In this document: positions 1 to 64,000 of the stretch, one piece after another
How positions within the stretch are numbered: the first letter of the stretch is position 1
Layout of the letters: each line of letters starts with the position of its first letter
Source: Rhynchopus sp. YZ270_cl-10
Taxonomy: Eukaryota
Assembly (NCBI GenBank): GCA_964035575.1
Contig: OZ037839.1
Location: forward strand, 1,798,001-1,862,000
Length of the DNA: 64,000 nucleotides
Direction: 5' to 3'
Translations under genes and position numbers: made by a program
The notes under the pieces: model-generated
The model's input: the letters and a program-made list of their open reading frames with translations, nothing else
Databases searched by the model: none
Told to the model about the DNA's origin: nothing

Positions 1-1965
1 GACGTACCAATATGTTAATAAACTTCGTGCCTTGGGTGAGACAGACATTTCCGAAGCGAGGTTGGCGACTGGGCGTACGGGATTAGTATCTTTTTTTCGA
101 GAGAACCCAAGAGCGGCCAGGTCCTGGACAAGTACGTTGTGCTTTTAGACCTACAAACTGTCTGGGGTGGTGGGACCTCGGGGCGAAGGGTGCTTCCCGG
201 GACCCCAATATCCTACCACAAGGAGCTCGAGTCGTGCATGGAATGCAGGGTACTCTGAGCCGATTACTTCCACAAAACTCCCAGATCCCAAGACCTCCAC
301 GGGGGGCAGGCCTCCACGGAAACCCGCGACCGCCGACACCTTAGCTCCGTACTGCCTCTGTCTGTAACCTGCCGGTCCCCCACCTACCTACGCTTTTTGT
401 GGTGTCTTTTTACGACGGTGGACCAAGGGGCTTTGCAGTGCAGTCAACGCCGACGGAGCGAGACTCGATTGTGACCGGGTGAAAAGGGAACCTTAGCCAG
501 CGCTAACCAGCGGCAGTTTTGACTCAGGGAGGAGTTTCTCACCGCAGACTGGCGACACACCCCCACTTTTTCGGGGTGGCTGCATTCCTCTTCGGAACGG
601 GGTGTTCCATCCTATTTTTAAAAACGTTTATCCGAAGCGAGGTTGGCGACTGTGAAGGATCCTGAGGTGGCTTCTCTGCTTCTTCAGGCGGAGGTTGCGA
701 CTGTTATTCCGTTCGACTTCTTGCGCGAAGCATCGTTTACGAGACTTGATCTCTCTGCTGTGTCTGGTGTGACGCGAATTGAGTACAACTTCCTCCAAGG
801 GTGTACGTCGGTGGAAACAGTTGACTTGTCGGGATTGTGCAACGTTACGCACATTGGGGACAAGTTTCTCCATCGGTGCCCATCGTTGAGAAGCCTTGAC
901 GTGTCAGGGTTCACTGCTGTGACGGTGATAGGGAACTCGTTCCTAGGAGGAAGTGGCGTCACAGAGCTTGACTTATCCGCGATGACGAGTGTGACGACGG
1001 TTGGTGGGCTCTTCCTCCAGAACTGCAGGTCGTTGGAAAGTCTTGACATCTCAGGATGGCGCAGAGTCACGCACATTGCGAACGACTTTCTCACGGACTG
1101 CACCTCGTTGGCAAGCATTGATTTGTCAGCTTTTTGCAGTGTCACGAAGATCGGCTCCGAATTTCTCCGCAACTGCACGTCGTTGACCACCATCAGCTTT
1201 TCAGGGATGACCAATGTGACGGACATTGGTAACAACTTTTGTAAGGACTGCACCTCGTTGGAAACCATTGACTTGACAGCATTGCACAGGGTTGTGAAGG
1301 TGGGGTACGGCTTTCTTACGAGGTGCACCTCGCTGGGAAGTATCGACCTTTCAGCTTTTGGGAGTGCGACAGACGTTGGGAACAGCTTTCTTTTTGACTG
1401 CTCATCATTGAAAACAGTTGATTTATCAGTGTTGCGCAGCATCACACGCATTGACGTATACTGGATGCAAGGGTGCTCCGCGTTGACAACAGCAGACTTA
1501 TCAGGACTGAGCAATGTTAAGAACATTAATGCACAGTTCCTGCAAGGGTGCACATCCTTGACCACGCTGGACATGTCAAGTATAGGCTGTGACACGATGA
1601 TCCAGCACTACTTCCTGCGCAACTGCAACGCACTCACAACAGTCGTCTTGCCAGGCAACATCGACATTGACGAGATGTCTCTCCCGAATGAAGCCCAAGA
1701 GAACAATGGCTATGGCGTCACGAAGACCTTCGATGCATGTGTGCGTGACATTTACGCAAGTTTTACGGAACAGTTCGGAGGTGTGCGGACAGAAGATCTG
1801 GTACGAACAGACGTGTCTGGAGATGCAAGACAATGTATTTCATTGAAAGCAGGACAAGAAGGAGAAGGTTTGATGCAAGCACAAGAGGACGAGGACAAGC
1901 AGGAACTGGACAAACAGGAGCATGACAAGCAAGGGCATTTGGAGTGCCGGAGACACGCAGAGTGA
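1..1965 (+). pseudogene. UBL-LRR family copy 1; 5' end outside window; interrupted by insertion at 72-631
   Basis: Bases 1-71 match the linker (YQYVNKLRALGETDISEARLAT); the frame resumes after 631 and runs through the LRRs to ...LECRRHAE stop at 1965. Confidence 0.85.
72..631 (+). mobile_element. Site-specific retro-type insertion (SINE-like or 5'-truncated non-LTR element)
   Basis: Flanked by direct repeat ccgaagcgaggttggcgactg (51-71, 632-652), single in intact copies; last ~55 nt nearly identical to 35668-35725. Confidence 0.8.
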
Positions 1966-2679
1966 CGCCGCCAGCTGCGCACTGCTCCGTCGAAGCTGTA
2001 CGACGCACACCCTCACAGGCCACTCCTCCCGCAAGCACTGCAGACAACAGAGCTGGAATCCAACTTTTCAGCCTCTTCCCCAATTTACCTTTCGCGCTTT
2101 TTTCCCTCCCCGTTTTAGAATCAACAGAGAGTGTACGTTAAGATTTCTTTCACTGTTTCATATCTCTAGCCTTTTGTGTCTCAGCACTTTACTTTTTCAA
2201 TATGCGGGTTTTCGAGGCGTTTTCGGGTTTTTTGGGGGGTTTCAAAAATAAAGAGAAAGGATGGATACGATGAACAAAGAGCAGGACGACAGCAAAATAG
2301 AGAACGGGGGTGTGTTTCATTTTTCTTGACTGTTTTTAGGTGACCAAACACTAGAAGCTTCAGTTTATCTGAATCTTTCTTTCCATGAAGCTGTGTACTG
2401 GAAACCCCTTTCACACTGCAACTAATTCCCCAACCGGACGCTGCATCACACAGGACTCATGACCCTTTGTCTCCAATGATCGTCGTTCTGCCCGTGACTG
2501 CACAGAGCTGACACACTCGTTGAGTGCCTCACAAAACCTCAAATTATTTCTCCCTTGCTTTTATTTGTCGTCTTCACACTTTATCATTGTTGTTGGGTTG
2601 GGAAATAGAAACGTTTCCCCCTTTCAAGCATGCTTAGGTTCAGCTTCGAATTATTTTCAGTTTCTCCCTCTGTTAACTA

Positions 2680-3288
2680 CCGGCCGCGTACATATTACGT
2701 CGCGTATTTATTACGGGGGGTACTTATTACGTCGCGTACTAATTAAGTCGCTTTTTGGGGGCCCGCAGGCACACCGTAAGGTGAAAAAAAGTGGGGGTAA
2801 TCATGTTGGAACACAGCTGGTGTGAGCACATCACTGGGGGGATACCACCAAACCCACACAATCCCGAAGTCATCGCAGCTCGTGTGAGCGAGGAGGAGAA
2901 CAAACCCAACACGCGGCGCGTGTAGACGGCACAGGGTAAGGTGGAAGAAATCGGTGAGAACTCTGCCACAGTGCGTCTAGCACCTCCGTATGCGCAAGAG
3001 GAGTGGGAAGTGCCAATAGTTCCTCAAATCCGCAATTTGAGCAATTCGTTCATATTTCAAGAAACATTTTAAAAAAGCTTTTGTTTGCATGTTGCAATCT
3101 CTTCCCAATGTAACCTTGTAAAGGGCCGAGGGCCAACACCAAGAGAAATGCCAGACATCCTTCCCACTCACCTTGTCCGTAGATTTTGTTTTTCTTCAAA
3201 AAATTAACTTATTACGTCGCGTACTAATTAAGTCGGTATTTGCCCTAACAGACTTAATTAGTACGCGACGTAATATGTACGCGGCCGG
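2680..3288. mobile_element. MITE with ~27 bp TIRs and TA duplication
   Basis: ta|ccggccgcgtacatattacgtcgcgta ... tacgcgacgtaatatgtacgcggccgg|ta; absent at the paralogous site near 6097. Confidence 0.85.
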
Positions 3289-3393
3289 TAGAGGCAAGTG
3301 GAATGAATAAGAAAGCTATTTTGTTGTATCTTGCCTCCCTCCTCCTCCTTCTCAACACTTACCCCACAACAGAGCAACACTTCACTCGAAACA

Positions 3394-4986
3394 ATGGAAC
3401 TGTGTGTGCAGGGATATGATGATGACACCAAATACGTGATTGAGGTGGGTGAGAACGACACAACGGAGACGATGCGGCAGAAGGTGGCGTCTGCAACAGG
3501 GTTGTGCGAAGACAGCTTCCACATGGGCTTCGGAGGGAAGGAGGAAGGAGAGGACATCACAGAACTGAGTGCTGGAGACACAGTCGTGTTGACGAAAACT
3601 ACTAAGTACGCATCTGTTGAAGCACTTCGTGCCTTGGGTGAGACAGACATTTCCGAAGCGAGGTTGGCGACTGTGAAGGATCCTGAGGTGGCTTCTCTGC
3701 TTCTTCAGGCGGAGGTTGCGACTGTTATTCCGAACCGGTTCTTGTCGGAAGCATCGTTTACGAGACTTGATCTCTCTGCTGTGTCTGGGGTGACGCGAAT
3801 TGAGCGTGGATTCCTCTACGGGTGTGCGTCGGTGGAAACCGTTGACTTGTCGGGATTGTGCAACGTTACACACATCAAGGGACTCTTTCTCTCTAGCTGC
3901 ACATCTTTGACAAGCCTCGACGTGTCAGGGTTCACTGGTGTGACGGTGATAGGGAACTCGTTCCTCAAAGAAAGTGGCGTCACAGAGCTTGACTTATCCG
4001 AGATGACGAGTGTGACGACGGTTGGTGACTACTTTCTCCACCGCTGCGAGTCGCTGAAAAGTCTTGACATCTCAGGATGGCGCAGAGTCACGCACATTCA
4101 GGAAGACTTCCTGTCGAGCTGCACCTCGTTGGCAACCATTGATTTGTCAGCTTTTTGCAGTGTCACAAAGATCGACTGCTGCTTTCTCACCTACTGCGAG
4201 TCGTTGACCACCATCAGCTTTTCAGGGATGACCAATGTGACGGAAATTGCGTATGACTTTTGTAGGGGTTGCAAATCGTTGGAAACGATTGACTTGACAG
4301 CACTGCACAGGGTTGTGAAGGTGGGGTACGGCTTTCTTACGAGGTGCACCTCGCTGGGAAGTATCGACCTTTCAGCTTTTGGGAGTGCGACAGATGTTGG
4401 GTTCTACTTTCTTAGTAGCTGTTCATCATTGAAAACAGTTGATTTATCAGTGTTGCGCAGCATCACACACATTGAGCAAAACTGGATGCAAGGGTGCTCC
4501 GCGTTGACAACAGCAGACTTCTCAGGACTGAGCAATGTTAAGAACATTAGTGCACAGTTCCTGCAAGGGTGCACATCCTTGACCACGCTGGACATGTCAA
4601 GTATAGGCTGTGACACGATGATCCAGCACAACTTCCTGGACAACTGCAACGCACTCACAACAGTCGTCTTGCCAGGCAACATCGACATTCACGAGATGTC
4701 TCTCCCGAATGAAGCCCAAGAGAACCATGGCACTGGACTCACGAAGACCTTCGATGCATGTGTGCGTGACATTTACGCAAGGTTTACGGAACAGTTCGGA
4801 GGTGTGCGGACAGAAGATCTGGTACAAACAGACGTGTCTGGAGATGCAAGACAATGTATTGCATTGAGAGCAGGACAAGAAGGAGAAGGTTTGATGCAAG
4901 CACAAGAGGATGAGGACAAGCAGGAACTGGACAAACAGGAGCATGACAAGCAAGGGCATTTGGAGTGCCGGAGACACGCAGAGTGA
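3394..4986 (+). CDS. UBL + BspA-like LRR protein, copy 2 (530 aa)
   Basis: ATG in acaATG context; MELCVQGYDDDTKYVIEVGENDTTETMRQKVASATG...ELSAGDTVVL beta-grasp pattern; 26-aa repeats LxxIDLSxxxxVTxIGxxFLxxCTS. Confidence 0.9.
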   Translation: MELCVQGYDDDTKYVIEVGENDTTETMRQKVASATGLCEDSFHMGFGGKEEGEDITELSAGDTVVLTKTTKYASVEALRALGETDISEARLATVKDPEVASLLLQAEVATVIPNRFLSEASFTRLDLSAVSGVTRIERGFLYGCASVETVDLSGLCNVTHIKGLFLSSCTSLTSLDVSGFTGVTVIGNSFLKESGVTELDLSEMTSVTTVGDYFLHRCESLKSLDISGWRRVTHIQEDFLSSCTSLATIDLSAFCSVTKIDCCFLTYCESLTTISFSGMTNVTEIAYDFCRGCKSLETIDLTALHRVVKVGYGFLTRCTSLGSIDLSAFGSATDVGFYFLSSCSSLKTVDLSVLRSITHIEQNWMQGCSALTTADFSGLSNVKNISAQFLQGCTSLTTLDMSSIGCDTMIQHNFLDNCNALTTVVLPGNIDIHEMSLPNEAQENHGTGLTKTFDACVRDIYARFTEQFGGVRTEDLVQTDVSGDARQCIALRAGQEGEGLMQAQEDEDKQELDKQEHDKQGHLECRRHAE

Positions 4987-5221
4987 CGCCGCCAGCTGCG
5001 CACTGCTCCCTCGAAGCTGCACGACACACACCCTCACAGGCCACTCCTCCCGCAAGCACTGCAGACAAAGCTGGAATCCAACTTTTCAGCCTCTTCCCCA
5101 ATTTACCTTTCGCGCTTTTTTCCCTCCCCCGTTTTAGAATCAACAGAGAGTGTACGTTAAGATGTCTTTCACTGTTTCATATCTCTAGCCTTTTGTGTCT
5201 CAGCACTTCACTTTTTCAATA

Positions 5222-5797
5222 CTGGGTGATTCAGATTGTTGTTATAGTAACCTGGGGGTGTCTCCGAAAAAAGCAAATTTTATTTTTTAGTAACAAACAG
5301 TTTTCCGGTTTTGTTACCTGGTATCTTCTTCCTCCGGATTTTTATATTTTTTATTTTTACAAATAACAGTAACAGTTACCTGGACCTTCTTATAAAATGG
5401 CGCCGCAGGCGAAAAAAAAATCAGGGTACGGTGTAAAAATCTAGCTTTCACACTACCGAGTCACTCAACGAACGCGGAGCAAAAATGAAAAATGGCGCCG
5501 CAGGCAAAGGATTTTATGGTGCGATCAGTTACCCAGGGCCCTCCCGTGGTTCAACTACGGTTCTACCAGGAACTTTTTTTGACCCTCACCACCATCACCA
5601 CATGTCAGGCGAGAGGTGATGTTTTTTTTTCCAATTTTTATTTTACAGTTATCCGGGTTTGTTACCTGGGCCAGATACATTTTTATTTTAATTTTACAAA
5701 AGAATTATGTTGTTACCAAATGGTTGTTACCTGGGGGAAATTTTTGGGGGTAAAATAATTATTTAGTTTTATTTTAACAACTTTATAAATCACCCAG
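5222..5797. mobile_element. MITE with TIRs and TA duplication
   Basis: ta|ctgggtgatt ... aatcacccag|ta, interrupting the tttcaaTAtgcgggtttt motif that is continuous in the other 3' flanks. Confidence 0.8.
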
Positions 5798-6201
5798 TAT
5801 ACGGGTTTTTCGGGTCTTTTTGAGGGCTTCAAAAATAAAGAGAAAGGATGGATACGATGAACAAAGACCAGGACGACAGCAAAATAGAGAACGGGGGTGT
5901 GTTTCATTTTGTTTCACTGTTTCAAGGTGACCAAGCACGAGAGTCCTTCGTTCATCAATAATTATTTCTTCTTTGCTTTTATTCATCGTCTTCACGCTTT
6001 CATCATTGTTGTTGGGTTGGGAAATAAAAACGTTTGCCCCTTTCAAGCATAGTTTGGTACATCTTTACAATGTTTTCAATTTCTCCTTCTGTTAACTATG
6101 GGCCAGTGGAATGAATAAGAAAGCTATTTTGTTGTATCTTGCCTCCCTCCTCCTCCTTCTCAACACTTACCCCACAACAGAGCAACACTTCACTCGAAAC
6201 A

Positions 6202-7815
6202 ATGGAACTGTGTGTGCAGGGATATGATGATGACACCAAATTCGTGATTGAGGTGGGTGAGAAGGACACAACGGAGACGATGCGGCAGAAGGTGGCGTCT
6301 GCAACAGGGTTGTGCGAAGACAGCTTCCGCATGGGCTTCGGAGGGAAGGAGGAAGGAGAGGACATCACAGAACTGAGTGCTGGAGACACAGTCGTGTTGA
6401 CGAAAACTACTAAGTACCAATCTGTTGAAGCACTTCGTGCCTTGGGTGAGACAGACATTTCCGAAGCGAGGTTGGCGACTGTGAAGGATCCTGAGGTGGC
6501 TTCTCTGCTTCTTCAGGCGGAGGTTGCGACTGTTATTCCGAACTTCTTCTTATGCGAAGCATCGTTTACGAGACTTGATCTCTCTGCTGTGTCTGGTGTG
6601 ACACGGATTCAGCAACGCTTCCTCTCCAGGTGTGCGTCGGTGGAAACCGTTGACTTGTCGGGATTGTGCAACGTTACGCACATCGGGCATGAATGTTTCT
6701 ATGCCTGCACATCGTTGACAAGCCTTGACGTGTCAGGGTTCACTGGTGTGACGGTGATAGGGAACACGTTCCTAGGAGGAAGTGGCGTCACAAAGCTTGA
6801 CTTATCCGCGATGACGAGTGTGACGAAGGTTGGGAGGCGCTTCCTCTCCCACTGCGAATCGTTGGAAACTCTCGACATCTCAGGATGGCGCAGAGTCACG
6901 CACATTGAAGACGGCTTCCTCAAGAACTGCACCTCGTTGGCAACCATTGATTTATCAGCTTTTTGCAGTGTCACGAAGATCGGCTCCGACTTTCTCTCCA
7001 ACTGCTGGTCGTTAACCACCATCAGCTTTTCAGGGATGACCAATGTGACGGACATTGGGAACAGCTTTTGTGTGGACTGCACCTCGTTGGAAACGATTGA
7101 CTTGACAGCACTGCACAGGGTTGTGAAGGTGGGTTACGGCTTTCTTACGAGGTGCAACTCGCTGACAAGTATCGACCTCTCAGCTTTTGGGATTGTCAGA
7201 GACATTGGTGTCTGCTTTCTTATTCACTGTTCATCATTGAAAACAGTTGATTTATCAGTGTTGCGCAGCATCACACACATTGAGCAAAACTGGATGCAAG
7301 GGTGCTCCGCGTTGACAACAGCAGACTTCTCAGGACTGAGCAATGTTAAGAACATTAGTGCACAGTTCCTGCAAGGGTGCACATCCTTGACCACGCTGGA
7401 CATGTCAGGTATAGGCTGTGACACAAGGATCCAGCACAACTTTCTGGACAACTGCAACGCACTCACAACAGTCGTCTTGCCAGGCAACATCGACATTCAC
7501 GAGATGTCTCTCCCGAATGAAGCCCAAAAGAACCATGGCACTGGACTCACGAAGCTTGCATGTGTGCGTGACATTTACGCAAGGTTTACGGAACAGTTCG
7601 GAGGTGTGCGGACAGAAGATCTAGTACGAACAGACGTGTCTGGAGATGTAAGACAATGTATTGCATTGAAAGCAGGACAAGAAGGAGAAGGTTTGATGCA
7701 AGCACAAGAGGACGAGGACAAGCAGGAACTGGACAAACAGGAGCATGACAAGCAAGGGCATTTGGAGGGTTTGGGTCCGGGACAGGCTGCAGCGATGTTG
7801 TGTCGAGCACAGTGA
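6202..7815 (+). CDS. UBL-LRR copy 3 (537 aa), ends ...MLCRAQ
   Basis: Intact ORF with a framework near-identical to copy 2. Confidence 0.9.
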   Translation: MELCVQGYDDDTKFVIEVGEKDTTETMRQKVASATGLCEDSFRMGFGGKEEGEDITELSAGDTVVLTKTTKYQSVEALRALGETDISEARLATVKDPEVASLLLQAEVATVIPNFFLCEASFTRLDLSAVSGVTRIQQRFLSRCASVETVDLSGLCNVTHIGHECFYACTSLTSLDVSGFTGVTVIGNTFLGGSGVTKLDLSAMTSVTKVGRRFLSHCESLETLDISGWRRVTHIEDGFLKNCTSLATIDLSAFCSVTKIGSDFLSNCWSLTTISFSGMTNVTDIGNSFCVDCTSLETIDLTALHRVVKVGYGFLTRCNSLTSIDLSAFGIVRDIGVCFLIHCSSLKTVDLSVLRSITHIEQNWMQGCSALTTADFSGLSNVKNISAQFLQGCTSLTTLDMSGIGCDTRIQHNFLDNCNALTTVVLPGNIDIHEMSLPNEAQKNHGTGLTKLACVRDIYARFTEQFGGVRTEDLVRTDVSGDVRQCIALKAGQEGEGLMQAQEDEDKQELDKQEHDKQGHLEGLGPGQAAAMLCRAQ

Positions 7816-9087
7816 GGAACGGCCAGCAGAGGAAGTCAGTGGTTGAAGCCCGTCCGAAACACTTGCAGTGCGACCCACAGGAGGATTCCCGCAAGTGGTG
7901 GAGACACGGAGAGTGACGCCGCCAGCTGCGCACTGCGACCTCTAAACTGCACGAGAGAGGCTTAGGTTGATCCCATATGCATAATATTACATTTCAAGTG
8001 CAATACGCGTTCTTCGGATGTCACGAGTCTTACTGTTTCCCCTTCCCCCCTTTTGTGTGTCAGCACCTTACTTTTTCAATATGCGGGTTTGTCGGGTTTT
8101 CTCTTCGTGTTGTTTTCCTTATCAGTATTTTCTTTCCCTACGACCGTTGTGTTTGTGCCCAACCCCAGCCCCCTTTTGTTTTTGCAACCTACTGAATATA
8201 AGAAAGGGTATCTTATGTTTAACTTTTAGCTTTATCTAAAGACTCTGTACAGATGATACAATAGATAAACCCTTGGTACCAGGTGCTTGGTACATAAGAC
8301 GCCAGGTTCTATGATAAGCACGGAACCACCCTGCGCCTGTTTGTCATGTTGTTTCCCGTGCAATACACTCACCTACTAAGTCTCGAAAAATCTTTTTGAT
8401 AAAAAATGAACGAAGCACAAAAACCAGCGCGTGTGGAAGAAAAAAGAAAAGGGAAAATATTTTTTTCTGATTCAAAGTGGTGTTTATGTTTTGGGTACGG
8501 GGCGGAGAATAAAATCTGTTCGATAAAAGAAACGCAAGCTTTTTGTTTTATCTTTTTTAGTAGTTATATGTGGGAAATCTTTTATACAGGGGGAGTGTGC
8601 TATTTGGCCCCCCCAGTAATCTTTTGCAAACAGCAACACAAAAATGCCCCCTATTTTTTCTACTCAAAGAACTGGACACTCTGCTTTAGGTGTTTTTGTT
8701 TTGTGTGTTCTGTGTTGTTTTGCAGTGCCTGCGTCCGATGAACGGTGAGGCGTTTGCACTTTTGAACGTCTCTTTTGCACTCTGTTCTGCACTCTCTCGT
8801 CGATGCATGAATACAACATGAGTGTGTACTTTGTGTTCCCACTTAGAGTTCTCGTGATCCATGGGTTGGACAGTGCACTTTAGGTTCTCTTGGGGGCAGC
8901 GAAGTGTGCTTGTGTGTGGAGAAGCCAACTTTGCCCCCTTTCAAGTATGGTTAGGTTCGTCTTTACAGTATTTTCCATTTCTCTCTTCTCACAACCGGCA
9001 AGTGAAACAAATAAGAAAGCTATTTTGCTGCATCTCCTCCTCCTTCTCAACACCACCCCAAAACAGAGCAACACTTCACTCGAAACA

Positions 9088-10722
9088 ATGGAACTGTGTG
9101 TGCAGGGATATGATGATGACACCAAATTCGTGATTGAGGTGGGTGAGAAGGACACAACGGAGACGATGCGGCAGAAGGTGGCGTCTGCAACAGGGTTGTG
9201 CGAAGACAGCTTCCGCATGGGCTTCGGAGGGAAGGAGGAAGGAGAGGACATCACAGAACTGAGTGCTGGAGACACAGTCGTGTTGACGAAAACTACTAAG
9301 TACGAATCTGTTGAAGCACTTCGTGCCTTGGGTGAGACAGACATTTCCGAAGCGAGGTTGGCGACTGTGAAGGATCCTGAGGTGGCTTCTCTGCTTCTTC
9401 AGGCGGAGGTTGCGACTGTTATTCCGAACTTCTTCTTGCGCGAAGCATCGTTTACGAGACTTGATCTCTCTGCTGTGTCTGTTGTGACACGCATTCAGCA
9501 GCGCTTCCTCTACGGGTGTGCGTCGGTGGAAACCGTTGACTTGTCGGGATTGTGCAACGTTACGCACATCGGGAAATACTGTCTCTCTCGCTGCACATCC
9601 TTGAGAAGCCTTGACGTGTCAGGGTTCACTGGTGTGACGGTGATAGGGGAGTCTTTCCTCCCAGATAGTGGCATCACAGAGCTTGACTTATCCGCGATGA
9701 CGAGTGTGACGACCGTTGGTACGTACTTTCTTCTCAACTGCGAGTCGTTGGAAAGTCTCGACATCTCAGGATGGCGCAGAGTCACGCACATTGAGGAATG
9801 CTTCCTCACGAACTGCACCTCGTTGTCCAGCGTTGATTTGTCAGCTCTTTGCAGTGTCACGAAGATCGGCTCCGATTTTCTCATCAACTGCACGTCGTTG
9901 ACCACCATCAGCTTTTCAGGGATGACCAATGTGACGGAAATTGAGGACAACTTTTGTATGGACTGCACCTCGTTGGAAACGATTGACTTGACAGCACTGC
10001 ACAGGGTTGTGAAGGTGGGTTACGGCTTTCTTACGAGGTGCACCTCGCTGGGAAGTATCGACCTTTCAGCTTTTTGCAGTGCGACAGAAGTTGGGCACAG
10101 CTTTCTGTTGCAGTGCTCATCATTGCAAACAGTTGATTTATCAGTGTTGCGCAGCATCACACACATTGAGCAAAACTGGATGCAAAGGTGCTTCGCGTTG
10201 ACAACAGCAGACTTCTCAGGACTGAGCAATGTTAAGAGCATTAGTGCACAGTTCCTGCAAGGGTGCCTATCCTTGACCACGCTGGACATGTCAGGTATAG
10301 GCAGTGATACAAGGATCCAGCACAACTTTCTGGACAACTGCAACGCACTCACAACAGTCGTCTTGCCAGGCAACATCGACATTGACGAGATGTCTCTCCC
10401 GAATGAAGCCCAAAAGAACCATGGCACTGGACTCACGAAGACCTTCGATGCATGTGTGCGTGACATTTACGCAAGGTTTACGGAACAGTTCGGAGGTGTG
10501 CGGACAGAAGATCTGGTACGAACAGACGTGTCTGGAGATGCAAGACAATGTATTGCATTGAAAGCAGGACAAGAAGGAGAAGGAGTGACGCCGCCAGCTG
10601 CGCACTGCTCCCTCGAAGCTGCACGACGCACACCCTCACAGGCCACTCCTCCCGCAAGCACTGCAGACAACAGAGCTGGAATCGCTGCTGCACAGCGTAC
10701 TGGCAGCCCTACAATATCATGA
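9088..10722 (+). CDS. UBL-LRR copy 4 (544 aa), ends ...GSPTIS
   Basis: Intact ORF, same framework. Confidence 0.9.
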   Translation: MELCVQGYDDDTKFVIEVGEKDTTETMRQKVASATGLCEDSFRMGFGGKEEGEDITELSAGDTVVLTKTTKYESVEALRALGETDISEARLATVKDPEVASLLLQAEVATVIPNFFLREASFTRLDLSAVSVVTRIQQRFLYGCASVETVDLSGLCNVTHIGKYCLSRCTSLRSLDVSGFTGVTVIGESFLPDSGITELDLSAMTSVTTVGTYFLLNCESLESLDISGWRRVTHIEECFLTNCTSLSSVDLSALCSVTKIGSDFLINCTSLTTISFSGMTNVTEIEDNFCMDCTSLETIDLTALHRVVKVGYGFLTRCTSLGSIDLSAFCSATEVGHSFLLQCSSLQTVDLSVLRSITHIEQNWMQRCFALTTADFSGLSNVKSISAQFLQGCLSLTTLDMSGIGSDTRIQHNFLDNCNALTTVVLPGNIDIDEMSLPNEAQKNHGTGLTKTFDACVRDIYARFTEQFGGVRTEDLVRTDVSGDARQCIALKAGQEGEGVTPPAAHCSLEAARRTPSQATPPASTADNRAGIAAAQRTGSPTIS

Positions 10723-10777
10723 CATGTACGACAGTTTGTGTGGAGAGAGGCTTAGGTTGATCTCATAAACATTTCAA

Positions 10778-10972
10778 GTGCAATACGCGTTTTCGGATGT
10801 CACGAGTCTTACTGTTTCCCCTTCCCCCCTTTTGTGTCTCAGCACCTTACTTTTTCAATATGTGGGTTTTCGAGGGTTTTTTGGGGGTTTCAAAAATAGA
10901 GAGAAAGGATGGATACGATGAACAAAGAGCAGGACGACAGCAAAATAGAGAACGGGGGTGTGTTTCATTTTT
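10778..10972 (+). repeat. Diverged relic of YR-retrotransposon terminal repeats (A+B) in the LRR 3' flank; also at ~2165, 5185, 7998 (partial), 14172, 17830, 22514, 37302, 63755
   Basis: cgcgttttcggatgtcacgagtcttactgtttccccttcccccc...ggatggatacgatgaacaaa...gggggtgtgtttcatttt aligns with the reverse complement of 28602-28764 plus 24711-24772. Confidence 0.7.
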
Positions 10973-11663
10973 ATTGACTGTTTCAAGGTAACCAAACACC
11001 AGATACTTCAGTTTATCTGAACGTTTCTTTCTATGAAGCTATATACTGGGAGCCCCTTTCACACTGCAACTTATTCCCCAACCGGACGCTGCATCACACA
11101 GGACTCATGACCCTTTGTCTCCAATGATAGTCGTTCTGCCCGTGACTGCACAGAGCTGACACACTCGTTGAGTGCCTCACAAAACCTCAAATTATTTCCT
11201 TCTTGGTGGTGGAGACTACGCAAATATGGACTGTACAAAGCTCTCTGATAAGAAAGCCAATCAACCCTGTTTGCAGGATTAAGCAAGTTAATATTATTAA
11301 TCCATAGGAACGCATGGCCTGGGTAGCCACCGTTCTGAAGCTACATTCTGAAAACAAATTACTTTTATGACATCGATTTTACAAATGTACACGACAACTG
11401 ATTTGTGCGTGTGTGATTTTAAACGCAGTGGAATGTTTTTTACTTTCAAGTTTTGTGTGGATGGCAAGTGCGCGAACCGTGGGCGAGCTGAGCCATGATT
11501 TATAGGGACCCTGCTACGAAATAATAGTGGCCATTTATGGGTATAAATAGGTGTGTGTTCTAGTTTGATCCGTTGTAAGAACACTTCGAAGCCCCGCCCT
11601 GTGCATGTGCTCGACTACTGTCCGCGTTTTTAGCACCTTTCATTTTCATTTGCTTTTATTTTA

Positions 11664-11890
11664 TTTTGTACGAGTATGCAATACGTCTGGAAATGAAAGA
11701 CGCGCTCGTCGGTTGTCATGAGTTTTACCGTTTCCCCCTTCCCCCCTTGTGCTCCACCTCTCCACCGTACTTAAGGACGCAGGTTTCTTCGGGGGTTTTC
11801 GGGACTTATGGGGTTTCAAAAAAAAAGGATGGATGCGATCAACAAACAACAAACAACGAATATATAAAGAAGTGGGGCTATTTCTATTTT
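11664..11890 (+). mobile_element. Solo A-B terminal repeat of the YR retrotransposon
   Basis: ttttgtacgagtatgcaatacgtctggaaatgaaagacgcgctcgtc...ggatggatgcgatcaacaaacaacaaacaacgaa closely matches the reverse complement of repeats A and B, fused with no coding region. Confidence 0.85.
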
Positions 11891-12384
11891 CTGGAGAGGA
11901 ACCCTTGCTCCTACTGATGAGATGCTGCCGGGGGTTCAGAGAACGTGGTATAGGAGCAGGCAGCTCGAAACCACAAAGTTTTGTTGTCAGCCCACGGCCT
12001 GCTAAGAGGACCCGTGCTACACAATTAGGGAAAGGTGTACTGGCTGTACCCTATTTGTTCAGTTGCAAAAAAACAAAAAAAAAATAAAGACAAAAAAGAG
12101 GAGACGACGCTGGTGGAAAACTCTATCTTTGGATTGAAAAGAATATCTTAATCATTCTTTGCTTTTATTCATCGTCTTCACACTTTATCATTGTTGTTGG
12201 GTTGGGAAATAAAAACGTTTACCCCTTTCAAGCATGCTTAGGTTCATCTTAAAAATGTTCTCCAAATCTCTCTTCTCACTAGCGTCAAGTGAAATAAACA
12301 AGAAAGCTATTTTGTTGTATCTTGCCCCCCTCCTCCTCCTTCTCAACACTTACCCCAAAACAGAGCAACACTTCACTCGAAGCA

Positions 12385-13995
12385 ATGGAACTGTGTGTGC
12401 AGGGATATGATGATGACATCAAATTCGTGATTGAGGTGGGTGAGAAGGACACAACGGAGACGATGCGGCAGAAGGTGGCGTCTGCAACAGGGTTGTGCGA
12501 AGACAGCTTCCACATGGGCTTCGGAGGGAAGGAGGAAGGAGAGGACATCACAGAACTGAGTGCTGGAGACACAGTCGTGTTGACGAAAACTACTAAGTAC
12601 CAATCTGTTGAAGCACTTCGTGCCTTGGGTGAGACAGACATTTCCGAAGCGCGGTTGGCGACTGTGAAGGATCCTGAGGTGGCTTCCCTGCTTCTTCAGG
12701 CGGAGGTTGCGACTGTTATTCCTGGCGGGTTCTTGAGCGCAGCATCGTTTACGAGACTTGATCTCTCTGCTGTGTCTGGTGTGACGCGAATTGAGGACGG
12801 CTTCCTCGGCGGGTGTGCGTCGGTGGAAACTGTTGACTTGTCGGGATTGTGCAACGTTACGCACATTGGCGGTGCCTTTCTCTCTAGCTGCACATCGTTG
12901 ACAAGCCTCGACGTGTCAGGGTTCACTGGTGTGACGGTGATAGGGAACTCGTTCCTCAAAGAAAGTGGCGTCACAGAGCTTGACTTGTCCGCGATGACGA
13001 GCGTGACGACGGTTGGTCCGTACTTTCTTCTCACCTGCGAGTCGTTGCAACGTCTTGACATCTCAGGATGGCGCAGAGTCACGCACATTGAGGACTACGT
13101 CCTCGCGAACTGCACCTCGTTGGCAAGCATTGATTTGTCAGCTTTTTGCAGTGTCACGAAGATCGGCTCCGACTTTCTCTTCAACTGCACGTCGTTGACC
13201 ACCATCAGCTTTTCGATGACCAATGTGACGGAAATTGGGAACGGGTTTTGTTTGCACTGCACCTCGTTGGAAACGATTGACTTATCAGCACTGCACAGGG
13301 TTGTGAAGGTAGGTCACACCTTTCTTGCGAGGTGCACCTCGCTGGGAAGTATCGACCTTTCAGCTTTTGGGAGTGCGACAGACGTTGGGCACAGATGTCT
13401 CAGTAACTGTTCATCATTGAAAACAGTTGATTTATCAGTGTTGCGCAGCATCACACACATTGAGCAAAACTGGATGGAAGGGTGCTCCTCGTTGACAACA
13501 GCAGACTTCTCAGGACTGAGCAATGTTAAGAACATTAGTGCACAGTTCCTGCAAGGGTGCACATCCTTGACCACGCTGGACATGTCAGGTATAGGCAGTG
13601 ACACAAGAATCCAGCACAACTTTCTGGACAACTGCAACGCACTCACAACAGTCGTCTTGCCAGGCAACATCGACAAGATGTCTCTCCCGAATGAAGCCCA
13701 AAAGAACCATGGCACTGGACTCACGAAGACCTTCGATGCATGTGTGCGTGACATTTACGCAAGGTTTACGGAACAGTTCGGAGGTGTGCGGACAGAAGAT
13801 CTGGTACGAACAGACGTGTCTGGAGATGCAAGACAATGTATTGCATTGAAAGCAGGACAAGAAGGAGAAGGTTTGATGCAAGCAGAAGAGGACGAGGACA
13901 AGCAGGAACTGGACAAACAGGAGCATGACAAGCAAGGGCATTTGGAGGGTTTGGGTCCGGGACAGGCTGGAGCGATGTTGTGTCGAGCACAGTGA
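12385..13995 (+). CDS. UBL-LRR copy 5 (536 aa), ends ...MLCRAQ
   Basis: Intact ORF with small in-frame deletions. Confidence 0.9.
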   Translation: MELCVQGYDDDIKFVIEVGEKDTTETMRQKVASATGLCEDSFHMGFGGKEEGEDITELSAGDTVVLTKTTKYQSVEALRALGETDISEARLATVKDPEVASLLLQAEVATVIPGGFLSAASFTRLDLSAVSGVTRIEDGFLGGCASVETVDLSGLCNVTHIGGAFLSSCTSLTSLDVSGFTGVTVIGNSFLKESGVTELDLSAMTSVTTVGPYFLLTCESLQRLDISGWRRVTHIEDYVLANCTSLASIDLSAFCSVTKIGSDFLFNCTSLTTISFSMTNVTEIGNGFCLHCTSLETIDLSALHRVVKVGHTFLARCTSLGSIDLSAFGSATDVGHRCLSNCSSLKTVDLSVLRSITHIEQNWMEGCSSLTTADFSGLSNVKNISAQFLQGCTSLTTLDMSGIGSDTRIQHNFLDNCNALTTVVLPGNIDKMSLPNEAQKNHGTGLTKTFDACVRDIYARFTEQFGGVRTEDLVRTDVSGDARQCIALKAGQEGEGLMQAEEDEDKQELDKQEHDKQGHLEGLGPGQAGAMLCRAQ

Positions 13996-14605
13996 GGAAC
14001 GGCCAGCAGAGGAAGTCAGTGGTTGAAGCCCGTCCCAAACGCAGTGCGACCCACAGGAGGATTCCCGCAAGTGGTGGACACGCAGAGTGACCCCGCCAGC
14101 TGCGCACTGCGACCTCTAAACTGCACGAGAGAGGCTTAGGTTGATCCCATATGCATAATATTACATTTCAAGTGCAATACGCGTTCTTCGGATGTCACGG
14201 GTCTTACTGTTTCCCCTTCCCCCCTTTTGTGTCTCAGCACCTTACTTTTTCAATATGCGGGTTTTCGGGTCTTTTGGGGGTTTCAAAAATAAAGAGAAAG
14301 GATGAATACGATGAACAAAGAGCAGGACGACAGCAAAATAGAGAACGGGGGTGTGTTTCATTTTGTTTACACTCTCAACACTTACACGACGGCAGAATAG
14401 ACGCGGGTGTATTTCACCCTTTCAAGGTGACCTAGCACGAGAGGCTTACGATCATCTTATGAACCTTTCTTTCCATGAAGTTGTATACTGGGAGCCCCTT
14501 TCACACGTGTTCTGCGCAAGAATTTCCCTCACAAGCCATCCCCACTCCACACCTACAACACGCCATCACAGACACCCTGCGACCCACCTTGCATATTGTC
14601 TAACA

Positions 14606-15160
14606 ATGCAGGTTTCGATACACGCAAAGACTCTGGACGTGACTGCGGTGGTGGACGTTGGTCCTGAGGAGACCATAGGCGGGCTGACTGCGATGGCGGT
14701 GAAGGCGTTGCAGTGCGAAGAGGCGTGCTACCTTTGCTTTGGCGGGGTTGCGCTGCACGACCGTACGGTGTGTGTACGCGACGTGGGGGCGGAGGCTGGG
14801 GATGTGTTTGCTCTGCACTTTTGCGTCGAGCTTCCGGAGTGCAGGATTGCAGGGAGGTATGAGTGCAGAGACTATGACTCTGGGGGGAAGAACGACTGGC
14901 ACTACGTCACCATCAGCGACCTTGATGGGCCCACAGCAGACCACAAGGCGCGTGCCCTCTGGCGCAACCGTGCACAGGTCCAATGGGAGCTGACCGCAAC
15001 CGAAAACCCAGACGTCTACGACGTGTCACAGCACTGCCCGTATCACAGCTCAGGGCACACAACGCTTGCAGTGACGCGCTGTCCAAGCAGTGGTGCTGTG
15101 CAGCACATCGCTGGCCCCTGGGGTGAGCTGTACAAAAGGCAGGACGAGTTTTCGGAGTGA
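14606..15160 (+). CDS. Small protein: N-terminal UBL plus unknown beta-rich C-terminal domain (184 aa)
   Basis: MQVSIHAKTLDVTAVVDVGPEETIGGL...LCFGGVALHDRT...GAEAGDVFAL ubiquitin-like pattern; GC-rich coding bias; duplicated at 22962. Confidence 0.8.
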   Translation: MQVSIHAKTLDVTAVVDVGPEETIGGLTAMAVKALQCEEACYLCFGGVALHDRTVCVRDVGAEAGDVFALHFCVELPECRIAGRYECRDYDSGGKNDWHYVTISDLDGPTADHKARALWRNRAQVQWELTATENPDVYDVSQHCPYHSSGHTTLAVTRCPSSGAVQHIAGPWGELYKRQDEFSE

Positions 15161-16133
15161 AAATAATGTCGTTTTTGAGGATTTCGGTCTGTACCCTAGC
15201 CCTTCTCAGGATGGCGTTGGGTGCAAATACTGTGTTTTTATCAAAAAAACAAACACTTTCCGTCCACAGTAACCATGTACCGGGCAATAGGCAGGGTGCA
15301 TTCATGAAGGAGTCTTGTGTTAGTCGCACTGTTCTGGGTGTGATAAATGTTTTAACACCAGTGCCTGTCGGCCGATGAACGGTGAGGCCTGGTTGCACTT
15401 TGAACGTCTCTCTTTTCAATGGTGATGAAATACGATTTCAAACTGACTGAGTAAATACACCACAAACGTCAGTTCTTTTCTTTGTCTTGTTTTTCCTTGT
15501 CCAGTATTTTCTTTCCCTCCCACCATTGTTGTGACATTGTGTTTGTGCCCAACCCCGGCCCCCTTTTGTTTTCGCAACCTACCCTACAATGGCCCTGGCT
15601 CCTTCTGATGAGTGCGGTCAGATACTCAAAATCGTTAAAGCAATCTGTTTCTCCTTCATCTTTTGCAAACAGCAACGCAAACATGCCCCCTTTTTTTGAG
15701 TAGAGTACTGGACACTCTGCTTTGGGTGTTTTTGTTTTGTGTGTTCTGTGTTGTTTTGCAGTGCCTGCGTCCGATGAACGGTGAGGCGTTTGCACTTTTG
15801 AACGTCTCTTTTGCACTCTGTTCAGCACTCTCTCTTCGATGCATGAATACAACATCAGTGTGTACTTTGTGTTCCCACTTAGAGTTCTCGTGATCCATGG
15901 GTTCGACAGTGCACTTTAGGTTCCTTTGTAGGCAGCGAAGTGTGCTTGTGTGTGGAGAAGCCAACTTTGCCCCCTTTCAAGCATGGTTAGGTTCATCTTC
16001 AAAATATTTGCCATTTCTCTCTTTTCACAACCGTCAAGTGAAACTAAAAAGAAAGCTATTTTGTTGTATCTTGCCTCCCTCCTCCTCCTTCTCAACACTT
16101 ACCCCAAAACAGAGCAGCACTTCACTCGAAACA

Positions 16134-17774
16134 ATGGAACTGTGTGTGCAGGGATATGATGATGACACCAAATTCGTGATTGAGGTGGGTGAGAAGGACA
16201 CAACGGAGACGATGCGGCAGAAGGTGGCGTCTGCAACAGGGTTGTGCGAAGACAGCTTCCACATGGGCTTCGGAGGGAAGGAGGAAGGAGAGGACATCAC
16301 AGAACTGAGTGCTGGAGACACAGTCGTGTTGACGAAAACTACTAAGTACGCATCTGTTGAAGCACTTCGTGCCTTGGGTGAGACAGACATTTCCGAAGCG
16401 AGGTTGGCGACTGTGGAGGATCCTGAGGTGGCTTCTCTGCTTCTTCAGGCGGAGGTTGCGACTGTTATCCCTGCTGGGTTCTTGTGCAGAGCATCGTTTA
16501 CGAGACTTGATCTCTCTGCTGTTTCTGGTGTGACGCGGATTGAGCGCAACTTCCTCTTCAGACGTTCGAGGCTGGAAACCGTTGACTTGTCGGGATTGTG
16601 CAACGTTACGCACATCGAGAATGGCTGTCTCTTTGACTGCCCATCGTTGACAAGCCTTGACGTGTCAGGGTTCACTGGTGTGACGGTGATAGGGAACTCG
16701 TTCCTCCAAGAAAGTGGTCTCACAGAGCTTGACTTATCCGCGATGACGAGTGTGACGATGGTTGGTAGGTACTTTCTTTTCAACTGCAAGTCGTTGCAAA
16801 GTCTTGACATCTCAGGATGGCGCAGAGTCACGCACATTGAGAACAACTTCCTGTCGAAGTGCACCTCGTTGGCAAACATTGATTTGTCAGCTTTTTGCAG
16901 TGTCACGAAGATCGGCTCCGACTTTCTCCGCAACTGCACGTCGTTGACCACCATCAGCTTTTCAGGGATGACCAATGTGACGGACATTGGGAAGAACTTT
17001 TGTGCGGACTGCACCTCGTTGGAAACGATTGACTTGACAGCATTGCAAAAGGTTGTGAAGGTGGAATACGGCTTCCTTTGGGGGTGCACCTCGCTGGGAA
17101 GTATCGACCTTTCAGCTTTTGCCAGTGCCACAGACATCCGGCACGGTTTTCTCAGTCACTGCTCATCATTGAAAACAGTTGATTTATCAGTGTTGCGCAG
17201 CATCACACACATTGAGCAAGGGTGGATGCAAGGGTGCTCCGCGTTGTCAACAGCAGACTTCTCAGGACTGAGCAATGTTAAGAACATTAGTGCACATTTC
17301 CTGCAAGGGTGCACATCCTTGACCACGCTGGACATGTCAGGTATAGGCTGTGACACGCCGATCGGCAATCACTTCCTGGACAACTGCAACGCACTCACAA
17401 CAGTCGTCTTGCCAGGCAACATCGACATTCACGAGATGTCTCTCCCGAATGAATCCCAAAAGAACCATGGCTTTGGCGTCACGAAGACCTTCGATGCATG
17501 TGTGCGTGACATTTACGCAAGGTTTACGGAACAGTTCGGAGGTGTGCGGACAGAAGATCTGGTACGAACAGACGTGTCTGGAGATGCAAGACAATGTATT
17601 GCATTGAAAGCAGGACAAGAAGGAGAAGGAGTGACGCCGCCATCTGCGACTGCGCACTGCTCCCTCGAAGCTGCACGACGCACACCCTCACAGGCCACTC
17701 CTCCCGCAAGCACTGCAGACAACAGAGCTGGAATCGCTGCTGCACAGCTTACTGGCAGCCCTACAATATCATGA
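16134..17774 (+). CDS. UBL-LRR copy 6 (546 aa)
   Basis: Intact ORF, same framework. Confidence 0.9.
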   Translation: MELCVQGYDDDTKFVIEVGEKDTTETMRQKVASATGLCEDSFHMGFGGKEEGEDITELSAGDTVVLTKTTKYASVEALRALGETDISEARLATVEDPEVASLLLQAEVATVIPAGFLCRASFTRLDLSAVSGVTRIERNFLFRRSRLETVDLSGLCNVTHIENGCLFDCPSLTSLDVSGFTGVTVIGNSFLQESGLTELDLSAMTSVTMVGRYFLFNCKSLQSLDISGWRRVTHIENNFLSKCTSLANIDLSAFCSVTKIGSDFLRNCTSLTTISFSGMTNVTDIGKNFCADCTSLETIDLTALQKVVKVEYGFLWGCTSLGSIDLSAFASATDIRHGFLSHCSSLKTVDLSVLRSITHIEQGWMQGCSALSTADFSGLSNVKNISAHFLQGCTSLTTLDMSGIGCDTPIGNHFLDNCNALTTVVLPGNIDIHEMSLPNESQKNHGFGVTKTFDACVRDIYARFTEQFGGVRTEDLVRTDVSGDARQCIALKAGQEGEGVTPPSATAHCSLEAARRTPSQATPPASTADNRAGIAAAQLTGSPTIS

Positions 17775-18280
17775 CATGTACGACAGTTTGTGTGGAGAGA
17801 GGCTTAGGTTGATCTCATAAACATTTCAAGTGCAATACGCGTTTTCGGATGTCACGAGTCTTACTGTTTCCCCTTCCCCCCTTTTGTGTCTCAGCACCTT
17901 ACTTTTTCAATATGCGGGTTTTGGAGGGTTTTTCGGGTTTTCAGGTCTTTTGGGGGGTTCAAAAATAAAGAGAAAGGATGGATACGGAGAACAAAGAGCA
18001 GGACGACAGCAAAATACAGAACGGACCGAACTTATTCCCCAATCGGAGGCTCCATCACACATGACTCATGACACTTTGTCTCCAATGATCGTATTATGGA
18101 TTTTGGGATTTCAACTAAGGATTGCCCTTGGCGAAGGACTTCAGTACAGACTCAAAGTCCCCGTATCTTGGTGTGGGTACGAGGACCTTGGATACTAACG
18201 TCATTTCTTCAAACACATTTTGTCCCCCCTCATCTCCCTCACCCCCCGAAGACGAATCAAAATAAATCAAAAAAGACACA

Positions 18281-20018
18281 ATGTTGAAGCTGATGTGCGC
18301 CACCTTCGTGGCAGCCGCCTCCGCGCAGGTCACTCCTGCTCTTCTCAAGACCCATCCGCACCTTGCCGCTTATAAGAACGTCGATTTCAATGCCAAGCGT
18401 TACACCCTGCGTGCGACACACCCGGAGCAGATTCATATTGCGTATGCTGGGCAGTCTGCAGAGGGTTACCCCACAGGGATCAACGCAGCGTGGGTGTACA
18501 AGGAGAAGGATGGGTGTGTGCTTGAATACGGAACGGACAGTGCGATGCACAATGAATCGGTTACTCCGCACTCTGGACGGTACCTCGACGAAGGGTCGTA
18601 CCACTGGAATGTTGATGTGCTTGATCTGGTGCCGGCTACGCTCTACCATTACCGCGTCAAATGCGGTTCTGCTGCCTCAGCAAACTTCACCTTCACCTCC
18701 GCAGCGAACGGAAAGGATCTGGGTCGTCCCTTCAACATCAACCTCTTCGGGGATATGGGGTATCTGGGAAGCGCAGAGAGGCCGATGATCCTCGATGTCG
18801 GCGGTCTGAAGAAACATTGGTCTGCCGTTCCCACCCGCGAAACGCAGCAAAGGTTTTTTGAAGCAGGAGAAACCGATATGATGTGGATCGTAGGCGACAT
18901 TGGCTACGCTGACGATGCGTTTGCACACGATGTGGTAGGAGGACTGTACGAGAAATGCTACGACGGATTCATGAACTGGTTTCAGAACATCACTGCAAGC
19001 ATCCCTTTTCACGTTTCCCCTGGAAACCACGAATCCGAATGCCACTCTGCGGAGTGCGTGATCGACCGCTTCCTTGGCGAGTACCTCGGAAACTTCTCTG
19101 CATACACTAACAGATTCCATATGCCCAGCCCCTCTTCGGGTGGAGTCGCAAACATGTGGTACTCCTGGAACACTGGTCCCGTTCATTTCGTCTCGTTGAA
19201 CACCGAAACCGATTTTGAAGGTGCCGGAGAGGGGCACTCAGGCTGGTATTGTACAGGGTTCTATGTTTTGCATGCAAATGCTAAAAGAGGAAATTGAACA
19301 CCGTACCTCAACTCCATTCTATTTTGGAGCAGATTGGAGCAGAGCCACATATCACCGAGAGGTCGAGGTGCGCTTCACCATTTTTTTTTTTGTCTTTCTT
19401 GCCGTTCTCATTTTAGGGGTGGGTAAAACACAATAAACGGAGTTCGCGGTGTTTCAATTTTCCTCCTAAGCCTTGGCACACATTTATCTTGAAATTTCTC
19501 TAATCCTTAATGTTCTTCGCATGCACCCAGAACTCATCAATAACTCTGTTGTCTCCGATGGAGGAGACGAGCCTCCACTGCATTGCAGTTTCGTTAGCGA
19601 TGGTCAGCCACCCGGTCGACATTTCCGAGGTCGCAAAGATGCCTACGGATGAGTTCGCTGTCGGGCCTGTTGTGATGTAGTCAGTTTCGTCGTTGCCAGC
19701 CCCACCACAGAAGACGTAGGAGGTTGGATAGGTGACGTTTGTCTGCGCATGGCAGACGGGGGGCTCGCATGCTTCGACGGAGCGTGCGTAGGTGTGTGCG
19801 TGCCCTGCGACGAAGATGTCTACCTCGTATTTGTCGAACAAGCTCTGCAGAATGGCGGGCTGGCAGCACGGCCTATGCCCGCCCACCACGATGAAGTTCC
19901 GCAGCCCCGCCCTCTTGTCTGCAAGCGCCTTTTCCAAATCAGCCTCAAGCCACGCAAGGTACTCCCCCTGCCTCCCAAAGCTGCCTGCAGCGTAGGCGTC
20001 ACCGTCGCCTCTCTTCTC
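18281..20018 (+). pseudogene. Purple acid phosphatase copy broken by an internal inversion (19232-20018)
   Basis: 5' part matches 37866-38816; the 3' coding half with the GH and GHxH motifs is on the minus strand at 19500-20018. Confidence 0.9.
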
Positions 20019-20823
20019 GCCAAGGGTGCTCAGGAGAAGCCACGCAAGAGAAGCAGTGTGTCGCTCAGGGCCGTATTTCACGACGAAGGTGCCCTCGAGG
20101 GGAGCAGGCTCCTGTCAAAGTCCACGGAACGTGACGGGGTGTCCGCAGCCTCGCCGCAGTGGAGGTGGGCAGCCGACTTCAGGAACTTTTCTCGATGGAG
20201 ATCCCAGCGTCTGAGGAGATACTACTTCCCATCAGCGTGTAAAAGCGTTCACAACCCAGAAGAGGAAGAACCCCCCAGTTCAGCGTGCAAGGCTTCCAGG
20301 CTCGACCAGCTGAGGCGATGGCGTCGAAGAGCGGGTCATTTCGGATCTCGTGGAAAGCAGGACATACCCAGAAGATGTGCTCGTTTGTGTTTTTTATTCG
20401 CTTTCTTTTCTTCTCCCTCACACCTTGTTGTCGTGAAATGTATTATTTTGTTGTTGTTGTTTCCCTAGTCGCATACGCGAGTTTTCCTGGTAGCGCAAGA
20501 AAATGACTGGGGAGTGTTGGTGGCTCCGTGACGCCACAGAGCCGGCACACTCGTTGAGTGTCTCACAAAACCTCAAATTATTTCTTCTTTGCTTTTATAT
20601 ATCGTCTTCACGCTTGTATCATTGTTGTTGGCTTGGGAAATAATAACGTATCCACGTTTCAAGCATGCTTAGGTTCATCTTCAAATCTTAAAATTATTTT
20701 CCATTTCTCTCTTCTCGCAACCGTCAAGTGAAACAAATAAGAAAGCTATTTTGTTGTATCTTGCCTCCCTCCTCCTCCTTCTCAACACTTACCCCAAAAC
20801 AGAGCAACACTTCACTCGAAACA

Positions 20824-22458
20824 ATGGAACTGTGTGTGCAGGGATATGATGATGACACCAAATTCGTGATTGAGGTGGGTGAGAAGGACACAACGGAGAC
20901 GATGCGGCAGAAGGTGGCGTCTGCAACAGGGTTGTGCGAAGACAGCTTCCGCATGGGCTTCGGAGGGAAGGAGGAAGGAGAGGACATCACAGAACTGAGT
21001 GCTGGAGACACAGTCGTGTTGACGAAAACTACTAAGTACGCATCTGTTGAGGAACTTCGTGCCTTGGGTGAGACAGACATTTCCGAAGCGAGGTTGGCGA
21101 CTGTGAAGGATCCTGAGGTGGCTTCTCTGCTTCTTCAGGCGGAGGTTGCGACTGTTATTCCTGCCAAGTTCTTGATCGAAGCATCGTTTACGAGACTTGA
21201 TCTCTCTGCTGTGTCTGGTGTGACACGTATTGAGGACGGCTTCCTCTCCGGGTGTGAGTCGGTGGAAACTGTTGACTTGTCGGGATTGTGCAACGTTACG
21301 CACATTGGCGGTGCCTTTCTCTCTGCCTGCACATCGTTGACAAGCCTTGACGTGTCAGGGTTCACTGGTGTGACGGTGATAGGGAACACGTTCCTAGGAG
21401 GAAGTGGCGTCACAAATCTTGACTTATCCGCGATGACGAGTGTGACGACGGTTGGTCCGTACTTTCTTCTCAACTGCGAGTCGTTGCAACGTCTTGACAT
21501 CTCAGGATGGCGCAGAGTCACACACATTGAGGACTACGTCCTCGCGAACTGCACCTCGTTGGCAAACATTGATTTGTCAGCTTTTTGCAGTGTCACGAAG
21601 ATCGGCTCCGATTTTCTCTTCAACTGCACGTCTTTGACCACCATCAGCTTTTCAGGGATGACGAATGTGACGGAAATTGGGAACGGGTTTTGTTTGAACT
21701 GCACCTCGTTGGAAACGATTGACTTGACAGCACTGCAAAAGGTTGTGAAGGTAGGTCACACCTTTCTTGCGAGGTGCCCCTCGCTGGCAAGTATCGACCT
21801 CTCAGCTTTTGGGAGTGCGACAGACGTTGGGCACAGATTTCTCAGTCACTGTTCATCATTGAAAACAGTCGATTTATCAGTGTTGCGCAGCATCACACAC
21901 ATTGAGCAACACTGGATGGAAGAGTGCTCCGCGTTGACAACAGCAGACTTCTCAGGACTGAGCAATGTTAAGAACATTAGTGCACAGTTCCTGCAAGGGT
22001 GCACATCCTTGACCACGCTGGACATGTCAGGTATAGGCTGTGACACAAGGATCCAGCACAACTTCCTGGACAACTGCAACGCACTCACAACAGTCGTCTT
22101 GCCAGGCAACATCGACATTGACGAGATGTCTCTCCCGAATGAAGCCCAAAAGAACCATGGCACTGGACTCACGAAGACCTTCGATGCATGTGTGCGTGAC
22201 ATTTACGCAAGGTTTACGGAACAGTTCGGAGGTGTGCGGACAGAAGATCTGGTACGAACAGACGTGTCTGGAGATGCAAGACAATGTATTGCATTGAAAG
22301 CAGGACAAGAAGGAGAAGGAGTGACGCCGCCAGCTGCGCACTGTTCCCTCGAAGCTGCACGACGCACACCCTCACAGGCCACTCCTCCCGCAAGCACTGC
22401 AGACAACAGAGCTGGAATCGCTGCTGCACAGCTTACTGGCAGCCCTACAATATCATGA
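20824..22458 (+). CDS. UBL-LRR copy 7 (544 aa)
   Basis: Intact ORF; closest to copy 5. Confidence 0.9.
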   Translation: MELCVQGYDDDTKFVIEVGEKDTTETMRQKVASATGLCEDSFRMGFGGKEEGEDITELSAGDTVVLTKTTKYASVEELRALGETDISEARLATVKDPEVASLLLQAEVATVIPAKFLIEASFTRLDLSAVSGVTRIEDGFLSGCESVETVDLSGLCNVTHIGGAFLSACTSLTSLDVSGFTGVTVIGNTFLGGSGVTNLDLSAMTSVTTVGPYFLLNCESLQRLDISGWRRVTHIEDYVLANCTSLANIDLSAFCSVTKIGSDFLFNCTSLTTISFSGMTNVTEIGNGFCLNCTSLETIDLTALQKVVKVGHTFLARCPSLASIDLSAFGSATDVGHRFLSHCSSLKTVDLSVLRSITHIEQHWMEECSALTTADFSGLSNVKNISAQFLQGCTSLTTLDMSGIGCDTRIQHNFLDNCNALTTVVLPGNIDIDEMSLPNEAQKNHGTGLTKTFDACVRDIYARFTEQFGGVRTEDLVRTDVSGDARQCIALKAGQEGEGVTPPAAHCSLEAARRTPSQATPPASTADNRAGIAAAQLTGSPTIS

Positions 22459-22961
22459 CATGTACGACAGTTTGTGTGGAGAGAGGCTTAGGTTGATCTC
22501 ATAAACATTTCAAGTGCAATACGCGTTTTCGGATGTCACGAGTCTTACTGTTTCCCCTTCCCCCCTTTTATGTCTCAGCACCTTACTTTTTCAATATGCG
22601 GGTTTTAGGCTTTTTCGGGTTTTTCGGGTCTTTTGGGGGTTTCAAAAACAAAGAGAAAGGATACGATGAACAAAGAGCAGGACGACAGCAAAATAGAGAA
22701 CGGGGATGTGTTTCATTTTGTTTCCACTCTCAACACTTACACGACGGCAGAATAGACGGGGGTGTATTTCACTGTTTCAAGGTAACCAAGCACGAGAGGC
22801 TTAGGATCATCTTATGAACCTTTTCTTTCCATGCAGCTGTATACTGGGAGCCCCTTTCACACGTGTTCTGCGCAAGAATTTCCCTCACAAGCCATCCCCA
22901 CTCCACACCTACAACACGCCATCACAGACACCCTGCGACCCACCTTGCATATTGTCTAAAA

Positions 22962-23516
22962 ATGCAGGTTTCGATACACGCAAAGACTCTGGACGTGACT
23001 GTGGTGGTGGACGTTGGTCCTGAGGAGACCATAGGCGGGCTGACTGCGATGGCGGTGAAGGCGTTGCAGTGCGAAGAGGCGTGCTACCTTTGCTTTGGCG
23101 GGGTTGCGCTGCACGACCGTACGGTGTGTGTACGCGACGTGGGGGCGGAGGCTGGGGATGTGTTTGCTCTGCACTTTTGCGTCGAGCTTCCGGAGTGCAG
23201 GATTGCAGGGAGGTATGAGTGCAGAGACTATGACTCTGGGGGGAAGAACGACTGGCACTACGTCACCATCAGCGACCTTGATGGGCCCACAGCAGACCAC
23301 AAGGCGCGTGCCCTCTGGCGCAACCGTGCACAGGTCCAATGGGAGCTGACCGCAACCGAAAACCCAGACGTCTACGACGTGTCACAGCACTGCCCGTATC
23401 ACAGCTCAGGGCACACAACGCTTGCAGTGACGCGCTGTCCAAGCAGTGGTGCTGTGCAGCACATCGCTGGCCCCTGGGGTGAGCTGTACAAAAGGCAGGA
23501 CGAGTTTTCGGAGTGA
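22962..23516 (+). CDS. Second copy of the small UBL protein (184 aa)
   Basis: Differs from 14606-15160 by one residue (VTAVV vs VTVVV). Confidence 0.8.
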   Translation: MQVSIHAKTLDVTVVVDVGPEETIGGLTAMAVKALQCEEACYLCFGGVALHDRTVCVRDVGAEAGDVFALHFCVELPECRIAGRYECRDYDSGGKNDWHYVTISDLDGPTADHKARALWRNRAQVQWELTATENPDVYDVSQHCPYHSSGHTTLAVTRCPSSGAVQHIAGPWGELYKRQDEFSE

Positions 23517-24381
23517 AAATAATGTCGTTTTTGAGGATTTCGGTCTGTACCCTAGCCCCTCTCAGGATGGCGTTGGGTGCAAATACTGTGTTTTTACTAA
23601 ACCCCCCCCCGGGTCCCCCCCCCCGTATAATATTTACATAAATTTATGTAAATAATACGCGTGTTGTAAATAATAGGCGTCTTTGTAAATAATAGGCGTG
23701 TGTTAATAAGAGGCGTATATCGTAGTTTCCTGAGGGTTACTCCGCTCCACTACAGACAATAAGAAAACAAAGGAAGTATCTGTAAAGCCTATATGTGCCT
23801 CGTTCACACACATTTTTACAAACAAAGGGTACACAAAATAATTTACAATTTTTCATCGTTCACCTACATGCTTGACATTCAATCCCCATACTTTCCATAA
23901 CGCACACCACCAGAAAGCTATTTATATTTTAAAAAATGTCATCAATCGCAATCCCGGACCCTGCCCTTTCGACCATGGAGTACTACGTGGAGTACGATTC
24001 GGAGGCAGAGTCACTTGTTAGTGACGGGGAGGAGGGGGACGCCCAAAAGCTTCGAAACCCACATATTTCCACTGCCGGACCTCACCGGAGGGGACGTGGG
24101 GTGGTTTTCGGCACCTTAGAAGAAAAACTGTGCTCCCGGATCCATTTTTTTGAAAGCGTTACATTCCTAGAGGAAATCTTACTAAAATCTTACTATTTTC
24201 GAAGCCGTTTTTTCGAAAATAAACGCTCAGTTTTGGTTGTTTGGTGTTTCATTAGGCAGAATCGACGAATTTTAGGCCACTTTGGGACCATGTAGACCCA
24301 CCTTGGCGGGTTTTATGACTTTTTTTCAAAAAAATCTTGAAAAAACACGAGCGTTACAGAGGGTCCTTAAGGATTTCCTTA

Positions 24382-24684
24382 CTGGGGGGGGGGCGAATAA
24401 GAGATCAGGGGTGAATAAGAGATCAGGGCCGAATAAGAGATCAGGTTGAGATTTTGGGGGTATTTTTTTTTTTTTTTTTTGCATGCGCCAGGGTTTTATC
24501 TTGAAATTTTTTTTTGAAATTTTACCCTGTCTACCCGGTCTGGCAAAAAAGTGGTCAAAATATTTTTTTTGCCTCCGGCGAAAATGTCTTTTTGCTTTTT
24601 TTCCCCCAAAAATTTTTTTTTATTTCTGGCTCGTCCGTTCGCCTAATAAGAGATGCCACATCTCTTATTCGCCCCCCCCCCCAG
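24382..24684. mobile_element. ~300 bp MITE, copy 1
   Basis: ta|ctggggggggggcgaataagagat ... atctcttattcgccccccccccag|ta; near-identical copy at 29106-29406. Confidence 0.85.
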
Positions 24685-25078
24685 TAAGGGCTGTGCCCCC
24701 TACCCCCCCCCAAAATGAAATACCCCCCTTCTTTATTTATTCGTTGTTTGTTGTTTGTTGATCGCATCCATCCTCGTCCGTACTTCAGGAAAAGCACACA
24801 GCACTTTTGGTGGTATTGAAATGCCCTGTGAAACCGTCCGCACTTTTTTTTTTTTTTTTTTTCAAACCCCAAAAGTCCCGAAAACCCCGAAAAACCCGCG
24901 TCCTGAAGTACGGTGGAGAGGTGGAGCACAAGGGGGGAAGGGGAAAACGGTAAAACTCATGACAATCGACGAGCGCGTCTTTCATTTCCAGACGTATTGC
25001 ATACTCGTACAAAATGAAATACCCCCCTTCTTTATTTATTCGTTGTTTGTTGTTTGTTGATCGCATCCATCAGGACCC

Positions 25079-28000
25079 TTAATAGGGACGCGCAGCGCTC
25101 TCGAAGAGAGAAGTGATCGCCTGTAGCTGCTCATTTGTCTTCGCTTTGTCTCCTCTGGTGAATCGGTCCGCTCTCTGCTGTTTTGTCCCCACGTGAGCGC
25201 ACCTCAGGGTCATCCCGTTCTGCTTTGCCGCCGCAAACATCTCCGACAGAATGGCGTTCGCCGCAAAGTTGCTGCTGTGTCCCCGCTCAATGCAGAAGAC
25301 GGCAGACAAGTTGTCGACCTTCATGTGTACAGTGCATGCGCTGGTGTATTTTGCCGCCAATAGCACAGACTTAGCTGCCGCATACAGCTCCTTCAAGAAG
25401 ATTGAGGTTTCCTCGTGACCTGCGCCGAACGTTCCCTGCGCAACCTTCTCGTCTTCGTCGTCTTCCAGGATTGCTGCCCACTCTGCTTTTGAAGCGTCTG
25501 ACCACACTGTGATTGCTTTGGTGGGGGGTTGTAGGATCCAGCTGTTTGTCGTCATCAATGATATCCGCTTTCGCACTTCAAAAATCACACTGGGAGGTAC
25601 TTCGACATGTATGTCCCACAAAAGAACGTTCTGTAGTGTCTTCGAAGCCAGGTTTTGCACGAAGGTGATGGCTGCTGGTAAAGTGCACAGTGGTGTGTGT
25701 GTTGTGTACGAATGCCACACTATGCATCCAAAAACTACGTAGAACTGGCGTGGTGTCAGCTTCCCGGTGCGCAGCGCGGCCAGTTCATCCTTCTGCACAA
25801 ACTTTTCGAGCCATGCCGGTTCGGATCGAAATGTGTGTTTCTCCAAGTTAAATTCCACTCCGAATACGCAGAACTGTTGTGTAGGGGTACCGTACGTCGG
25901 ATCGTCCATGTTGAGCTCGACGTTTGCTTTGTCGCATCGTTCGCAGAATGACGAAAATTGTGCCACCGCTTCCTCTCGGGATTGTTGTATGACGATGAAG
26001 TTGTCTATCCAGCAGATACCAAACTCTTCGGGCAGTAGTACACGCGAGCAGCGTTGTGCAATCGCTGGAGCGAACGACCAACCCATCGCCAAGCAATTTA
26101 ACACTGTCCTAGTGAACTGTCCCCGTTCTCCTGCGGTGTTGACACCAAAAAACGGTCGGATGCTTTGGTCTACTTCGATTTGGTAGAACCAACTTCTAGC
26201 GTCGGACAGAACGACCCAATTGCTGTTCACTATTCTGTGGATAACAGCCGTGATGTGCGGCAGTCTCATCTGCGGTGGCGGACCCATCGACCTGTTCAGC
26301 TTTCTGCCATCCACCACGAATCGTAAACCCCCCGACTTTTTCTCCACAGTGAAGGCATGCAGAATCACTTCTTGGGGTGCAGAAGTTCGCGACAGGACGC
26401 CGAAATCGATGAGGGTATCCAGATGTTGAGCCATGTGACGCGAGGTACCTCTCCTTATCCCTGCTTGCTTGTCCCAACCCTCCTTCAGGTGTGATACGAA
26501 CGTTTCTCTCTTGCGGATGATCTGCAGAATGTCTTCCAGCTCGTTCTCCTTGTCGAGGCTCTCCAGTGTGTCTAAGCAGATGCGTCCTCTCGATATCGCA
26601 GCAATGTAGTCCTGGTCGGTTCCTCCTGCACGCGCCTCGGCGGGAGGACGAATGTTCGTGGCGCTGCTTCGTACACATAGCGAGTTGTCGTACAGGCTCA
26701 GAAGCCCCGCATCCTCAGACGGTGATTGTGAGTCCTCCAATATGGTTTGTATGAAAGTTTGTTCTGAATCTGCAGGTAAATCGTCGGATGGTCCTTCTTT
26801 GTTGTAGACGGGTATAGGGTCGTGGTCGTAACTTCTTGGGTATTTTGGTATTTTTAAAGCCTGCGGGATAGGTGCTTCATGCACGAATTTCAGTCGTTTA
26901 GGTGCAGGGGCTTCGATAGCAGAGTCGTCTGCTCGACCCGTTGCAGACCTCCTTTCGGCAAGTAGCGGATGAGACCTTCCACCGTGTCGTGTCGCGTGAT
27001 CATCTGGATCTGTTCCAACGGTACCCTCTTGTTGTTGAGATGGTGCGCCGCTCCTCGCCTTAGGGAGTGAGGGGTGAGGTTCTGATTTACTCTTTTCAAC
27101 GATTTGCCTATTGTCCTGTAAGAGAGGTCTTTGAATAGTCGGTCGGAGCCCTTCGATTTTTTCATCTGACCCTTTAAAGCTTTCAACATCGACGGAGCCA
27201 TATCCATTCCTGTGTGTTTCCCGAGGCGGAAAGGGTCTGACTTCGTGTCGACCCAGTGGACCCCAATCTGTGTAGTATGGTCGTTCATCGAAATTTCTTC
27301 TGCTTTGAGGCCCAACACGTCTGAGCATCGTGCTGCCCCTTGCCACATCATCGTCAACGCCAGCTTCAGCGATGGGTTTTTGGCTAAAGATATAGCCTTG
27401 CGTATCTCCTCTGTTGTCGCCGGAGGTGCTTGGGTCGTCGGCTTCAGCGCTCCCAATCTCCTCAGTGCCCGTTGGTAGTCGGCCAACAGTTGCGAACCTT
27501 CGGTTTTCGTATTCGTCATTCGTTTCAGCGCTGCCGACGCTACGATTGAGGTTTGTAACGCTGCTGATGGAAGCATGTTTTCCATTGTTCGCTTCTTCTC
27601 TAACCACAGAATGATCGCCTCGTCGTACCCTAACTCTGTCTTCATGTGTTGCTCCCAATTTGTTTTGAACTCGTTCAGACGGCGCCACACGCTTCGCAGC
27701 TCCCCCATGTACGACCCCGATAACGCCTGTGACAGAGTGTGCTGCGCCTTCGCCATGACCAGTCGAGCTTGTTCTGCGGTGAGTGGCATTTCCTTCTGTC
27801 GTGGACGTCCGAGGTGCGAAGGAGGTCTTTCTACCAGCAAAGCGCTCAGGCTGAGGTTCTGCAGGGGCGGCGCGGCCCCTGAATTGTCTCCTCGTTTGTT
27901 GGCTGATGGCTTCACTTTTGTCTCCTTTATTGTCGGCAAACAGTCGCGAATTGTCTCCTCGTTTGTCGTATTTAGAATTGTCTCCTCTTTTGTTGTGTTC

Positions 28001-28762
28001 TTTGTCGCCAAGATACGTCTGTGAATTGTCTCCTCGTTTGCCATTTTTAATGTCCTCTGAATTGTCTCCTTTTTTGTTTTGTTCTCTGTTGTCCTGATAG
28101 GCCCGTGAATTGTCTCCTCGTTTGTCGCATTTTGAATTGTCTCCTCTCTTGTTATGTTCTTTGTCGCCCTGGTTTGTCTGCGAATTGTCTCCTCGTTTGT
28201 CGTATTTAGAATTGTCTCCTCTTTTGTTGTGTTCTTTGTCGCCAAGATACGTCTGTGAATTGTCTCCTCGTTTGCCATTTTTAATGTCCTCTGAATTGTC
28301 TCCTTTTTTGTTTTGTTCTCTGTTGTCCTGATAGGCCCGTGAATTGTCTCCTCGTTTGTCGCATTTTGAATTGTCTCCTCTCTTGTTATGTTCTTTGTCG
28401 CCCTGGTTTGTCTGTGAATTGTCTCCCTGTTTGTCGTCTTTAAATTTATTTGAATTGTCTCCTCTTTTGTTTTGTTCTTTGTCGCCAAGATACGTCTGTG
28501 AATTGTCTCCTCGTTTGCCAATTTTAATTTCCTCTGAATTGTCTCCTTTTTTGTTTTGTTCTCTGTTGTCCTGATAGGCCCGTGAATTGTCTCCTCGTTT
28601 GTTTTTTTTTTTCAAACCCCAAAAGTCCCGAAAACCCCGAAAAACCCGCGTCCTGAAGTACGGTGGAGAGGTGGAGCACAAGGGGGGAAGGGGAAAACGG
28701 TAAAACTCATGACAATCGACGAGCGCGTCTTTCATTTCCAGACGTATTGCATACTCGTACAA
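25079..28762 (-). CDS. Reverse transcriptase / RNase H ORF; true start uncertain, domains lie within ~25079-26500
   Basis: FTVEKKSGGLRFVVDGRKLN, SDARSWFYQI, LAMGWSFAP, WIDN; RNase H motifs WSDAS, LKELYA, VDNLSAV, RADRFTR. Confidence 0.85.
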   Translation of the reverse strand: MYEYAIRLEMKDALVDCHEFYRFPLPPLCSTSPPYFRTRVFRGFRDFWGLKKKNKRGDNSRAYQDNREQNKKGDNSEEIKIGKRGDNSQTYLGDKEQNKRGDNSNKFKDDKQGDNSQTNQGDKEHNKRGDNSKCDKRGDNSRAYQDNREQNKKGDNSEDIKNGKRGDNSQTYLGDKEHNKRGDNSKYDKRGDNSQTNQGDKEHNKRGDNSKCDKRGDNSRAYQDNREQNKKGDNSEDIKNGKRGDNSQTYLGDKEHNKRGDNSKYDKRGDNSRLFADNKGDKSEAISQQTRRQFRGRAAPAEPQPERFAGRKTSFAPRTSTTEGNATHRRTSSTGHGEGAAHSVTGVIGVVHGGAAKRVAPSERVQNKLGATHEDRVRVRRGDHSVVREEANNGKHASISSVTNLNRSVGSAETNDEYENRRFATVGRLPTGTEEIGSAEADDPSTSGDNRGDTQGYIFSQKPIAEAGVDDDVARGSTMLRRVGPQSRRNFDERPYYTDWGPLGRHEVRPFPPRETHRNGYGSVDVESFKGSDEKIEGLRPTIQRPLLQDNRQIVEKSKSEPHPSLPKARSGAPSQQQEGTVGTDPDDHATRHGGRSHPLLAERRSATGRADDSAIEAPAPKRLKFVHEAPIPQALKIPKYPRSYDHDPIPVYNKEGPSDDLPADSEQTFIQTILEDSQSPSEDAGLLSLYDNSLCVRSSATNIRPPAEARAGGTDQDYIAAISRGRICLDTLESLDKENELEDILQIIRKRETFVSHLKEGWDKQAGIRRGTSRHMAQHLDTLIDFGVLSRTSAPQEVILHAFTVEKKSGGLRFVVDGRKLNRSMGPPPQMRLPHITAVIHRIVNSNWVVLSDARSWFYQIEVDQSIRPFFGVNTAGERGQFTRTVLNCLAMGWSFAPAIAQRCSRVLLPEEFGICWIDNFIVIQQSREEAVAQFSSFCERCDKANVELNMDDPTYGTPTQQFCVFGVEFNLEKHTFRSEPAWLEKFVQKDELAALRTGKLTPRQFYVVFGCIVWHSYTTHTPLCTLPAAITFVQNLASKTLQNVLLWDIHVEVPPSVIFEVRKRISLMTTNSWILQPPTKAITVWSDASKAEWAAILEDDEDEKVAQGTFGAGHEETSIFLKELYAAAKSVLLAAKYTSACTVHMKVDNLSAVFCIERGHSSNFAANAILSEMFAAAKQNGMTLRCAHVGTKQQRADRFTRGDKAKTNEQLQAITSLFESAARPY
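26890..27789 (-). CDS. Tyrosine recombinase; frame stays open upstream to 28521 and overlaps the RT ORF in another frame
   Basis: Catalytic set visible: AARCSD (R), TKSD (K), HSLRRG (HxxR), TRH (H), LIRY (Y). Confidence 0.9.
   Translation of the reverse strand: MPLTAEQARLVMAKAQHTLSQALSGSYMGELRSVWRRLNEFKTNWEQHMKTELGYDEAIILWLEKKRTMENMLPSAALQTSIVASAALKRMTNTKTEGSQLLADYQRALRRLGALKPTTQAPPATTEEIRKAISLAKNPSLKLALTMMWQGAARCSDVLGLKAEEISMNDHTTQIGVHWVDTKSDPFRLGKHTGMDMAPSMLKALKGQMKKSKGSDRLFKDLSYRTIGKSLKRVNQNLTPHSLRRGAAHHLNNKRVPLEQIQMITRHDTVEGLIRYLPKGGLQRVEQTTLLSKPLHLND
27881..28600 (-). repeat. Array of 18 ggagacaattc-core units with a 234 bp higher-order period
   Basis: gaattgtctcc recurs at 27, 36 or 48 nt spacing; the sequence starting at 27948 recurs at 28182. 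Confidence 0.9.
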
Positions 28763-29105
28763 AAAAAAAAAAATCCAAAAAAAAAAAATAATGTAAATAA
28801 TACGCGTGTGTTACTGGGGGGGGGGCTAATACAAGAGGTATGCCTAATACAAGAGGTACTTTGAAATCGGGATTTTCACGATTTTTTACCGGCTAATACA
28901 AGAGGTACTTTATTCTTTCCTTTATTTGACTTGATCACTTTTTTTCAAAAAAATAAATCGATGGTGTCAAATGAAAGGTTTGCCAAAAATCTTTCAATTG
29001 CGGCCAGGTACGATCAAAAAGTTGAAAATTTTCCCGTGTTACTGGTTGGCGAGAGTAAAAATCCCAGGGCGTTCGCCCCGGGGCGAAAAATATTTTTTTT
29101 CGTTA

Positions 29106-29406
29106 CTGGGGGGGGGCGAATAAGAGATCAGGGGTGAATAAGAGATCAGGGCCGAATAAGAGATCAGGTTGAGATTTTGGGGGTATTTTTTTTTTTTTTT
29201 TTTTGCATGCAACAGGGTTTTATCTTGAAAAAACATTTTGAAATTTTACCCTGTCTACCCGGTCTGGCAAAAAAGTGGTCAAAAAAATATTTTTGCCTCC
29301 GGCGAAAATGTCTTTTTGCTTTTTTCCCCCCAAAAAAAATTTTTTATTTTTGGCTCGTCCGTTCGCCTAATAAGAGATGCCACATCTCTTATTCGCCCCC
29401 CCCCAG
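29106..29406. mobile_element. ~300 bp MITE, copy 2
   Basis: Same TIRs and body as 24382-24684. Confidence 0.85.
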
Positions 29407-30708
29407 TAAAAAAATCTTTTCCTGAAAAAATGACATTTTATTTCGCCCCAGGGCTTCGCCCCACCGGGGCGAAACCCTGTATAAATAAATAAATAAATAA
29501 AAAAAGGGGGGGGAAAAAAAAAAAGAGAGAGATTTCTCCCCACCACCCTGTAGACCCCCCCCGGAGGGGGGGTCGCAGAGGGGTGTCCACTGTACTCAAA
29601 ATCATCCGCAAACCCGCCTGCCGTGAGAGGAAGTTTCCCCAGCACTCCCGCTCGCTCCTCAATCCTGCAGTCTGCTGAAGGTGTACCGTACCCCCTGTTA
29701 TAGAAGGTGTCACTGCTCGTGTCAACTCTACCTTCAACGGCAGAGAGTTGAAAATAATCAAAATAAGGATGAAGTCTCATATGACAGATGCCTCTCTCTT
29801 GTACATCTGTTTGATTAAACAACACAAAGAGACCCTCAGTGAGGGGGGATAGAGACCCTCAGTGAGGGGGGATTGATGAAATTCTCCATCGTTTTGCTGG
29901 TTTTAGTATCAGGAAAGTTCAGCTGTAATATCACTTGTGCTGGGGAAGGGATCACGCGCAAATCGCAAAATTTTTTTGACCATTCAGTACCAGGGATTCA
30001 CCCCACGAACTAACTTCTCTCCGGCGGGAAAATTTTTTTTGACCTATTTTAAGCACTAGTAAAAAAACGAAAATTTCGGGGTTTTTGGCATTTCGCCACG
30101 ATCAGGAAAAAACGATGGCGATAGCGAACGCCCTGAAAAATCCAGAAAAAAAATTAGCAAAAATTCAGGAAAAAAAAGCTAATACAAGAGGTACCTCTTG
30201 TATTAGACTTCCACCTAAAAAAAATTTTTTTAGGCGTAAATTCTTACGCCTACTGGGGGGGAGCTATTAAAGTATACGTATACTTTATTCGGCGGGAATT
30301 ACTGTTTAAATGGCCAAAAAACGAAAATGGGGTGATCTGGGGACTTTTTTTTCCAGATTATTCACCAGCCATTCACAAAAATTCACAACGAGGCGAAAAC
30401 ACACGTGATACACCATGTGTGGGATCTTTTGTGAATGAATGTGAATTTTTGTGAATTTTTGTGAATTTTTGTGAATGAATGTGAAGGTTTTGTGCAGGTG
30501 TTGTGAATTTATGTGAATTTTTGTGAATTTTTGTGAATTTTTGTGAACTTTTGTGAATTTATGTGAATCGCTAGTGCAGGTTTTGTGAATTTTTGTGAAT
30601 TTTTGTGAATGAATGTGAAGGTTTTGTGCAGGTGTTGTGAATTTATGTGAATTTTTGTGAATTTTTGTGAATCGCTAGTGCAGGTTTTGTGATTTTTTTG
30701 GGTTTGCA

Positions 30709-31028
30709 GTACTGTACTGTACTGTACTGTACTGTACTGTACTGTACTGTACTGTACTGTACTGTACTGTACTGTACTGTACTGTACTGTACTGTACTGT
30801 ACTGTACTGTACTGTACTGTACTGTACTGTACTGTACTGTACTGTACTGTACTGTACTGTACTGTACTGTACTGTACTGTACTGTACTGTACTGTACTGT
30901 ACTGTACTGTACTGTACTGTACTGTACTGTACTGTACTGTACTGTACTGTACTGTACTGTACTGTACTGTACTGTACTGTACTGTACTGTACTGTACTGT
31001 ACTGTACTGTACTGTACTGTACTGTACT
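30709..31028. repeat. (GTACT)n microsatellite, ~64 units
   Basis: Perfect 5-mer array. Confidence 0.98.
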
Positions 31029-31036
31029 CCCAAAAC

Positions 31037-31279
31037 CTGTGTATACTGTGTATACTGTGTATACTGTGTATACTGTGTATACTGTGTATACTGTGTATAC
31101 TGTGTATACTGTGTATACTGTGTATACTGTGTATACTGTGTATACTGTGTATACTGTGTATACTGTGTATACTGTGTATACTGTGTATACTGTGTATACT
31201 GTGTATACTGTGTATACTGTGTATACTGTGTATACTGTGTATACTGTGTATACTGTGTATACTGTGTATACTGTATACT
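31037..31279. repeat. (CTGTGTATA)n, ~27 units
   Basis: Near-perfect 9-mer array. Confidence 0.98.
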
Positions 31280-33244
31280 GCGGAAATTGACCAAAAACGA
31301 GAACTTGTCCATTTCGGCGAATTGACCCCACCACTGGCCGGGCGGATTCCGGAAATGCAAATGCCGTCGTTTAAACTGGTAGAAACACGGGTAATCGGTT
31401 ATGCACCACACCAAAAACCAAAAAAAAATCACAAAAAATCACGAAAATTCACCAAAATTCACAACGAGGCGGAAACACGCGTGATACGCGGGTGTGTGGG
31501 TTTTTGTGAATATTTGTGAATATTTGTGAATATTTGTGAATTTTTGTGAATCGCTAGTGAATAATCTGGAAAAAAAAGTCCCCAGATCACCCCAGAAAAA
31601 GGAAAAAAAAAAAAAAATCACTGTTATTTCGGGGTTTCTTAGTGGCCGAAACCTCGCGAAAACACCACCATTGACATTTTTGGGCCAATCCCAGCCAGTG
31701 GTGGGGTCAATGTGGAAAAATGAACAATTTTTTGGTGACTTAAATTTTCACAAATCTGAACCATCAGGCACCAATCGTGTAAAAACTGACACACGCGTTT
31801 TAGGTCAAAAATGCACGTTTCTCAGCTCAAAGTGAGCCCATCACAGCACGCACAGAATCCGGACCACCGAAATCAAAAAAAAAATTTTTCGATTTTTTGT
31901 GCAAAAATTGGTGGAAATTTTTTTTAGTAAGAAAAATGTACACAAAAACCGTATACTTTATTTCACAGATTTCCACGCTCAAAATGGGTTTCCGCGCCGA
32001 AAACTTTATTACCCCCGTATACTTTAATAGCCCCCCCCCAGTAATAGAAGAGGTACCTCTTGTATTAGCCCCCCCCCAGTAATAATACACGTGAAAGTGG
32101 CCTTTTTGTAAATAATATGCGTATGTAAATATTATACGGGGGGGGGGGTTTATAAACAAACACTTTCCGTCCACAGTAACCATGCACCAGGCAATAGGCA
32201 GGGTGCATTCATGAAGGAGTCTTGTGTTAGTCGTACTGTTCTGGGTGTGATACATGTTTTAACACCAGTGCCTGCGTGGGCCGATGAACGGTGAGGCCTG
32301 GTTGTACCTTGAACGTCTGATGAAGTACGATTTCAAACTGACTGAGTAAATATAGAACCACAAACCGTGTGTATTTTTCTCTGTGTCTTGTTTTCCTTGT
32401 CCAGTATTTTCTTTCCCTCCCACCATTGTTGTGACATTGTGTTTGTGCCCAACCCCGGCCCCCTTTTGTTTTCGCAACCTACCCTACAATGGCCCTGGCT
32501 CCTTCTGATGAGTGCGGTCAGATACTCAAAATCGTTAAAGCAATCTGTTTCTCCTTCATCTTTTGCAAACAGCAACGCAAACATGCCCCCTTTTTTTGAG
32601 TAGAGTACTGGACACTCTGCTTTGGGTGTTTTTGTTTTGTGTGTTCTGTGTTGTTTTGCAGTGCCTGCGTCCGATGAACGGTGAGGCGTTTGCACTTTTG
32701 AACGTCTCTTTTGCACTCTGTTCAGCACTCTCTCTTCGATGCATGAATACAACATCAGTGTGTACTTTGTGTTCCCACTTAGAGTTCTCGTGATCCATGG
32801 GTTCGACAGTGCACTTTAGGTTCCTTCGGAGGCAGCGAAGTGTGCTTGTGTGTGGAGAAGCCAACTTTGCCCCCTTTCAAGCATGGTTAGGTTCGTCTTC
32901 AAATTATTTGCCATTTCTCTCTTTTCACAACCGTCAAGTGAAACTAAAAAGAAAGCTATTTTGTTGTATCTTGCCTCCCTCCTCCTCCTTCTCAACACCA
33001 CCCCAAAACAGAGCAGCACTTCACTCGAAACAATGGAACTGTGTGTGCAGGGATATGATGATGACACCAAATTCGTGATTGAGGTAGGTGAGAAGGACAC
33101 AACGGAGACGATGCGGCAGAAGGTGGCGTCTGCAACAGGGTTGTGCGAAGACAGCTTCCGCATGGGCTTCGGAGGGAAGGAGGAAGGAGAGGACATCACA
33201 GAACTGAGTGCTGGAGACACAGTCGTGTTGACGAAAACTACTAA

Positions 33245-34984
33245 CACGTTGTGCGAGAACGGATGTTCTTCATTCGACTCTCCCGTACGAAGACGACTGC
33301 GAAGGTCAATGGCAAAGGCAGAGCTAACCTGAAGGGTATTGAAGCGGGGGTGGATAAGGAGAAAACCCTTGCTCTCACCCGAAGCAAAACTTTGACGGAT
33401 TACGAGGCGGGGACGCTGCGACACATTGTAGCTGACGGTGCGATAACGGGGGTGCGACTTGCGAGAGCGCGCATACGGGACTCGGCCATCTGCGTTCACT
33501 GCGAAGCGGGGGTGGACGAAAATCACAAACACTTGTGGTGGGAATGTGAAGCATGGAGTAGCATTCGTGCGGAGTACCCCTTGCTGTTGGACATTGACAG
33601 AACGACCTGGCCAAACTGTCTCGCTATCTGCGGCATGTGCACACCGGACACACCTTTGGAATGCGCCCGTGTTGCAGACCTGCAGAAGATGATGGTGCGC
33701 ATCCTCATCGCACGCTCCAAGTGGAGCAGACCGGAAGCGGCGAACCCGCGACTGCAAGAAGACCGATACCCGTGGACGTGGGCACCGGAGTTGGACACGA
33801 CGACGCAACACGCGAACAGTTTGGTGGACTACACCCCCCTGAAAAGGAGGTGGCCGTATGGACGTGCTCTGCTGCTGGCGTTTGCCTCCTGGCTGGGTGG
33901 TTTACAATGGAGCGACGAAGCTGGACGTGAAGTCTCCCACATGGAGCTGCTCATCGACTTCGAGGTTGCCACAGGGATGGACATCCGACCTGGGGACAAG
34001 ACCGGCAGAATAGCGCCGAAGCTGAAGCAGCCGAGGGCCGGGACTGGGGAAGAAGACAACAATGGGGGGGAAGACGACGGGAGTGGGGAAGACGACGATG
34101 ATGACGACGTGGTGCCAGTAGCGCTGGCCCACAGAGAAATGGCGAAGACGACCACCTTTGGGCATATGTTGGCTTCACTCAGAACCTTTTCGGAGAGCTC
34201 TCTCCATCCGGGGAAGGTGAAGGTAACGCATGTTCTCGCTTCGTTTGGGGCGAACGCCATCACAGGCATCGACCGCCGTCCTATCTTTGCCGGCGGAGAA
34301 GAAACGTTGAAGGCATTGCGTGCGCTATACGATGCTGGTGTGGCGTATCGTCTGCAACGCAGCTCCGAAGGCATGTCTGAGGTGGAGCTCCGTGGTGGCG
34401 ATAGAGCGAGAGGTACATGGATGGGGGAGTATTCTGCTGAGACGGCGTACCCCTCCACAGAAGTTAGGGGCAGGAGGGCACTACCATTCATCCAGCGGGC
34501 TGAACAGGAGACATCTGCGCATGCTCGCTACCGGCACCATGAGCACGTGCGTCCAGGGGATGCACCCGTGAAGGCACCTGAAGGAGCGGTTCCGATCTTC
34601 CAGTTTGCGATATGTGTGCTGCACCGGAAGACGAAGTGTGATGCCTGCTCGAAGAACGCCCAGGCAGACCTGATGCATTGCTGCTTTGCGCACCACTCCA
34701 ACGACGACGGGTTACCGATCCGACACGAAGCATGCACTAAGCATAGACTCTCGAGGTGCGGGAACTGTGTGCAAGAGAAGAGTACGCTGGAGCACTGCTG
34801 CCGCCGCCACCACGACACCTCGAAGGGGCGACAGACGACGCTGGGAGGCTTCTTCAAGAAGAAGCAGACGAAGCAGAAGGATGGGCACAGCAGGGGCGGT
34901 GATGGACTTATGTAACATCACCTCCACGATGTATTGTATCACCTATCTCGGATAGGGGTGCATGCATCGAAAACGGGCCCCCAC
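33245..34984 (+). mobile_element. 5'-truncated non-LTR retrotransposon with 18 bp TSD
   Basis: gttgacgaaaactactaa at 33227-33244 and 34985-35002; ORF open from the 5' junction; 69 nt 3' UTR with a hairpin; no poly(A). Confidence 0.85.
33251..34915 (+). CDS. C-terminal portion of a non-LTR ORF2-like protein (zf-RVT-like knuckle, two Cys/His repeats, PIP-box-like motif)
   Basis: CVHCEAGVDENHKHLWWECEAW; CVLH..CDAC..HCCFAHH and CTKH..CGNC..HCCRRHH; QTTLGGFF. No ATG start and no RT core (truncated). Confidence 0.7.
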   Translation: MRERMFFIRLSRTKTTAKVNGKGRANLKGIEAGVDKEKTLALTRSKTLTDYEAGTLRHIVADGAITGVRLARARIRDSAICVHCEAGVDENHKHLWWECEAWSSIRAEYPLLLDIDRTTWPNCLAICGMCTPDTPLECARVADLQKMMVRILIARSKWSRPEAANPRLQEDRYPWTWAPELDTTTQHANSLVDYTPLKRRWPYGRALLLAFASWLGGLQWSDEAGREVSHMELLIDFEVATGMDIRPGDKTGRIAPKLKQPRAGTGEEDNNGGEDDGSGEDDDDDDVVPVALAHREMAKTTTFGHMLASLRTFSESSLHPGKVKVTHVLASFGANAITGIDRRPIFAGGEETLKALRALYDAGVAYRLQRSSEGMSEVELRGGDRARGTWMGEYSAETAYPSTEVRGRRALPFIQRAEQETSAHARYRHHEHVRPGDAPVKAPEGAVPIFQFAICVLHRKTKCDACSKNAQADLMHCCFAHHSNDDGLPIRHEACTKHRLSRCGNCVQEKSTLEHCCRRHHDTSKGRQTTLGGFFKKKQTKQKDGHSRGGDGLM

Positions 34985-35068
34985 GTTGACGAAAACTACT
35001 AAGTACGTATCTGTTGAAGCACTTCGTGCCTTGGGTGAGACAGACATTTCCGAAGCGAGGTTGGCGAC

Positions 35069-35725
35069 GTGGTTGACCAGGTGAACGAGCACTGCAGACC
35101 ATACGCGGCAGTCGCCCACCTCCAGAAAGAAGCGCGGGGTGAGCTTGACAAGCTGAGAGCGACCCGAAGCATCACGTTGGTGCACATCGACAGCAGTAAC
35201 AACGTGAACGCCACAAAGCTCGCCTGCACGGCCGTTGAGAAGCTTAGTGTGGGCGAGACAACGAAAGAGGACAAGCTAGGACAGCACCCTCTGTAGATAT
35301 TTTACCTTGTTCTTCTTGTTTTTCATGCATTTCAATCTTCCTCAACGACATTCTTGTTTTTCATTGTTTTTCAGTTGACACAGCGACGCATAAGTCCATT
35401 TGGCACTGTTGTTGAACCCCAAGTTCAAACCGGACGGCTATCCCAGCGTAGATGGCAGCAGACGTGTACGCCACGCCTGAAACCGGTAATTTTAATATTC
35501 ATTGCTTTTCTTTACAAGTTGACACAAGATTCTAGATTTTAAGTTGGTTCAACGTCGCATGAGACCAGTTGGCGCAGTCGTTGAACCCTCAATTTTTCAT
35601 TTTTTTCTGGTTTTGGCCCGTGAAACCCTGTGTTACATCAACGCTGGGTTCGCGAGCCTGAAGCCAGGGGTGGCTGCATTCCTTTTCGGACCGGGGTGCT
35701 CCATCCTATTTTTAAAAACGTTTAT
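35069..35725 (+). mobile_element. 5'-truncated retroelement end with 18 bp TSD; same target site as 72-631
   Basis: cgaagcgaggttggcgac at 35051-35068 and 35726-35743; 35069-35296 encodes an RNase HI-like C-terminus; shared 3' terminus. Confidence 0.8.
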
Positions 35726-37865
35726 CGAAGCGAGGTTGGCGACTGTGAAGGATCCTGAGGTGGCTTCTCTGCTTCTTCAGGCGGAGGTTGCGACTGTTAT
35801 TCCTGGCGGGTTCTTGTGCGGAGCATCGTTTACGAGACTTGATCTCTCTGCTGTGTCTGGTGTGACGCGAATTCAGCAACGCTTCCTCTCCGGGTGTGCG
35901 TCGCTGGAAACGGTTGACTTGTCGGGATTGTGCAACGTTACGCACATTGGGAATCACTTTCTCCAGAGATGCCCATCGTTGAGAAGCCTTGACGTGTCAG
36001 GGTTCACTGGTGTGACGGTGATAGGGAACTCGTTCCTCCAAGGAAGTGGCGTCACAGATCTTGACTTATCCGCGATGACGAGCGTGACGACGGTTGGTAG
36101 GTACTTTCTTTTTAACTGCACATCGTTGCAACGTCTTGACATCTCAGGATGGCGCAGAGTCACGCACTTTGAGGACTACTTCCTCGCGTACTGCACCTCG
36201 TTGGCAAACATTGATGTATCAGCCTTTTGCAGTGTCACGAAGATCGGCTTCAATTTTCTCACCTACTGCGAGTCGTTGACCACCATCAGCTTTTCAGGGA
36301 TGACGAATGTGACGGACATTGGGAACAACTTTTGTAGGGCCTGCACCTCGTTGGAAACGATTGACTTGACAGCACTGCACAGGGTTGTGAAGGTAGGTTC
36401 CGACTTTCTGAGGAGCTGCACCTCGCTGGGAAGCATCGACCTCTCAGCTTTTGGGAGTGCGACAGACGTTGGGAACAGCTTTCTCAGCAACTGTTCATTA
36501 TTGAAAACAGTTGATTTATCAGTGTTGCGCAGCATCACGCACATTGAGCAAAACTGGATGCGAGGGTGCTCCGCGTTGACAACAGCAGACTTCTCAGGAC
36601 TGAGCAATGTTAAGAACATTAGTGCACAGTTCCTGGATGAGTGCACATCATTGACCACGCTGGACATGTCAGGTATAGGCTGTGACACAATGATCGAGCA
36701 CCACTTCCTGGACAACTGCAACGCACTCACAACAGTCGTCTTGCCAGGCAACATCGATATTCACGAGATGTCTCTCCCGAATGAATCCGAAAAGAACCAT
36801 GGCACTGGACTCACGAAGACCTTCGATGCATGTGTGCGTGACATTTACGCAAGGTTTACGGAACAGTTCGGAGGTGTGCGGACAGAAGATCTGGTACGAA
36901 CAGACGTGTCTGGAGATGCAAGACAATGTATTGCATTGAAAGCACCTTCCAAGCAAGGGCATTTGGAGGGTTAGGCATCGGCACAGGCTGCAGCGATGTT
37001 GTGTCGAGCACAGTGAGGAACGGCCAGCAGAGGAAGTCAGTGGTTGAATCCCGTCCGAAACGCAGTGCGCACCACAGGAGGATTCCCGCAAGTGGTGGAG
37101 ACACGCAGAGTGACGCCGCCAGCTGCGCACTGTTCCCTCGAAGCTGCACGACGCACACCCTCACAGGCCACTCCTCCCGCAAGCACTGCAGACAACAGAG
37201 CTGGAATCGCTGCTGCACAGCTTACTGGCAGCCCTACAATATCATGACATGTACGACAGTTTGTGTGGAGAGAGGCTTAGGTTGATCTCATAAACATTTC
37301 AAGTGCAATACGCGTTTTCGGATGTCACGAGTCTTACTGTTTCCCCTTCCCCCCTTTTGTGTCTCAGCACCTTACTTTTTCAATATGCGGGTTTTGGAGG
37401 GTTTTTCGGGGTTTCAGGTCTTTTGGGGGTTTCAAAAACAAAGAGAAAGGATGGATACGATGAACAAAGAGCAGGACGACAGCAAAATAGAGAACGGGGG
37501 TGTGTTTCATTTTGTTTCACCCTTTCAAGGTGACTAAGCACGAGAGGCTTAGGTTCATCTTATGAACCTTTCTTTCCATGAAGCTGTATGCTGGGAGCCC
37601 CTTTCACACAATGCAACTTATTCCCAATCGGACGCTCCATCACACATGACTCATGACCCTTTGTCTCCAATGATCGTATTATGGATTTTGGGATTTCAAC
37701 TAAGGATTGCCTTTGGCGAAAGACTTCAGTACAGACTCAAAGTCCCCGTATCTTGGTGTGGGTACGAGGACCTTGGATACTAACGTCATTTCTTCAAACA
37801 CATTTTGTCCCCCCTCATCTCCCTCACCCCCCGAAGACGAATCAAAATAAATCAAAAAAGACACA

Positions 37866-39335
37866 ATGTTGAAGCTGATGTGCGCCACCTTCGTGGCAGC
37901 CGCCTCCGCGCAGGTCACTCCTGCTCTTCTCAAGACCCATCCGCACCTTGCCGCTTATAAGAACGTCGATTTCAATGCCAAGCGTTACACCCTGCGTGCG
38001 ACACACCCGGAGCAGATTCATATTGCGTATGCTGGGCAGTCTGCAGAGGGTTACCCCACAGGGATCAACGCAGCGTGGGTGTACAAGGAGAAGGATGGGT
38101 GTGTGCTTGAATACGGAACGGACAGTGCGATGCACAATGAATCGGTTACTCCGCACTCTGGACGGTACCTCGACGAAGGGTCGTACCACTGGAATGTTGA
38201 TGTGCTTGATCTGGTGCCGGCTACGCTCTACCATTACCGCGTCAAATGCGGTTCTGCTGCCTCAGCAAACTTCACCTTCACCTCCGCAGCGAACGGAAAG
38301 GATCTGGGTCGTCCCTTCAACATCAACCTCTTCGGGGATATGGGGTATCTGGGAAGCGCAGAGAGGCCGATGATCCTCGATGTCGGCGGTCTGAAGAAAC
38401 ATTGGTCTGCCGTTCCCACCCGCGAAACGCAGCAAAGGTTTTTTGAAGCAGGAGAAACCGATATGATGTGGATCGTAGGCGACATTGGCTACGCTGACGA
38501 TGCGTTTGCACACGATGTGGTAGGAGGACTGTACGAGAAATGCTACGACGGATTCATGAACTGGTTTCAGAACATCACTGCAAGCATCCCTTTTCACGTT
38601 TCCCCTGGAAACCACGAATCCGAATGCCACTCTGCGGAGTGCGTGATCGACCGCTTCCTTGGCGAGCACCTCGGAAACTTCTCCGCATACACCAACAGAT
38701 TCCATATGCCCAGCCCCTCTTCGGGTGGAGTCGCAAACATGTGGTACTCCTGGAACACTGGTCCCGTTCATTTCGTCTCGTTGAACACCGAAACCGATTT
38801 TGAAGGTGCCGGAGAGGAGAAGAGAGGCGACGGTGACGCCTACGCTGCAGGCAGCTTTGGGAGGCAGGGGGAGTACATTGCGTGGCTTGAGGCTGATTTG
38901 GAAAAGGCGCTTGCAGACAAGAGGGCGGGGCTGCGGAACTTCATCGTGGTGGGCGGGCATAGGCCGTGCTGCCAGCCCGCCATTCTGCAGAGCTTGTTCG
39001 ACAAATACGAGGTAGACATCTTCGTCGCAGGGCACGCACACACCTACGCACGCTCCGTCGAAGCATGCGAGCCCCCCGTCTGCCATGCGCAGACAAACGT
39101 CACCTATCCAACCTCCTACGTCTTCTGTGGTGGGGCTGGCAACGACGAAACTGACTACATCACAACAGGCCCGACAGCGAACTCATCCGTAGGCATCTTT
39201 GCGACCTCGGAAATGTCGACCGGGTGGCTGACCATCGCTAACGAAACTGCAATGCAGTGGAGGCTCGTCTCCTCCATCGGAGACAACAGAGTTATTGATG
39301 AGTTCTGGGTGCATGCGAAGAACATTAAGGATTAG
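37866..39335 (+). CDS. Secreted purple acid phosphatase (489 aa)
   Basis: Signal peptide; N-terminal FN3-like region (PEQIHIA); metallophosphoesterase motifs GDMG, GDIGY, GNHE, GH, GHAH. Confidence 0.93.
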   Translation: MLKLMCATFVAAASAQVTPALLKTHPHLAAYKNVDFNAKRYTLRATHPEQIHIAYAGQSAEGYPTGINAAWVYKEKDGCVLEYGTDSAMHNESVTPHSGRYLDEGSYHWNVDVLDLVPATLYHYRVKCGSAASANFTFTSAANGKDLGRPFNINLFGDMGYLGSAERPMILDVGGLKKHWSAVPTRETQQRFFEAGETDMMWIVGDIGYADDAFAHDVVGGLYEKCYDGFMNWFQNITASIPFHVSPGNHESECHSAECVIDRFLGEHLGNFSAYTNRFHMPSPSSGGVANMWYSWNTGPVHFVSLNTETDFEGAGEEKRGDGDAYAAGSFGRQGEYIAWLEADLEKALADKRAGLRNFIVVGGHRPCCQPAILQSLFDKYEVDIFVAGHAHTYARSVEACEPPVCHAQTNVTYPTSYVFCGGAGNDETDYITTGPTANSSVGIFATSEMSTGWLTIANETAMQWRLVSSIGDNRVIDEFWVHAKNIKD

Positions 39336-39683
39336 AGAAATTTCAAGATAAATGTGTGCCAAGGCTTAGGAGGAAAATTGAAACACCGCGAACTCCATTT
39401 TTTTGTGTTTTACCCAGCAACAATAACAACAAGAAAGACAAATAAATGGATATGTTGCGGTGAAACGCACATACCTCTCGGTGATGTGTGGCTCTGCTCC
39501 AATCAGTTCCAAAATAGAATGAAGTTGGGGTACAGTGTTCAATTTCCTCTTTTAGCATTTGCATACAAACCATAGAACCCTGTACAATACCAGCCTAGAG
39601 TGCCCGCCAAGGGTGCTCAGGAGAATTGTGCATACAACTGCAAAAAAAAAGTTGGTTTGCCACTTCCTCCCTCCCCCCCCCAG

Positions 39684-41322
39684 TAGGGGGGTCCGTCCGG
39701 CCGTTTTTGCTGTCCCAAACCACTTTTTTTTGTAAAAACCCGCGAAAAACCCGAAAAAATACCCCAAAACACCCCCAAACCCCCAAAAAATCACCCAAAA
39801 CCACGAAAAACACACTTTTGAGCACTATTTCGTACTTTTTTCTGATTTTTTTGGTGTTTTTCCCGCTATTTCAGCCTTTTTCCTGGAAATATACCCCCTA
39901 ATATTGCCTATAGAATCCCTGTACTGCTCACTGAGACAGCATAGCGACCAGAGGCTCCTTATTCATCGTACCGGTGTCTTCGCCGTCAAGGGGTGCACAA
40001 TCTGCCGCAAATTCCCGCAACTCTGTCTTTGTGAAGAGATGAAGCACTTTAGTGTTGTACTTTTCAAGTTGCTACTTCTGGGTGCTTTGCATGGACCTGC
40101 CTTTGTGGTGCGCTTTGGTGTGTGCTGCGGCAAGTTCTTCCCTTGAGAGATACGGAACCCAACCTAGGCTGTAGAGGATGTCTAGGTTCCAGCGACAGTG
40201 CGTCGGTGTTGTCGGGTGCTGGCTCCTTCCGTGGTGGCTTGCAACTTGGTCAAGGACACCGACAACGGATTCACACGAATTGTTGGTCATAGGAGGAGGC
40301 AAGGAAGGCTTTACTGCACTTAGGCACAGGGTACGTTGTCATTTTCAGGGACCAAAAAAGCCCTGGCAAGTGTTGCAAGTACGATTTCCCACAGCTCGGG
40401 AGGTCTGTCGGGCAGTTCGGAGGGATTTAGACACTTCTGCGACTGCTTGAACACGGTTTTTAGGGTTTTTGTTTTGGGTGCAAAAAACGTCAAAAGGATG
40501 GGGGAAATACGGTTATTTTAAGCGTTTCAGACACAAAAACACCCTCAAAAACCCCCCAGGGACCCCAAAAAGCTGCAAAACCCACACATTTCCACCTCGG
40601 GACCTCAGTGGAGGTGGACTGAGGTGGTTTTTGGGTGTTTTGAATGAATTGGTATTTTTTTTTTTTGGTAAATAAGTGGTCTTCTGCTAGGCGTTGCATA
40701 GCCGTTGCTTAAGTGTTGCATAAGTGTTGCATGGCCTATAAAACCCTCCCAAGTGCCCAAAATGCTATTTTTCACCCTACATGGGGTCTGGGGGACATTT
40801 TCCTGGGTGTTTGGACACCATTCCGACTGCCTTAGCACTTTTTTGGGGGTTTTCAGGTACAAAAAAAGTCAAAAAAGTGACTAAAAAAAGGGTACTTTTA
40901 AGCGTTTGGGGCACACACACCCACTGCAAAATGCATCTGGGGCCCCCACAGGACCCCTAAAAGCTGTAAAAACCATATATTTCCACCCTGGGACCCCACC
41001 GGATGTGGACCGAGGTGTTTTTCGGGTGTTTAGAAGGATTTTTGTCTGATTGGAGAATTTTTTTGGTAAGTGTTGCATTTTGGCCCATGTTGATGACGAT
41101 TTGATGACGCTATTTTTGGAGATTTTTCACAAAAAACCGATTTTTTTTAACCAGGAAAGTCTCTGTAGAGGTTGTCAGGTGGTTTAATGGGATATTTTCG
41201 TGATCCCCAGGGCGATTTGCGGCCAGGTACGACCTTTTTAGTTGATTTCTTCACCTAAATTTCAAAAAAATGGGTTTGGGACAGCAAATCCTTAAGGAAT
41301 TCCTTCTACGTGGACCCCCCTA
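39684..41322. mobile_element. Probable non-autonomous DNA transposon with short TIRs and a ~11 bp direct flank
   Basis: cccccccccag|taggggggtcc ... ggaccccccta|ccccccccccag; the flank is low complexity. Confidence 0.5.
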
Positions 41323-41740
41323 CCCCCCCCCCAGAGCGTGTGACGCGAGAAACCCCGCAACCGAACTTCAAAAAAAGAGGAATAAATAAAATGATTTGAA
41401 AGAACGCCCCATGGTTTTAAACCCCTGTTGTGTTCTTGTCCCCCTCGCTTTTATCTCAATGCCTTATTTTTTGGTATTTGACTTTTTTGTTTTTTTATAT
41501 CGCAAAAATTTTATACATAAAACGAACCTTTTTTATCCCAAATATGTCCCAAAAACTCCCCCTTTTTTCAAAAAAAATTAGTGGCAGGACACCTTCCTGT
41601 TTCATAACTCATTGATAGTCTCAACCAAAAAAACACTTTTAGTAGTTAAGCATCCTCGGGTGTAAATACTAATTACAAACCAAGTTTTCAAAAAAAGCCC
41701 CAATTTGTCCAAAAAAAAAAAAAAATGACTATTTTTTACC

Positions 41741-42570
41741 GGTAAAAATAAAGTCATTTTTCCCGCGGGATCCATACAGCACGAGGAACTGCTTTTGTCC
41801 CGAGCGCAGCGAGGGACAAAAGAGTTCAGAGGGCTGTATGGATCCCAAGGGAAAAATGACTTATTTTTACCAATAAAAAGTTGTTTTTTTACCTGCGCCA
41901 GAATTTGTTTCACGCTCCGCCACCCAATCATTATACTAGAGAGACCATAGTATATCACACACAGAATCACACAACATCACAACTCACCACACACTGAGAC
42001 ACACAAGTGCGTGTCTTGCAGCAGATGCCGGTGCGACGTCACAGTTGAAGAGACATCACGGATGGCAAAGTGAGAAAACTTGTGTCGCTCTACGTGGACA
42101 ACTCTGCTCAGAACATAAACCATATGGCAAGCTTCATCGGTGGTGCTCCGGTTCCTGGTGAGTTTCAGGCTCCGATGACTCAGGAACTCGCCACGTAGTG
42201 GCGAGTTCCTTGAGTCATCAACATTGTGCAGAAGAAAGACTGATCCTACTGCGAGTCTCCCAACCCCTGTGGAAGCGTGCAATGCAACAAACGGTTGAGA
42301 TCTGATCAAGCGGAACGGATATATTTCTGTATTCCACACAAACACACACCCAAACACCCTCAGAATGCAGGAAATACCTCACACAACACACAGACACCCT
42401 CAGAAACCAAGAAAACCCTCACAAAACCCTCACAACTCTTAGCAAATTCCCTAAGGAAAATGCGGGATTTTTTTTTCCCGCGCGGGAAGAAATGACTTTT
42501 TTTTGTCCCGCTGATGTATTAAGGAATGGGTGGCGGAGCGGGAAACAGATTCTGGCGCAGGTAAAAAAAA
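41741..42570. repeat. Foldback (41741-41871) and inverted-repeat pair (41884-41926 / 42527-42570)
   Basis: ggtaaaaataaagtcatttttccc / gggaaaaatgacttatttttacc; tttttacctgcgccagaat / attctggcgcaggtaaaaa. Confidence 0.7.
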
Positions 42571-43047
42571 CCTTTTTACGAGATAACACTCGTATTAGGG
42601 TCGGTGTTGGGCAGCAGAGTTTCCCTCAAGAGTATGCACTCTCTGTCAGGATGGTTAATCCATTTTAAAATATTTTAACCCCCGTCAACGAAGCAAGCCC
42701 GAAGGTAGACAAAGAGGTTTAGTGCATCGCCGTGAAGAAAACCCTCCTGCCCCCTCAGTGCAGTTCCTTATTCCTCTCTTCCTCCCCCCTTCTCACCTTT
42801 TGTGATACCCCTTTTTAAAATATTGGGTGCAATGTTGAAATATTTTTACTTTTTCTTTTCCCCCACCCCCCCTTTTTTTTGGTTGTTCGGATGTCTGCAA
42901 AACTGTTGCATTGTGCGACGCTTTTTTCTTCGTGTGTCTTTTTTTTTTTTTTTGTGTCATTTTTATGTATTTTTTTTTGTGCATGATTTTTTTTTCATAC
43001 ATTTCTGCACACTATCTGGGTAAGTACACCTGACAACCTTCAACCAT

Positions 43048-43084
43048 CCGTCTTGAAACACGGATTAAGGAGTCTTACATGTGT
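43048..43084 (+). pseudogene. Short degenerate LSU (28S) rRNA fragment
   Basis: ccgtcttgaaacacggattaaggagtcttacatgtgt resembles the conserved CCGTCTTGAAACACGGACCAAGGAGTCTAACATGTG; flanks are not rRNA-like. Confidence 0.6.
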
Positions 43085-43195
43085 ACAAAGATTAGTCATG
43101 GAGGACTATGACATCCTATCCCCTCGCAATGGTGAGCATTTACTATTTTTTTTTTTTGTTTAGTTTTTGTTTTTTTGTTTTGGATTGTGGATTAT

Positions 43196-43314
43196 ACCAC
43201 CTGATTTTTACCCCGCGTATAGGCGCATAAAGGCGTAAAGGCTGGGAAAAATGGGTAGGGTTTGGCATATACGGGCCTTTACGCACCTATGACGCGGGGT
43301 AAAAATCAGGTGGT
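43196..43314. mobile_element. ~120 bp foldback MITE
   Basis: accacctgatttttaccccgcgt ... acgcggggtaaaaatcaggtggt. Confidence 0.7.
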
Positions 43315-46300
43315 TATAGATGTGTTTCTAAAAGATTCATCGTCCAATTTTTTGTCATTTTTGTTTTTGGTTTGCTGTGTTGTTTTTTTTTTTCTTTGCA
43401 TAGAAACCTGTCTTCTTTTTTTGACATGGTGATTTTGTTCTTTCTGCAAAAATTAAAATAAAACCAAAACGGCACCACAGATATCACGAATGTCTGGCTT
43501 TCCTCGCGGCTACAGCACCAAGAAGCGAGGAACGTCTCCAAGCAAAAAAAAAAAAAGTGGAGATTTCACAACTGTAGCAACACAACCGAGACAACTACAC
43601 TACAATTTATCAAAAATAAAATAAAATCAAAATCAACATCAAAATAGTACCTCACTTCACTTCGATTTCCGCCTTGTCTTTTTTTTCCCCCAGGTGAGTC
43701 TCATCAGGATTCCTGCGAGAAGAAAAATCGTGGCTGCTCTCTATGTGATAGTTTGAAATCGAACAAATTTTTTTTTCCCCAGGTGACTGACTAAGGCTCA
43801 CCTTACCAACCCTTTCTCGTATTGAAACGGGTGGGGGTTTTCTTTTCTCCCCCTGTTTCATTTTCCCTTCAATATTTTTTTGACCAAGTAACAAAAAAAA
43901 AAGGTGAAAAATTAAAAATTTCCAGGGTCTCTGACGCTTTCCCCTCCCTCGCTCTCCCTTTTTTTGATACCCTCCTGTGTCCCTCTCTCCATAGCGAGAG
44001 CCTGACCAGGGTATTTTGTTATTATTTTTTTCGTGCTTTCATCCAGATGGCATCGTACAAGTGGTTCCGTCGGAAGTGTGCCTGTATAAATTATTCTCTT
44101 CTCGGACTACGCACAAAAGGCTTTAGTTTGCTCTTACCACTATTTTTTATTACGCACACTACTTTTGTGAGCGGAAAGTGTCACGTCGTTCACCCAACTG
44201 TGCTCCACAACACTACCCAACAGATGAGGAGACAGTGTGTGTGTGGAAGCATCAACAACTACAAGAAGAGGGGGTGAGGAAACGACAACACTTTTGTTGA
44301 TGCGTGATGTACGGTGAGGCGTTTGCACTTTCAATTTCTCTTTTTTTTTAAAGCTGCAAATGTGAACTTCACCTTTATACTTTTCTGTGTACCGTGCAAA
44401 TCCGTAAAAGCTCTTTCTGAAGAGGGGACTAGCTTGGCTGGGTCAGCGGGTCAGCTGACCCACTTCCTGTACTTAAAAAAAAAAAAGTGGGTCAGCCGGA
44501 AAAAAAAAAAAAAAAATTGGATTTTGGATTTTAGAAAAAAAATTTTTGGGAGCTCGACTACAGGGAACTCCCCCCGAGCCTGTTCAGGCCTGACGCTAAC
44601 CATCATCCATCATCCCACGGAAAATGGCTTTCCCCCCCGACCAAAAACCATCATCCTGCCATCATCCCACCAAAAATCTGAGAATTCTGTAGGGTTTTGC
44701 ACGTGGGAAGAGTCTAGAGGAGGACCCGGGAGGCTGTACCTTGTTTTTATTTTTTTGCCTGCGCCATTTTTCCTTTTTTGCTCCGCAAAAAAGGGTTCGT
44801 TGAGTGACTCTGTGGTGTAAAAAGCTAGATTTTTACACTGCACCGCAGGGGTCCTCACGCTGTTCTCAAAAAAATTTAAAATGGTAACTTCAAGGTCACT
44901 TCTCGTTTTTTGGGGAGGAAAAAAAAAACTTTCCCCCCTCAGAGGCGGTATGGCAACAACACAAGTGAAGTTGAAAAGCTGCAAATCCTCGGACATACAC
45001 TGGACGTTGGTTATCGCCGGACGTTGGTTATCATAGGGACAGGGTACTAGATACATTTTTTTCTTGTGAGGCAATTTTCGCAGCGGTCTGTGTCACCGTT
45101 TTGGTTCCTGGCGAAGCCACGGTACGCAACATTTCTAAAAAATGTTGCCATAAAATGGCACTATCGTTGGTAATTATCGTAAGTTTCCGTAAATTACTTG
45201 CGTATTTTGCTAAAACGAAAGTTTCTGGCGAAGCCACGGTACGCAATATTTCAAAAAAATTCGCTTAAAATTGTACATGGTAGCAACCTGCAGCCCTGCA
45301 GACCACTGATCTTGACAAAAAAGAAAAAAATCCCAGACCCTCCAACGTGCTCCCAGTGTATGTTAAGTAACCTAGGTCACTTCGTTCCGGATTTCAAAAA
45401 ATAAAAAAGGTCACTTTTTAGGGCACTTTTCGAAGGTCACTTCGAAGTGACCTTCGAATTTCAAAAAAATAAAAAAGGTCACTTCGGAAGTGGTAAAAGT
45501 TACCACTCTTAGGACCCCTGACTGCACCCTATTTTTTTTTCGCCTGCGGCGCCATATTATATTACTATTTTTTGCTCCGCAAAAAAAACCCTGGATGAGA
45601 CCGTTCGTGCAAAATAACACTGTCCGAAACACCCGTGACTACACGGCGGTGAGGCGGTGCATGAAAAACTGAACCAAGGGTTCAGTTTCTTTAAGTCTGC
45701 CTCGAGGAAGAAAGCTCTGAAACTCATACAGATACCAGTGGTAGTTTTCCGAGAGACCACAAAGTGAGGCGGGCAAACAGCACATTTCGGAGGATTACTG
45801 CAACACTGACCGAATTTTGACCGAATTTTGGCCATTTTCGCGAATATCCCCCACCACAAGCTGGGATTGGAGAAAATAGCTCGTAGAACGCCGCTAAACC
45901 ATCTTCTGTAGTAAAAAACTCGCTGACCCACTTTCATGGAAAGCGACCCACTTCTGGAATTTTCCCCAAAACCAAGCTAGTGCCCTGCTCTTTCAAAAAA
46001 AATCAAAAAACAAAAATGGATTTCTTCCCCTCCTTTTTTACGTACACCTCTCTCCAGGGTTTACTCTCCATCTCCCGCTAAATGCTGATACACAAATGGA
46101 TGTGGGACTGCATGGTTGGGATCCACCCGGTACATCCGGAGTCTTTGTACCAATGTACACTGTTCACAAGAGGGCTTTGTATTTCAACTCTACCGTTTTT
46201 TTTATTTTTGCGCCATTTTCATTTTTTTGTTCCGCAAAAAAGGGTTTGATGTGCTCATACCCCTGCTTGTCTTGGTCGTCTTGATCGCCGTCCCAGGGGT

Positions 46301-47225
46301 GAATGTGTTGCTCTTGATGAGTTCATCGTGGAGGCTAGAGGTAGTAGTTGGTAGGCAAATTGCGCCGAAGTTTGTGTTTTGCTTTGTTTTGTTTTGTGAT
46401 TTCCTCTTCAGGGCATAACCTTACCCTGATCCGCCACGTCTTCTTCCTTCTCAACCTCACACGGATCTCCACGTACAAGAGGGTCCACCTCTTTCTTCTG
46501 TTGTTGCACCCGAACAGTTGGCTGACAGTCGAAAAACTGACCCCCCCATACTTGGAGCGTACCAGCTTGCGTACCATTAAAATGGTGCACAAAGCAAATA
46601 ATGGTCGACGGCTGCCACCATTGTTCACTTTCTCCTGCATCTGGTACAACGTGCGGGACGAGGTTATAGAGGCCTGACCCTCTATAACCGTCATCACGTC
46701 AGCTCCGTTGTGCACTTCGCGTCAGACTTCAGGTCTAGGTGGAGCAGTAAAGGGTTGCCTGCATACCCAAATGATGGCAGCAACGCCCACCCGAGGTACC
46801 GACGGGAGGCCGGTGGCGTCAGCTCCGAGCCCAAGGGCTTCGCTTTGCACTGCTTTCTTCAATCAGCTCCTTTGATGCCCTCAACGAAGAGGTTATTTGT
46901 GCATGAGCCCTATACTTATGCTACCAATTTATTGATTGACATGTTGAAACACTTTTTTGCTCGAAGTGTTATTGTAAACTAACCATATTTAAAACCAACG
47001 ATAGATCTGTCTTTACGCTTCCTTTTGAATCCTCTTCCTCATCCATTATCATATGCGTCATAGGCAAAGAGCCTAAATGGCTTCGGTCAACGAAAAAAGA
47101 CATAGTAGTAGAGTAAGGACAGATCAGTTGGTATAATGTTTGGTTTTTTTGTTGTATTTTCTCAAAAAACACTCACACATCCTACAGAGTTGGCACAAAA
47201 ACAAAGACTCCCCCAACACAACACA

Positions 47226-48275
47226 ATGGACCTCTGCATCGTTCACAGTGAGACAGACGTACGTTGTGTCGTGGAGGTAGGGCTGGACGAGACAGTCGCC
47301 TCCCTCACTGCCCGCGCCGTCTCCGCACTCCAAGAGGAGACCGGCCACCACGACAGCCACAGCCTCAAGGCCACCCTCAGCCTCGCCTCAGCCTCCTCCT
47401 CATCCTCCTCCCCTTCCTCCTCCTCCTCGTCACTGCTATCGGAGCTGGAGGACACTTCACGCATTGCAGATTGCATGATCGAGGCTGGCGACGAAGTTGT
47501 CCTTACCCTTGGCCCCACACAACGTGATCGTGAGTCTGCTGCAGAGCTTCTACGGCTTTGTGAAAAAAAGCATGCATTTAGCGGTGCCTCCAGCTTCTCG
47601 CATGAAGAGCTTGTTGAAAAGGTGTTGGCATTGGATCCGTACAATTCGCGTGCATTAGCGTTGCGTTGTTCATATGAAGTGCACAAGGCAAACCCAGGGA
47701 TGAGCCCGGCAGATCGATGCAAACGGGTTATTTCGTTGCATCCAACGGATGCATATTATTATAACTCATTGGCAACGCATATTAAGAGAGGCGAAGCAAC
47801 AGAGTTGGAAGATGGGAGGATCATGACGAAGCAGGAGTTGTATCAGTGTGCGTTGAGGTTTGATGATTCATGTGCATTAGCGTATTGCAACTTAGCGGCG
47901 ACGTTGGAGTCGTTCGAGGCCACGACAGAGCTGCACGGTGCCGAGGTGACCCAAGAGGAGCTGTACCTTCGCAGCATCGATGCCGACTCCAGCTCCTGGT
48001 TCAGTTTCTTCTACCTTGCGAGGTCGCTTCCGGAAGGGCACTGTGTGACCCTTCATGATGGCACATCAATGTCAAAAGTGGATCTCCTCAAGCGTGTGCT
48101 CGCGCTCCACCCTGCGTGCACAGAGGCAGCGAAATGTCTTGCGCATATGATACCCGTAGGAGGTGCGACGGTGTTAGAAAATGGGCAGGTAAAGACCCGT
48201 GTGCAGCTCCTTGGTGCTGGGGAAAATGGGGGGAGAAATAAGGTGGCAAGCCAAGGTTCGTGTTGTATTTCATAA
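47226..48275 (+). CDS. UBL + TPR-like repeat protein with C-terminal CaaX-like CCIS (349 aa)
   Basis: MDLCIV...VVEVGLDETVASL...IEAGDEVVL; repeated helical units (VLALDP, AYYYNSLA, AYCNLA) each followed by LxDGxxMTK-type segments. Confidence 0.8.
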   Translation: MDLCIVHSETDVRCVVEVGLDETVASLTARAVSALQEETGHHDSHSLKATLSLASASSSSSSPSSSSSSLLSELEDTSRIADCMIEAGDEVVLTLGPTQRDRESAAELLRLCEKKHAFSGASSFSHEELVEKVLALDPYNSRALALRCSYEVHKANPGMSPADRCKRVISLHPTDAYYYNSLATHIKRGEATELEDGRIMTKQELYQCALRFDDSCALAYCNLAATLESFEATTELHGAEVTQEELYLRSIDADSSSWFSFFYLARSLPEGHCVTLHDGTSMSKVDLLKRVLALHPACTEAAKCLAHMIPVGGATVLENGQVKTRVQLLGAGENGGRNKVASQGSCCIS

Positions 48276-48428
48276 AATATGGTGAATATTTTTTTGGAAA
48301 AGCAGCAAAAAAAACGTTTCATTTTTCTCTTTTTTGCATTTTTTTTATATATTTTGAGTGATTTGAGTGTAGTGTTCCTTTAGTGCGCTATCAGCGTAGC
48401 AGGACTTTTTGATTTGTTTTTTTATATC

Positions 48429-48542
48429 AGATGTAAACCACGAAATGGATGTAGGACTGCATGGTTCAGGTCCACCCCCAGTACACTCGGTCATTGTACC
48501 AATGTACACTGCCACGAGCGGGCTGTTGTATTTCAAGTCAAG
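48429..48542 (+). repeat. Dispersed ~115 bp repeat; also 46093-46192, 51957-52080, partial 53444-53490
   Basis: aaatggatgtaggactgcatggtt...cattgtaccaatgtacactg..cacgagagggctttgtatttcaactc. Confidence 0.75.
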
Positions 48543-48624
48543 TTTTTTTTTCTTCTTTTTTGTGGAATACTGATTTTTCCTTTTCTTTTCTTTTCTGTTT
48601 TTTTTTTTTTGCGACTGCATCTTT

Positions 48625-49338
48625 CAGGGCAGGAGCTTGGAATATGGGTTTGGGGCAAAATCGGGTCAAATTCTGTTAAATCGGGTCAGGTCCCGAGCTT
48701 TTCCGCCTTCGGCGGAAAAGCTCTTGTGAAGACAAACACATGCAGAATGAGAAGGCGCGTTTCACACGTTGATGATACACAAGTGTTGCACCATCCCCGC
48801 GGAATGCATGTTGCCCTTGACACTGGCGATGAGGTCATCAAGGTAGGGTTGCGCAATGGAGGTGTGGAATGTGTGTGTAGGCCCTCGCCAGTTCAGGTAC
48901 TCTCTCTGGGCAGGTGTACCCTTCGAGCAAACGTCGGAGGGCGTTCCGTATCCCCGGCAACACTTGTCACTGTCTGAGCCCCTCTTTTGGTGTGTCACCC
49001 AGCGAGTTGATCCAATATCTGGATCGTCAGCTCGCGCCAGAAACCAACGGCTAGGTCGAGTTCGGCATCCCTCTTGGGTTCGGGTTTGATCGGGGTGGAG
49101 CGCGCGTTTGAGGGCATTCTGCCTTCATTGAGCTTCGTGCTCGTCGCGGTGGGGTCACATAGTAGTTCCTCATCCTTCTCAGACCCCCTCATGCGACAAG
49201 TAGAGTACCCTATTTTTTGGATTTTCCCCTCAAAAATCTATAGTTTTTTTTTTTTTTTTGCCCTGACCCGTTTTTTTCCATGGGGCCGAAGGAAATCGGG
49301 TCAATCTGACCCGATTTAACCCCCAAGCTCCTCCCCTG
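48625..49338. mobile_element. Non-autonomous hAT-like element
   Basis: 8 bp TSD gcatcttt; TIRs cagggcaggagcttgg / ccaagctcctcccctg. Confidence 0.8.
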
Positions 49339-52300
49339 GCATCTTTGCACTTTTTCTTATCCTTTCTTTACCCTTTACCCTTCACCCCCCACTCCAGCGC
49401 GGGACTAACAGTTCCACTCTTTCAAAATTGTGCACGGGTTTACGCTACGCAACCATCGAACACAATATGCGTTGTTGTTCCTGCAGCTGAGATAAAAACA
49501 AAACACGAATCATCCCATGTTGCGCACCCACATTGCACACTCCCGTCTATGCCGCCCCTCTTCTGTTGTTTTTATACACCTACAAGCGCACCCAATTGCC
49601 CACACAACAGCACAATAAATGAGTTGTTATTTTACTTTGTGGTTTCACCATTGTAACGACAACGGTGAAAACCACAAGTTAAAGCCATCGACTTCCCCAG
49701 TGTGGGGTAGTTTGCAACAGGGTTCCAGAAAGAAGAGTCTCTCTTCCTGCATGCACCTTCTCCGTTTACCGTCGTGCAACCTCCCACAACCCCACCCTTC
49801 TCAGCGCAAGAAGGAAAATACAGCATCACTCAGGTCCTGCGGTTCCGTTTTTGTTCTTTCTTCCGGTTACTGAGCAATTTCATCGTTGTTCTTTTAGTAA
49901 AGCGACTTTCCAACGGGTGGTTTAGGCTTCATCTCTGACACCCCATTTTGTTTCGTTTTTTTAATATTTTTTCTCAGAAGACCTGCAGCCAAATCAAAAT
50001 TGTCAAAAAAAATACACTATCTTAGGTTACTCTCATTTTCACACGTGTTTGCACTTTTAACGTATTCAGAATGTAATTTTTGTGGTAAATACGTCGAAAT
50101 GCACAATATAGTCACAACCCACTTCAAAGGGGCCAGGTGTACAACGAGCATCCCCCATCCACTGTCCTACAAGGGATCTTCAGGAAAAGGTGGATGACGT
50201 TGTAGACCATTCAAGCTTTCGTTCTTTTCCCCCCTCTGTCTCTCTTTTTTCTTTCCCCTTTTCATTTCCCACCCCCAAAAAAACAAACCAAAAACAAGAT
50301 AGAACGAAACGACGCTCTTTTGTTTCACATACGTATTTAGGATTTAAGGACGAAAAAAGGTGTACAACATGGAAGAGGGGTCTGCTGATCCGCACCCTTG
50401 GCACAGTAGACCCCATGGTAGTTACATTATTTTCTGTAACATTGGTTAGTAATGGAACGTTGACTCACTGAAGCCACATGGGCGTACCTGTATCCGTTTA
50501 TTGTCTTGTTTTTCAACCCCTCGGTACAGCGGATGAAACTAACAACGGAGCACTGTACAGGGCACACCGTATAACATGTTGTATTCAGTATTGGAACAGA
50601 TTTTTCGGTATTTCAACAGCCCCAGGGAATGCCTTTTTATTTTTTTTGCCTGCGTCTGCTATTTGAAAGGTGCGTTTGCATGTTTCAAAAACTTCTCTTT
50701 ATTTTATATCCTTTGGAAATGATGTTCGCACGATACATAACATCATTGCATGCTCAGGATTTCACCCCCTCACCCCCCTCCCCACTTTGTGCAAAATCAC
50801 AACGAAAAAAGGGAAAGTGGAGATTTGCACAAACTGTGGCAACACAACCGAGGCAACTGCACTACTCACAACAATTTATCAAAAGCAAAAGAGAGCATGT
50901 CCCGCGAAAATAAAACAAAAACTGATTTTCAAAGAAATCAAAAGTAAAAAGTACATCATCCCCCACCTTTTTTTGTGTGTTTTTTCTCTTCAAAATTTCA
51001 AACAACAAACGAATAAAAAATATTGGGTCTTTGTAGACGTCCTTTTTGTACTTTTCTCTTCTTTGATTTGAAAGTATAATTATTATGAAACTAATTCTTT
51101 CAGTCAATACCCCTTTTTTTTGCATCGATAGCGGCGTTGTTCCAAAGACTGTGTATTTTTTGCCTTCTTGTATTTTTTTTTGAGCGATGAACATGACAAC
51201 AGTTGAAATGTTCCCTCGGTCTTTCTAGGTCGTTGTGGGACAAGACGGCATTTAGCCTTGTGGAATAGTACCTATATTGGTGGTGTGTTTTATATGATAC
51301 ACGTTCATTCGTTCTTCAGGTGTCTTTTTTGGTTATGTTTTTTTGCTTTATTGTCAAGATGAAAATGACATTATCCCGTATCATACACTGAGGAAATACA
51401 AGCACCGTCAAGGAGCGTGAACCTCGATCACACTTTTTTTTGTGGAAAATATGTGTGTGCATGTCGGGGTGCAGGTTCATCGTTTCAAGTTTTCTTGTCT
51501 TTATTTTCTTCTTTTTTGATACACATACAAAAGTGTCCAGATGCGCGACGTTGAAGTAAATTACTTTATTTGTGGTTTTCACAAGTAAAGTCATTTACTT
51601 CAACGTCGTGTGGGACGCCCCCTCACCCCAGGTGACCCCACCCCTTATTGTGCAATATGAAAGCGTTTCAGCGGTGGGGGTTTTTTGATACACCCTCGAT
51701 TTGTGGGGAAAAAAAGCTTTTTTTTTGGCCCAGAAAGCCTTGAAGGGTTAAAATATAACCAAGGTTGTTTTATTCTCCAGTCCATCTGATTTTTGGCCCG
51801 GTAAGCAACTGACGCTTAGTCTAATGTCCAATCCCATATTCCTGGGCCAAATCGGTAAATGAATTCATAGATGGTAGTCTGGCAGAGTCATCTGGATGGC
51901 TGGCATCGTACGTGGGTCAGTCGGAGGTGCCTGCATTAATATCTTCACTTTTTATTAGATGTAAACCACGAAATGGATTGTAGGACTGTATGGTTGGGTG
52001 TCCACCCCCGGTACAGCCGGTCATTGTACCAAAGGTACACTGTTCACGAGAGGGCTTTTGTATTTTCAACTCTACTTTTAGACTCAGCATTTGCTAAGGT
52101 GCTCTCTGTCTGGCCCAATTTTATAAGACGCTTTTACTGTTAACGACCCCCCCATTGTGGTCGGAGATATCTTTCTTGTAACGATTGTGACGAAGGTTGG
52201 CTAAGCACGACGTGAGACGTGTCGTTTATAAAATCTTCTTTTTGTTTAGAATTACTTATGCGCTTTGCATCCTTTGAGCACGCACTGAATACGCAATTGA

Positions 52301-54264
52301 AATAAAAATACACAGAACTACCGTATTCGTACAAAAAATTATTGACCGTACTAATGTTCGACCTCAGGATTTTTAAGTTCGACCTTTTTTACGGTAGAAC
52401 ATTTTTACGAATACGGTAATCGCACGGTTTCGTGCAGAACAAATTAAAAACATTTTTTTTCCCGCCGCCTTTTTTTTTGTTCAAATAAAAACCCCCCCTT
52501 CAAAAAAGCAGTGACAGGACGCTCCTGTCTATTCCTCGACCAAAAATTTTTGTTTGTTCAAAACAAAATTTGTTTTTGTCGTGCATAGGTGCACGCTCCA
52601 GGTGACCAAGCACGAGAGGCTTAGGTCCATTTTACAAACTCTTCTCATTTTTGTGGTTTGCTTCCTCCCCGCTATCAATTTCCTTTTAACTTAAGAATTT
52701 AGAACAGATCTTAAAAGTTGCGATGTCCCCAGAAAACTGAGTTCAGTTTTTTTTTTCTTCTGTAATTTCGGGGTAGCCAAAAGAAGCGTGGGTGGTCTGT
52801 TGTGATACGTTGTTATCTACAAAAAGAAAAATGAATAAAAAAGGAAGAAGAAAAACAAACAAACTTCAGGTTGATAATAGCGTTCGCTCTTAGATTCAAT
52901 CTTTTCTGTTAAGCTTACTCTAGCCTTTAATTGTGGCATTCTGTGTAGCTTTGTCTTTTAAGAGGCCTCCTGGTCTTTTTTGGGCAAGGTGATCAGTGGT
53001 ACTTAATACACTCCACGAAGCAACCGCGAATGGTTTATAAAAGAACACAATCCAGAACGAACGCAAATGTTGGGCGTACAAAACGATAATATTTGGAACC
53101 CCCCCACGATGGACTACTCAGGCGGGGACTTCTTTGTGCTAAATGACTGGTATTTTACGACCAGTGGGTTGCACCTACCAGTTTAGGACATTAGTCGTTA
53201 TGAGTAGTTACACTGTGTGCAGTAGTCCCTTCTGAACAGTCTGTCGTGCTCCAAATACCCCAAAAACTCCTTTACTCTTCGCCTAAAGTCAATCATTGTT
53301 TTATATGGGTGCACAGTTCGCAACATAGGGGGTTTTCCCCTCCCATTCTCACCTTTTATAGATGAGTGCGTCGAGACGCTCTCTAATCTTACAAAGAGAC
53401 AAAATAGACAATATTGTTTTCTGTGACCCCTTAAGCTTTTTTTGGTACACTTGTCACGAGAGGGCTTTGTATTTCAACTCTACTTTTAGATGTGCACGCA
53501 ATGCGCAGATATATTTCATTTCTTTCAAAAAAAATTGTTTTTCTTGTTTTATTTTTTCGTGATATTCTCGTTTATGTAATCTACTGGACACAGCTTTTCT
53601 TTGTTCAGAGGATGCCCTCATAAAGGGCTATACTGTTTTCTTCAAAAGGCGCGGACCCAGGATCATACGTCCTCCCCCCCTTTTTGTCAGATGACTCCGA
53701 AGAACGAAAGGCTTAGGTTCATCTTTACCAACTTTTCTCTTTTTTTCTTGTGCTGTACCCTACTTTTTGCAAAAAATCAAAAAGATTTTTCAAAAAAAAA
53801 AAAAAAAGAAGACGACAACGTTGACTGATGGACAAAAAGACTCCATCTTTCGATTGAAAATATTATCTAAATCATTGTCATCCTTTCTTCACCGCTGAAA
53901 GTGACACAAAAAGGATGTGAATACTGTCCGTACTGCAGTAAAATTATTCAAGAAAAAACACAAAAAAAAAAAAAAAATCGAACTGTGGAGCAAACATCGC
54001 TTCGTGTCTATATGATGATCAAATGCGTTTCAAGATATTTTTTTCCAAAAGAATGTTCCCCATTTCCCCCTTTTTTTGACAGGGCTTCTATCAACGATGT
54101 GATACGGATAGATACAGGATATGGGTGGGTCAGTGATTCCACAGAACCGACACCATTGATGTGTCTCAACCAAAACCAAATCAGTTAAAAAAGAGAGAGT
54201 TTTTTTGAAGTAAGGAAGAACACAACACACACACACCCACCCTAGGTACACACTGTGCTTTCTC

Positions 54265-55371
54265 ATGTTTTCTGTCGCTGTTGTGCTCCTCTCCGTGGGG
54301 CAGGTGTGCACCATATACTCTTTGGCACCTGTATGTCCTGCGGTGAAGCAGCCGTTTGCCGACTCCTTTGTGTCGCAGCCTGCACCTTCGAATGATACAG
54401 TGCCGGCGACGTGTGGAGGGTCGATCTTCTGCAAGAGCGCCTTGACGCAGTGGCAGCAGGCACGCATCCTGGCTGCGCACAATGCATACAGAGCGTACAA
54501 CGGCGCCTGCCCGCTGGTGTGGGACGACGACGCTGCGGCGTGGACGCTTGCTTCCTTGGGGTTCATGGAGATGTGCTCGGCAGGCGACGCGTCGCAGGGC
54601 AACACTGCAGAGGAGCTTGCTGCTCAGAACTACTCAGAGGCCACAGCAGCCCTGGGCGAGTCTCCTGAGAACCTGCTTGAGGTGGACGTGGCGCGTGCCC
54701 CGTTCATGTGGTACTGTCTCGAGGAGGCGTGCTTCCGGTACAGCGACGTCGCCACAGCGCAGCCCAAGACGCTCGCCTTCACGCGTCTCGTGTGGCAGGC
54801 CACGACCTCCCTCGGCTGTGCGGTGTGCCAGAAGAATGTGCTCGGGGCGGTATCTGTGTACGTGATGTGCAACTACAAGACAGGTGGAAATGTGGCCGGT
54901 GCCTTTGCGCAGAACGTTGCGGCATCAGGCACACAGGCGGAAGGGTGCACGGCACAGACAGAGGTGCCGCAGCTCTTGACAGAAGCGCCGCTGACAGAAG
55001 TGCCTGCACAGGGTGCGCACACGGCGACGCCAGAGGGCCCATCGCAGGGGACTTCCGCACCGCAAGCAACTTCAGGGCCGTTTGCTTCAGACTCGCCAGA
55101 TGCTGCTTCGCTATCTTCCTCGCCAGGTGCGTCGGCAGTGCCCGCACCCGCGCACATCACAGCCTCACCCCACGATGCCGGCTCAGACTCAGACTCAGAC
55201 TCAGGTACACACATAGGCATCATCGTGGCTGCCGCTGCTGGTGCACTCCTCCTCCTTGCTGTTGTCCTAGGTGCAGTGTGGTTCTGCATGAGACAGCGAA
55301 GCGATGCCCTGGACACAGCAGTGTCAACACCCTTCCGCGAGGGCGACGTGCAGATGCTGGACGCAGATTGA
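54265..55371 (+). CDS. CAP (SCP/PR-1) domain type I membrane protein
   Basis: Signal peptide; ILAAHNAYRA, PLVWD, FTRLVWQATTSLGCA, VMCNYKTGGN; Ser/Pro/Ala-rich stalk; C-terminal TM helix. Confidence 0.9.
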   Translation: MFSVAVVLLSVGQVCTIYSLAPVCPAVKQPFADSFVSQPAPSNDTVPATCGGSIFCKSALTQWQQARILAAHNAYRAYNGACPLVWDDDAAAWTLASLGFMEMCSAGDASQGNTAEELAAQNYSEATAALGESPENLLEVDVARAPFMWYCLEEACFRYSDVATAQPKTLAFTRLVWQATTSLGCAVCQKNVLGAVSVYVMCNYKTGGNVAGAFAQNVAASGTQAEGCTAQTEVPQLLTEAPLTEVPAQGAHTATPEGPSQGTSAPQATSGPFASDSPDAASLSSSPGASAVPAPAHITASPHDAGSDSDSDSGTHIGIIVAAAAGALLLLAVVLGAVWFCMRQRSDALDTAVSTPFREGDVQMLDAD

Positions 55372-55933
55372 ACGTGCATCCTGGCTACAACGTCGCAGGA
55401 AAAATGTGCGAGGGGGCTTTTTTTTTTCTTCGAGGAGCAGAAAAACCACGTGTGTTTTGTGCATTTACTTGGAATTCCGGGGTTTTTTTTTACACGGGGA
55501 TCAGGTGCGTTTTTCAACCTGGTGGTGAACATCGTGTTTTTTTTGCCCACATGGGGTTTTGTCTGCACGGTGAACAGTATCGAGACAACACATAGGGGTC
55601 AGCACTGCAATATAATCTGTGTATCTTTGTCTTTGTGCTGGACTGGAAATCAAACGCTTTTTTGCGATGCGGGCCGAGAATCGGTTTCTTTACTGCGCAA
55701 CACAGTGCCCGCTGCAGAGGCGTATGGTTCCATTTTGTGTACACTTGCGGGTGCGTATGGGCAACTGTAGTTGCCGCCGTCAACAGTTCCCCCCCCTCCC
55801 CCCTCCCCTCTTGCTCTGCACTGTGCAATTTAGTTTCCACTCCAGTTCTTGCCCAACGTTTTCCCATTTTCCCTGACCATTTTCCCCAACATAAACACCC
55901 AACCACCAAGCACAGAGTGAAGAGTGAAGCAAG

Positions 55934-57811
55934 ATGGGCTGTTGGAAGTGGCTCGATGCCGCCTTCTCCCTGGACGGGACCCTCGGCAAGCAGGAGTACT
56001 TACGGCGGCGGATGTTCTTCAACTTCAACCTGGGCATGCTGGTCGTCAGCGTGATGTACAGTTTTGTGATGAGCTCCGTGGTCTTCTCCCTGCCACTTAG
56101 TGGGCTGGTGCAGGTAGTTTATGTTGTGTCCTCGTTGCTTGCGATTGGTGTCGTGCTCTTGAAGTACAAGCTCACCTCGTTCCTGATTATGTTGGTCGTG
56201 TTGGGCTATGCCTTTGCGATCTTATTGTGCGACCTCATGGCGCGTGCACTTAGCTATTCTCTGTGGCCGTATGCCGTGCTGCTTGTGGACCTGATGCTGG
56301 TGATGAAGGTGCCGTCGTCGTACAGCGTAGTGATAGTCTGTGTGATAATAGGCTGGCTTGTCCTCATGATGTTTGAGGAGAGCTTCAGGTTCGGTATGCT
56401 GGACATGCCTGGGCTGTGGGGCCCGGAGAAGCGACGTGAGATACTTTACGACAAGGCAGCGTGCGCACTGCCGCCTTGCCCGACCACACCCAGGACTGCA
56501 AGCATCGTTGGCGTGCTTGTCTTCGGGATTGATTTTCTCGCGACACGAGGCTTTGCACGGGACGTGCTGAAGGAGCAGGCGTCCATGGCACAGACAATCA
56601 ACACTGTGCAGGAGATCGCCTCCCTCCTAGCTGGCTACGACGTGGAGAAGGTGGCGGAGCTGCTGGAGGTGCATGGAGCGGACCTGCCTGAGGGGATGCT
56701 TCTTGCACTCAGTACGTTGGAGGCGAACCTGCGTGTGTACAAAGCGTACCTTCCGCAGACGTGTCTGCCTTTTGCCATGGACGCCACCCAGGACACCTCT
56801 CAGGGAGGAACGGACACCGACAGTCAGACGGAAGCATCAGGCAGGGAGTCCACGATGGATGGGTCGGGCAGCACTCTGTTGGCAGGAGTCGCAACAGCGC
56901 GTTCCTTGGGGCTGAGCCACGTGAAGGCAACGCTGCTGATGCTGAACGTGAAGGGGACACTACACCTCCTGGAGGACGGCGCGCGATTCAGTGAACTGTT
57001 CACAGCTCTTCTGCTGAGGGCGCTCAGTGCAACAGAGCTGCAGCGTGGCATGGTGGACGTGTTCATCGGTGACCGCATCCACTGCTCCTTCAACACATCA
57101 CGGCCATGTGCCAGCCACGCCACCTCAGCGCTCCACACGGCGACGCTACTGCTGAAGGGCATAGGTCGCTGCGAGTCCTTCTTCAACATCGGCATCGCAA
57201 CAGGGAAGGTGCTCCGTGGCGACATGGGATGTGAGATGATGCGCCGCTTCAGCATGATCGGCACTCTCGTACGCGACGTGAACGGGATGGAACGTGCGGG
57301 GCGCATCCTCGGCTGCGATGTGCTCTGCAACCGCCTCTGCTTCAGCGACGGGGAGCTGGAGCACCAGCTGCGCCTTATCCCACGCAAGGTGGAGGTGGAC
57401 GCGGGGTGTGACGAGGAGGTGGTGGCCGAGCTGGTGGTGCCGGATGGGAGTGTAGGTACTGAACAAGAAGCTGACGAGTGGATGTACATGATTGGCGGGA
57501 AGAAGCCGTTTGACGACTTCAACAGCTCTGTGCGTGCGTACCTTCGTGGTGACGTCAGTGTCGAGGAGCTGACGGCCACAGCGAGGCTGGCCAATGCACC
57601 ACACAACGTGATGAGCACGGTGGGACGCGAGACACTGCGCCTGCCTGCACGTGCACACAGCACATACGACACCGCTTCGACACAATCGCTGTTTCTGCAG
57701 TGGACAGGAGTGCGCAGAGTTAGCATTGGACAGCGGAGTGCGGATCCGCCACCTGACCCGACAACAACACCGATAAAAGGCTTTTCTGCTGATGTCAGTG
57801 AGAAATCGTGA
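55934..57811 (+). CDS. Multi-pass membrane protein with a degenerate class III nucleotidyl cyclase domain
   Basis: About 6 hydrophobic segments; VDVFIGDRIHCSFN, GIATGKVLRGDMG, RFSMIG. Confidence 0.8.
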   Translation: MGCWKWLDAAFSLDGTLGKQEYLRRRMFFNFNLGMLVVSVMYSFVMSSVVFSLPLSGLVQVVYVVSSLLAIGVVLLKYKLTSFLIMLVVLGYAFAILLCDLMARALSYSLWPYAVLLVDLMLVMKVPSSYSVVIVCVIIGWLVLMMFEESFRFGMLDMPGLWGPEKRREILYDKAACALPPCPTTPRTASIVGVLVFGIDFLATRGFARDVLKEQASMAQTINTVQEIASLLAGYDVEKVAELLEVHGADLPEGMLLALSTLEANLRVYKAYLPQTCLPFAMDATQDTSQGGTDTDSQTEASGRESTMDGSGSTLLAGVATARSLGLSHVKATLLMLNVKGTLHLLEDGARFSELFTALLLRALSATELQRGMVDVFIGDRIHCSFNTSRPCASHATSALHTATLLLKGIGRCESFFNIGIATGKVLRGDMGCEMMRRFSMIGTLVRDVNGMERAGRILGCDVLCNRLCFSDGELEHQLRLIPRKVEVDAGCDEEVVAELVVPDGSVGTEQEADEWMYMIGGKKPFDDFNSSVRAYLRGDVSVEELTATARLANAPHNVMSTVGRETLRLPARAHSTYDTASTQSLFLQWTGVRRVSIGQRSADPPPDPTTTPIKGFSADVSEKS

Positions 57812-59165
57812 AGTAAAGTTGCTAGCAACTGTGTGCACATGACTTTGGGTGTCCCTTCCTCTCGTCTTTTATCAGCAGTGGTGTGGGTGTCTTCACAACA
57901 TCTCGCACATCAGGCCAGAGGCTCGCACTGCCTCCTTAAGTTACGGTGTGTATGGTACCGTTCTGCCAAACGTTATTTCTATAACTTTGGTTGGGAAAAA
58001 ACCTCTGTTATCCGTTATCTGTTTTCCGTTACCTTTTTTTCCTTGTATTCAAAAGTTGGAGTTTTCTGATGTTTTATTTTCTTTTTTCAAATTCAAAAAA
58101 AGATCTTCCGATCTGTGCAATAAAAAAGCGCGCTTTTTTTTTTGTGTAGCTCATCAGAGTTTTTTTTAAGGGGGGGTGAGGGGGGGTTTCACCCCCTCTC
58201 ACGATTTTTTTTTGAGTTTTTAGGGGGGGCGAGCAAAATTTTTGGGTGGTTTTTGGGATTTTTGAGTTTTCTTGGGGGGGTGAGAATGCTTGTGAACTGG
58301 GTGATTCGAGGAGCAAGTTAGAGGGTGGGCGTGTTTTCCAAAGACTTAGTCACTATAAACTACAAGTGTTTCTAGCATTTGACGGACGGAACTCGTAGAA
58401 CCCAACGGGGAATGAGAAAAAGGATGTGGCGAAACAATAAAAGTAGCGTACCGTGCGCCTGCGGCGCAAGCTAGCATCCCACTCTTCCCATGACATGGTA
58501 CTCGTTGCTGACCCCAAAAAAGTGCATGAATGATATTAAAATTTTCCGCCTGCGGCGGGCAGCCCTTGACCTATTTCACCCTCGAAAATTATCCTCTATG
58601 TTTTCACTGGCCCCTTTACCTTACACCCATTTTGACCAAAGCAAGAACTTGCCCATTTCGTCAAATTGACCCCACCACAGCGCGGACGGATTCCAAAACC
58701 CCCACAAACTAGCTTCTCCAGGGTCTTCGCGCGCGAAGCGCGCGAAATTTTTTTTTGCCCAAAAAACATCTCACCCCCCCCTAAGCTCAAAAAAACCGGT
58801 CCCTAAAAAAACCTCTGTAGCTCATCCTCATTGCATCAAACACGAATTCTGTCAAAAACCAATCTACATGCCATCCCCCCAATCACCCCCCTTTATTTTT
58901 AGAAGCGTACAATGCAACAAAACGGTCGAGATCTGATCAAGCGGAACAGATCTATGTTCCCCCTCTTTTCAAAAATTGTGTGTGACTGAGTGTGGGGATG
59001 CGTTCAAGAATTAAACTCTTCCCCCCAAATCCCCCTTTCATCTCCAGTTTTCTTTATCCAAACGTCGAGTGGACGTGTAATAATTTCTCAAACACTTCAA
59101 CCACCCCAGTTTTGCACCTCCACCCTCCCTCCACCCTTCTCCAACCTTCCAACACACTCTCTCCA

Positions 59166-61448
59166 ATGGTCGTTCTGGCAGCCTTGTACGTCGTCTGTGT
59201 CCACACGGCTTCTGTCGATGTGGACTGGGCGGACTTCCTCTCCCGCCAGAGCCCTGTCTGGAACCGCACCACCTTCTTAGCCTGGGAGGACGGACCGTTC
59301 TTTGGCAACGGCCTGGTTGGTGGTATACTACGCCTGAACAGCACCGACCCTGCCAATCCATTCTTCCACATCGACGTTGGCCGCTCCGACGTCTGGGACC
59401 AACGCAGAGCAGGACGAGGAGGCTATGTACCAGGTCTCCCTGGTGATGGCACCTTATTCATGCGCCCCCGGCTTCCTATCGGACATATTCACGTTGATTT
59501 GCCAGGAACGATCGAGGCAATCAACATTACGACTGACCTCCACTCCGCCACCGTCTCTGGAAGTGTTGTGTGCAAAGGAGAGAATGGAACGCACAACATC
59601 ATGGTCCAGCTGTACGCAGTGCATCCATTAGACAGTGCGATGGTTATGCGGTTTGAAGCAGAGTCGTGGCAGGCTGAGCCGTATTTTGTTGCAGATATTT
59701 CGCAGTCCGCTCGCGGGGCGCCTCCAGGTTATAAGCCGAACCCCCCTGCAGAGAGTGGGGTGTTAGATGGGGCGAACGTGACGACCCAGATGTTGTTGTC
59801 TGGAGGCAACTATGCGACGGCGTTGCGGCGGAGCGTGGCGTACCCGGGGACGTGGCATGTGGCTGTGTGCATGGATGCGCCGCAGAGCACCTCTCCACAG
59901 TGCGCTGCGAACAGCACCGCATACAGCGAGGCTAGCCACGCAGCGCTGCTCTCCGCTCACCTCGAGCATTGGGACGCATTTTACAAAAAAAGCTTTGTCT
60001 CTGTCAGCCAAGAAACCGGCAACGCGACGATCCTTGAAGCCTTCTACTGGATCCAAATGTACAAACTAGGTTCCGCACTACGCGAAGACGGCCCTGCACT
60101 GGACCTCATGGGGCCTTGGTACCAACCTTCAGGCTGGCTCTTCTATTGGCTCGATCTGAACATGCAGCTTTCATACTGGCCGCTCTATCTCGCCAACCAT
60201 CTGGACCTAGCTGCGACGTTGCCGACATTCTTCCTCGACGAACGCCACCACGCACAGCTCTTCAACAACTCTGTGGACGGAAAGGGTGCTTCCATCGGCT
60301 CCGCCTGCCCTGCCGACCTTTATTGTGGTACAGGAAACTTCACCGGATCGGTAACCGGAAACCTTGCGTGGGTTTGCGCTGACATCTGGAAACAAATTGC
60401 ACGCACCGAAGAGGGTCCACAAAAGGCCGCACTGCTTCACAAATTCCTCCCCTATTTAGAGAATGCGCTGTTCTTCTACACGAATCACACCGTTCTCAGC
60501 GACAATGTAGCGCACATCCCCTTTACGCTTTCCCCTGAGTACCCTGCGATGAACCCTGCTGGGTTTGACACGAATTACGATCTTGCGTTGTTCCGATGGG
60601 GCCTGGAGACGCTCTTAGCAAACTACCAGCCAGGTTTGACACAGCCAGAGTCATATTGGAGCGACATTCTGACACGCCTTGCAGAGCCGCCCATCAATGA
60701 GTACGGCTACATGGTGAACAATGCGACCAGCTTTGATGTGGCACACCGCCACTTTTCTCATATGTTCCACATCTACCCTCTCAGGATGACGCACAACACA
60801 AGCCTCATCGCGGCCACCTTAGACAGATGGACAAACCTCTCGTGTCCAGCCCATATGTGCGACAATGGCTACACCTTCAGCGGAGCGTCCTCGGTTAGTT
60901 CAATCTTAGGCCGTGCTGACGATGCGGAAGACTTTCTGCTGAAGCTTCTCACCTCCCCAAAGATCCACCAGAGCACCATGTACTCTGAGGGGCACTCTCC
61001 GTGTATTGAGTCGCCTTTGGCTGTCGCTGCGTCGCTGTTGGATATGCTGCTGGTGTGCGAGGATGTGGCGGCCGTGGTGGTATTCCCCGCAGTGCCGACG
61101 TCCTGGCAGAATGCTTCCTTTGCAGGGCTGCTGTGTGACCGTGCGATGGTAGTGTCTGCACAGAGACGTCTCGGCAAGACAGAGTTCGTGGAGTTCATCG
61201 CGTCCAACGCAAGCGAGGCGAAGGCGGTCCCGCTGACGGCAACAGTAGACATCGCGTCCTCCGCTCTGCAGGGGTCTGCGCCGTACGCAGTGGTCAGCAC
61301 AACGGCCACCACAACGACCATCAGTGCGACGCTCGTCCCAGGAGAGGTCTTCGTGCTCTGGGGCAAGGACTCCGAGAAGAAAACCACAGTGTCAGCGAAT
61401 GCAGCGAACGCAGGGCAGTTGCATTATTGGGGGTCTACGCATGGGTGA
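59166..61448 (+). CDS. GH95-like (alpha-L-fucosidase-like) glycoside hydrolase, probably secreted
   Basis: GNGLVG, RSDVWD, HLEHWDAFY, DLNMQLSYW, SPEY, HRHFSHMFHIYP, VFPAVPTSW. Confidence 0.8.
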   Translation: MVVLAALYVVCVHTASVDVDWADFLSRQSPVWNRTTFLAWEDGPFFGNGLVGGILRLNSTDPANPFFHIDVGRSDVWDQRRAGRGGYVPGLPGDGTLFMRPRLPIGHIHVDLPGTIEAINITTDLHSATVSGSVVCKGENGTHNIMVQLYAVHPLDSAMVMRFEAESWQAEPYFVADISQSARGAPPGYKPNPPAESGVLDGANVTTQMLLSGGNYATALRRSVAYPGTWHVAVCMDAPQSTSPQCAANSTAYSEASHAALLSAHLEHWDAFYKKSFVSVSQETGNATILEAFYWIQMYKLGSALREDGPALDLMGPWYQPSGWLFYWLDLNMQLSYWPLYLANHLDLAATLPTFFLDERHHAQLFNNSVDGKGASIGSACPADLYCGTGNFTGSVTGNLAWVCADIWKQIARTEEGPQKAALLHKFLPYLENALFFYTNHTVLSDNVAHIPFTLSPEYPAMNPAGFDTNYDLALFRWGLETLLANYQPGLTQPESYWSDILTRLAEPPINEYGYMVNNATSFDVAHRHFSHMFHIYPLRMTHNTSLIAATLDRWTNLSCPAHMCDNGYTFSGASSVSSILGRADDAEDFLLKLLTSPKIHQSTMYSEGHSPCIESPLAVAASLLDMLLVCEDVAAVVVFPAVPTSWQNASFAGLLCDRAMVVSAQRRLGKTEFVEFIASNASEAKAVPLTATVDIASSALQGSAPYAVVSTTATTTTISATLVPGEVFVLWGKDSEKKTTVSANAANAGQLHYWGSTHG

Positions 61449-61972
61449 GAGAAAATTGGGAGAAAAAGGGAGAGAGTGTTTACATGTCTTATCATTGTTT
61501 ACCAAGGTGTGGCTCAAAAACTCCCGAGTGCAATAATCACAAAAGAAGTACAAAAAATTACACTTTGTTTTTTTTTTTGGGATGAGCCACACCAAAGAAA
61601 AAATCAACCATTTCGAATATGTGTCTGTGTGCTGTTGTTGCTTCATTTTTGTATTCTATTACACCGAAAAAAAAGAAGGAAACATTTTTGTTGATTCCTC
61701 CTCCCGTACTCACCATGCATTGCATGTGTCTCATATAATGCAATAAGGCCGGCGACGCCTGACTATAGGCAGTCTGGCAAATCTATCTGAGGCGTGGCTA
61801 AGGCGTACTGATACTTACAATCGCGCTTCTCTCGCATTGTGCGGTGTGTGTTGTAATACTGTTATCAGAAACTGTGCCGGTAATGGGGAAAAAGTGATTT
61901 TGTTGTATCTTGCCTCCCTCCTCCTCCTTCTCAACACTTACCCCACAACAGAGCAACACTTCACTCGAAACA

Positions 61973-63565
61973 ATGGAACTGTGTGTGCAGGGATATGATG
62001 ATGACACCAAATTCGTGATTGAGGTGGGTGAGAAGGACACAACGGAGACGATGCGGCAGAAGGTGGCGTCTGCAACAGGGTTGTGCGAAGACAGCTTCCG
62101 CATGGGCTTCGGAGGGAAGGAGGAAGGAGAGGACATCACAGAACTGAGTGCTGGAGACACAGTCGTGTTGACGAAAACTACTAAGTACGCATCTGCTGAG
62201 GAACTTCGTGCCTTGGGTGAGACAGACATTTCCGAAGCGAGGTTGGCGACTGTGAAGGATCCTGAGGTGGCTTCTCTGCTTCTTCAGGCGGAGGTTGCGA
62301 CTGTTATTCCTGCTGGGTTCTTGAACGCAGCATCGTTTACGAGACTTGATCTCTCTGCTGTGTCTGTTGTGACGCAGATTCAGCACAACTTTCTCCACGG
62401 GTGTGGGTCGGTGGAAACGGTTGACTTGTCGGGATTGTGCAACGTTACGCACATCGGGAATGACTGTCTCTATCGGTGCCCATCGTTGACAAGCCTTGAC
62501 GTGTCAGGGTTCACTGGTGTGACGGTGATAGGGAACTCGTTCCTCCGCGGAAGTGGCATCACAGAGCTTGACTTGTCCGCGATGACGAGCGTGACGACGG
62601 TTGGTGAATACTTTCTTCTCAACTGCAAGTCGTTGGAAAGTCTTGACATCTCAGGATGGCGCAGAGTCACGCACATTGAAGACGGCTTCCTCAAGAACTG
62701 CACCTCGTTGGCAACCATTGATTTGTCAGCTTTTTGCAGCGTCACGAAGATCGGTTGTGACTTTCTCTTCAACTGCACGTCGTTGACCACCATCAGCTTT
62801 TCAGGGATGACCAATGTGACGGACATTGGGAACAGCTTTTGTGCGGACTGCACCTCGTTGGAAAAGATTGATTTGACAGCACTGCACAGGGTTGTGAAGG
62901 TGGAGCGCGACTTCCTTTGGAGGTGCACCTCGCTGACAAGTATCGACCTCTCAGCTTTTGCCAGTACCAGAGGCGTTGGGCACAGCTTTCTTGGTCACTG
63001 TTCATCATTGAAAACAGTTGATTTATCAGTGTTGCGCAGCATCGCACGCATTGAGTCAGGTTGGATGCAAAGGTGCTCCGCGTTGACAACAGCAGACTTC
63101 TCAGGACTGAGCAATGTTGAGTTCATTTGTGCACAGTTCCTGCAAGGGTGCACATCCTTGACCACGTTGGACATGTCAGGTATAGGCAGTGACACGCCGA
63201 TCCAGCACCACTTCCTGGACAACTGCAACGCACTCACAACAGTCGTCTTGCCAGGCAACATCGACATTCACGAGATGTCTCTCCCGAATGAATCCCAAAA
63301 GAACCATGGCTTTGGCGTCACGAAGACCTTCCATGCACGTGCGCGTGACATTTACGCAAGGTTTACGGAACAGTTCGGAGGTGTGCGGACAGAAGATCTG
63401 GTACGAACAGACGTGTCTGGAGATGCAAGACAATGTATTGCATTGAAAGCAGGACAAGAAGGAGAAGGTTTGATGCAAGCAGAAGAGGACGAGGACAAGC
63501 AGGAACTGGACAAACAGGAGCATGACAAGCAAGGGCATTTGGAGTGGCGGAGACACGCAGAGTGA
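61973..63565 (+). CDS. UBL-LRR copy 9 (530 aa)
   Basis: Intact ORF, same framework, 25 kb from the nearest copy. Confidence 0.9.
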   Translation: MELCVQGYDDDTKFVIEVGEKDTTETMRQKVASATGLCEDSFRMGFGGKEEGEDITELSAGDTVVLTKTTKYASAEELRALGETDISEARLATVKDPEVASLLLQAEVATVIPAGFLNAASFTRLDLSAVSVVTQIQHNFLHGCGSVETVDLSGLCNVTHIGNDCLYRCPSLTSLDVSGFTGVTVIGNSFLRGSGITELDLSAMTSVTTVGEYFLLNCKSLESLDISGWRRVTHIEDGFLKNCTSLATIDLSAFCSVTKIGCDFLFNCTSLTTISFSGMTNVTDIGNSFCADCTSLEKIDLTALHRVVKVERDFLWRCTSLTSIDLSAFASTRGVGHSFLGHCSSLKTVDLSVLRSIARIESGWMQRCSALTTADFSGLSNVEFICAQFLQGCTSLTTLDMSGIGSDTPIQHHFLDNCNALTTVVLPGNIDIHEMSLPNESQKNHGFGVTKTFHARARDIYARFTEQFGGVRTEDLVRTDVSGDARQCIALKAGQEGEGLMQAEEDEDKQELDKQEHDKQGHLEWRRHAE

Positions 63566-64000
63566 CGCCGCCAGCTGCGCACTGCTCCCTCGAAGCTGCA
63601 CGACGCACACCCTCACAGGCCACTCCTCCCGCAAGCACTGCAGACAACAGAGCTGGAATCGCTGCTGCACAGCTTACTGGCAGCCCTACAATATCATGAC
63701 ATGTACGACAGTTTGTGTGGAGAGAGGCTTAGGTTGATCTCATAAACATTTCAAGTGCAATACGCGTTTTCGGATGTCACGAGTCTTACTGTTTCCCCTT
63801 CCCCCCTTTTGTGTCTCAGCACCTTACTTTTTCAATATGCGGGTTTTCGAGGGGTTTTTGGGTTTTTGGTTTTTCGGGTTTTTGGGGGGTTCCAAAAACA
63901 AAGAGAAAGGATGGATACGATGAACAAAGAGCAGGACGACAGCAAAATAGAGAACGGGGGCGTGTTTCATTTTTGTTTCACTGTTTCAAGGTAACCAAGC

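What the first reader, a model, noticed from the sequence alone, without database searches (positions are those of the whole stretch)
51..652. Two different inserts at the same site of the LRR gene family: a sequence-specific retroelement targeting a protein-coding array
Seen: 72-631 and 35069-35725 sit at the same position in two paralogues with slightly different TSDs (~21 vs 18 bp). Their bodies are unrelated except for the last ~55 nt, so they look like independent events. Known: site-specific non-LTR elements (R2, SLACS/CZAR/CRE, Utopia) mostly target multicopy RNA genes or simple repeats. Inference: here a conserved multicopy protein-coding sequence is the target.
Basis: partly seen in the sequence, partly recalled or inferred. 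Interest (0 to 1): 0.85.

Follow-up and report, generated by a model that had tools for sequence, protein, structure and literature searches.

The report
Two LINEs target one protein family
In what is likely a diplonemid (a marine flagellate), two unrelated LINE-type jumping genes and a short passenger element keep landing at two fixed spots, 66 bases apart, inside one large family of protein-coding genes, a strategy known before mainly from the RHS genes of trypanosomes.

Summary
Observation confirmed and extended. Inserts A (71/72-631) and B (35069-35725) sit at one site of a ubiquitin-like + LRR gene family, with 20-22 and 18 bp duplications, sharing only a 58-59 nt hairpin tail. B is the 3' end of a LINE encoding ubiquitin, OTU protease, APE endonuclease, RT and RNase H-like domains: APE, not RLE. 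A is a ~600 bp non-autonomous element: 36 of 37 database proteins carrying its reading frame join it at the same codon of diverged paralogues. Tandem insertion at the site is seen. Specificity is not absolute and the on-target fraction is unmeasured. Protein-coding targets have precedent: ingi/RIME in trypanosome RHS genes (PMC7563717). Verdict: real; new variant of a known kind.

The parts
51..70 (+). Target-site duplication of A, left copy (20 bp; up to 22 bp, 50-71)
72..631 (+). Element A: non-autonomous SINE-like element, lacking about 43 nt of its usual 5' end
   Evidence: the full 5' end is seen as a loose end behind the target in run X6
573..631 (+). Shared 3' tail of A: predicted hairpin plus T5-A5 end, no poly(A)
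   Evidence: z -2.58
632..651 (+). Target-site duplication of A, right copy
652..1965 (+). Rest of host gene copy 1 (BspA-type LRR part)
   Evidence: family typed on the copy at 3397-4983
3654..3671 (+). Empty A/B target in an intact paralogue; further empty sites start at 6462, 9348, 12645, 16394, 21084, 62233
33033..33244 (+). 5' part of host gene copy 7 (ubiquitin-like domain); its last 18 bp (33227-33244) are the left duplication of C
33245..34984 (+). Element C: 5'-truncated copy of a second LINE lineage (2A-like + APE + RT + zinc knuckle in full-length relatives); ORF remnant 33245-34915; own 3' hairpin
34985..35002 (+). Target-site duplication of C, right copy (18 bp)
35051..35068 (+). 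Target-site duplication of B, left copy (18 bp)
35069..35725 (+). Element B: 5'-truncated LINE; last 75 codons of ORF2 (RNase H-like end, 35069-35296) plus 3' UTR
   Evidence: 99% identical to the C-terminus of P0001
35667..35725 (+). Shared 3' tail of B
   Evidence: z -2.45
35726..35743 (+). Target-site duplication of B, right copy
35744..36974 (+). Rest of host gene copy 7 (LRR part)

Best explanation
A, B and C are retrotransposon insertions with target-site duplications at two fixed sites of a large ubiquitin-like + LRR gene family, likely placed by sequence-preferring APE endonucleases through target-primed reverse transcription. B is an autonomous LINE (ORF1 with a ubiquitin domain; ORF2 OTU-APE-RT-zinc knuckle-RNase H-like). 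Its endonuclease would nick the conserved linker between the host's ubiquitin-like and LRR domains (motif LGE.D....RL), its RT would grip the 58 nt hairpin tail of its own RNA and copy from there, often stopping early, and a second nick 18-20 bp away gives the duplication. A has no RT and a fixed 5' end; it likely borrows B's protein through the same tail, as a SINE does. C is a different LINE lineage with its own tail and its own site 66 bp upstream. The duplication rebuilds a target, so elements can stack in tandem. The family is redundant, so losing some copies is likely cheap, the same logic as rDNA or RHS targeting. Shown: the inserts, duplications, domain content, shared tail, recurrence at one codon, tandem stacking. 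Inferred: that the APE sets the site, that B mobilises A, and the benefit.
For: B's 75 codons are 99% identical to the end of P0001 (1753 aa), which has RVT_1 (E 5e-22), OTU (1e-7), Exo_endo_phos (2e-6) and zf-RVT hits; P0002 has RVT_3; P0013 adds ubiquitin. Of the 39 proteins in the 14 clusters found with A's frame, 37 carry A and 36 of these join it exactly two codons after an invariant R-L/F; the 36 have 28 distinct 20-residue host flanks at a mean 66% identity (lowest 35%) against 99% for the first 20 residues of A, so these are separate insertions, not copies of one. Of 20 B-family proteins listed, 4 show a foreign N-terminus, all 4 at this site (P0013, P0010 full-length; P0009, P0004 truncated, perhaps one event); of 22 C-family proteins listed, 2 do, both at C's site (P0036, P0067). 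DNA level: a contig in run X10 shows the tail followed by a different paralogue's version of the target (table 7, 35718); a 90 nt contig in X6 reads tail, target duplicate, then A's 5' end (record 21); P0004 reads B tail, target, truncated B. The 1-base shift of the 3' junction recurs in X3, X5 and X6 (table 4).
Against: The protein search only sees copies fused in frame to an upstream ORF, so it is biased towards genes; the share of all copies on target is not measured. Off-target copies exist: a 641 nt X10 contig holds a truncated B between matching ~15 bp repeats unlike the target (record 4); P0030 has an unrelated upstream sequence; loose ends behind the tail in X3 (6 and 3 contigs) and X5 (6 contigs) give mixed consensus (agreement 0.53-0.61) with no clear target motif (15 of 37 rows shown). 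Contig lengths recur among the A, B and C proteins, so most may come from one or a few assemblies, possibly the window's own. No biochemical evidence on the endonuclease.
Confidence: 0.8

Rival explanations
1. Loose hot spot: the endonucleases read only a short degenerate motif, most copies lie elsewhere in the genome, and the gene family merely offers many matches.
For: Off-target B copy and mixed loose ends; the tail is shared with further, unidentified bodies (loose ends before 573/574) whose targets are unknown; the protein search is biased to in-frame fusions; ingi/L1Tc show only relative site specificity (PMC5814959, passages).
Against: A loose motif should also give in-frame fusions with many unrelated genes; only 1 of 37 A-bearing proteins is not at the site, and 0 of 6 visible B or C junctions. 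Tandem stacking at the site.
Confidence: 0.15
2. The inserts act as new introns: the duplicated target contains AG|GT, so splicing from the GT in the left copy to the AG in the right copy would remove A (61-641, 581 nt) or B (35060-35734, 675 nt) exactly and restore the gene. This could hold on top of the best explanation.
For: The AG|GT geometry is in the sequence; the arginine codon that supplies it is invariant in 36 of 36 host flanks at protein level; D. papillatum introns are mostly GT-AG and often hold transposons (PMC10161547, passages).
Against: C's duplication has no AG|GT, so targeting of this family does not need it; the acceptor would be GAG with a competing AAG four bases upstream and little pyrimidine tract (sequence); one empty paralogue has CGG at that codon (12645).
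Confidence: 0.08
3. One old insertion spread by tandem gene duplication or gene conversion, so the shared position says nothing about targeting.
For: The family is a tandem array of ~91% identical copies with signs of recombination.
Against: Host flanks differ far more than the inserts (66% vs 99%); duplications match the local paralogue (X10 flank; P0004); A and B have unrelated bodies and different 5' ends and duplication lengths.
Confidence: 0.03

Closest known systems
ingi/RIME (T. brucei) and L1Tc/NARTc (T. cruzi) inserted in RHS (retrotransposon hot spot) genes
   Same: APE-type LINE plus a short non-autonomous partner inserting at one site in the 5' coding region of a multigene protein family, one or more elements per gene, making pseudogenes (PMC7563717, passages; original paper PMC118050 not held). 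Euglenozoan host. APE-RT-RNase H layout in B; 2A-like peptide before the APE in C (as L1Tc, PMC5814959; also in other APE elements, PMC3708506, listing only).
   Different: Different host family (ubiquitin-like + BspA LRR). Duplications 18-20 bp, not ~12 bp (PMC2323293, passages). No poly(A); a hairpin tail instead. A shares only the 3' tail with B, whereas RIME and NARTc are deletion derivatives that share the 5' signature. B carries ubiquitin and OTU domains. Two non-sister LINE lineages use two neighbouring sites.
TcTREZO in MASP pseudogenes of T. cruzi
   Same: Non-coding element mostly inserted into one protein-coding multigene family (PMC5814959, passage).
   Different: Here the autonomous partner and its endonuclease type are identified; no sequence comparison with TcTREZO was made.
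Tx1- and R1-clade target-specific APE retrotransposons
   Same: Sequence-specific insertion by an APE endonuclease into multicopy sequence (PMC4640811, introduction passages).
   Different: [quoted passage not shown] Clade placement against named Tx1/R1 elements was not tested.
R2, CRE/SLACS/CZAR, Utopia
   Same: Fixed site in a multicopy array, 5' truncation, tandem stacking; some NeSL/Utopia carry an N-terminal cysteine protease (Ulp1 type; PMC4640811).
   Different: They use a restriction-like endonuclease and target RNA genes; B and C use APE and no RNA gene lies in the window.
Unnamed diplonemid LINEs (D. papillatum KAJ9441246.1, KAJ9438072.1; Rhynchopus euleeides EukProt EP01061)
   Same: Nearest named relatives of B's RT region, 34-35% identical.
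   Different: None of the 149 other representatives carries the host ubiquitin-like N-terminus; their target sites are unknown.

Membership tests
APE-type non-LTR retrotransposon (LINE) | Non-LTR reverse transcriptase | tested here: met
   RVT_1 in P0001, P0035, P0036; best solved-structure hits are LINE-1 ORF2p, then R2
APE-type non-LTR retrotransposon (LINE) | APE endonuclease upstream of the RT | tested here: met
   Exo_endo_phos E 2.4e-6 in P0001; the same region aligns in C's P0073/P0080 with the N, E, D-x-N, D and H positions kept, read by eye
APE-type non-LTR retrotransposon (LINE) | Target-site duplications and variable 5' truncation | tested here: met
   18-20 bp duplications; B truncated at three different points and C at three (window)
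APE-type non-LTR retrotransposon (LINE) | Poly(A) or simple-repeat 3' end | tested here: not met
   A/B end in a hairpin plus T5-A5-CGTTTAT; C ends in a hairpin plus a G/C run
ingi/L1Tc clade | 77-79 nt 5' signature shared by autonomous and short elements | tested here: not met
   At protein level the 5' ends of full-length A and B differ; the DNA of B's 5' end could not be read, so a signature private to B is untested
ingi/L1Tc clade | APE-RT-RNase H in one ORF | tested here: inconclusive
   B has the layout but 3 of the 4 acidic RNase H positions appear substituted, by eye; C has no RNase H hit
ingi/L1Tc clade | 2A-like peptide before the APE | tested here: inconclusive
   Present in C (P0073, P0080), absent in B; not specific to ingi (PMC3708506, listing)
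ingi/L1Tc clade | Poly(A) tail and ~12 bp duplication | tested here: not met
   against PMC2323293
ingi/L1Tc clade | RT groups with ingi/L1Tc in a tree | not tested
   No named ingi or L1Tc sequence was held; the trees contain only database relatives
RLE site-specific elements (R2, CRE/SLACS/CZAR, Utopia) | C-terminal restriction-like endonuclease, no APE | tested here: not met
   APE found; no RLE family among Pfam hits
RLE site-specific elements (R2, CRE/SLACS/CZAR, Utopia) | Target is a multicopy RNA gene or simple repeat | tested here: not met
   0 Rfam matches and 0 tRNAs in the window; the target is in-frame coding sequence
Tx1 / R1 target-specific clades | RT phylogeny | not tested
   No named references held
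SINE-like non-autonomous element (A) | 3' tail shared with a partner LINE, fixed 5' end, no RT | tested here: met
   58-59 nt tail at 95%; same 5' end in 36 of 37 proteins; no Pfam RT on any A-bearing protein
SINE-like non-autonomous element (A) | Head derived from a tRNA, 5S or 7SL RNA | tested here: inconclusive
   No Rfam or ARAGORN hit, but the window copy lacks its first ~43 nt
Introner-type intron-generating element | Precise removal from the mRNA | not testable with these tools
   AG|GT geometry present for A/B, absent for C; no raw RNA reads were available to lay

The most novel reading that the evidence does not exclude
B uses the host gene as its expression cassette. Full-length B joins in frame, its ORF1 has no methionine for the first 82 residues, and its ubiquitin domain ends in an intact LRGG; so B is translated from the host's start codon as a host-ubiquitin-ORF1 fusion and cut free by its own OTU protease. 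Two non-sister LINE lineages and a SINE have converged on the same 70 bp of one protein-coding family because inserting just behind the host's start gives them transcription, trans-splicing and translation for free.
Probability: 0.2. Interest if true: 0.85.

Novelty: new variant of a known kind. Interest (0 to 1): 0.6.

Why it matters
Catalogues of target-specific non-LTR elements list RNA genes, repeats and transposons as targets (PMC4640811); trypanosome RHS genes are the main protein-coding exception. This is a second euglenozoan case with different elements and a different host family, so the strategy likely arose more than once. It offers two APE endonucleases about 30% alike that choose different sites 66 bp apart, each across dozens of naturally diverged targets: a ready-made series for the open question of how APE domains gain sequence specificity, with some bearing on retrotransposon-based targeted insertion. 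It also means gene counts for this family are inflated by disrupted copies and fused gene calls.

Tried and rejected
Whole-genome flank table: no genome is held. The tail motif found 0 matches in metagenome contigs and 0 in viral contigs. Related loci: 1 distant LINE contig (L001, 25% identity), not informative on targets; no relative of the host gene in viral contigs. Expression and splicing: no RNA holder listed; all laid runs were contigs and X10 is only guessed to be RNA, so nothing is concluded. Contig depths were not used as copy numbers. ESM Atlas returned only unnamed RT/APE clusters, no taxa. Earlier findings of the scan: nothing in 3 look-ups. Rejected readings: RNA-gene target; RLE element; Helitron or DNA transposon (no terminal inverted repeat looked for by tool, but RT, long duplications and 5' truncation argue against); assembly artefact (the junction types recur in X3, X5, X6, X10); a functional host-A fusion protein (frame shifts at A's T run in several copies). 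Literature: searches for diplonemid + non-LTR (0 papers), diplonemids + target site duplication (1, unrelated by title), OTU + ubiquitin + non-LTR (1, Helentrons), LRR family + site-specific (1, listing only, not read) and Tx1 + protein-coding (1 review, not read) found no description of this system; 7 supplementary files of PMC10161547 held none of six terms. The library lacks most subscription papers and Repbase, so this is weak evidence of novelty.

Full report
Setting. The window holds nine copies of a gene for a ubiquitin-like domain, a short linker and BspA-type leucine-rich repeats, about 91% identical in DNA. No whole genome is held. The nearest named relatives of the elements are from Diplonema papillatum and Rhynchopus euleeides at 34-35% identity, so the host is likely a diplonemid; this rests on the mobile elements, not on a host marker.

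The observation. Seven copies have the target empty; copy 1 carries A and copy 7 carries B at the same place. A's duplication is 20 bp (51-70 / 632-651; up to 22 with ambiguous end bases), B's is 18 bp. A and B share only their last 58-59 nt, at 95%. The tail folds as a 7 bp + 7 bp interrupted stem (z -2.58 and -2.45; 2 and 5 of 200 shuffles as stable), and of its three differences one turns a G-U into a G-C pair while two fall in the top of the hairpin. With inserts and one duplicate removed the host frames are open for 460 and 502 codons.

What B is. Its first 75 codons are 99% identical to the end of P0001, 1753 aa, with OTU, Exo_endo_phos (APE), RVT_1 and zf-RVT hits; the C-terminal piece P0002 hits RVT_3. 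Best solved relatives are LINE-1 ORF2p, then R2, and OTUD3 for the N-terminus. Upstream lies an ORF1 of about 500 aa with a ubiquitin domain ending in LRGG (P0006, P0010, P0013). By eye, the OTU keeps its catalytic Asp-Cys and His, and the RNase H-like domain lacks three of four acidic residues; both readings use recalled motifs.

What A is. A search with A's longest frame among longer proteins gave 14 clusters with 39 members, all of which I read. Thirty-seven carry A; 36 of these begin A at the same residues (PDGGPPP) exactly two codons after an invariant Arg-Leu/Phe of the host linker. The exception, P0030, has an unrelated upstream sequence. Of the two without A, P0059 is an intact paralogue and P0058 stops ten residues after the same site in foreign sequence. 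The 36 have 28 distinct 20-residue flanks, mean identity 66%, lowest 35%, against 99% for A's first 20 residues; among 13 representatives the last 60 host residues are 45-91% identical. Some hosts have a different architecture, with a long Cys/His-rich N-terminal part (P0031, P0032). Near-identical inserts in strongly diverged hosts are separate recent insertions. A has a fixed 5' end, about 600 bp, no RT, and B's tail: a SINE-like passenger. The window copy lacks about 43 nt of the 5' end, which appears as a loose end behind the target in run X6.

B and C junctions. Of 20 B-family proteins listed (15 of 19 and 5 of 5 cluster members), 4 show a foreign N-terminus and all 4 join at A's site; P0009 and P0004 share a junction and may be one event. 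P0004 reads B tail, target, truncated B; an X6 contig reads tail, target, A 5' end (record 21): tandem stacking. C is 99% identical to P0035 and has a 68% sister subfamily, P0036; full-length members (P0073, P0080, P0081) have a 2A-like peptide, APE and RT. Of 22 C-family proteins listed (15 of 34 and 7 of 7), 2 show a foreign N-terminus, both host genes joined at C's site. B and C are 30-33% identical. In RT trees each groups with other database sequences at full support (60 and 23 rows, chosen by score and by hand from 89 with a long RT match), and a tree holding them together is rejected (p-AU 9e-47; group named). Whether that means convergence or an older shared target depends on the unknown sites of the relatives; none of the 149 other representatives carries the host N-terminus.

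Against strict specificity. The protein search sees only in-frame fusions. At DNA level, X10 gave one tail followed by another paralogue's target and one truncated B between ~15 bp repeats unlike the target (24 of 412 loose-end rows shown). In one search (15 of 37 rows shown), loose ends behind the tail in X3 (6 and 3 contigs) and X5 (6) merge into mixed consensus lines (agreement 0.53-0.61) without a clear target motif, and loose ends before the tail show further bodies that share it. On-target flanks in a high-copy family break into short contigs and are under-counted in that table, so neither source gives the true fraction. Recurring contig lengths suggest most proteins come from one or a few assemblies.

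Mechanism. Shown: duplications, 5' truncation, domain content, shared tail, recurrence at fixed codons, tandem stacking. Inferred from established LINE biology: target-primed reverse transcription, with the APE choosing the site and the tail recruiting the RT, and A riding on B. The linker is the best-conserved part of the family near the site (90-100% invariant columns from -250 to +49 among seven window copies, falling to 64-86% beyond), which makes it a stable target. More speculative: both full-length B junctions are in frame with the host, the first methionine lies 82 residues in, and LRGG ends the ubiquitin domain, so B may be translated from the host start and freed by its own OTU. A fixed nick gives one-in-three odds of being in frame by chance, and non-AUG initiation would also do, so I give this 0.2. 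The AG|GT in the A/B duplication would allow exact splicing, but C's site lacks it; untested.

Comparison. The closest system is ingi/RIME and L1Tc/NARTc in trypanosome RHS genes: an insertion site in the 5' coding region predicted to disrupt over half the members, with one or more elements per gene (PMC7563717, passages; the 2002 original was not held). TcTREZO in MASP pseudogenes is a second precedent (PMC5814959, passages). Kojima and Jurka list only RNA genes, transposons and repeats as targets and place APE-type specificity in Tx1 and R1 (PMC4640811, passages). The D. papillatum genome paper lists LINE, SLACS and TATE ORFs and leaves rigorous typing for later (PMC10161547, passages and term search of 7 supplements). 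The elements here work like ingi/RIME in RHS but fail that clade's hallmarks that I could test (poly(A), ~12 bp duplication, shared 5' signature), and were not placed against named clades.

Verdict. Real, and richer than reported: three element families, two sites, one protein-coding family. A new variant of a known kind. Interest 0.6.

Noticed in passing
window 24374-29409 (- strand): Tyrosine-recombinase retroelement of DIRS/TATE type: RT ORF 25079-28810 and integrase ORF 26890-28611, with split direct repeats (24374-24687 / 29098-29409; 24848-25014 / 28598-28764). A short remnant of its ends lies at 11643-11890.
   Followed up: partly
window 22512-22661 and the matching 3' regions of other LRR copies: The region downstream of the LRR genes is about 71% like the ends of the TATE-type element in reverse: possibly an old element kept in 3' UTRs, as SIDER/SIRE are in trypanosomatids.
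   Followed up: no
window 18029-20018 vs 37615-39605: Purple acid phosphatase gene present twice, each directly behind an LRR gene; in the first copy the 3' ~790 bp are cleanly inverted (99% and 95% identity), breaking the gene.
   Followed up: partly
window 30700-31300: Two adjacent minisatellite runs (9-base and 5-base units).
   Followed up: no
window 573-574, loose ends in runs X3 and X5: At least two or three further element bodies end in the same 58 nt tail; their identity and targets are unknown.
   Followed up: no
window 14342-15160, 22818-23516, 47112-48275: Other genes with what looks like a ubiquitin-like N-terminus but without the targeted linker; no insert seen in them.
   Followed up: no
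proteins P0090, P0098, P0100: Other LINEs with an OTU-like N-terminus form a clade apart from B, so OTU-bearing LINEs may be common in this group or gained twice.
   Followed up: partly
window 35368-35419 and 35537-35588: B's 3' UTR holds a 52 nt internal direct repeat at 77% identity.
   Followed up: no
window 55928-57811 and 58986-61448: A membrane protein with a cyclase-like C-terminus and a glycoside-hydrolase-like ORF, judged by eye only.
   Followed up: no

Follow-up and report, generated by a model that had tools for sequence, protein, structure and literature searches.

Among the closest described systems are the BspA-like families of Trichomonas and Entamoeba (PF13306), which in protists are interpreted as surface adhesins and comprise 911 members in T. 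vaginalis; positive selection was suggested for them, although untested there (PMC2843621). The UBL-LRR genes described here resemble these proteins in the LRR class, in forming a large clustered family and, with regard to the Entamoeba members, in CaaX tails. They differ by an N-terminal UBL with a helical cap, a 25-aa repeat with FL replacing AF, the absence of a signal peptide or TM segment, and selection that is shown codon by codon. The word ubiquitin does not occur in the main text of the BspA paper (0 occurrences; PMC2843621).

The LRR-ROCO and NB-ARC-TPR families of Ectocarpus are likewise clustered repeat proteins from outside the animals and plants, for which positive selection at particular sites is described along with birth and death and the shuffling of repeats (PMC3341825). 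The LRR variation of Ectocarpus ROCO proteins and of VLRs is located on the concave strand, and the Ectocarpus receptors have repeats corresponding to exons and a GTPase or NB-ARC domain (PMC3341825). In contrast, the UBL-LRR genes lack introns, their selected sites fall outside the concave strand, and besides the LRR they encode no domain other than the UBL. The FNIP/FGxxFN LRRs of giant viruses and Dictyostelium are similar: their repertoires are large, each repeat has two hypervariable residues and some are fused to an F-box (PMC9525666). Crinklers possess Ubl headers (PMC5289972) and have the Ubl fold without a signal peptide in common with the present family. The trypanosome RHS genes, also a euglenozoan multigene family, share the conserved N-terminus, the variable C-terminus, the mosaic structure and retroelements at a fixed 5′ coding site (PMC7563717). 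Compared to RHS, the host protein is unrelated (LRR, no NTPase or REase), two insertion hot spots exist and no RHSP or Crinkler Pfam match is listed.

The likeness to F-box and BTB-MATH adaptors, HNWD repeats and TRIM5 lies in generally known features of these proteins. F-box and BTB-MATH ligase adaptors of nematodes and plants combine a constant ubiquitin-system or signalling module with a positively selected binding domain. Fungal HNWD NLR repeats undergo concerted evolution with hypervariable codons, and TRIM5 consists of a B-box, a coiled coil and a variable C-terminal domain. F-box, BTB, NACHT and RING domains were not found in the UBL-LRR family, which has a UBL as its constant module.

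Gene array and fold

The window, i.e. the whole stretch of 64 kb that was analyzed, contains nine UBL-LRR copies, all on the + strand, of which seven are intact and two are split by retroelement insertions. The initial annotation had assigned nine copies to the region 3394–22458; the number applies to the window, whereas that region contains six (C1 to C6) and the other three are at <1–1965, 33033–36974 and 61973–63565. C1 (3394–4986) encodes 530 aa with the UBL at about 3394–3597, the helical cap at about 3601–3717 and 13 LRRs at about 3721–4683. Further intact copies are C2 (6202–7815), C3 (9088–10722), C4 (12385–13995), C5 (16134–17774), C6 (20824–22458) and C8 (61973–63565). C2 and C4 end in CRAQ, a CaaX-like C-terminus with Cys at position −4, and the nearest copy to C4 at the variable sites is C6 (90% nt identity). 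The start of C0 (1–1965) is upstream of the window; this copy is broken at codon 93 with its LRR part (631–1965) still open. C7 (33033–36974) is broken by two insertions into the pieces 33033–33244, 34985–35068 and 35726–36974. The copies have 13 repeats of 24–25 aa. A GH95 gene was found as a neighbour of the UBL-LRR genes, and an Rfam search gave 0 matches.

The LRR is of the BspA/TpLRR type. Pfam LRR_5 (PF13306) was matched with 94–104 bits (cut-off 27.7) in all three copies scanned. The FL of the repeat aligns with the AF of 4GT6, and the TpLRR consensus LxxLxLxxxLxxIgxxAFxxC (23–25 aa) is present in a variant form, which has FL and is longer by two residues. The structure model (pLDDT 89) shows a beta-grasp, the cap and a solenoid, while a single-sequence model is poor outside the LRR. 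The five best structural matches were 4FS7, 4GT6, 4FDW, 4CP6 and 4H09 (Z 29.6–22.0). The first is of TpLRR type (Z 29.6, rmsd 3.6, 342 residues aligned), and the matches listed cover residues 70–480.

Diversifying selection around the FL pair

Relative to the F, the strongly variable positions are −2, −1, +2 and +3, i.e. two on each side of FL. The initial annotation had named all x positions of I-xxx-FL-xx-C, which holds for these four and to a lesser degree for position −3; its repeat-2 strings and the codons given after FL in repeat 7 were all recovered exactly. At the 52 core variable codons of the nine window copies, to which the DNA-level analysis applies, pN/pS was determined to be 0.387/0.177 (about 2.19; bootstrap over repeats 1.67–3.30). 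None of the 150 replicates in each of four neutral nulls (600 simulations with free recombination; settings including an independent tree per codon, a star tree and 20% doublet mutations) reached this value. Neutral pN/pS was at most 1.39, whereas a simulated omega of 6–10 reproduces the observation. The comparison of M1a and M2a, using our own code for M1a, M2a, M8a and M8 with naive empirical Bayes and a single fixed tree, resulted in a 2dlnL of 172 and an omega of 5.8 for 14.6% of 322 codons. Of the 25 codons with a posterior >0.95, 22 are located at −2, −1, +2 or +3. The excess of amino-acid change at these positions is diversifying selection. The earlier proposal of a variable binder under such selection, with dN/dS above 1 at the variable sites, is therefore supported by pN/pS (2.2), M2a (omega 5.8) and the neutral simulations alike, the binding itself being a prediction.

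The variation extends beyond chance in each neutral null, but it is not evenly present in all 13 repeats as first described. Variation is low in repeats 12 and 13 (pN 0.09 and 0.12), and repeats 9, 12 and 13 contain no codon above 0.95 posterior. The near-identity of the framework, synonymous sites included, was found for UBL and cap (pS 0.014) and less so for the LRR framework (pS 0.104; 93.0–96.5% nt identity). Synonymous diversity rises near the variable codons, from 0.023 beyond 11 codons to 0.151 adjacent to them.

The concave-strand positions have a pN of 0–0.095 compared to 0.28–0.48 around FL, and 2 of the 25 selected codons are concave. The variation is thus outside the concave strand, unlike in the classic immune LRRs (VLR, NLR, ROCO). 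Since the variable residues occupy the same register in every turn of the solenoid, whose fold is predicted with confidence, they should form one stripe, putatively solvent-exposed on the non-concave side.

Two-base codon changes with a retained third base, noted before, were confirmed: of 1,872 pair comparisons at the 52 core codons, 848 show a difference at base 1, 687 at base 2 and 394 at base 3. Changes in the first two bases with a retained C resemble the output of DGRs. A targeted or somatic hypermutation, DGR-like or templated, that writes the variable codons could also be suggested by two 9-nt patches recurring in different repeat numbers (matches ≤14 nt). It is nevertheless extremely improbable, since the retained third base is site-specific and can be A, G, T or C, and among four-fold sites those with majority A show the lowest polymorphism (2 of 23, compared to 8 of 22 for T, 8 of 34 for G and 6 of 23 for C). 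Furthermore, no template copy is present within the window, and a private variable patch was identical in the sequencing runs of two studies. In these data no sign of ongoing or templated diversification was found, with the adenine bias absent and the private patch unchanged. Selection accounts for the retained third base, which makes a mutator unnecessary; the 12:23 ratio of codon changes (4.1) exceeds even the 2.4–2.8 of the selection simulations, so the selection model is an incomplete fit. The variable positions are also those left free (x) in the TpLRR consensus (PMC2946307) and two copies are pseudogenes, as might be expected under relaxed constraint on exposed loops or from an assembly artefact. 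Both are very improbable in view of the neutral pN/pS, which was never above 1.39, the in-frame and codon-phased changes and the independent short-read contigs that match the variable patches letter for letter. Bins without exact read cover were 3885–3916 (X2, X4) and 4237–4268 (X1, X4), where a gap proves nothing. The assembly may have been built from X1, which leaves X3 alone as independent.

The window copies are fine-grained mosaics with variable patches reshuffled between them. The nearest neighbour of a copy switches from repeat to repeat, and four-gamete incompatibility was about 50% at all distances (49 non-variable informative sites; Rm 25), to which homoplasy may add. A distance-permutation test for recombination gave no significant result (p 0.93, 0.48 and 0.16) because incompatibility is high at every distance. 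Repeat number varies among the UBL-LRR genes.

Wider family and candidate function

The array is one part of a large, lineage-restricted family, which comprises at least about 120 proteins. In 557 repeats of 108 more distant paralogs, the same four positions are the most variable (3.2–3.65 bits; Y/W/F/H 18%), and 645 distinct four-residue signatures were counted in 725 repeats. Relatives outside this genome were not confirmed by a pattern scan of JGI metagenomes, IMG/VR and GTDB. The search with the divergent P0329, a weak query, gave no match, and Atlas matches to the N-terminal part were all under 0.9. Look-ups for previous findings gave none. Among the tails of 119 members, 27 have a Cys at −4, most of them ending in CSVS or CVCM, and 40 fit a loose basic-tail pattern. 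All four B-box-type relatives scanned have B-box Pfam matches, one of them above the cut-off, and a predicted coiled coil, judged by eye. These relatives alone approach the TRIM architecture (RING, B-box, coiled coil); a RING was not listed for any of the four. The absence of a signal peptide and TM segment was confirmed for 7 of 7 intact copies (maximum Kyte-Doolittle 19-mer 1.34–1.67, N-terminal ≤0.29). This is compatible with an intracellular location, but the proposed cytosolic one is too narrow because CaaX and NLS-like tails occur in the wider family.

Over 123 proteins, both UBL and cap show high conservation, and PF00240 (ubiquitin) was listed for 27 of 28 UBL-bearing sequences, 11 of them above the cut-off. 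The initial annotation suggested that pathogen or symbiont proteins are possibly routed to the proteasome; in such a shuttle the LRR would capture the target, and the UBL would dock on the ubiquitin receptors of the proteasome. The UBL is of type II, N-terminal, nearest to the ubiquitin family and a beta-grasp in the model, and a hydrophobic residue is retained at the Leu8 equivalent. Shuttles of the Rad23/Dsk2 type are characterized by the Leu8-Ile44-Val70 patch and use the Ile44 patch. In the present family the Ile44 equivalent is G in 62, S in 45, T in 7 and R in 4 of the 123 proteins, and 1 has an aliphatic or aromatic residue there. The Arg42 equivalent varies, and acidic residues strongly outnumber basic ones in the UBL (16 D/E vs 5 K/R). 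A di-Gly after the UBL was found in 0 of 123 members. With Ile44 patch and di-Gly missing, the fold is what links the UBL to the ubiquitin system, and the shuttle appears unlikely.

An offensive role is rather doubtful, although several observations point to it. In such an effector repertoire, a Crinkler-like UBL header would allow delivery into prey or host cells; there the LRR, through its variable positions, would bind proteins of the host, whose own targeting the CaaX and NLS tails would exploit. Crinkler-RHS proteins are described as having Ubl headers without true signal peptides and reaching host nuclei (PMC5289972), and predators are described among the diplonemids, as are opportunistic parasites of lobsters, clams and plants (PMC8061765). 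P0317 joins the family UBL to an unrelated domain with a Walker-A-like motif, and the insertion hot spot described below parallels the Crinkler-RHS class. However, Crinkler and RHS Pfam families were listed for 0 of the 28 UBL-bearing sequences at E≤1, compared to 27 for the ubiquitin family, the window copies have no enzymatic toxin domain and a delivery route is not evident. Unconventionally exported surface adhesins, or molecules for prey or kin recognition, would correspond to the Trichomonas and Entamoeba BspA proteins, with the same LRR class in a clustered, very large family; in Entamoeba, a BspA with a CaaX tail was demonstrated on the surface of the cell (PMC2843621). Hydrophobic C-termini occur in few relatives (1 of 119 above KD 1.9). 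The lack of signal peptide and TM segment in the intact window copies, the N-terminal UBL, the NLS-like tails and the B-box forms suggest an intracellular site instead and make this role quite unlikely.

There is an even chance that the family represents intracellular variable detectors of invaders, which is the candidate function considered here. The stripe at −2/−1/+2/+3 would bind proteins of invading bacteria or viruses, and the constant UBL and cap would hand the bound targets to a presumed single host partner. This partner would contact the conserved acidic surface of UBL and cap and not the Ile44 patch, so that a ubiquitin-system or signalling partner would be likelier than direct proteasome docking. 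CaaX and basic tails would send different subfamilies to membranes and nucleus. The diversity would arise in the germ line, by point mutations under selection combined with gene conversion or unequal crossing-over in a birth-and-death process, with no mutator. More tentatively, the family could be the cell-autonomous innate immune repertoire of a free-living euglenozoan, made from an adhesin repeat of bacterial type. Its binders, numbering in the hundreds, would have diversified opposite the classical LRR face and be distributed over membrane, nucleus and cytosol; oligomeric forms resembling TRIMs would be among them, and all would report through one non-canonical UBL. Gene-specific retrotransposons would colonise and turn over the repertoire as a second, independent origin of the RHS arrangement.

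Recognition of intracellular parasites, symbionts and giant viruses by free-living protists is a largely unknown field, and symbiont-bearing species are described among the diplonemids. Judged from sequence, the family would provide a concrete and large candidate repertoire in a marine protist, probably a cultured diplonemid, in which selection marks the putative binding positions. It would also suggest that TpLRR solenoids naturally bind through their non-concave side, which would help in reading BspA proteins generally and in using such solenoids as a binder scaffold.

Retroelement insertion sites

One LINE family has inserted independently at the UBL end (site A) in at least six divergent paralogs, and codon 93 (site B) is a second hot spot. 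At site A, within codons 66–72, the 5′ junction of this family is recorded six times and the 3′ junction a further four times; at site B, seven breaks are exactly at codon 93. Thus, as in RHS, independent retroelement insertions are present at one coding position in many paralogs, and this would be a second example of a protein-coding multigene family that is targeted by retrotransposons.

Three insertions are located in the window, all on the + strand. At site A of C7, a 5′-truncated LINE of 1,740 bp (33245–34984) is flanked by an 18-bp target-site duplication and contains an ORF remnant (33263–34915) that is 69% identical to the C-terminal part of the RT-bearing P0290. The insertion at site B of C7 (35069–35725) has a length of 657 bp and an 18-bp target-site duplication, and that at site B of C0 (72–630) a length of 559 bp and a 22-bp target-site duplication (50–71 and 631–652). 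These two have about 60–70 bp of their 3′ end in common.

Gene copies and position of the variable residues

With the first copy as BLAST query, nine gene copies were found, every one of them on the + strand of the window. C1 (3394-4986), C2 (6202-7815), C3 (9088-10722), C4 (12385-13995), C5 (16134-17774), C6 (20824-22458) and C8 (61973-63565) are intact, C0 (<1-1965) and C7 (33033-36974) are interrupted. The nine copies of the initial annotation hold for the window, but its interval 3394-22458 contains only six; the nine repeat-2 strings and the repeat-7 codons it listed were correct. The regions 15247-20018 and 32154-39605 form a segmental duplication of the LRR gene and a purple acid phosphatase, in which the 18281 copy is truncated and a segment is inverted.

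Each protein starts with a ubiquitin-like domain (UBL) and a helical cap, followed by 13 repeats (24-25 aa) and a tail, of which there are several types. Pfam scans of three copies gave LRR_5 at 94-104 bits, with ubiquitin under the cut-off. A structure model from a 123-sequence alignment (pLDDT 89.4, pTM 0.80) predicted a beta-grasp for residues 2-68, then helices (70-105) and, from about 110 to 430, a regular solenoid. Its top structural matches were TpLRR/BspA-type proteins, the first being 4FS7 (Z 29.6, rmsd 3.6, 342 aligned).

Counted from the F of I-xxx-FL-xx-C, pN was 0.36, 0.44, 0.48 and 0.28 at offsets -2, -1, +2 and +3, 0.15-0.18 at -3 and +5, and 0-0.095 on the canonical strand (LxxLDLS). 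The near identity previously ascribed to the whole framework, synonymous sites included, applies to UBL and cap (pN 0.013, pS 0.014), whereas the LRR framework (pN 0.041, pS 0.104) is conserved yet not synonymous-identical. The FL of the repeat was aligned with the AF of the TpLRR consensus given in PMC2946307; in that article, positions 3-5 of the conserved segment are the concave face and the other secondary structures the convex face. Based on this alignment and face assignment, standard geometry would place the variable residues on the convex or flanking side and not in the concave strand. In 557 regex-matched repeats from 108 less closely related paralogs, these four offsets reached 3.2-3.65 bits and the two unconstrained concave positions 1.9-2.4 bits (-14 and -12, held fixed by the regex, are no fair comparison); Y/W/F/H made up 18% of the residues at the four positions.

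Diversifying selection and probable exchange between copies

For 52 core codons, in position classes picked after the variation was seen, pN/pS was 0.387/0.177 = 2.19 (1.67-3.30 by bootstrap over repeats). When all 322 codons of the LRR were fitted with a site model, the same classes emerged unaided: M1a versus M2a gave 2dlnL of 172 and omega 5.8 for 14.6% of the codons, values inflated by recombination since a single tree was used. Under M2a, 22 of the 25 codons above 0.95 were at the four offsets and none in repeats 9, 12 and 13. Both measures support diversifying selection at the variable sites.

Neutral variation or an artefact is a very improbable source of this diversity. The observed ratio was reached by 0 of 150 runs in each neutral simulation (independent genealogy per codon with two rates, 20% doublet mutations, star tree), the neutral maximum being 1.39, and was matched at omega 6 and 10 in 89 and 101 of 150. 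Over single-copy genes, the short-read contigs of two studies show no difference from the window, and both sets contain, with every base matching and at single-copy depth, a 108-bp piece that spans the private repeat-3 patch of C1. The variants are real and, in the case of this patch at least, stable. The least probable explanation is a mutator that writes the variable codons. Changes at bases 1+2 and 2+3 numbered 106 vs 26, where a ratio of about 1:1 is expected under the neutral and doublet models and 2.4-2.8:1 under selection; the kept third base is C, G, T or A depending on the site, and adenines were not preferentially variable. Third-base retention is thus mostly explained by dN greatly exceeding dS and not by a DGR-like mutator.

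Of the pairs formed by 49 informative non-variable sites, about half failed the four-gamete test whatever their distance (Rm 25), and the nearest-neighbour copy switches from one repeat to the next. Synonymous diversity falls from 0.151 beside a variable codon to 0.023 at >11 codons away; a distance-decay permutation test for recombination gave no significance. The pattern fits short-tract exchange between paralogs, with old variants presumably held at selected codons. Repeat number differs between close relatives; P0006, a family protein on another contig, has several patches in common with C1 and three repeats fewer. Diversifying selection plus inter-copy exchange is considered highly probable.

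Retroelement insertions and the wider family

At the end of the UBL (site A), C7 carries a 5'-truncated LINE of 1740 bp, whose target duplication measures 18 bp. Near codon 93 (site B), C0 and C7 have one more insertion each, with duplications of 22 and 18 bp, respectively. Among 138 newly fetched representatives (Rhynchopus row excluded), 43 of 95 family matches break off before position 125. Break points cluster at 67-74 (15) and 89-95 (8, 7 of them exactly at 93), compared to 7.6 expected for both ranges together (P = 1e-7; the ranges were set post hoc, and a domain boundary coincides with site A). In a permissive search, counting only matches with E<=1e-3, the post-break sequence of the family proteins P0281, P0290, P0306, P0314 and P0323 matched the LINE of the window at different truncation points, and P0324, P0326, P0331 and P0338 start with the 3' end of this LINE, the junction being at codon 65-66. 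In pairwise comparison, C7 and four of the 5'-junction hosts share 47-88% identity, yet every one has an intact paralog of its own at 88-100%, a sign that the site-A insertions are independent. The site-B element of C0 was also found in P0293 and P0297, whose hosts are 54-64% identical to C0. Trypanosome RHS genes have a hot-spot pattern of this kind (PMC7563717), here seen in an unrelated gene. The LINE is a candidate target-specific element.

P0249, on the 418,955-bp contig that also contains the window, has a UBL identical to that of an intact copy; at site A it continues in frame into a 1230-aa ORF that contains an OTU protease domain and is probably a retroelement ORF1, giving an OTU1-like UBL-OTU order. 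In P0290 the UBL runs in frame into the ORF for the reverse transcriptase of the site-A LINE, and hence translation of the insertion could begin at the host's start codon. RT and tyrosine-recombinase ORFs that overlap at 25079-28735 (-) and 26890-28278 (-) (Pfam RVT_1, Phage_integrase), flanked by terminal repeats near 24374-24680 and 29098-29404, form a DIRS/TATE/VIPER-like retrotransposon. Short inverted-repeat elements upstream of C1 (2690-2750, 3205-3290) are possibly MITE ends. In public runs, contigs sum to a very high depth at 58342-59009, a common interspersed repeat, and at 56338-57339, in a multicopy cyclase-like gene (55934-57811) with no Pfam match. An intronless GH95 gene at 58998-61448, with named bacterial relatives of about 30-35% identity, is a candidate for horizontal transfer, and simple tandem repeats at 30509-31312 are read as a spurious TQY/STVQY ORF.

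The homology search returned 608 proteins, of which the best 120 were examined; the other 488 possibly include unrelated BspA proteins. Of these 120, 119 come from ENA or the window, with 38-87% identity, on about 39 contigs of 0.19-2.2 Mb (hand count). Since their LINE fragments are 98-100% identical to those in the window, the family proteins appear to be all from one genome. With phmmer, the first 118 residues gave 144 matches among 1.84 billion representatives: the UBL-cap-LRR family, then plain ubiquitins and a few unrelated proteins; of ten that were looked up, one is a UBL protein without LRR from Rhynchopus euleeides and the other nine are ENA records. Pattern scans confirmed no relative in metagenomes, viruses or prokaryote genomes. 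P0329 (976-bp ENA contig) is a divergent UBL and cap homologue (38%), possibly of another organism, for which a search gave no longer relatives.

A Cys at -4 from the end is present in 27 of the 119 proteins, mostly in two tail lineages and thus not as independent cases; a loose pattern for basic tails, similar to a bipartite NLS, was matched by 40. Four scanned relatives contain a B-box-like domain followed by a predicted coiled coil and LRR, three of them with the UBL in between. P0301, P0305, P0307, P0355, P0379 and P0380 (B-box, predicted coiled coil, mostly UBL, LRR) are TRIM-like without RING, some with hydrophobic C-termini. No published description of the family was found in literature outside subscription journals. 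LRR, BspA and ubiquitin are absent from the main texts of the D. papillatum genome paper and a 2026 diplonemid preprint, and BspA/PF13306 from seven supplementary files of the former, where four of six leucine-rich annotation rows were examined.

Putative function and alternatives

The family is a repertoire of hypervariable repeat proteins that is real and under selection, and its general kind is known; new are the architecture, the unusual variable face and the RHS-like insertion sites, while the function is putative. Known points of comparison are F-box/BTB adaptors, HNWD, TRIM5, DGR and the Ile44 patch. A constant UBL and cap with a stripe of fast-changing residues would correspond to an arms-race adaptor design, the proteins acting inside the cell and detecting invader proteins. 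Such intracellular detection would be the simplest reading, with about an even chance of being right, because an export signal is absent and tails for membrane and nucleus are present. The same absence makes a surface adhesin quite improbable. The main rival, a Crinkler-like effector delivered into prey or host, has a basis in PMC5289972 and PMC8061765 and is possible, if rather unlikely. The proteasome routing suggested initially is unlikely: in the UBL, where residue n aligns with ubiquitin n-1, 118 of 123 members have G, S, T or R at the Ile44-equivalent and one has an aliphatic or aromatic residue there, and none of the 123 has a di-Gly after the UBL. The other UBL surface motifs and the cap are close to invariant across the family, which points to a single constant partner and a non-canonical mode of binding.

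By eye, an N-terminal UBL-like segment was also seen in genes at 14459-15160, 22962-23516 and 47136-48275, with weak or absent Pfam support; these are a duplicated small gene and a TPR protein.
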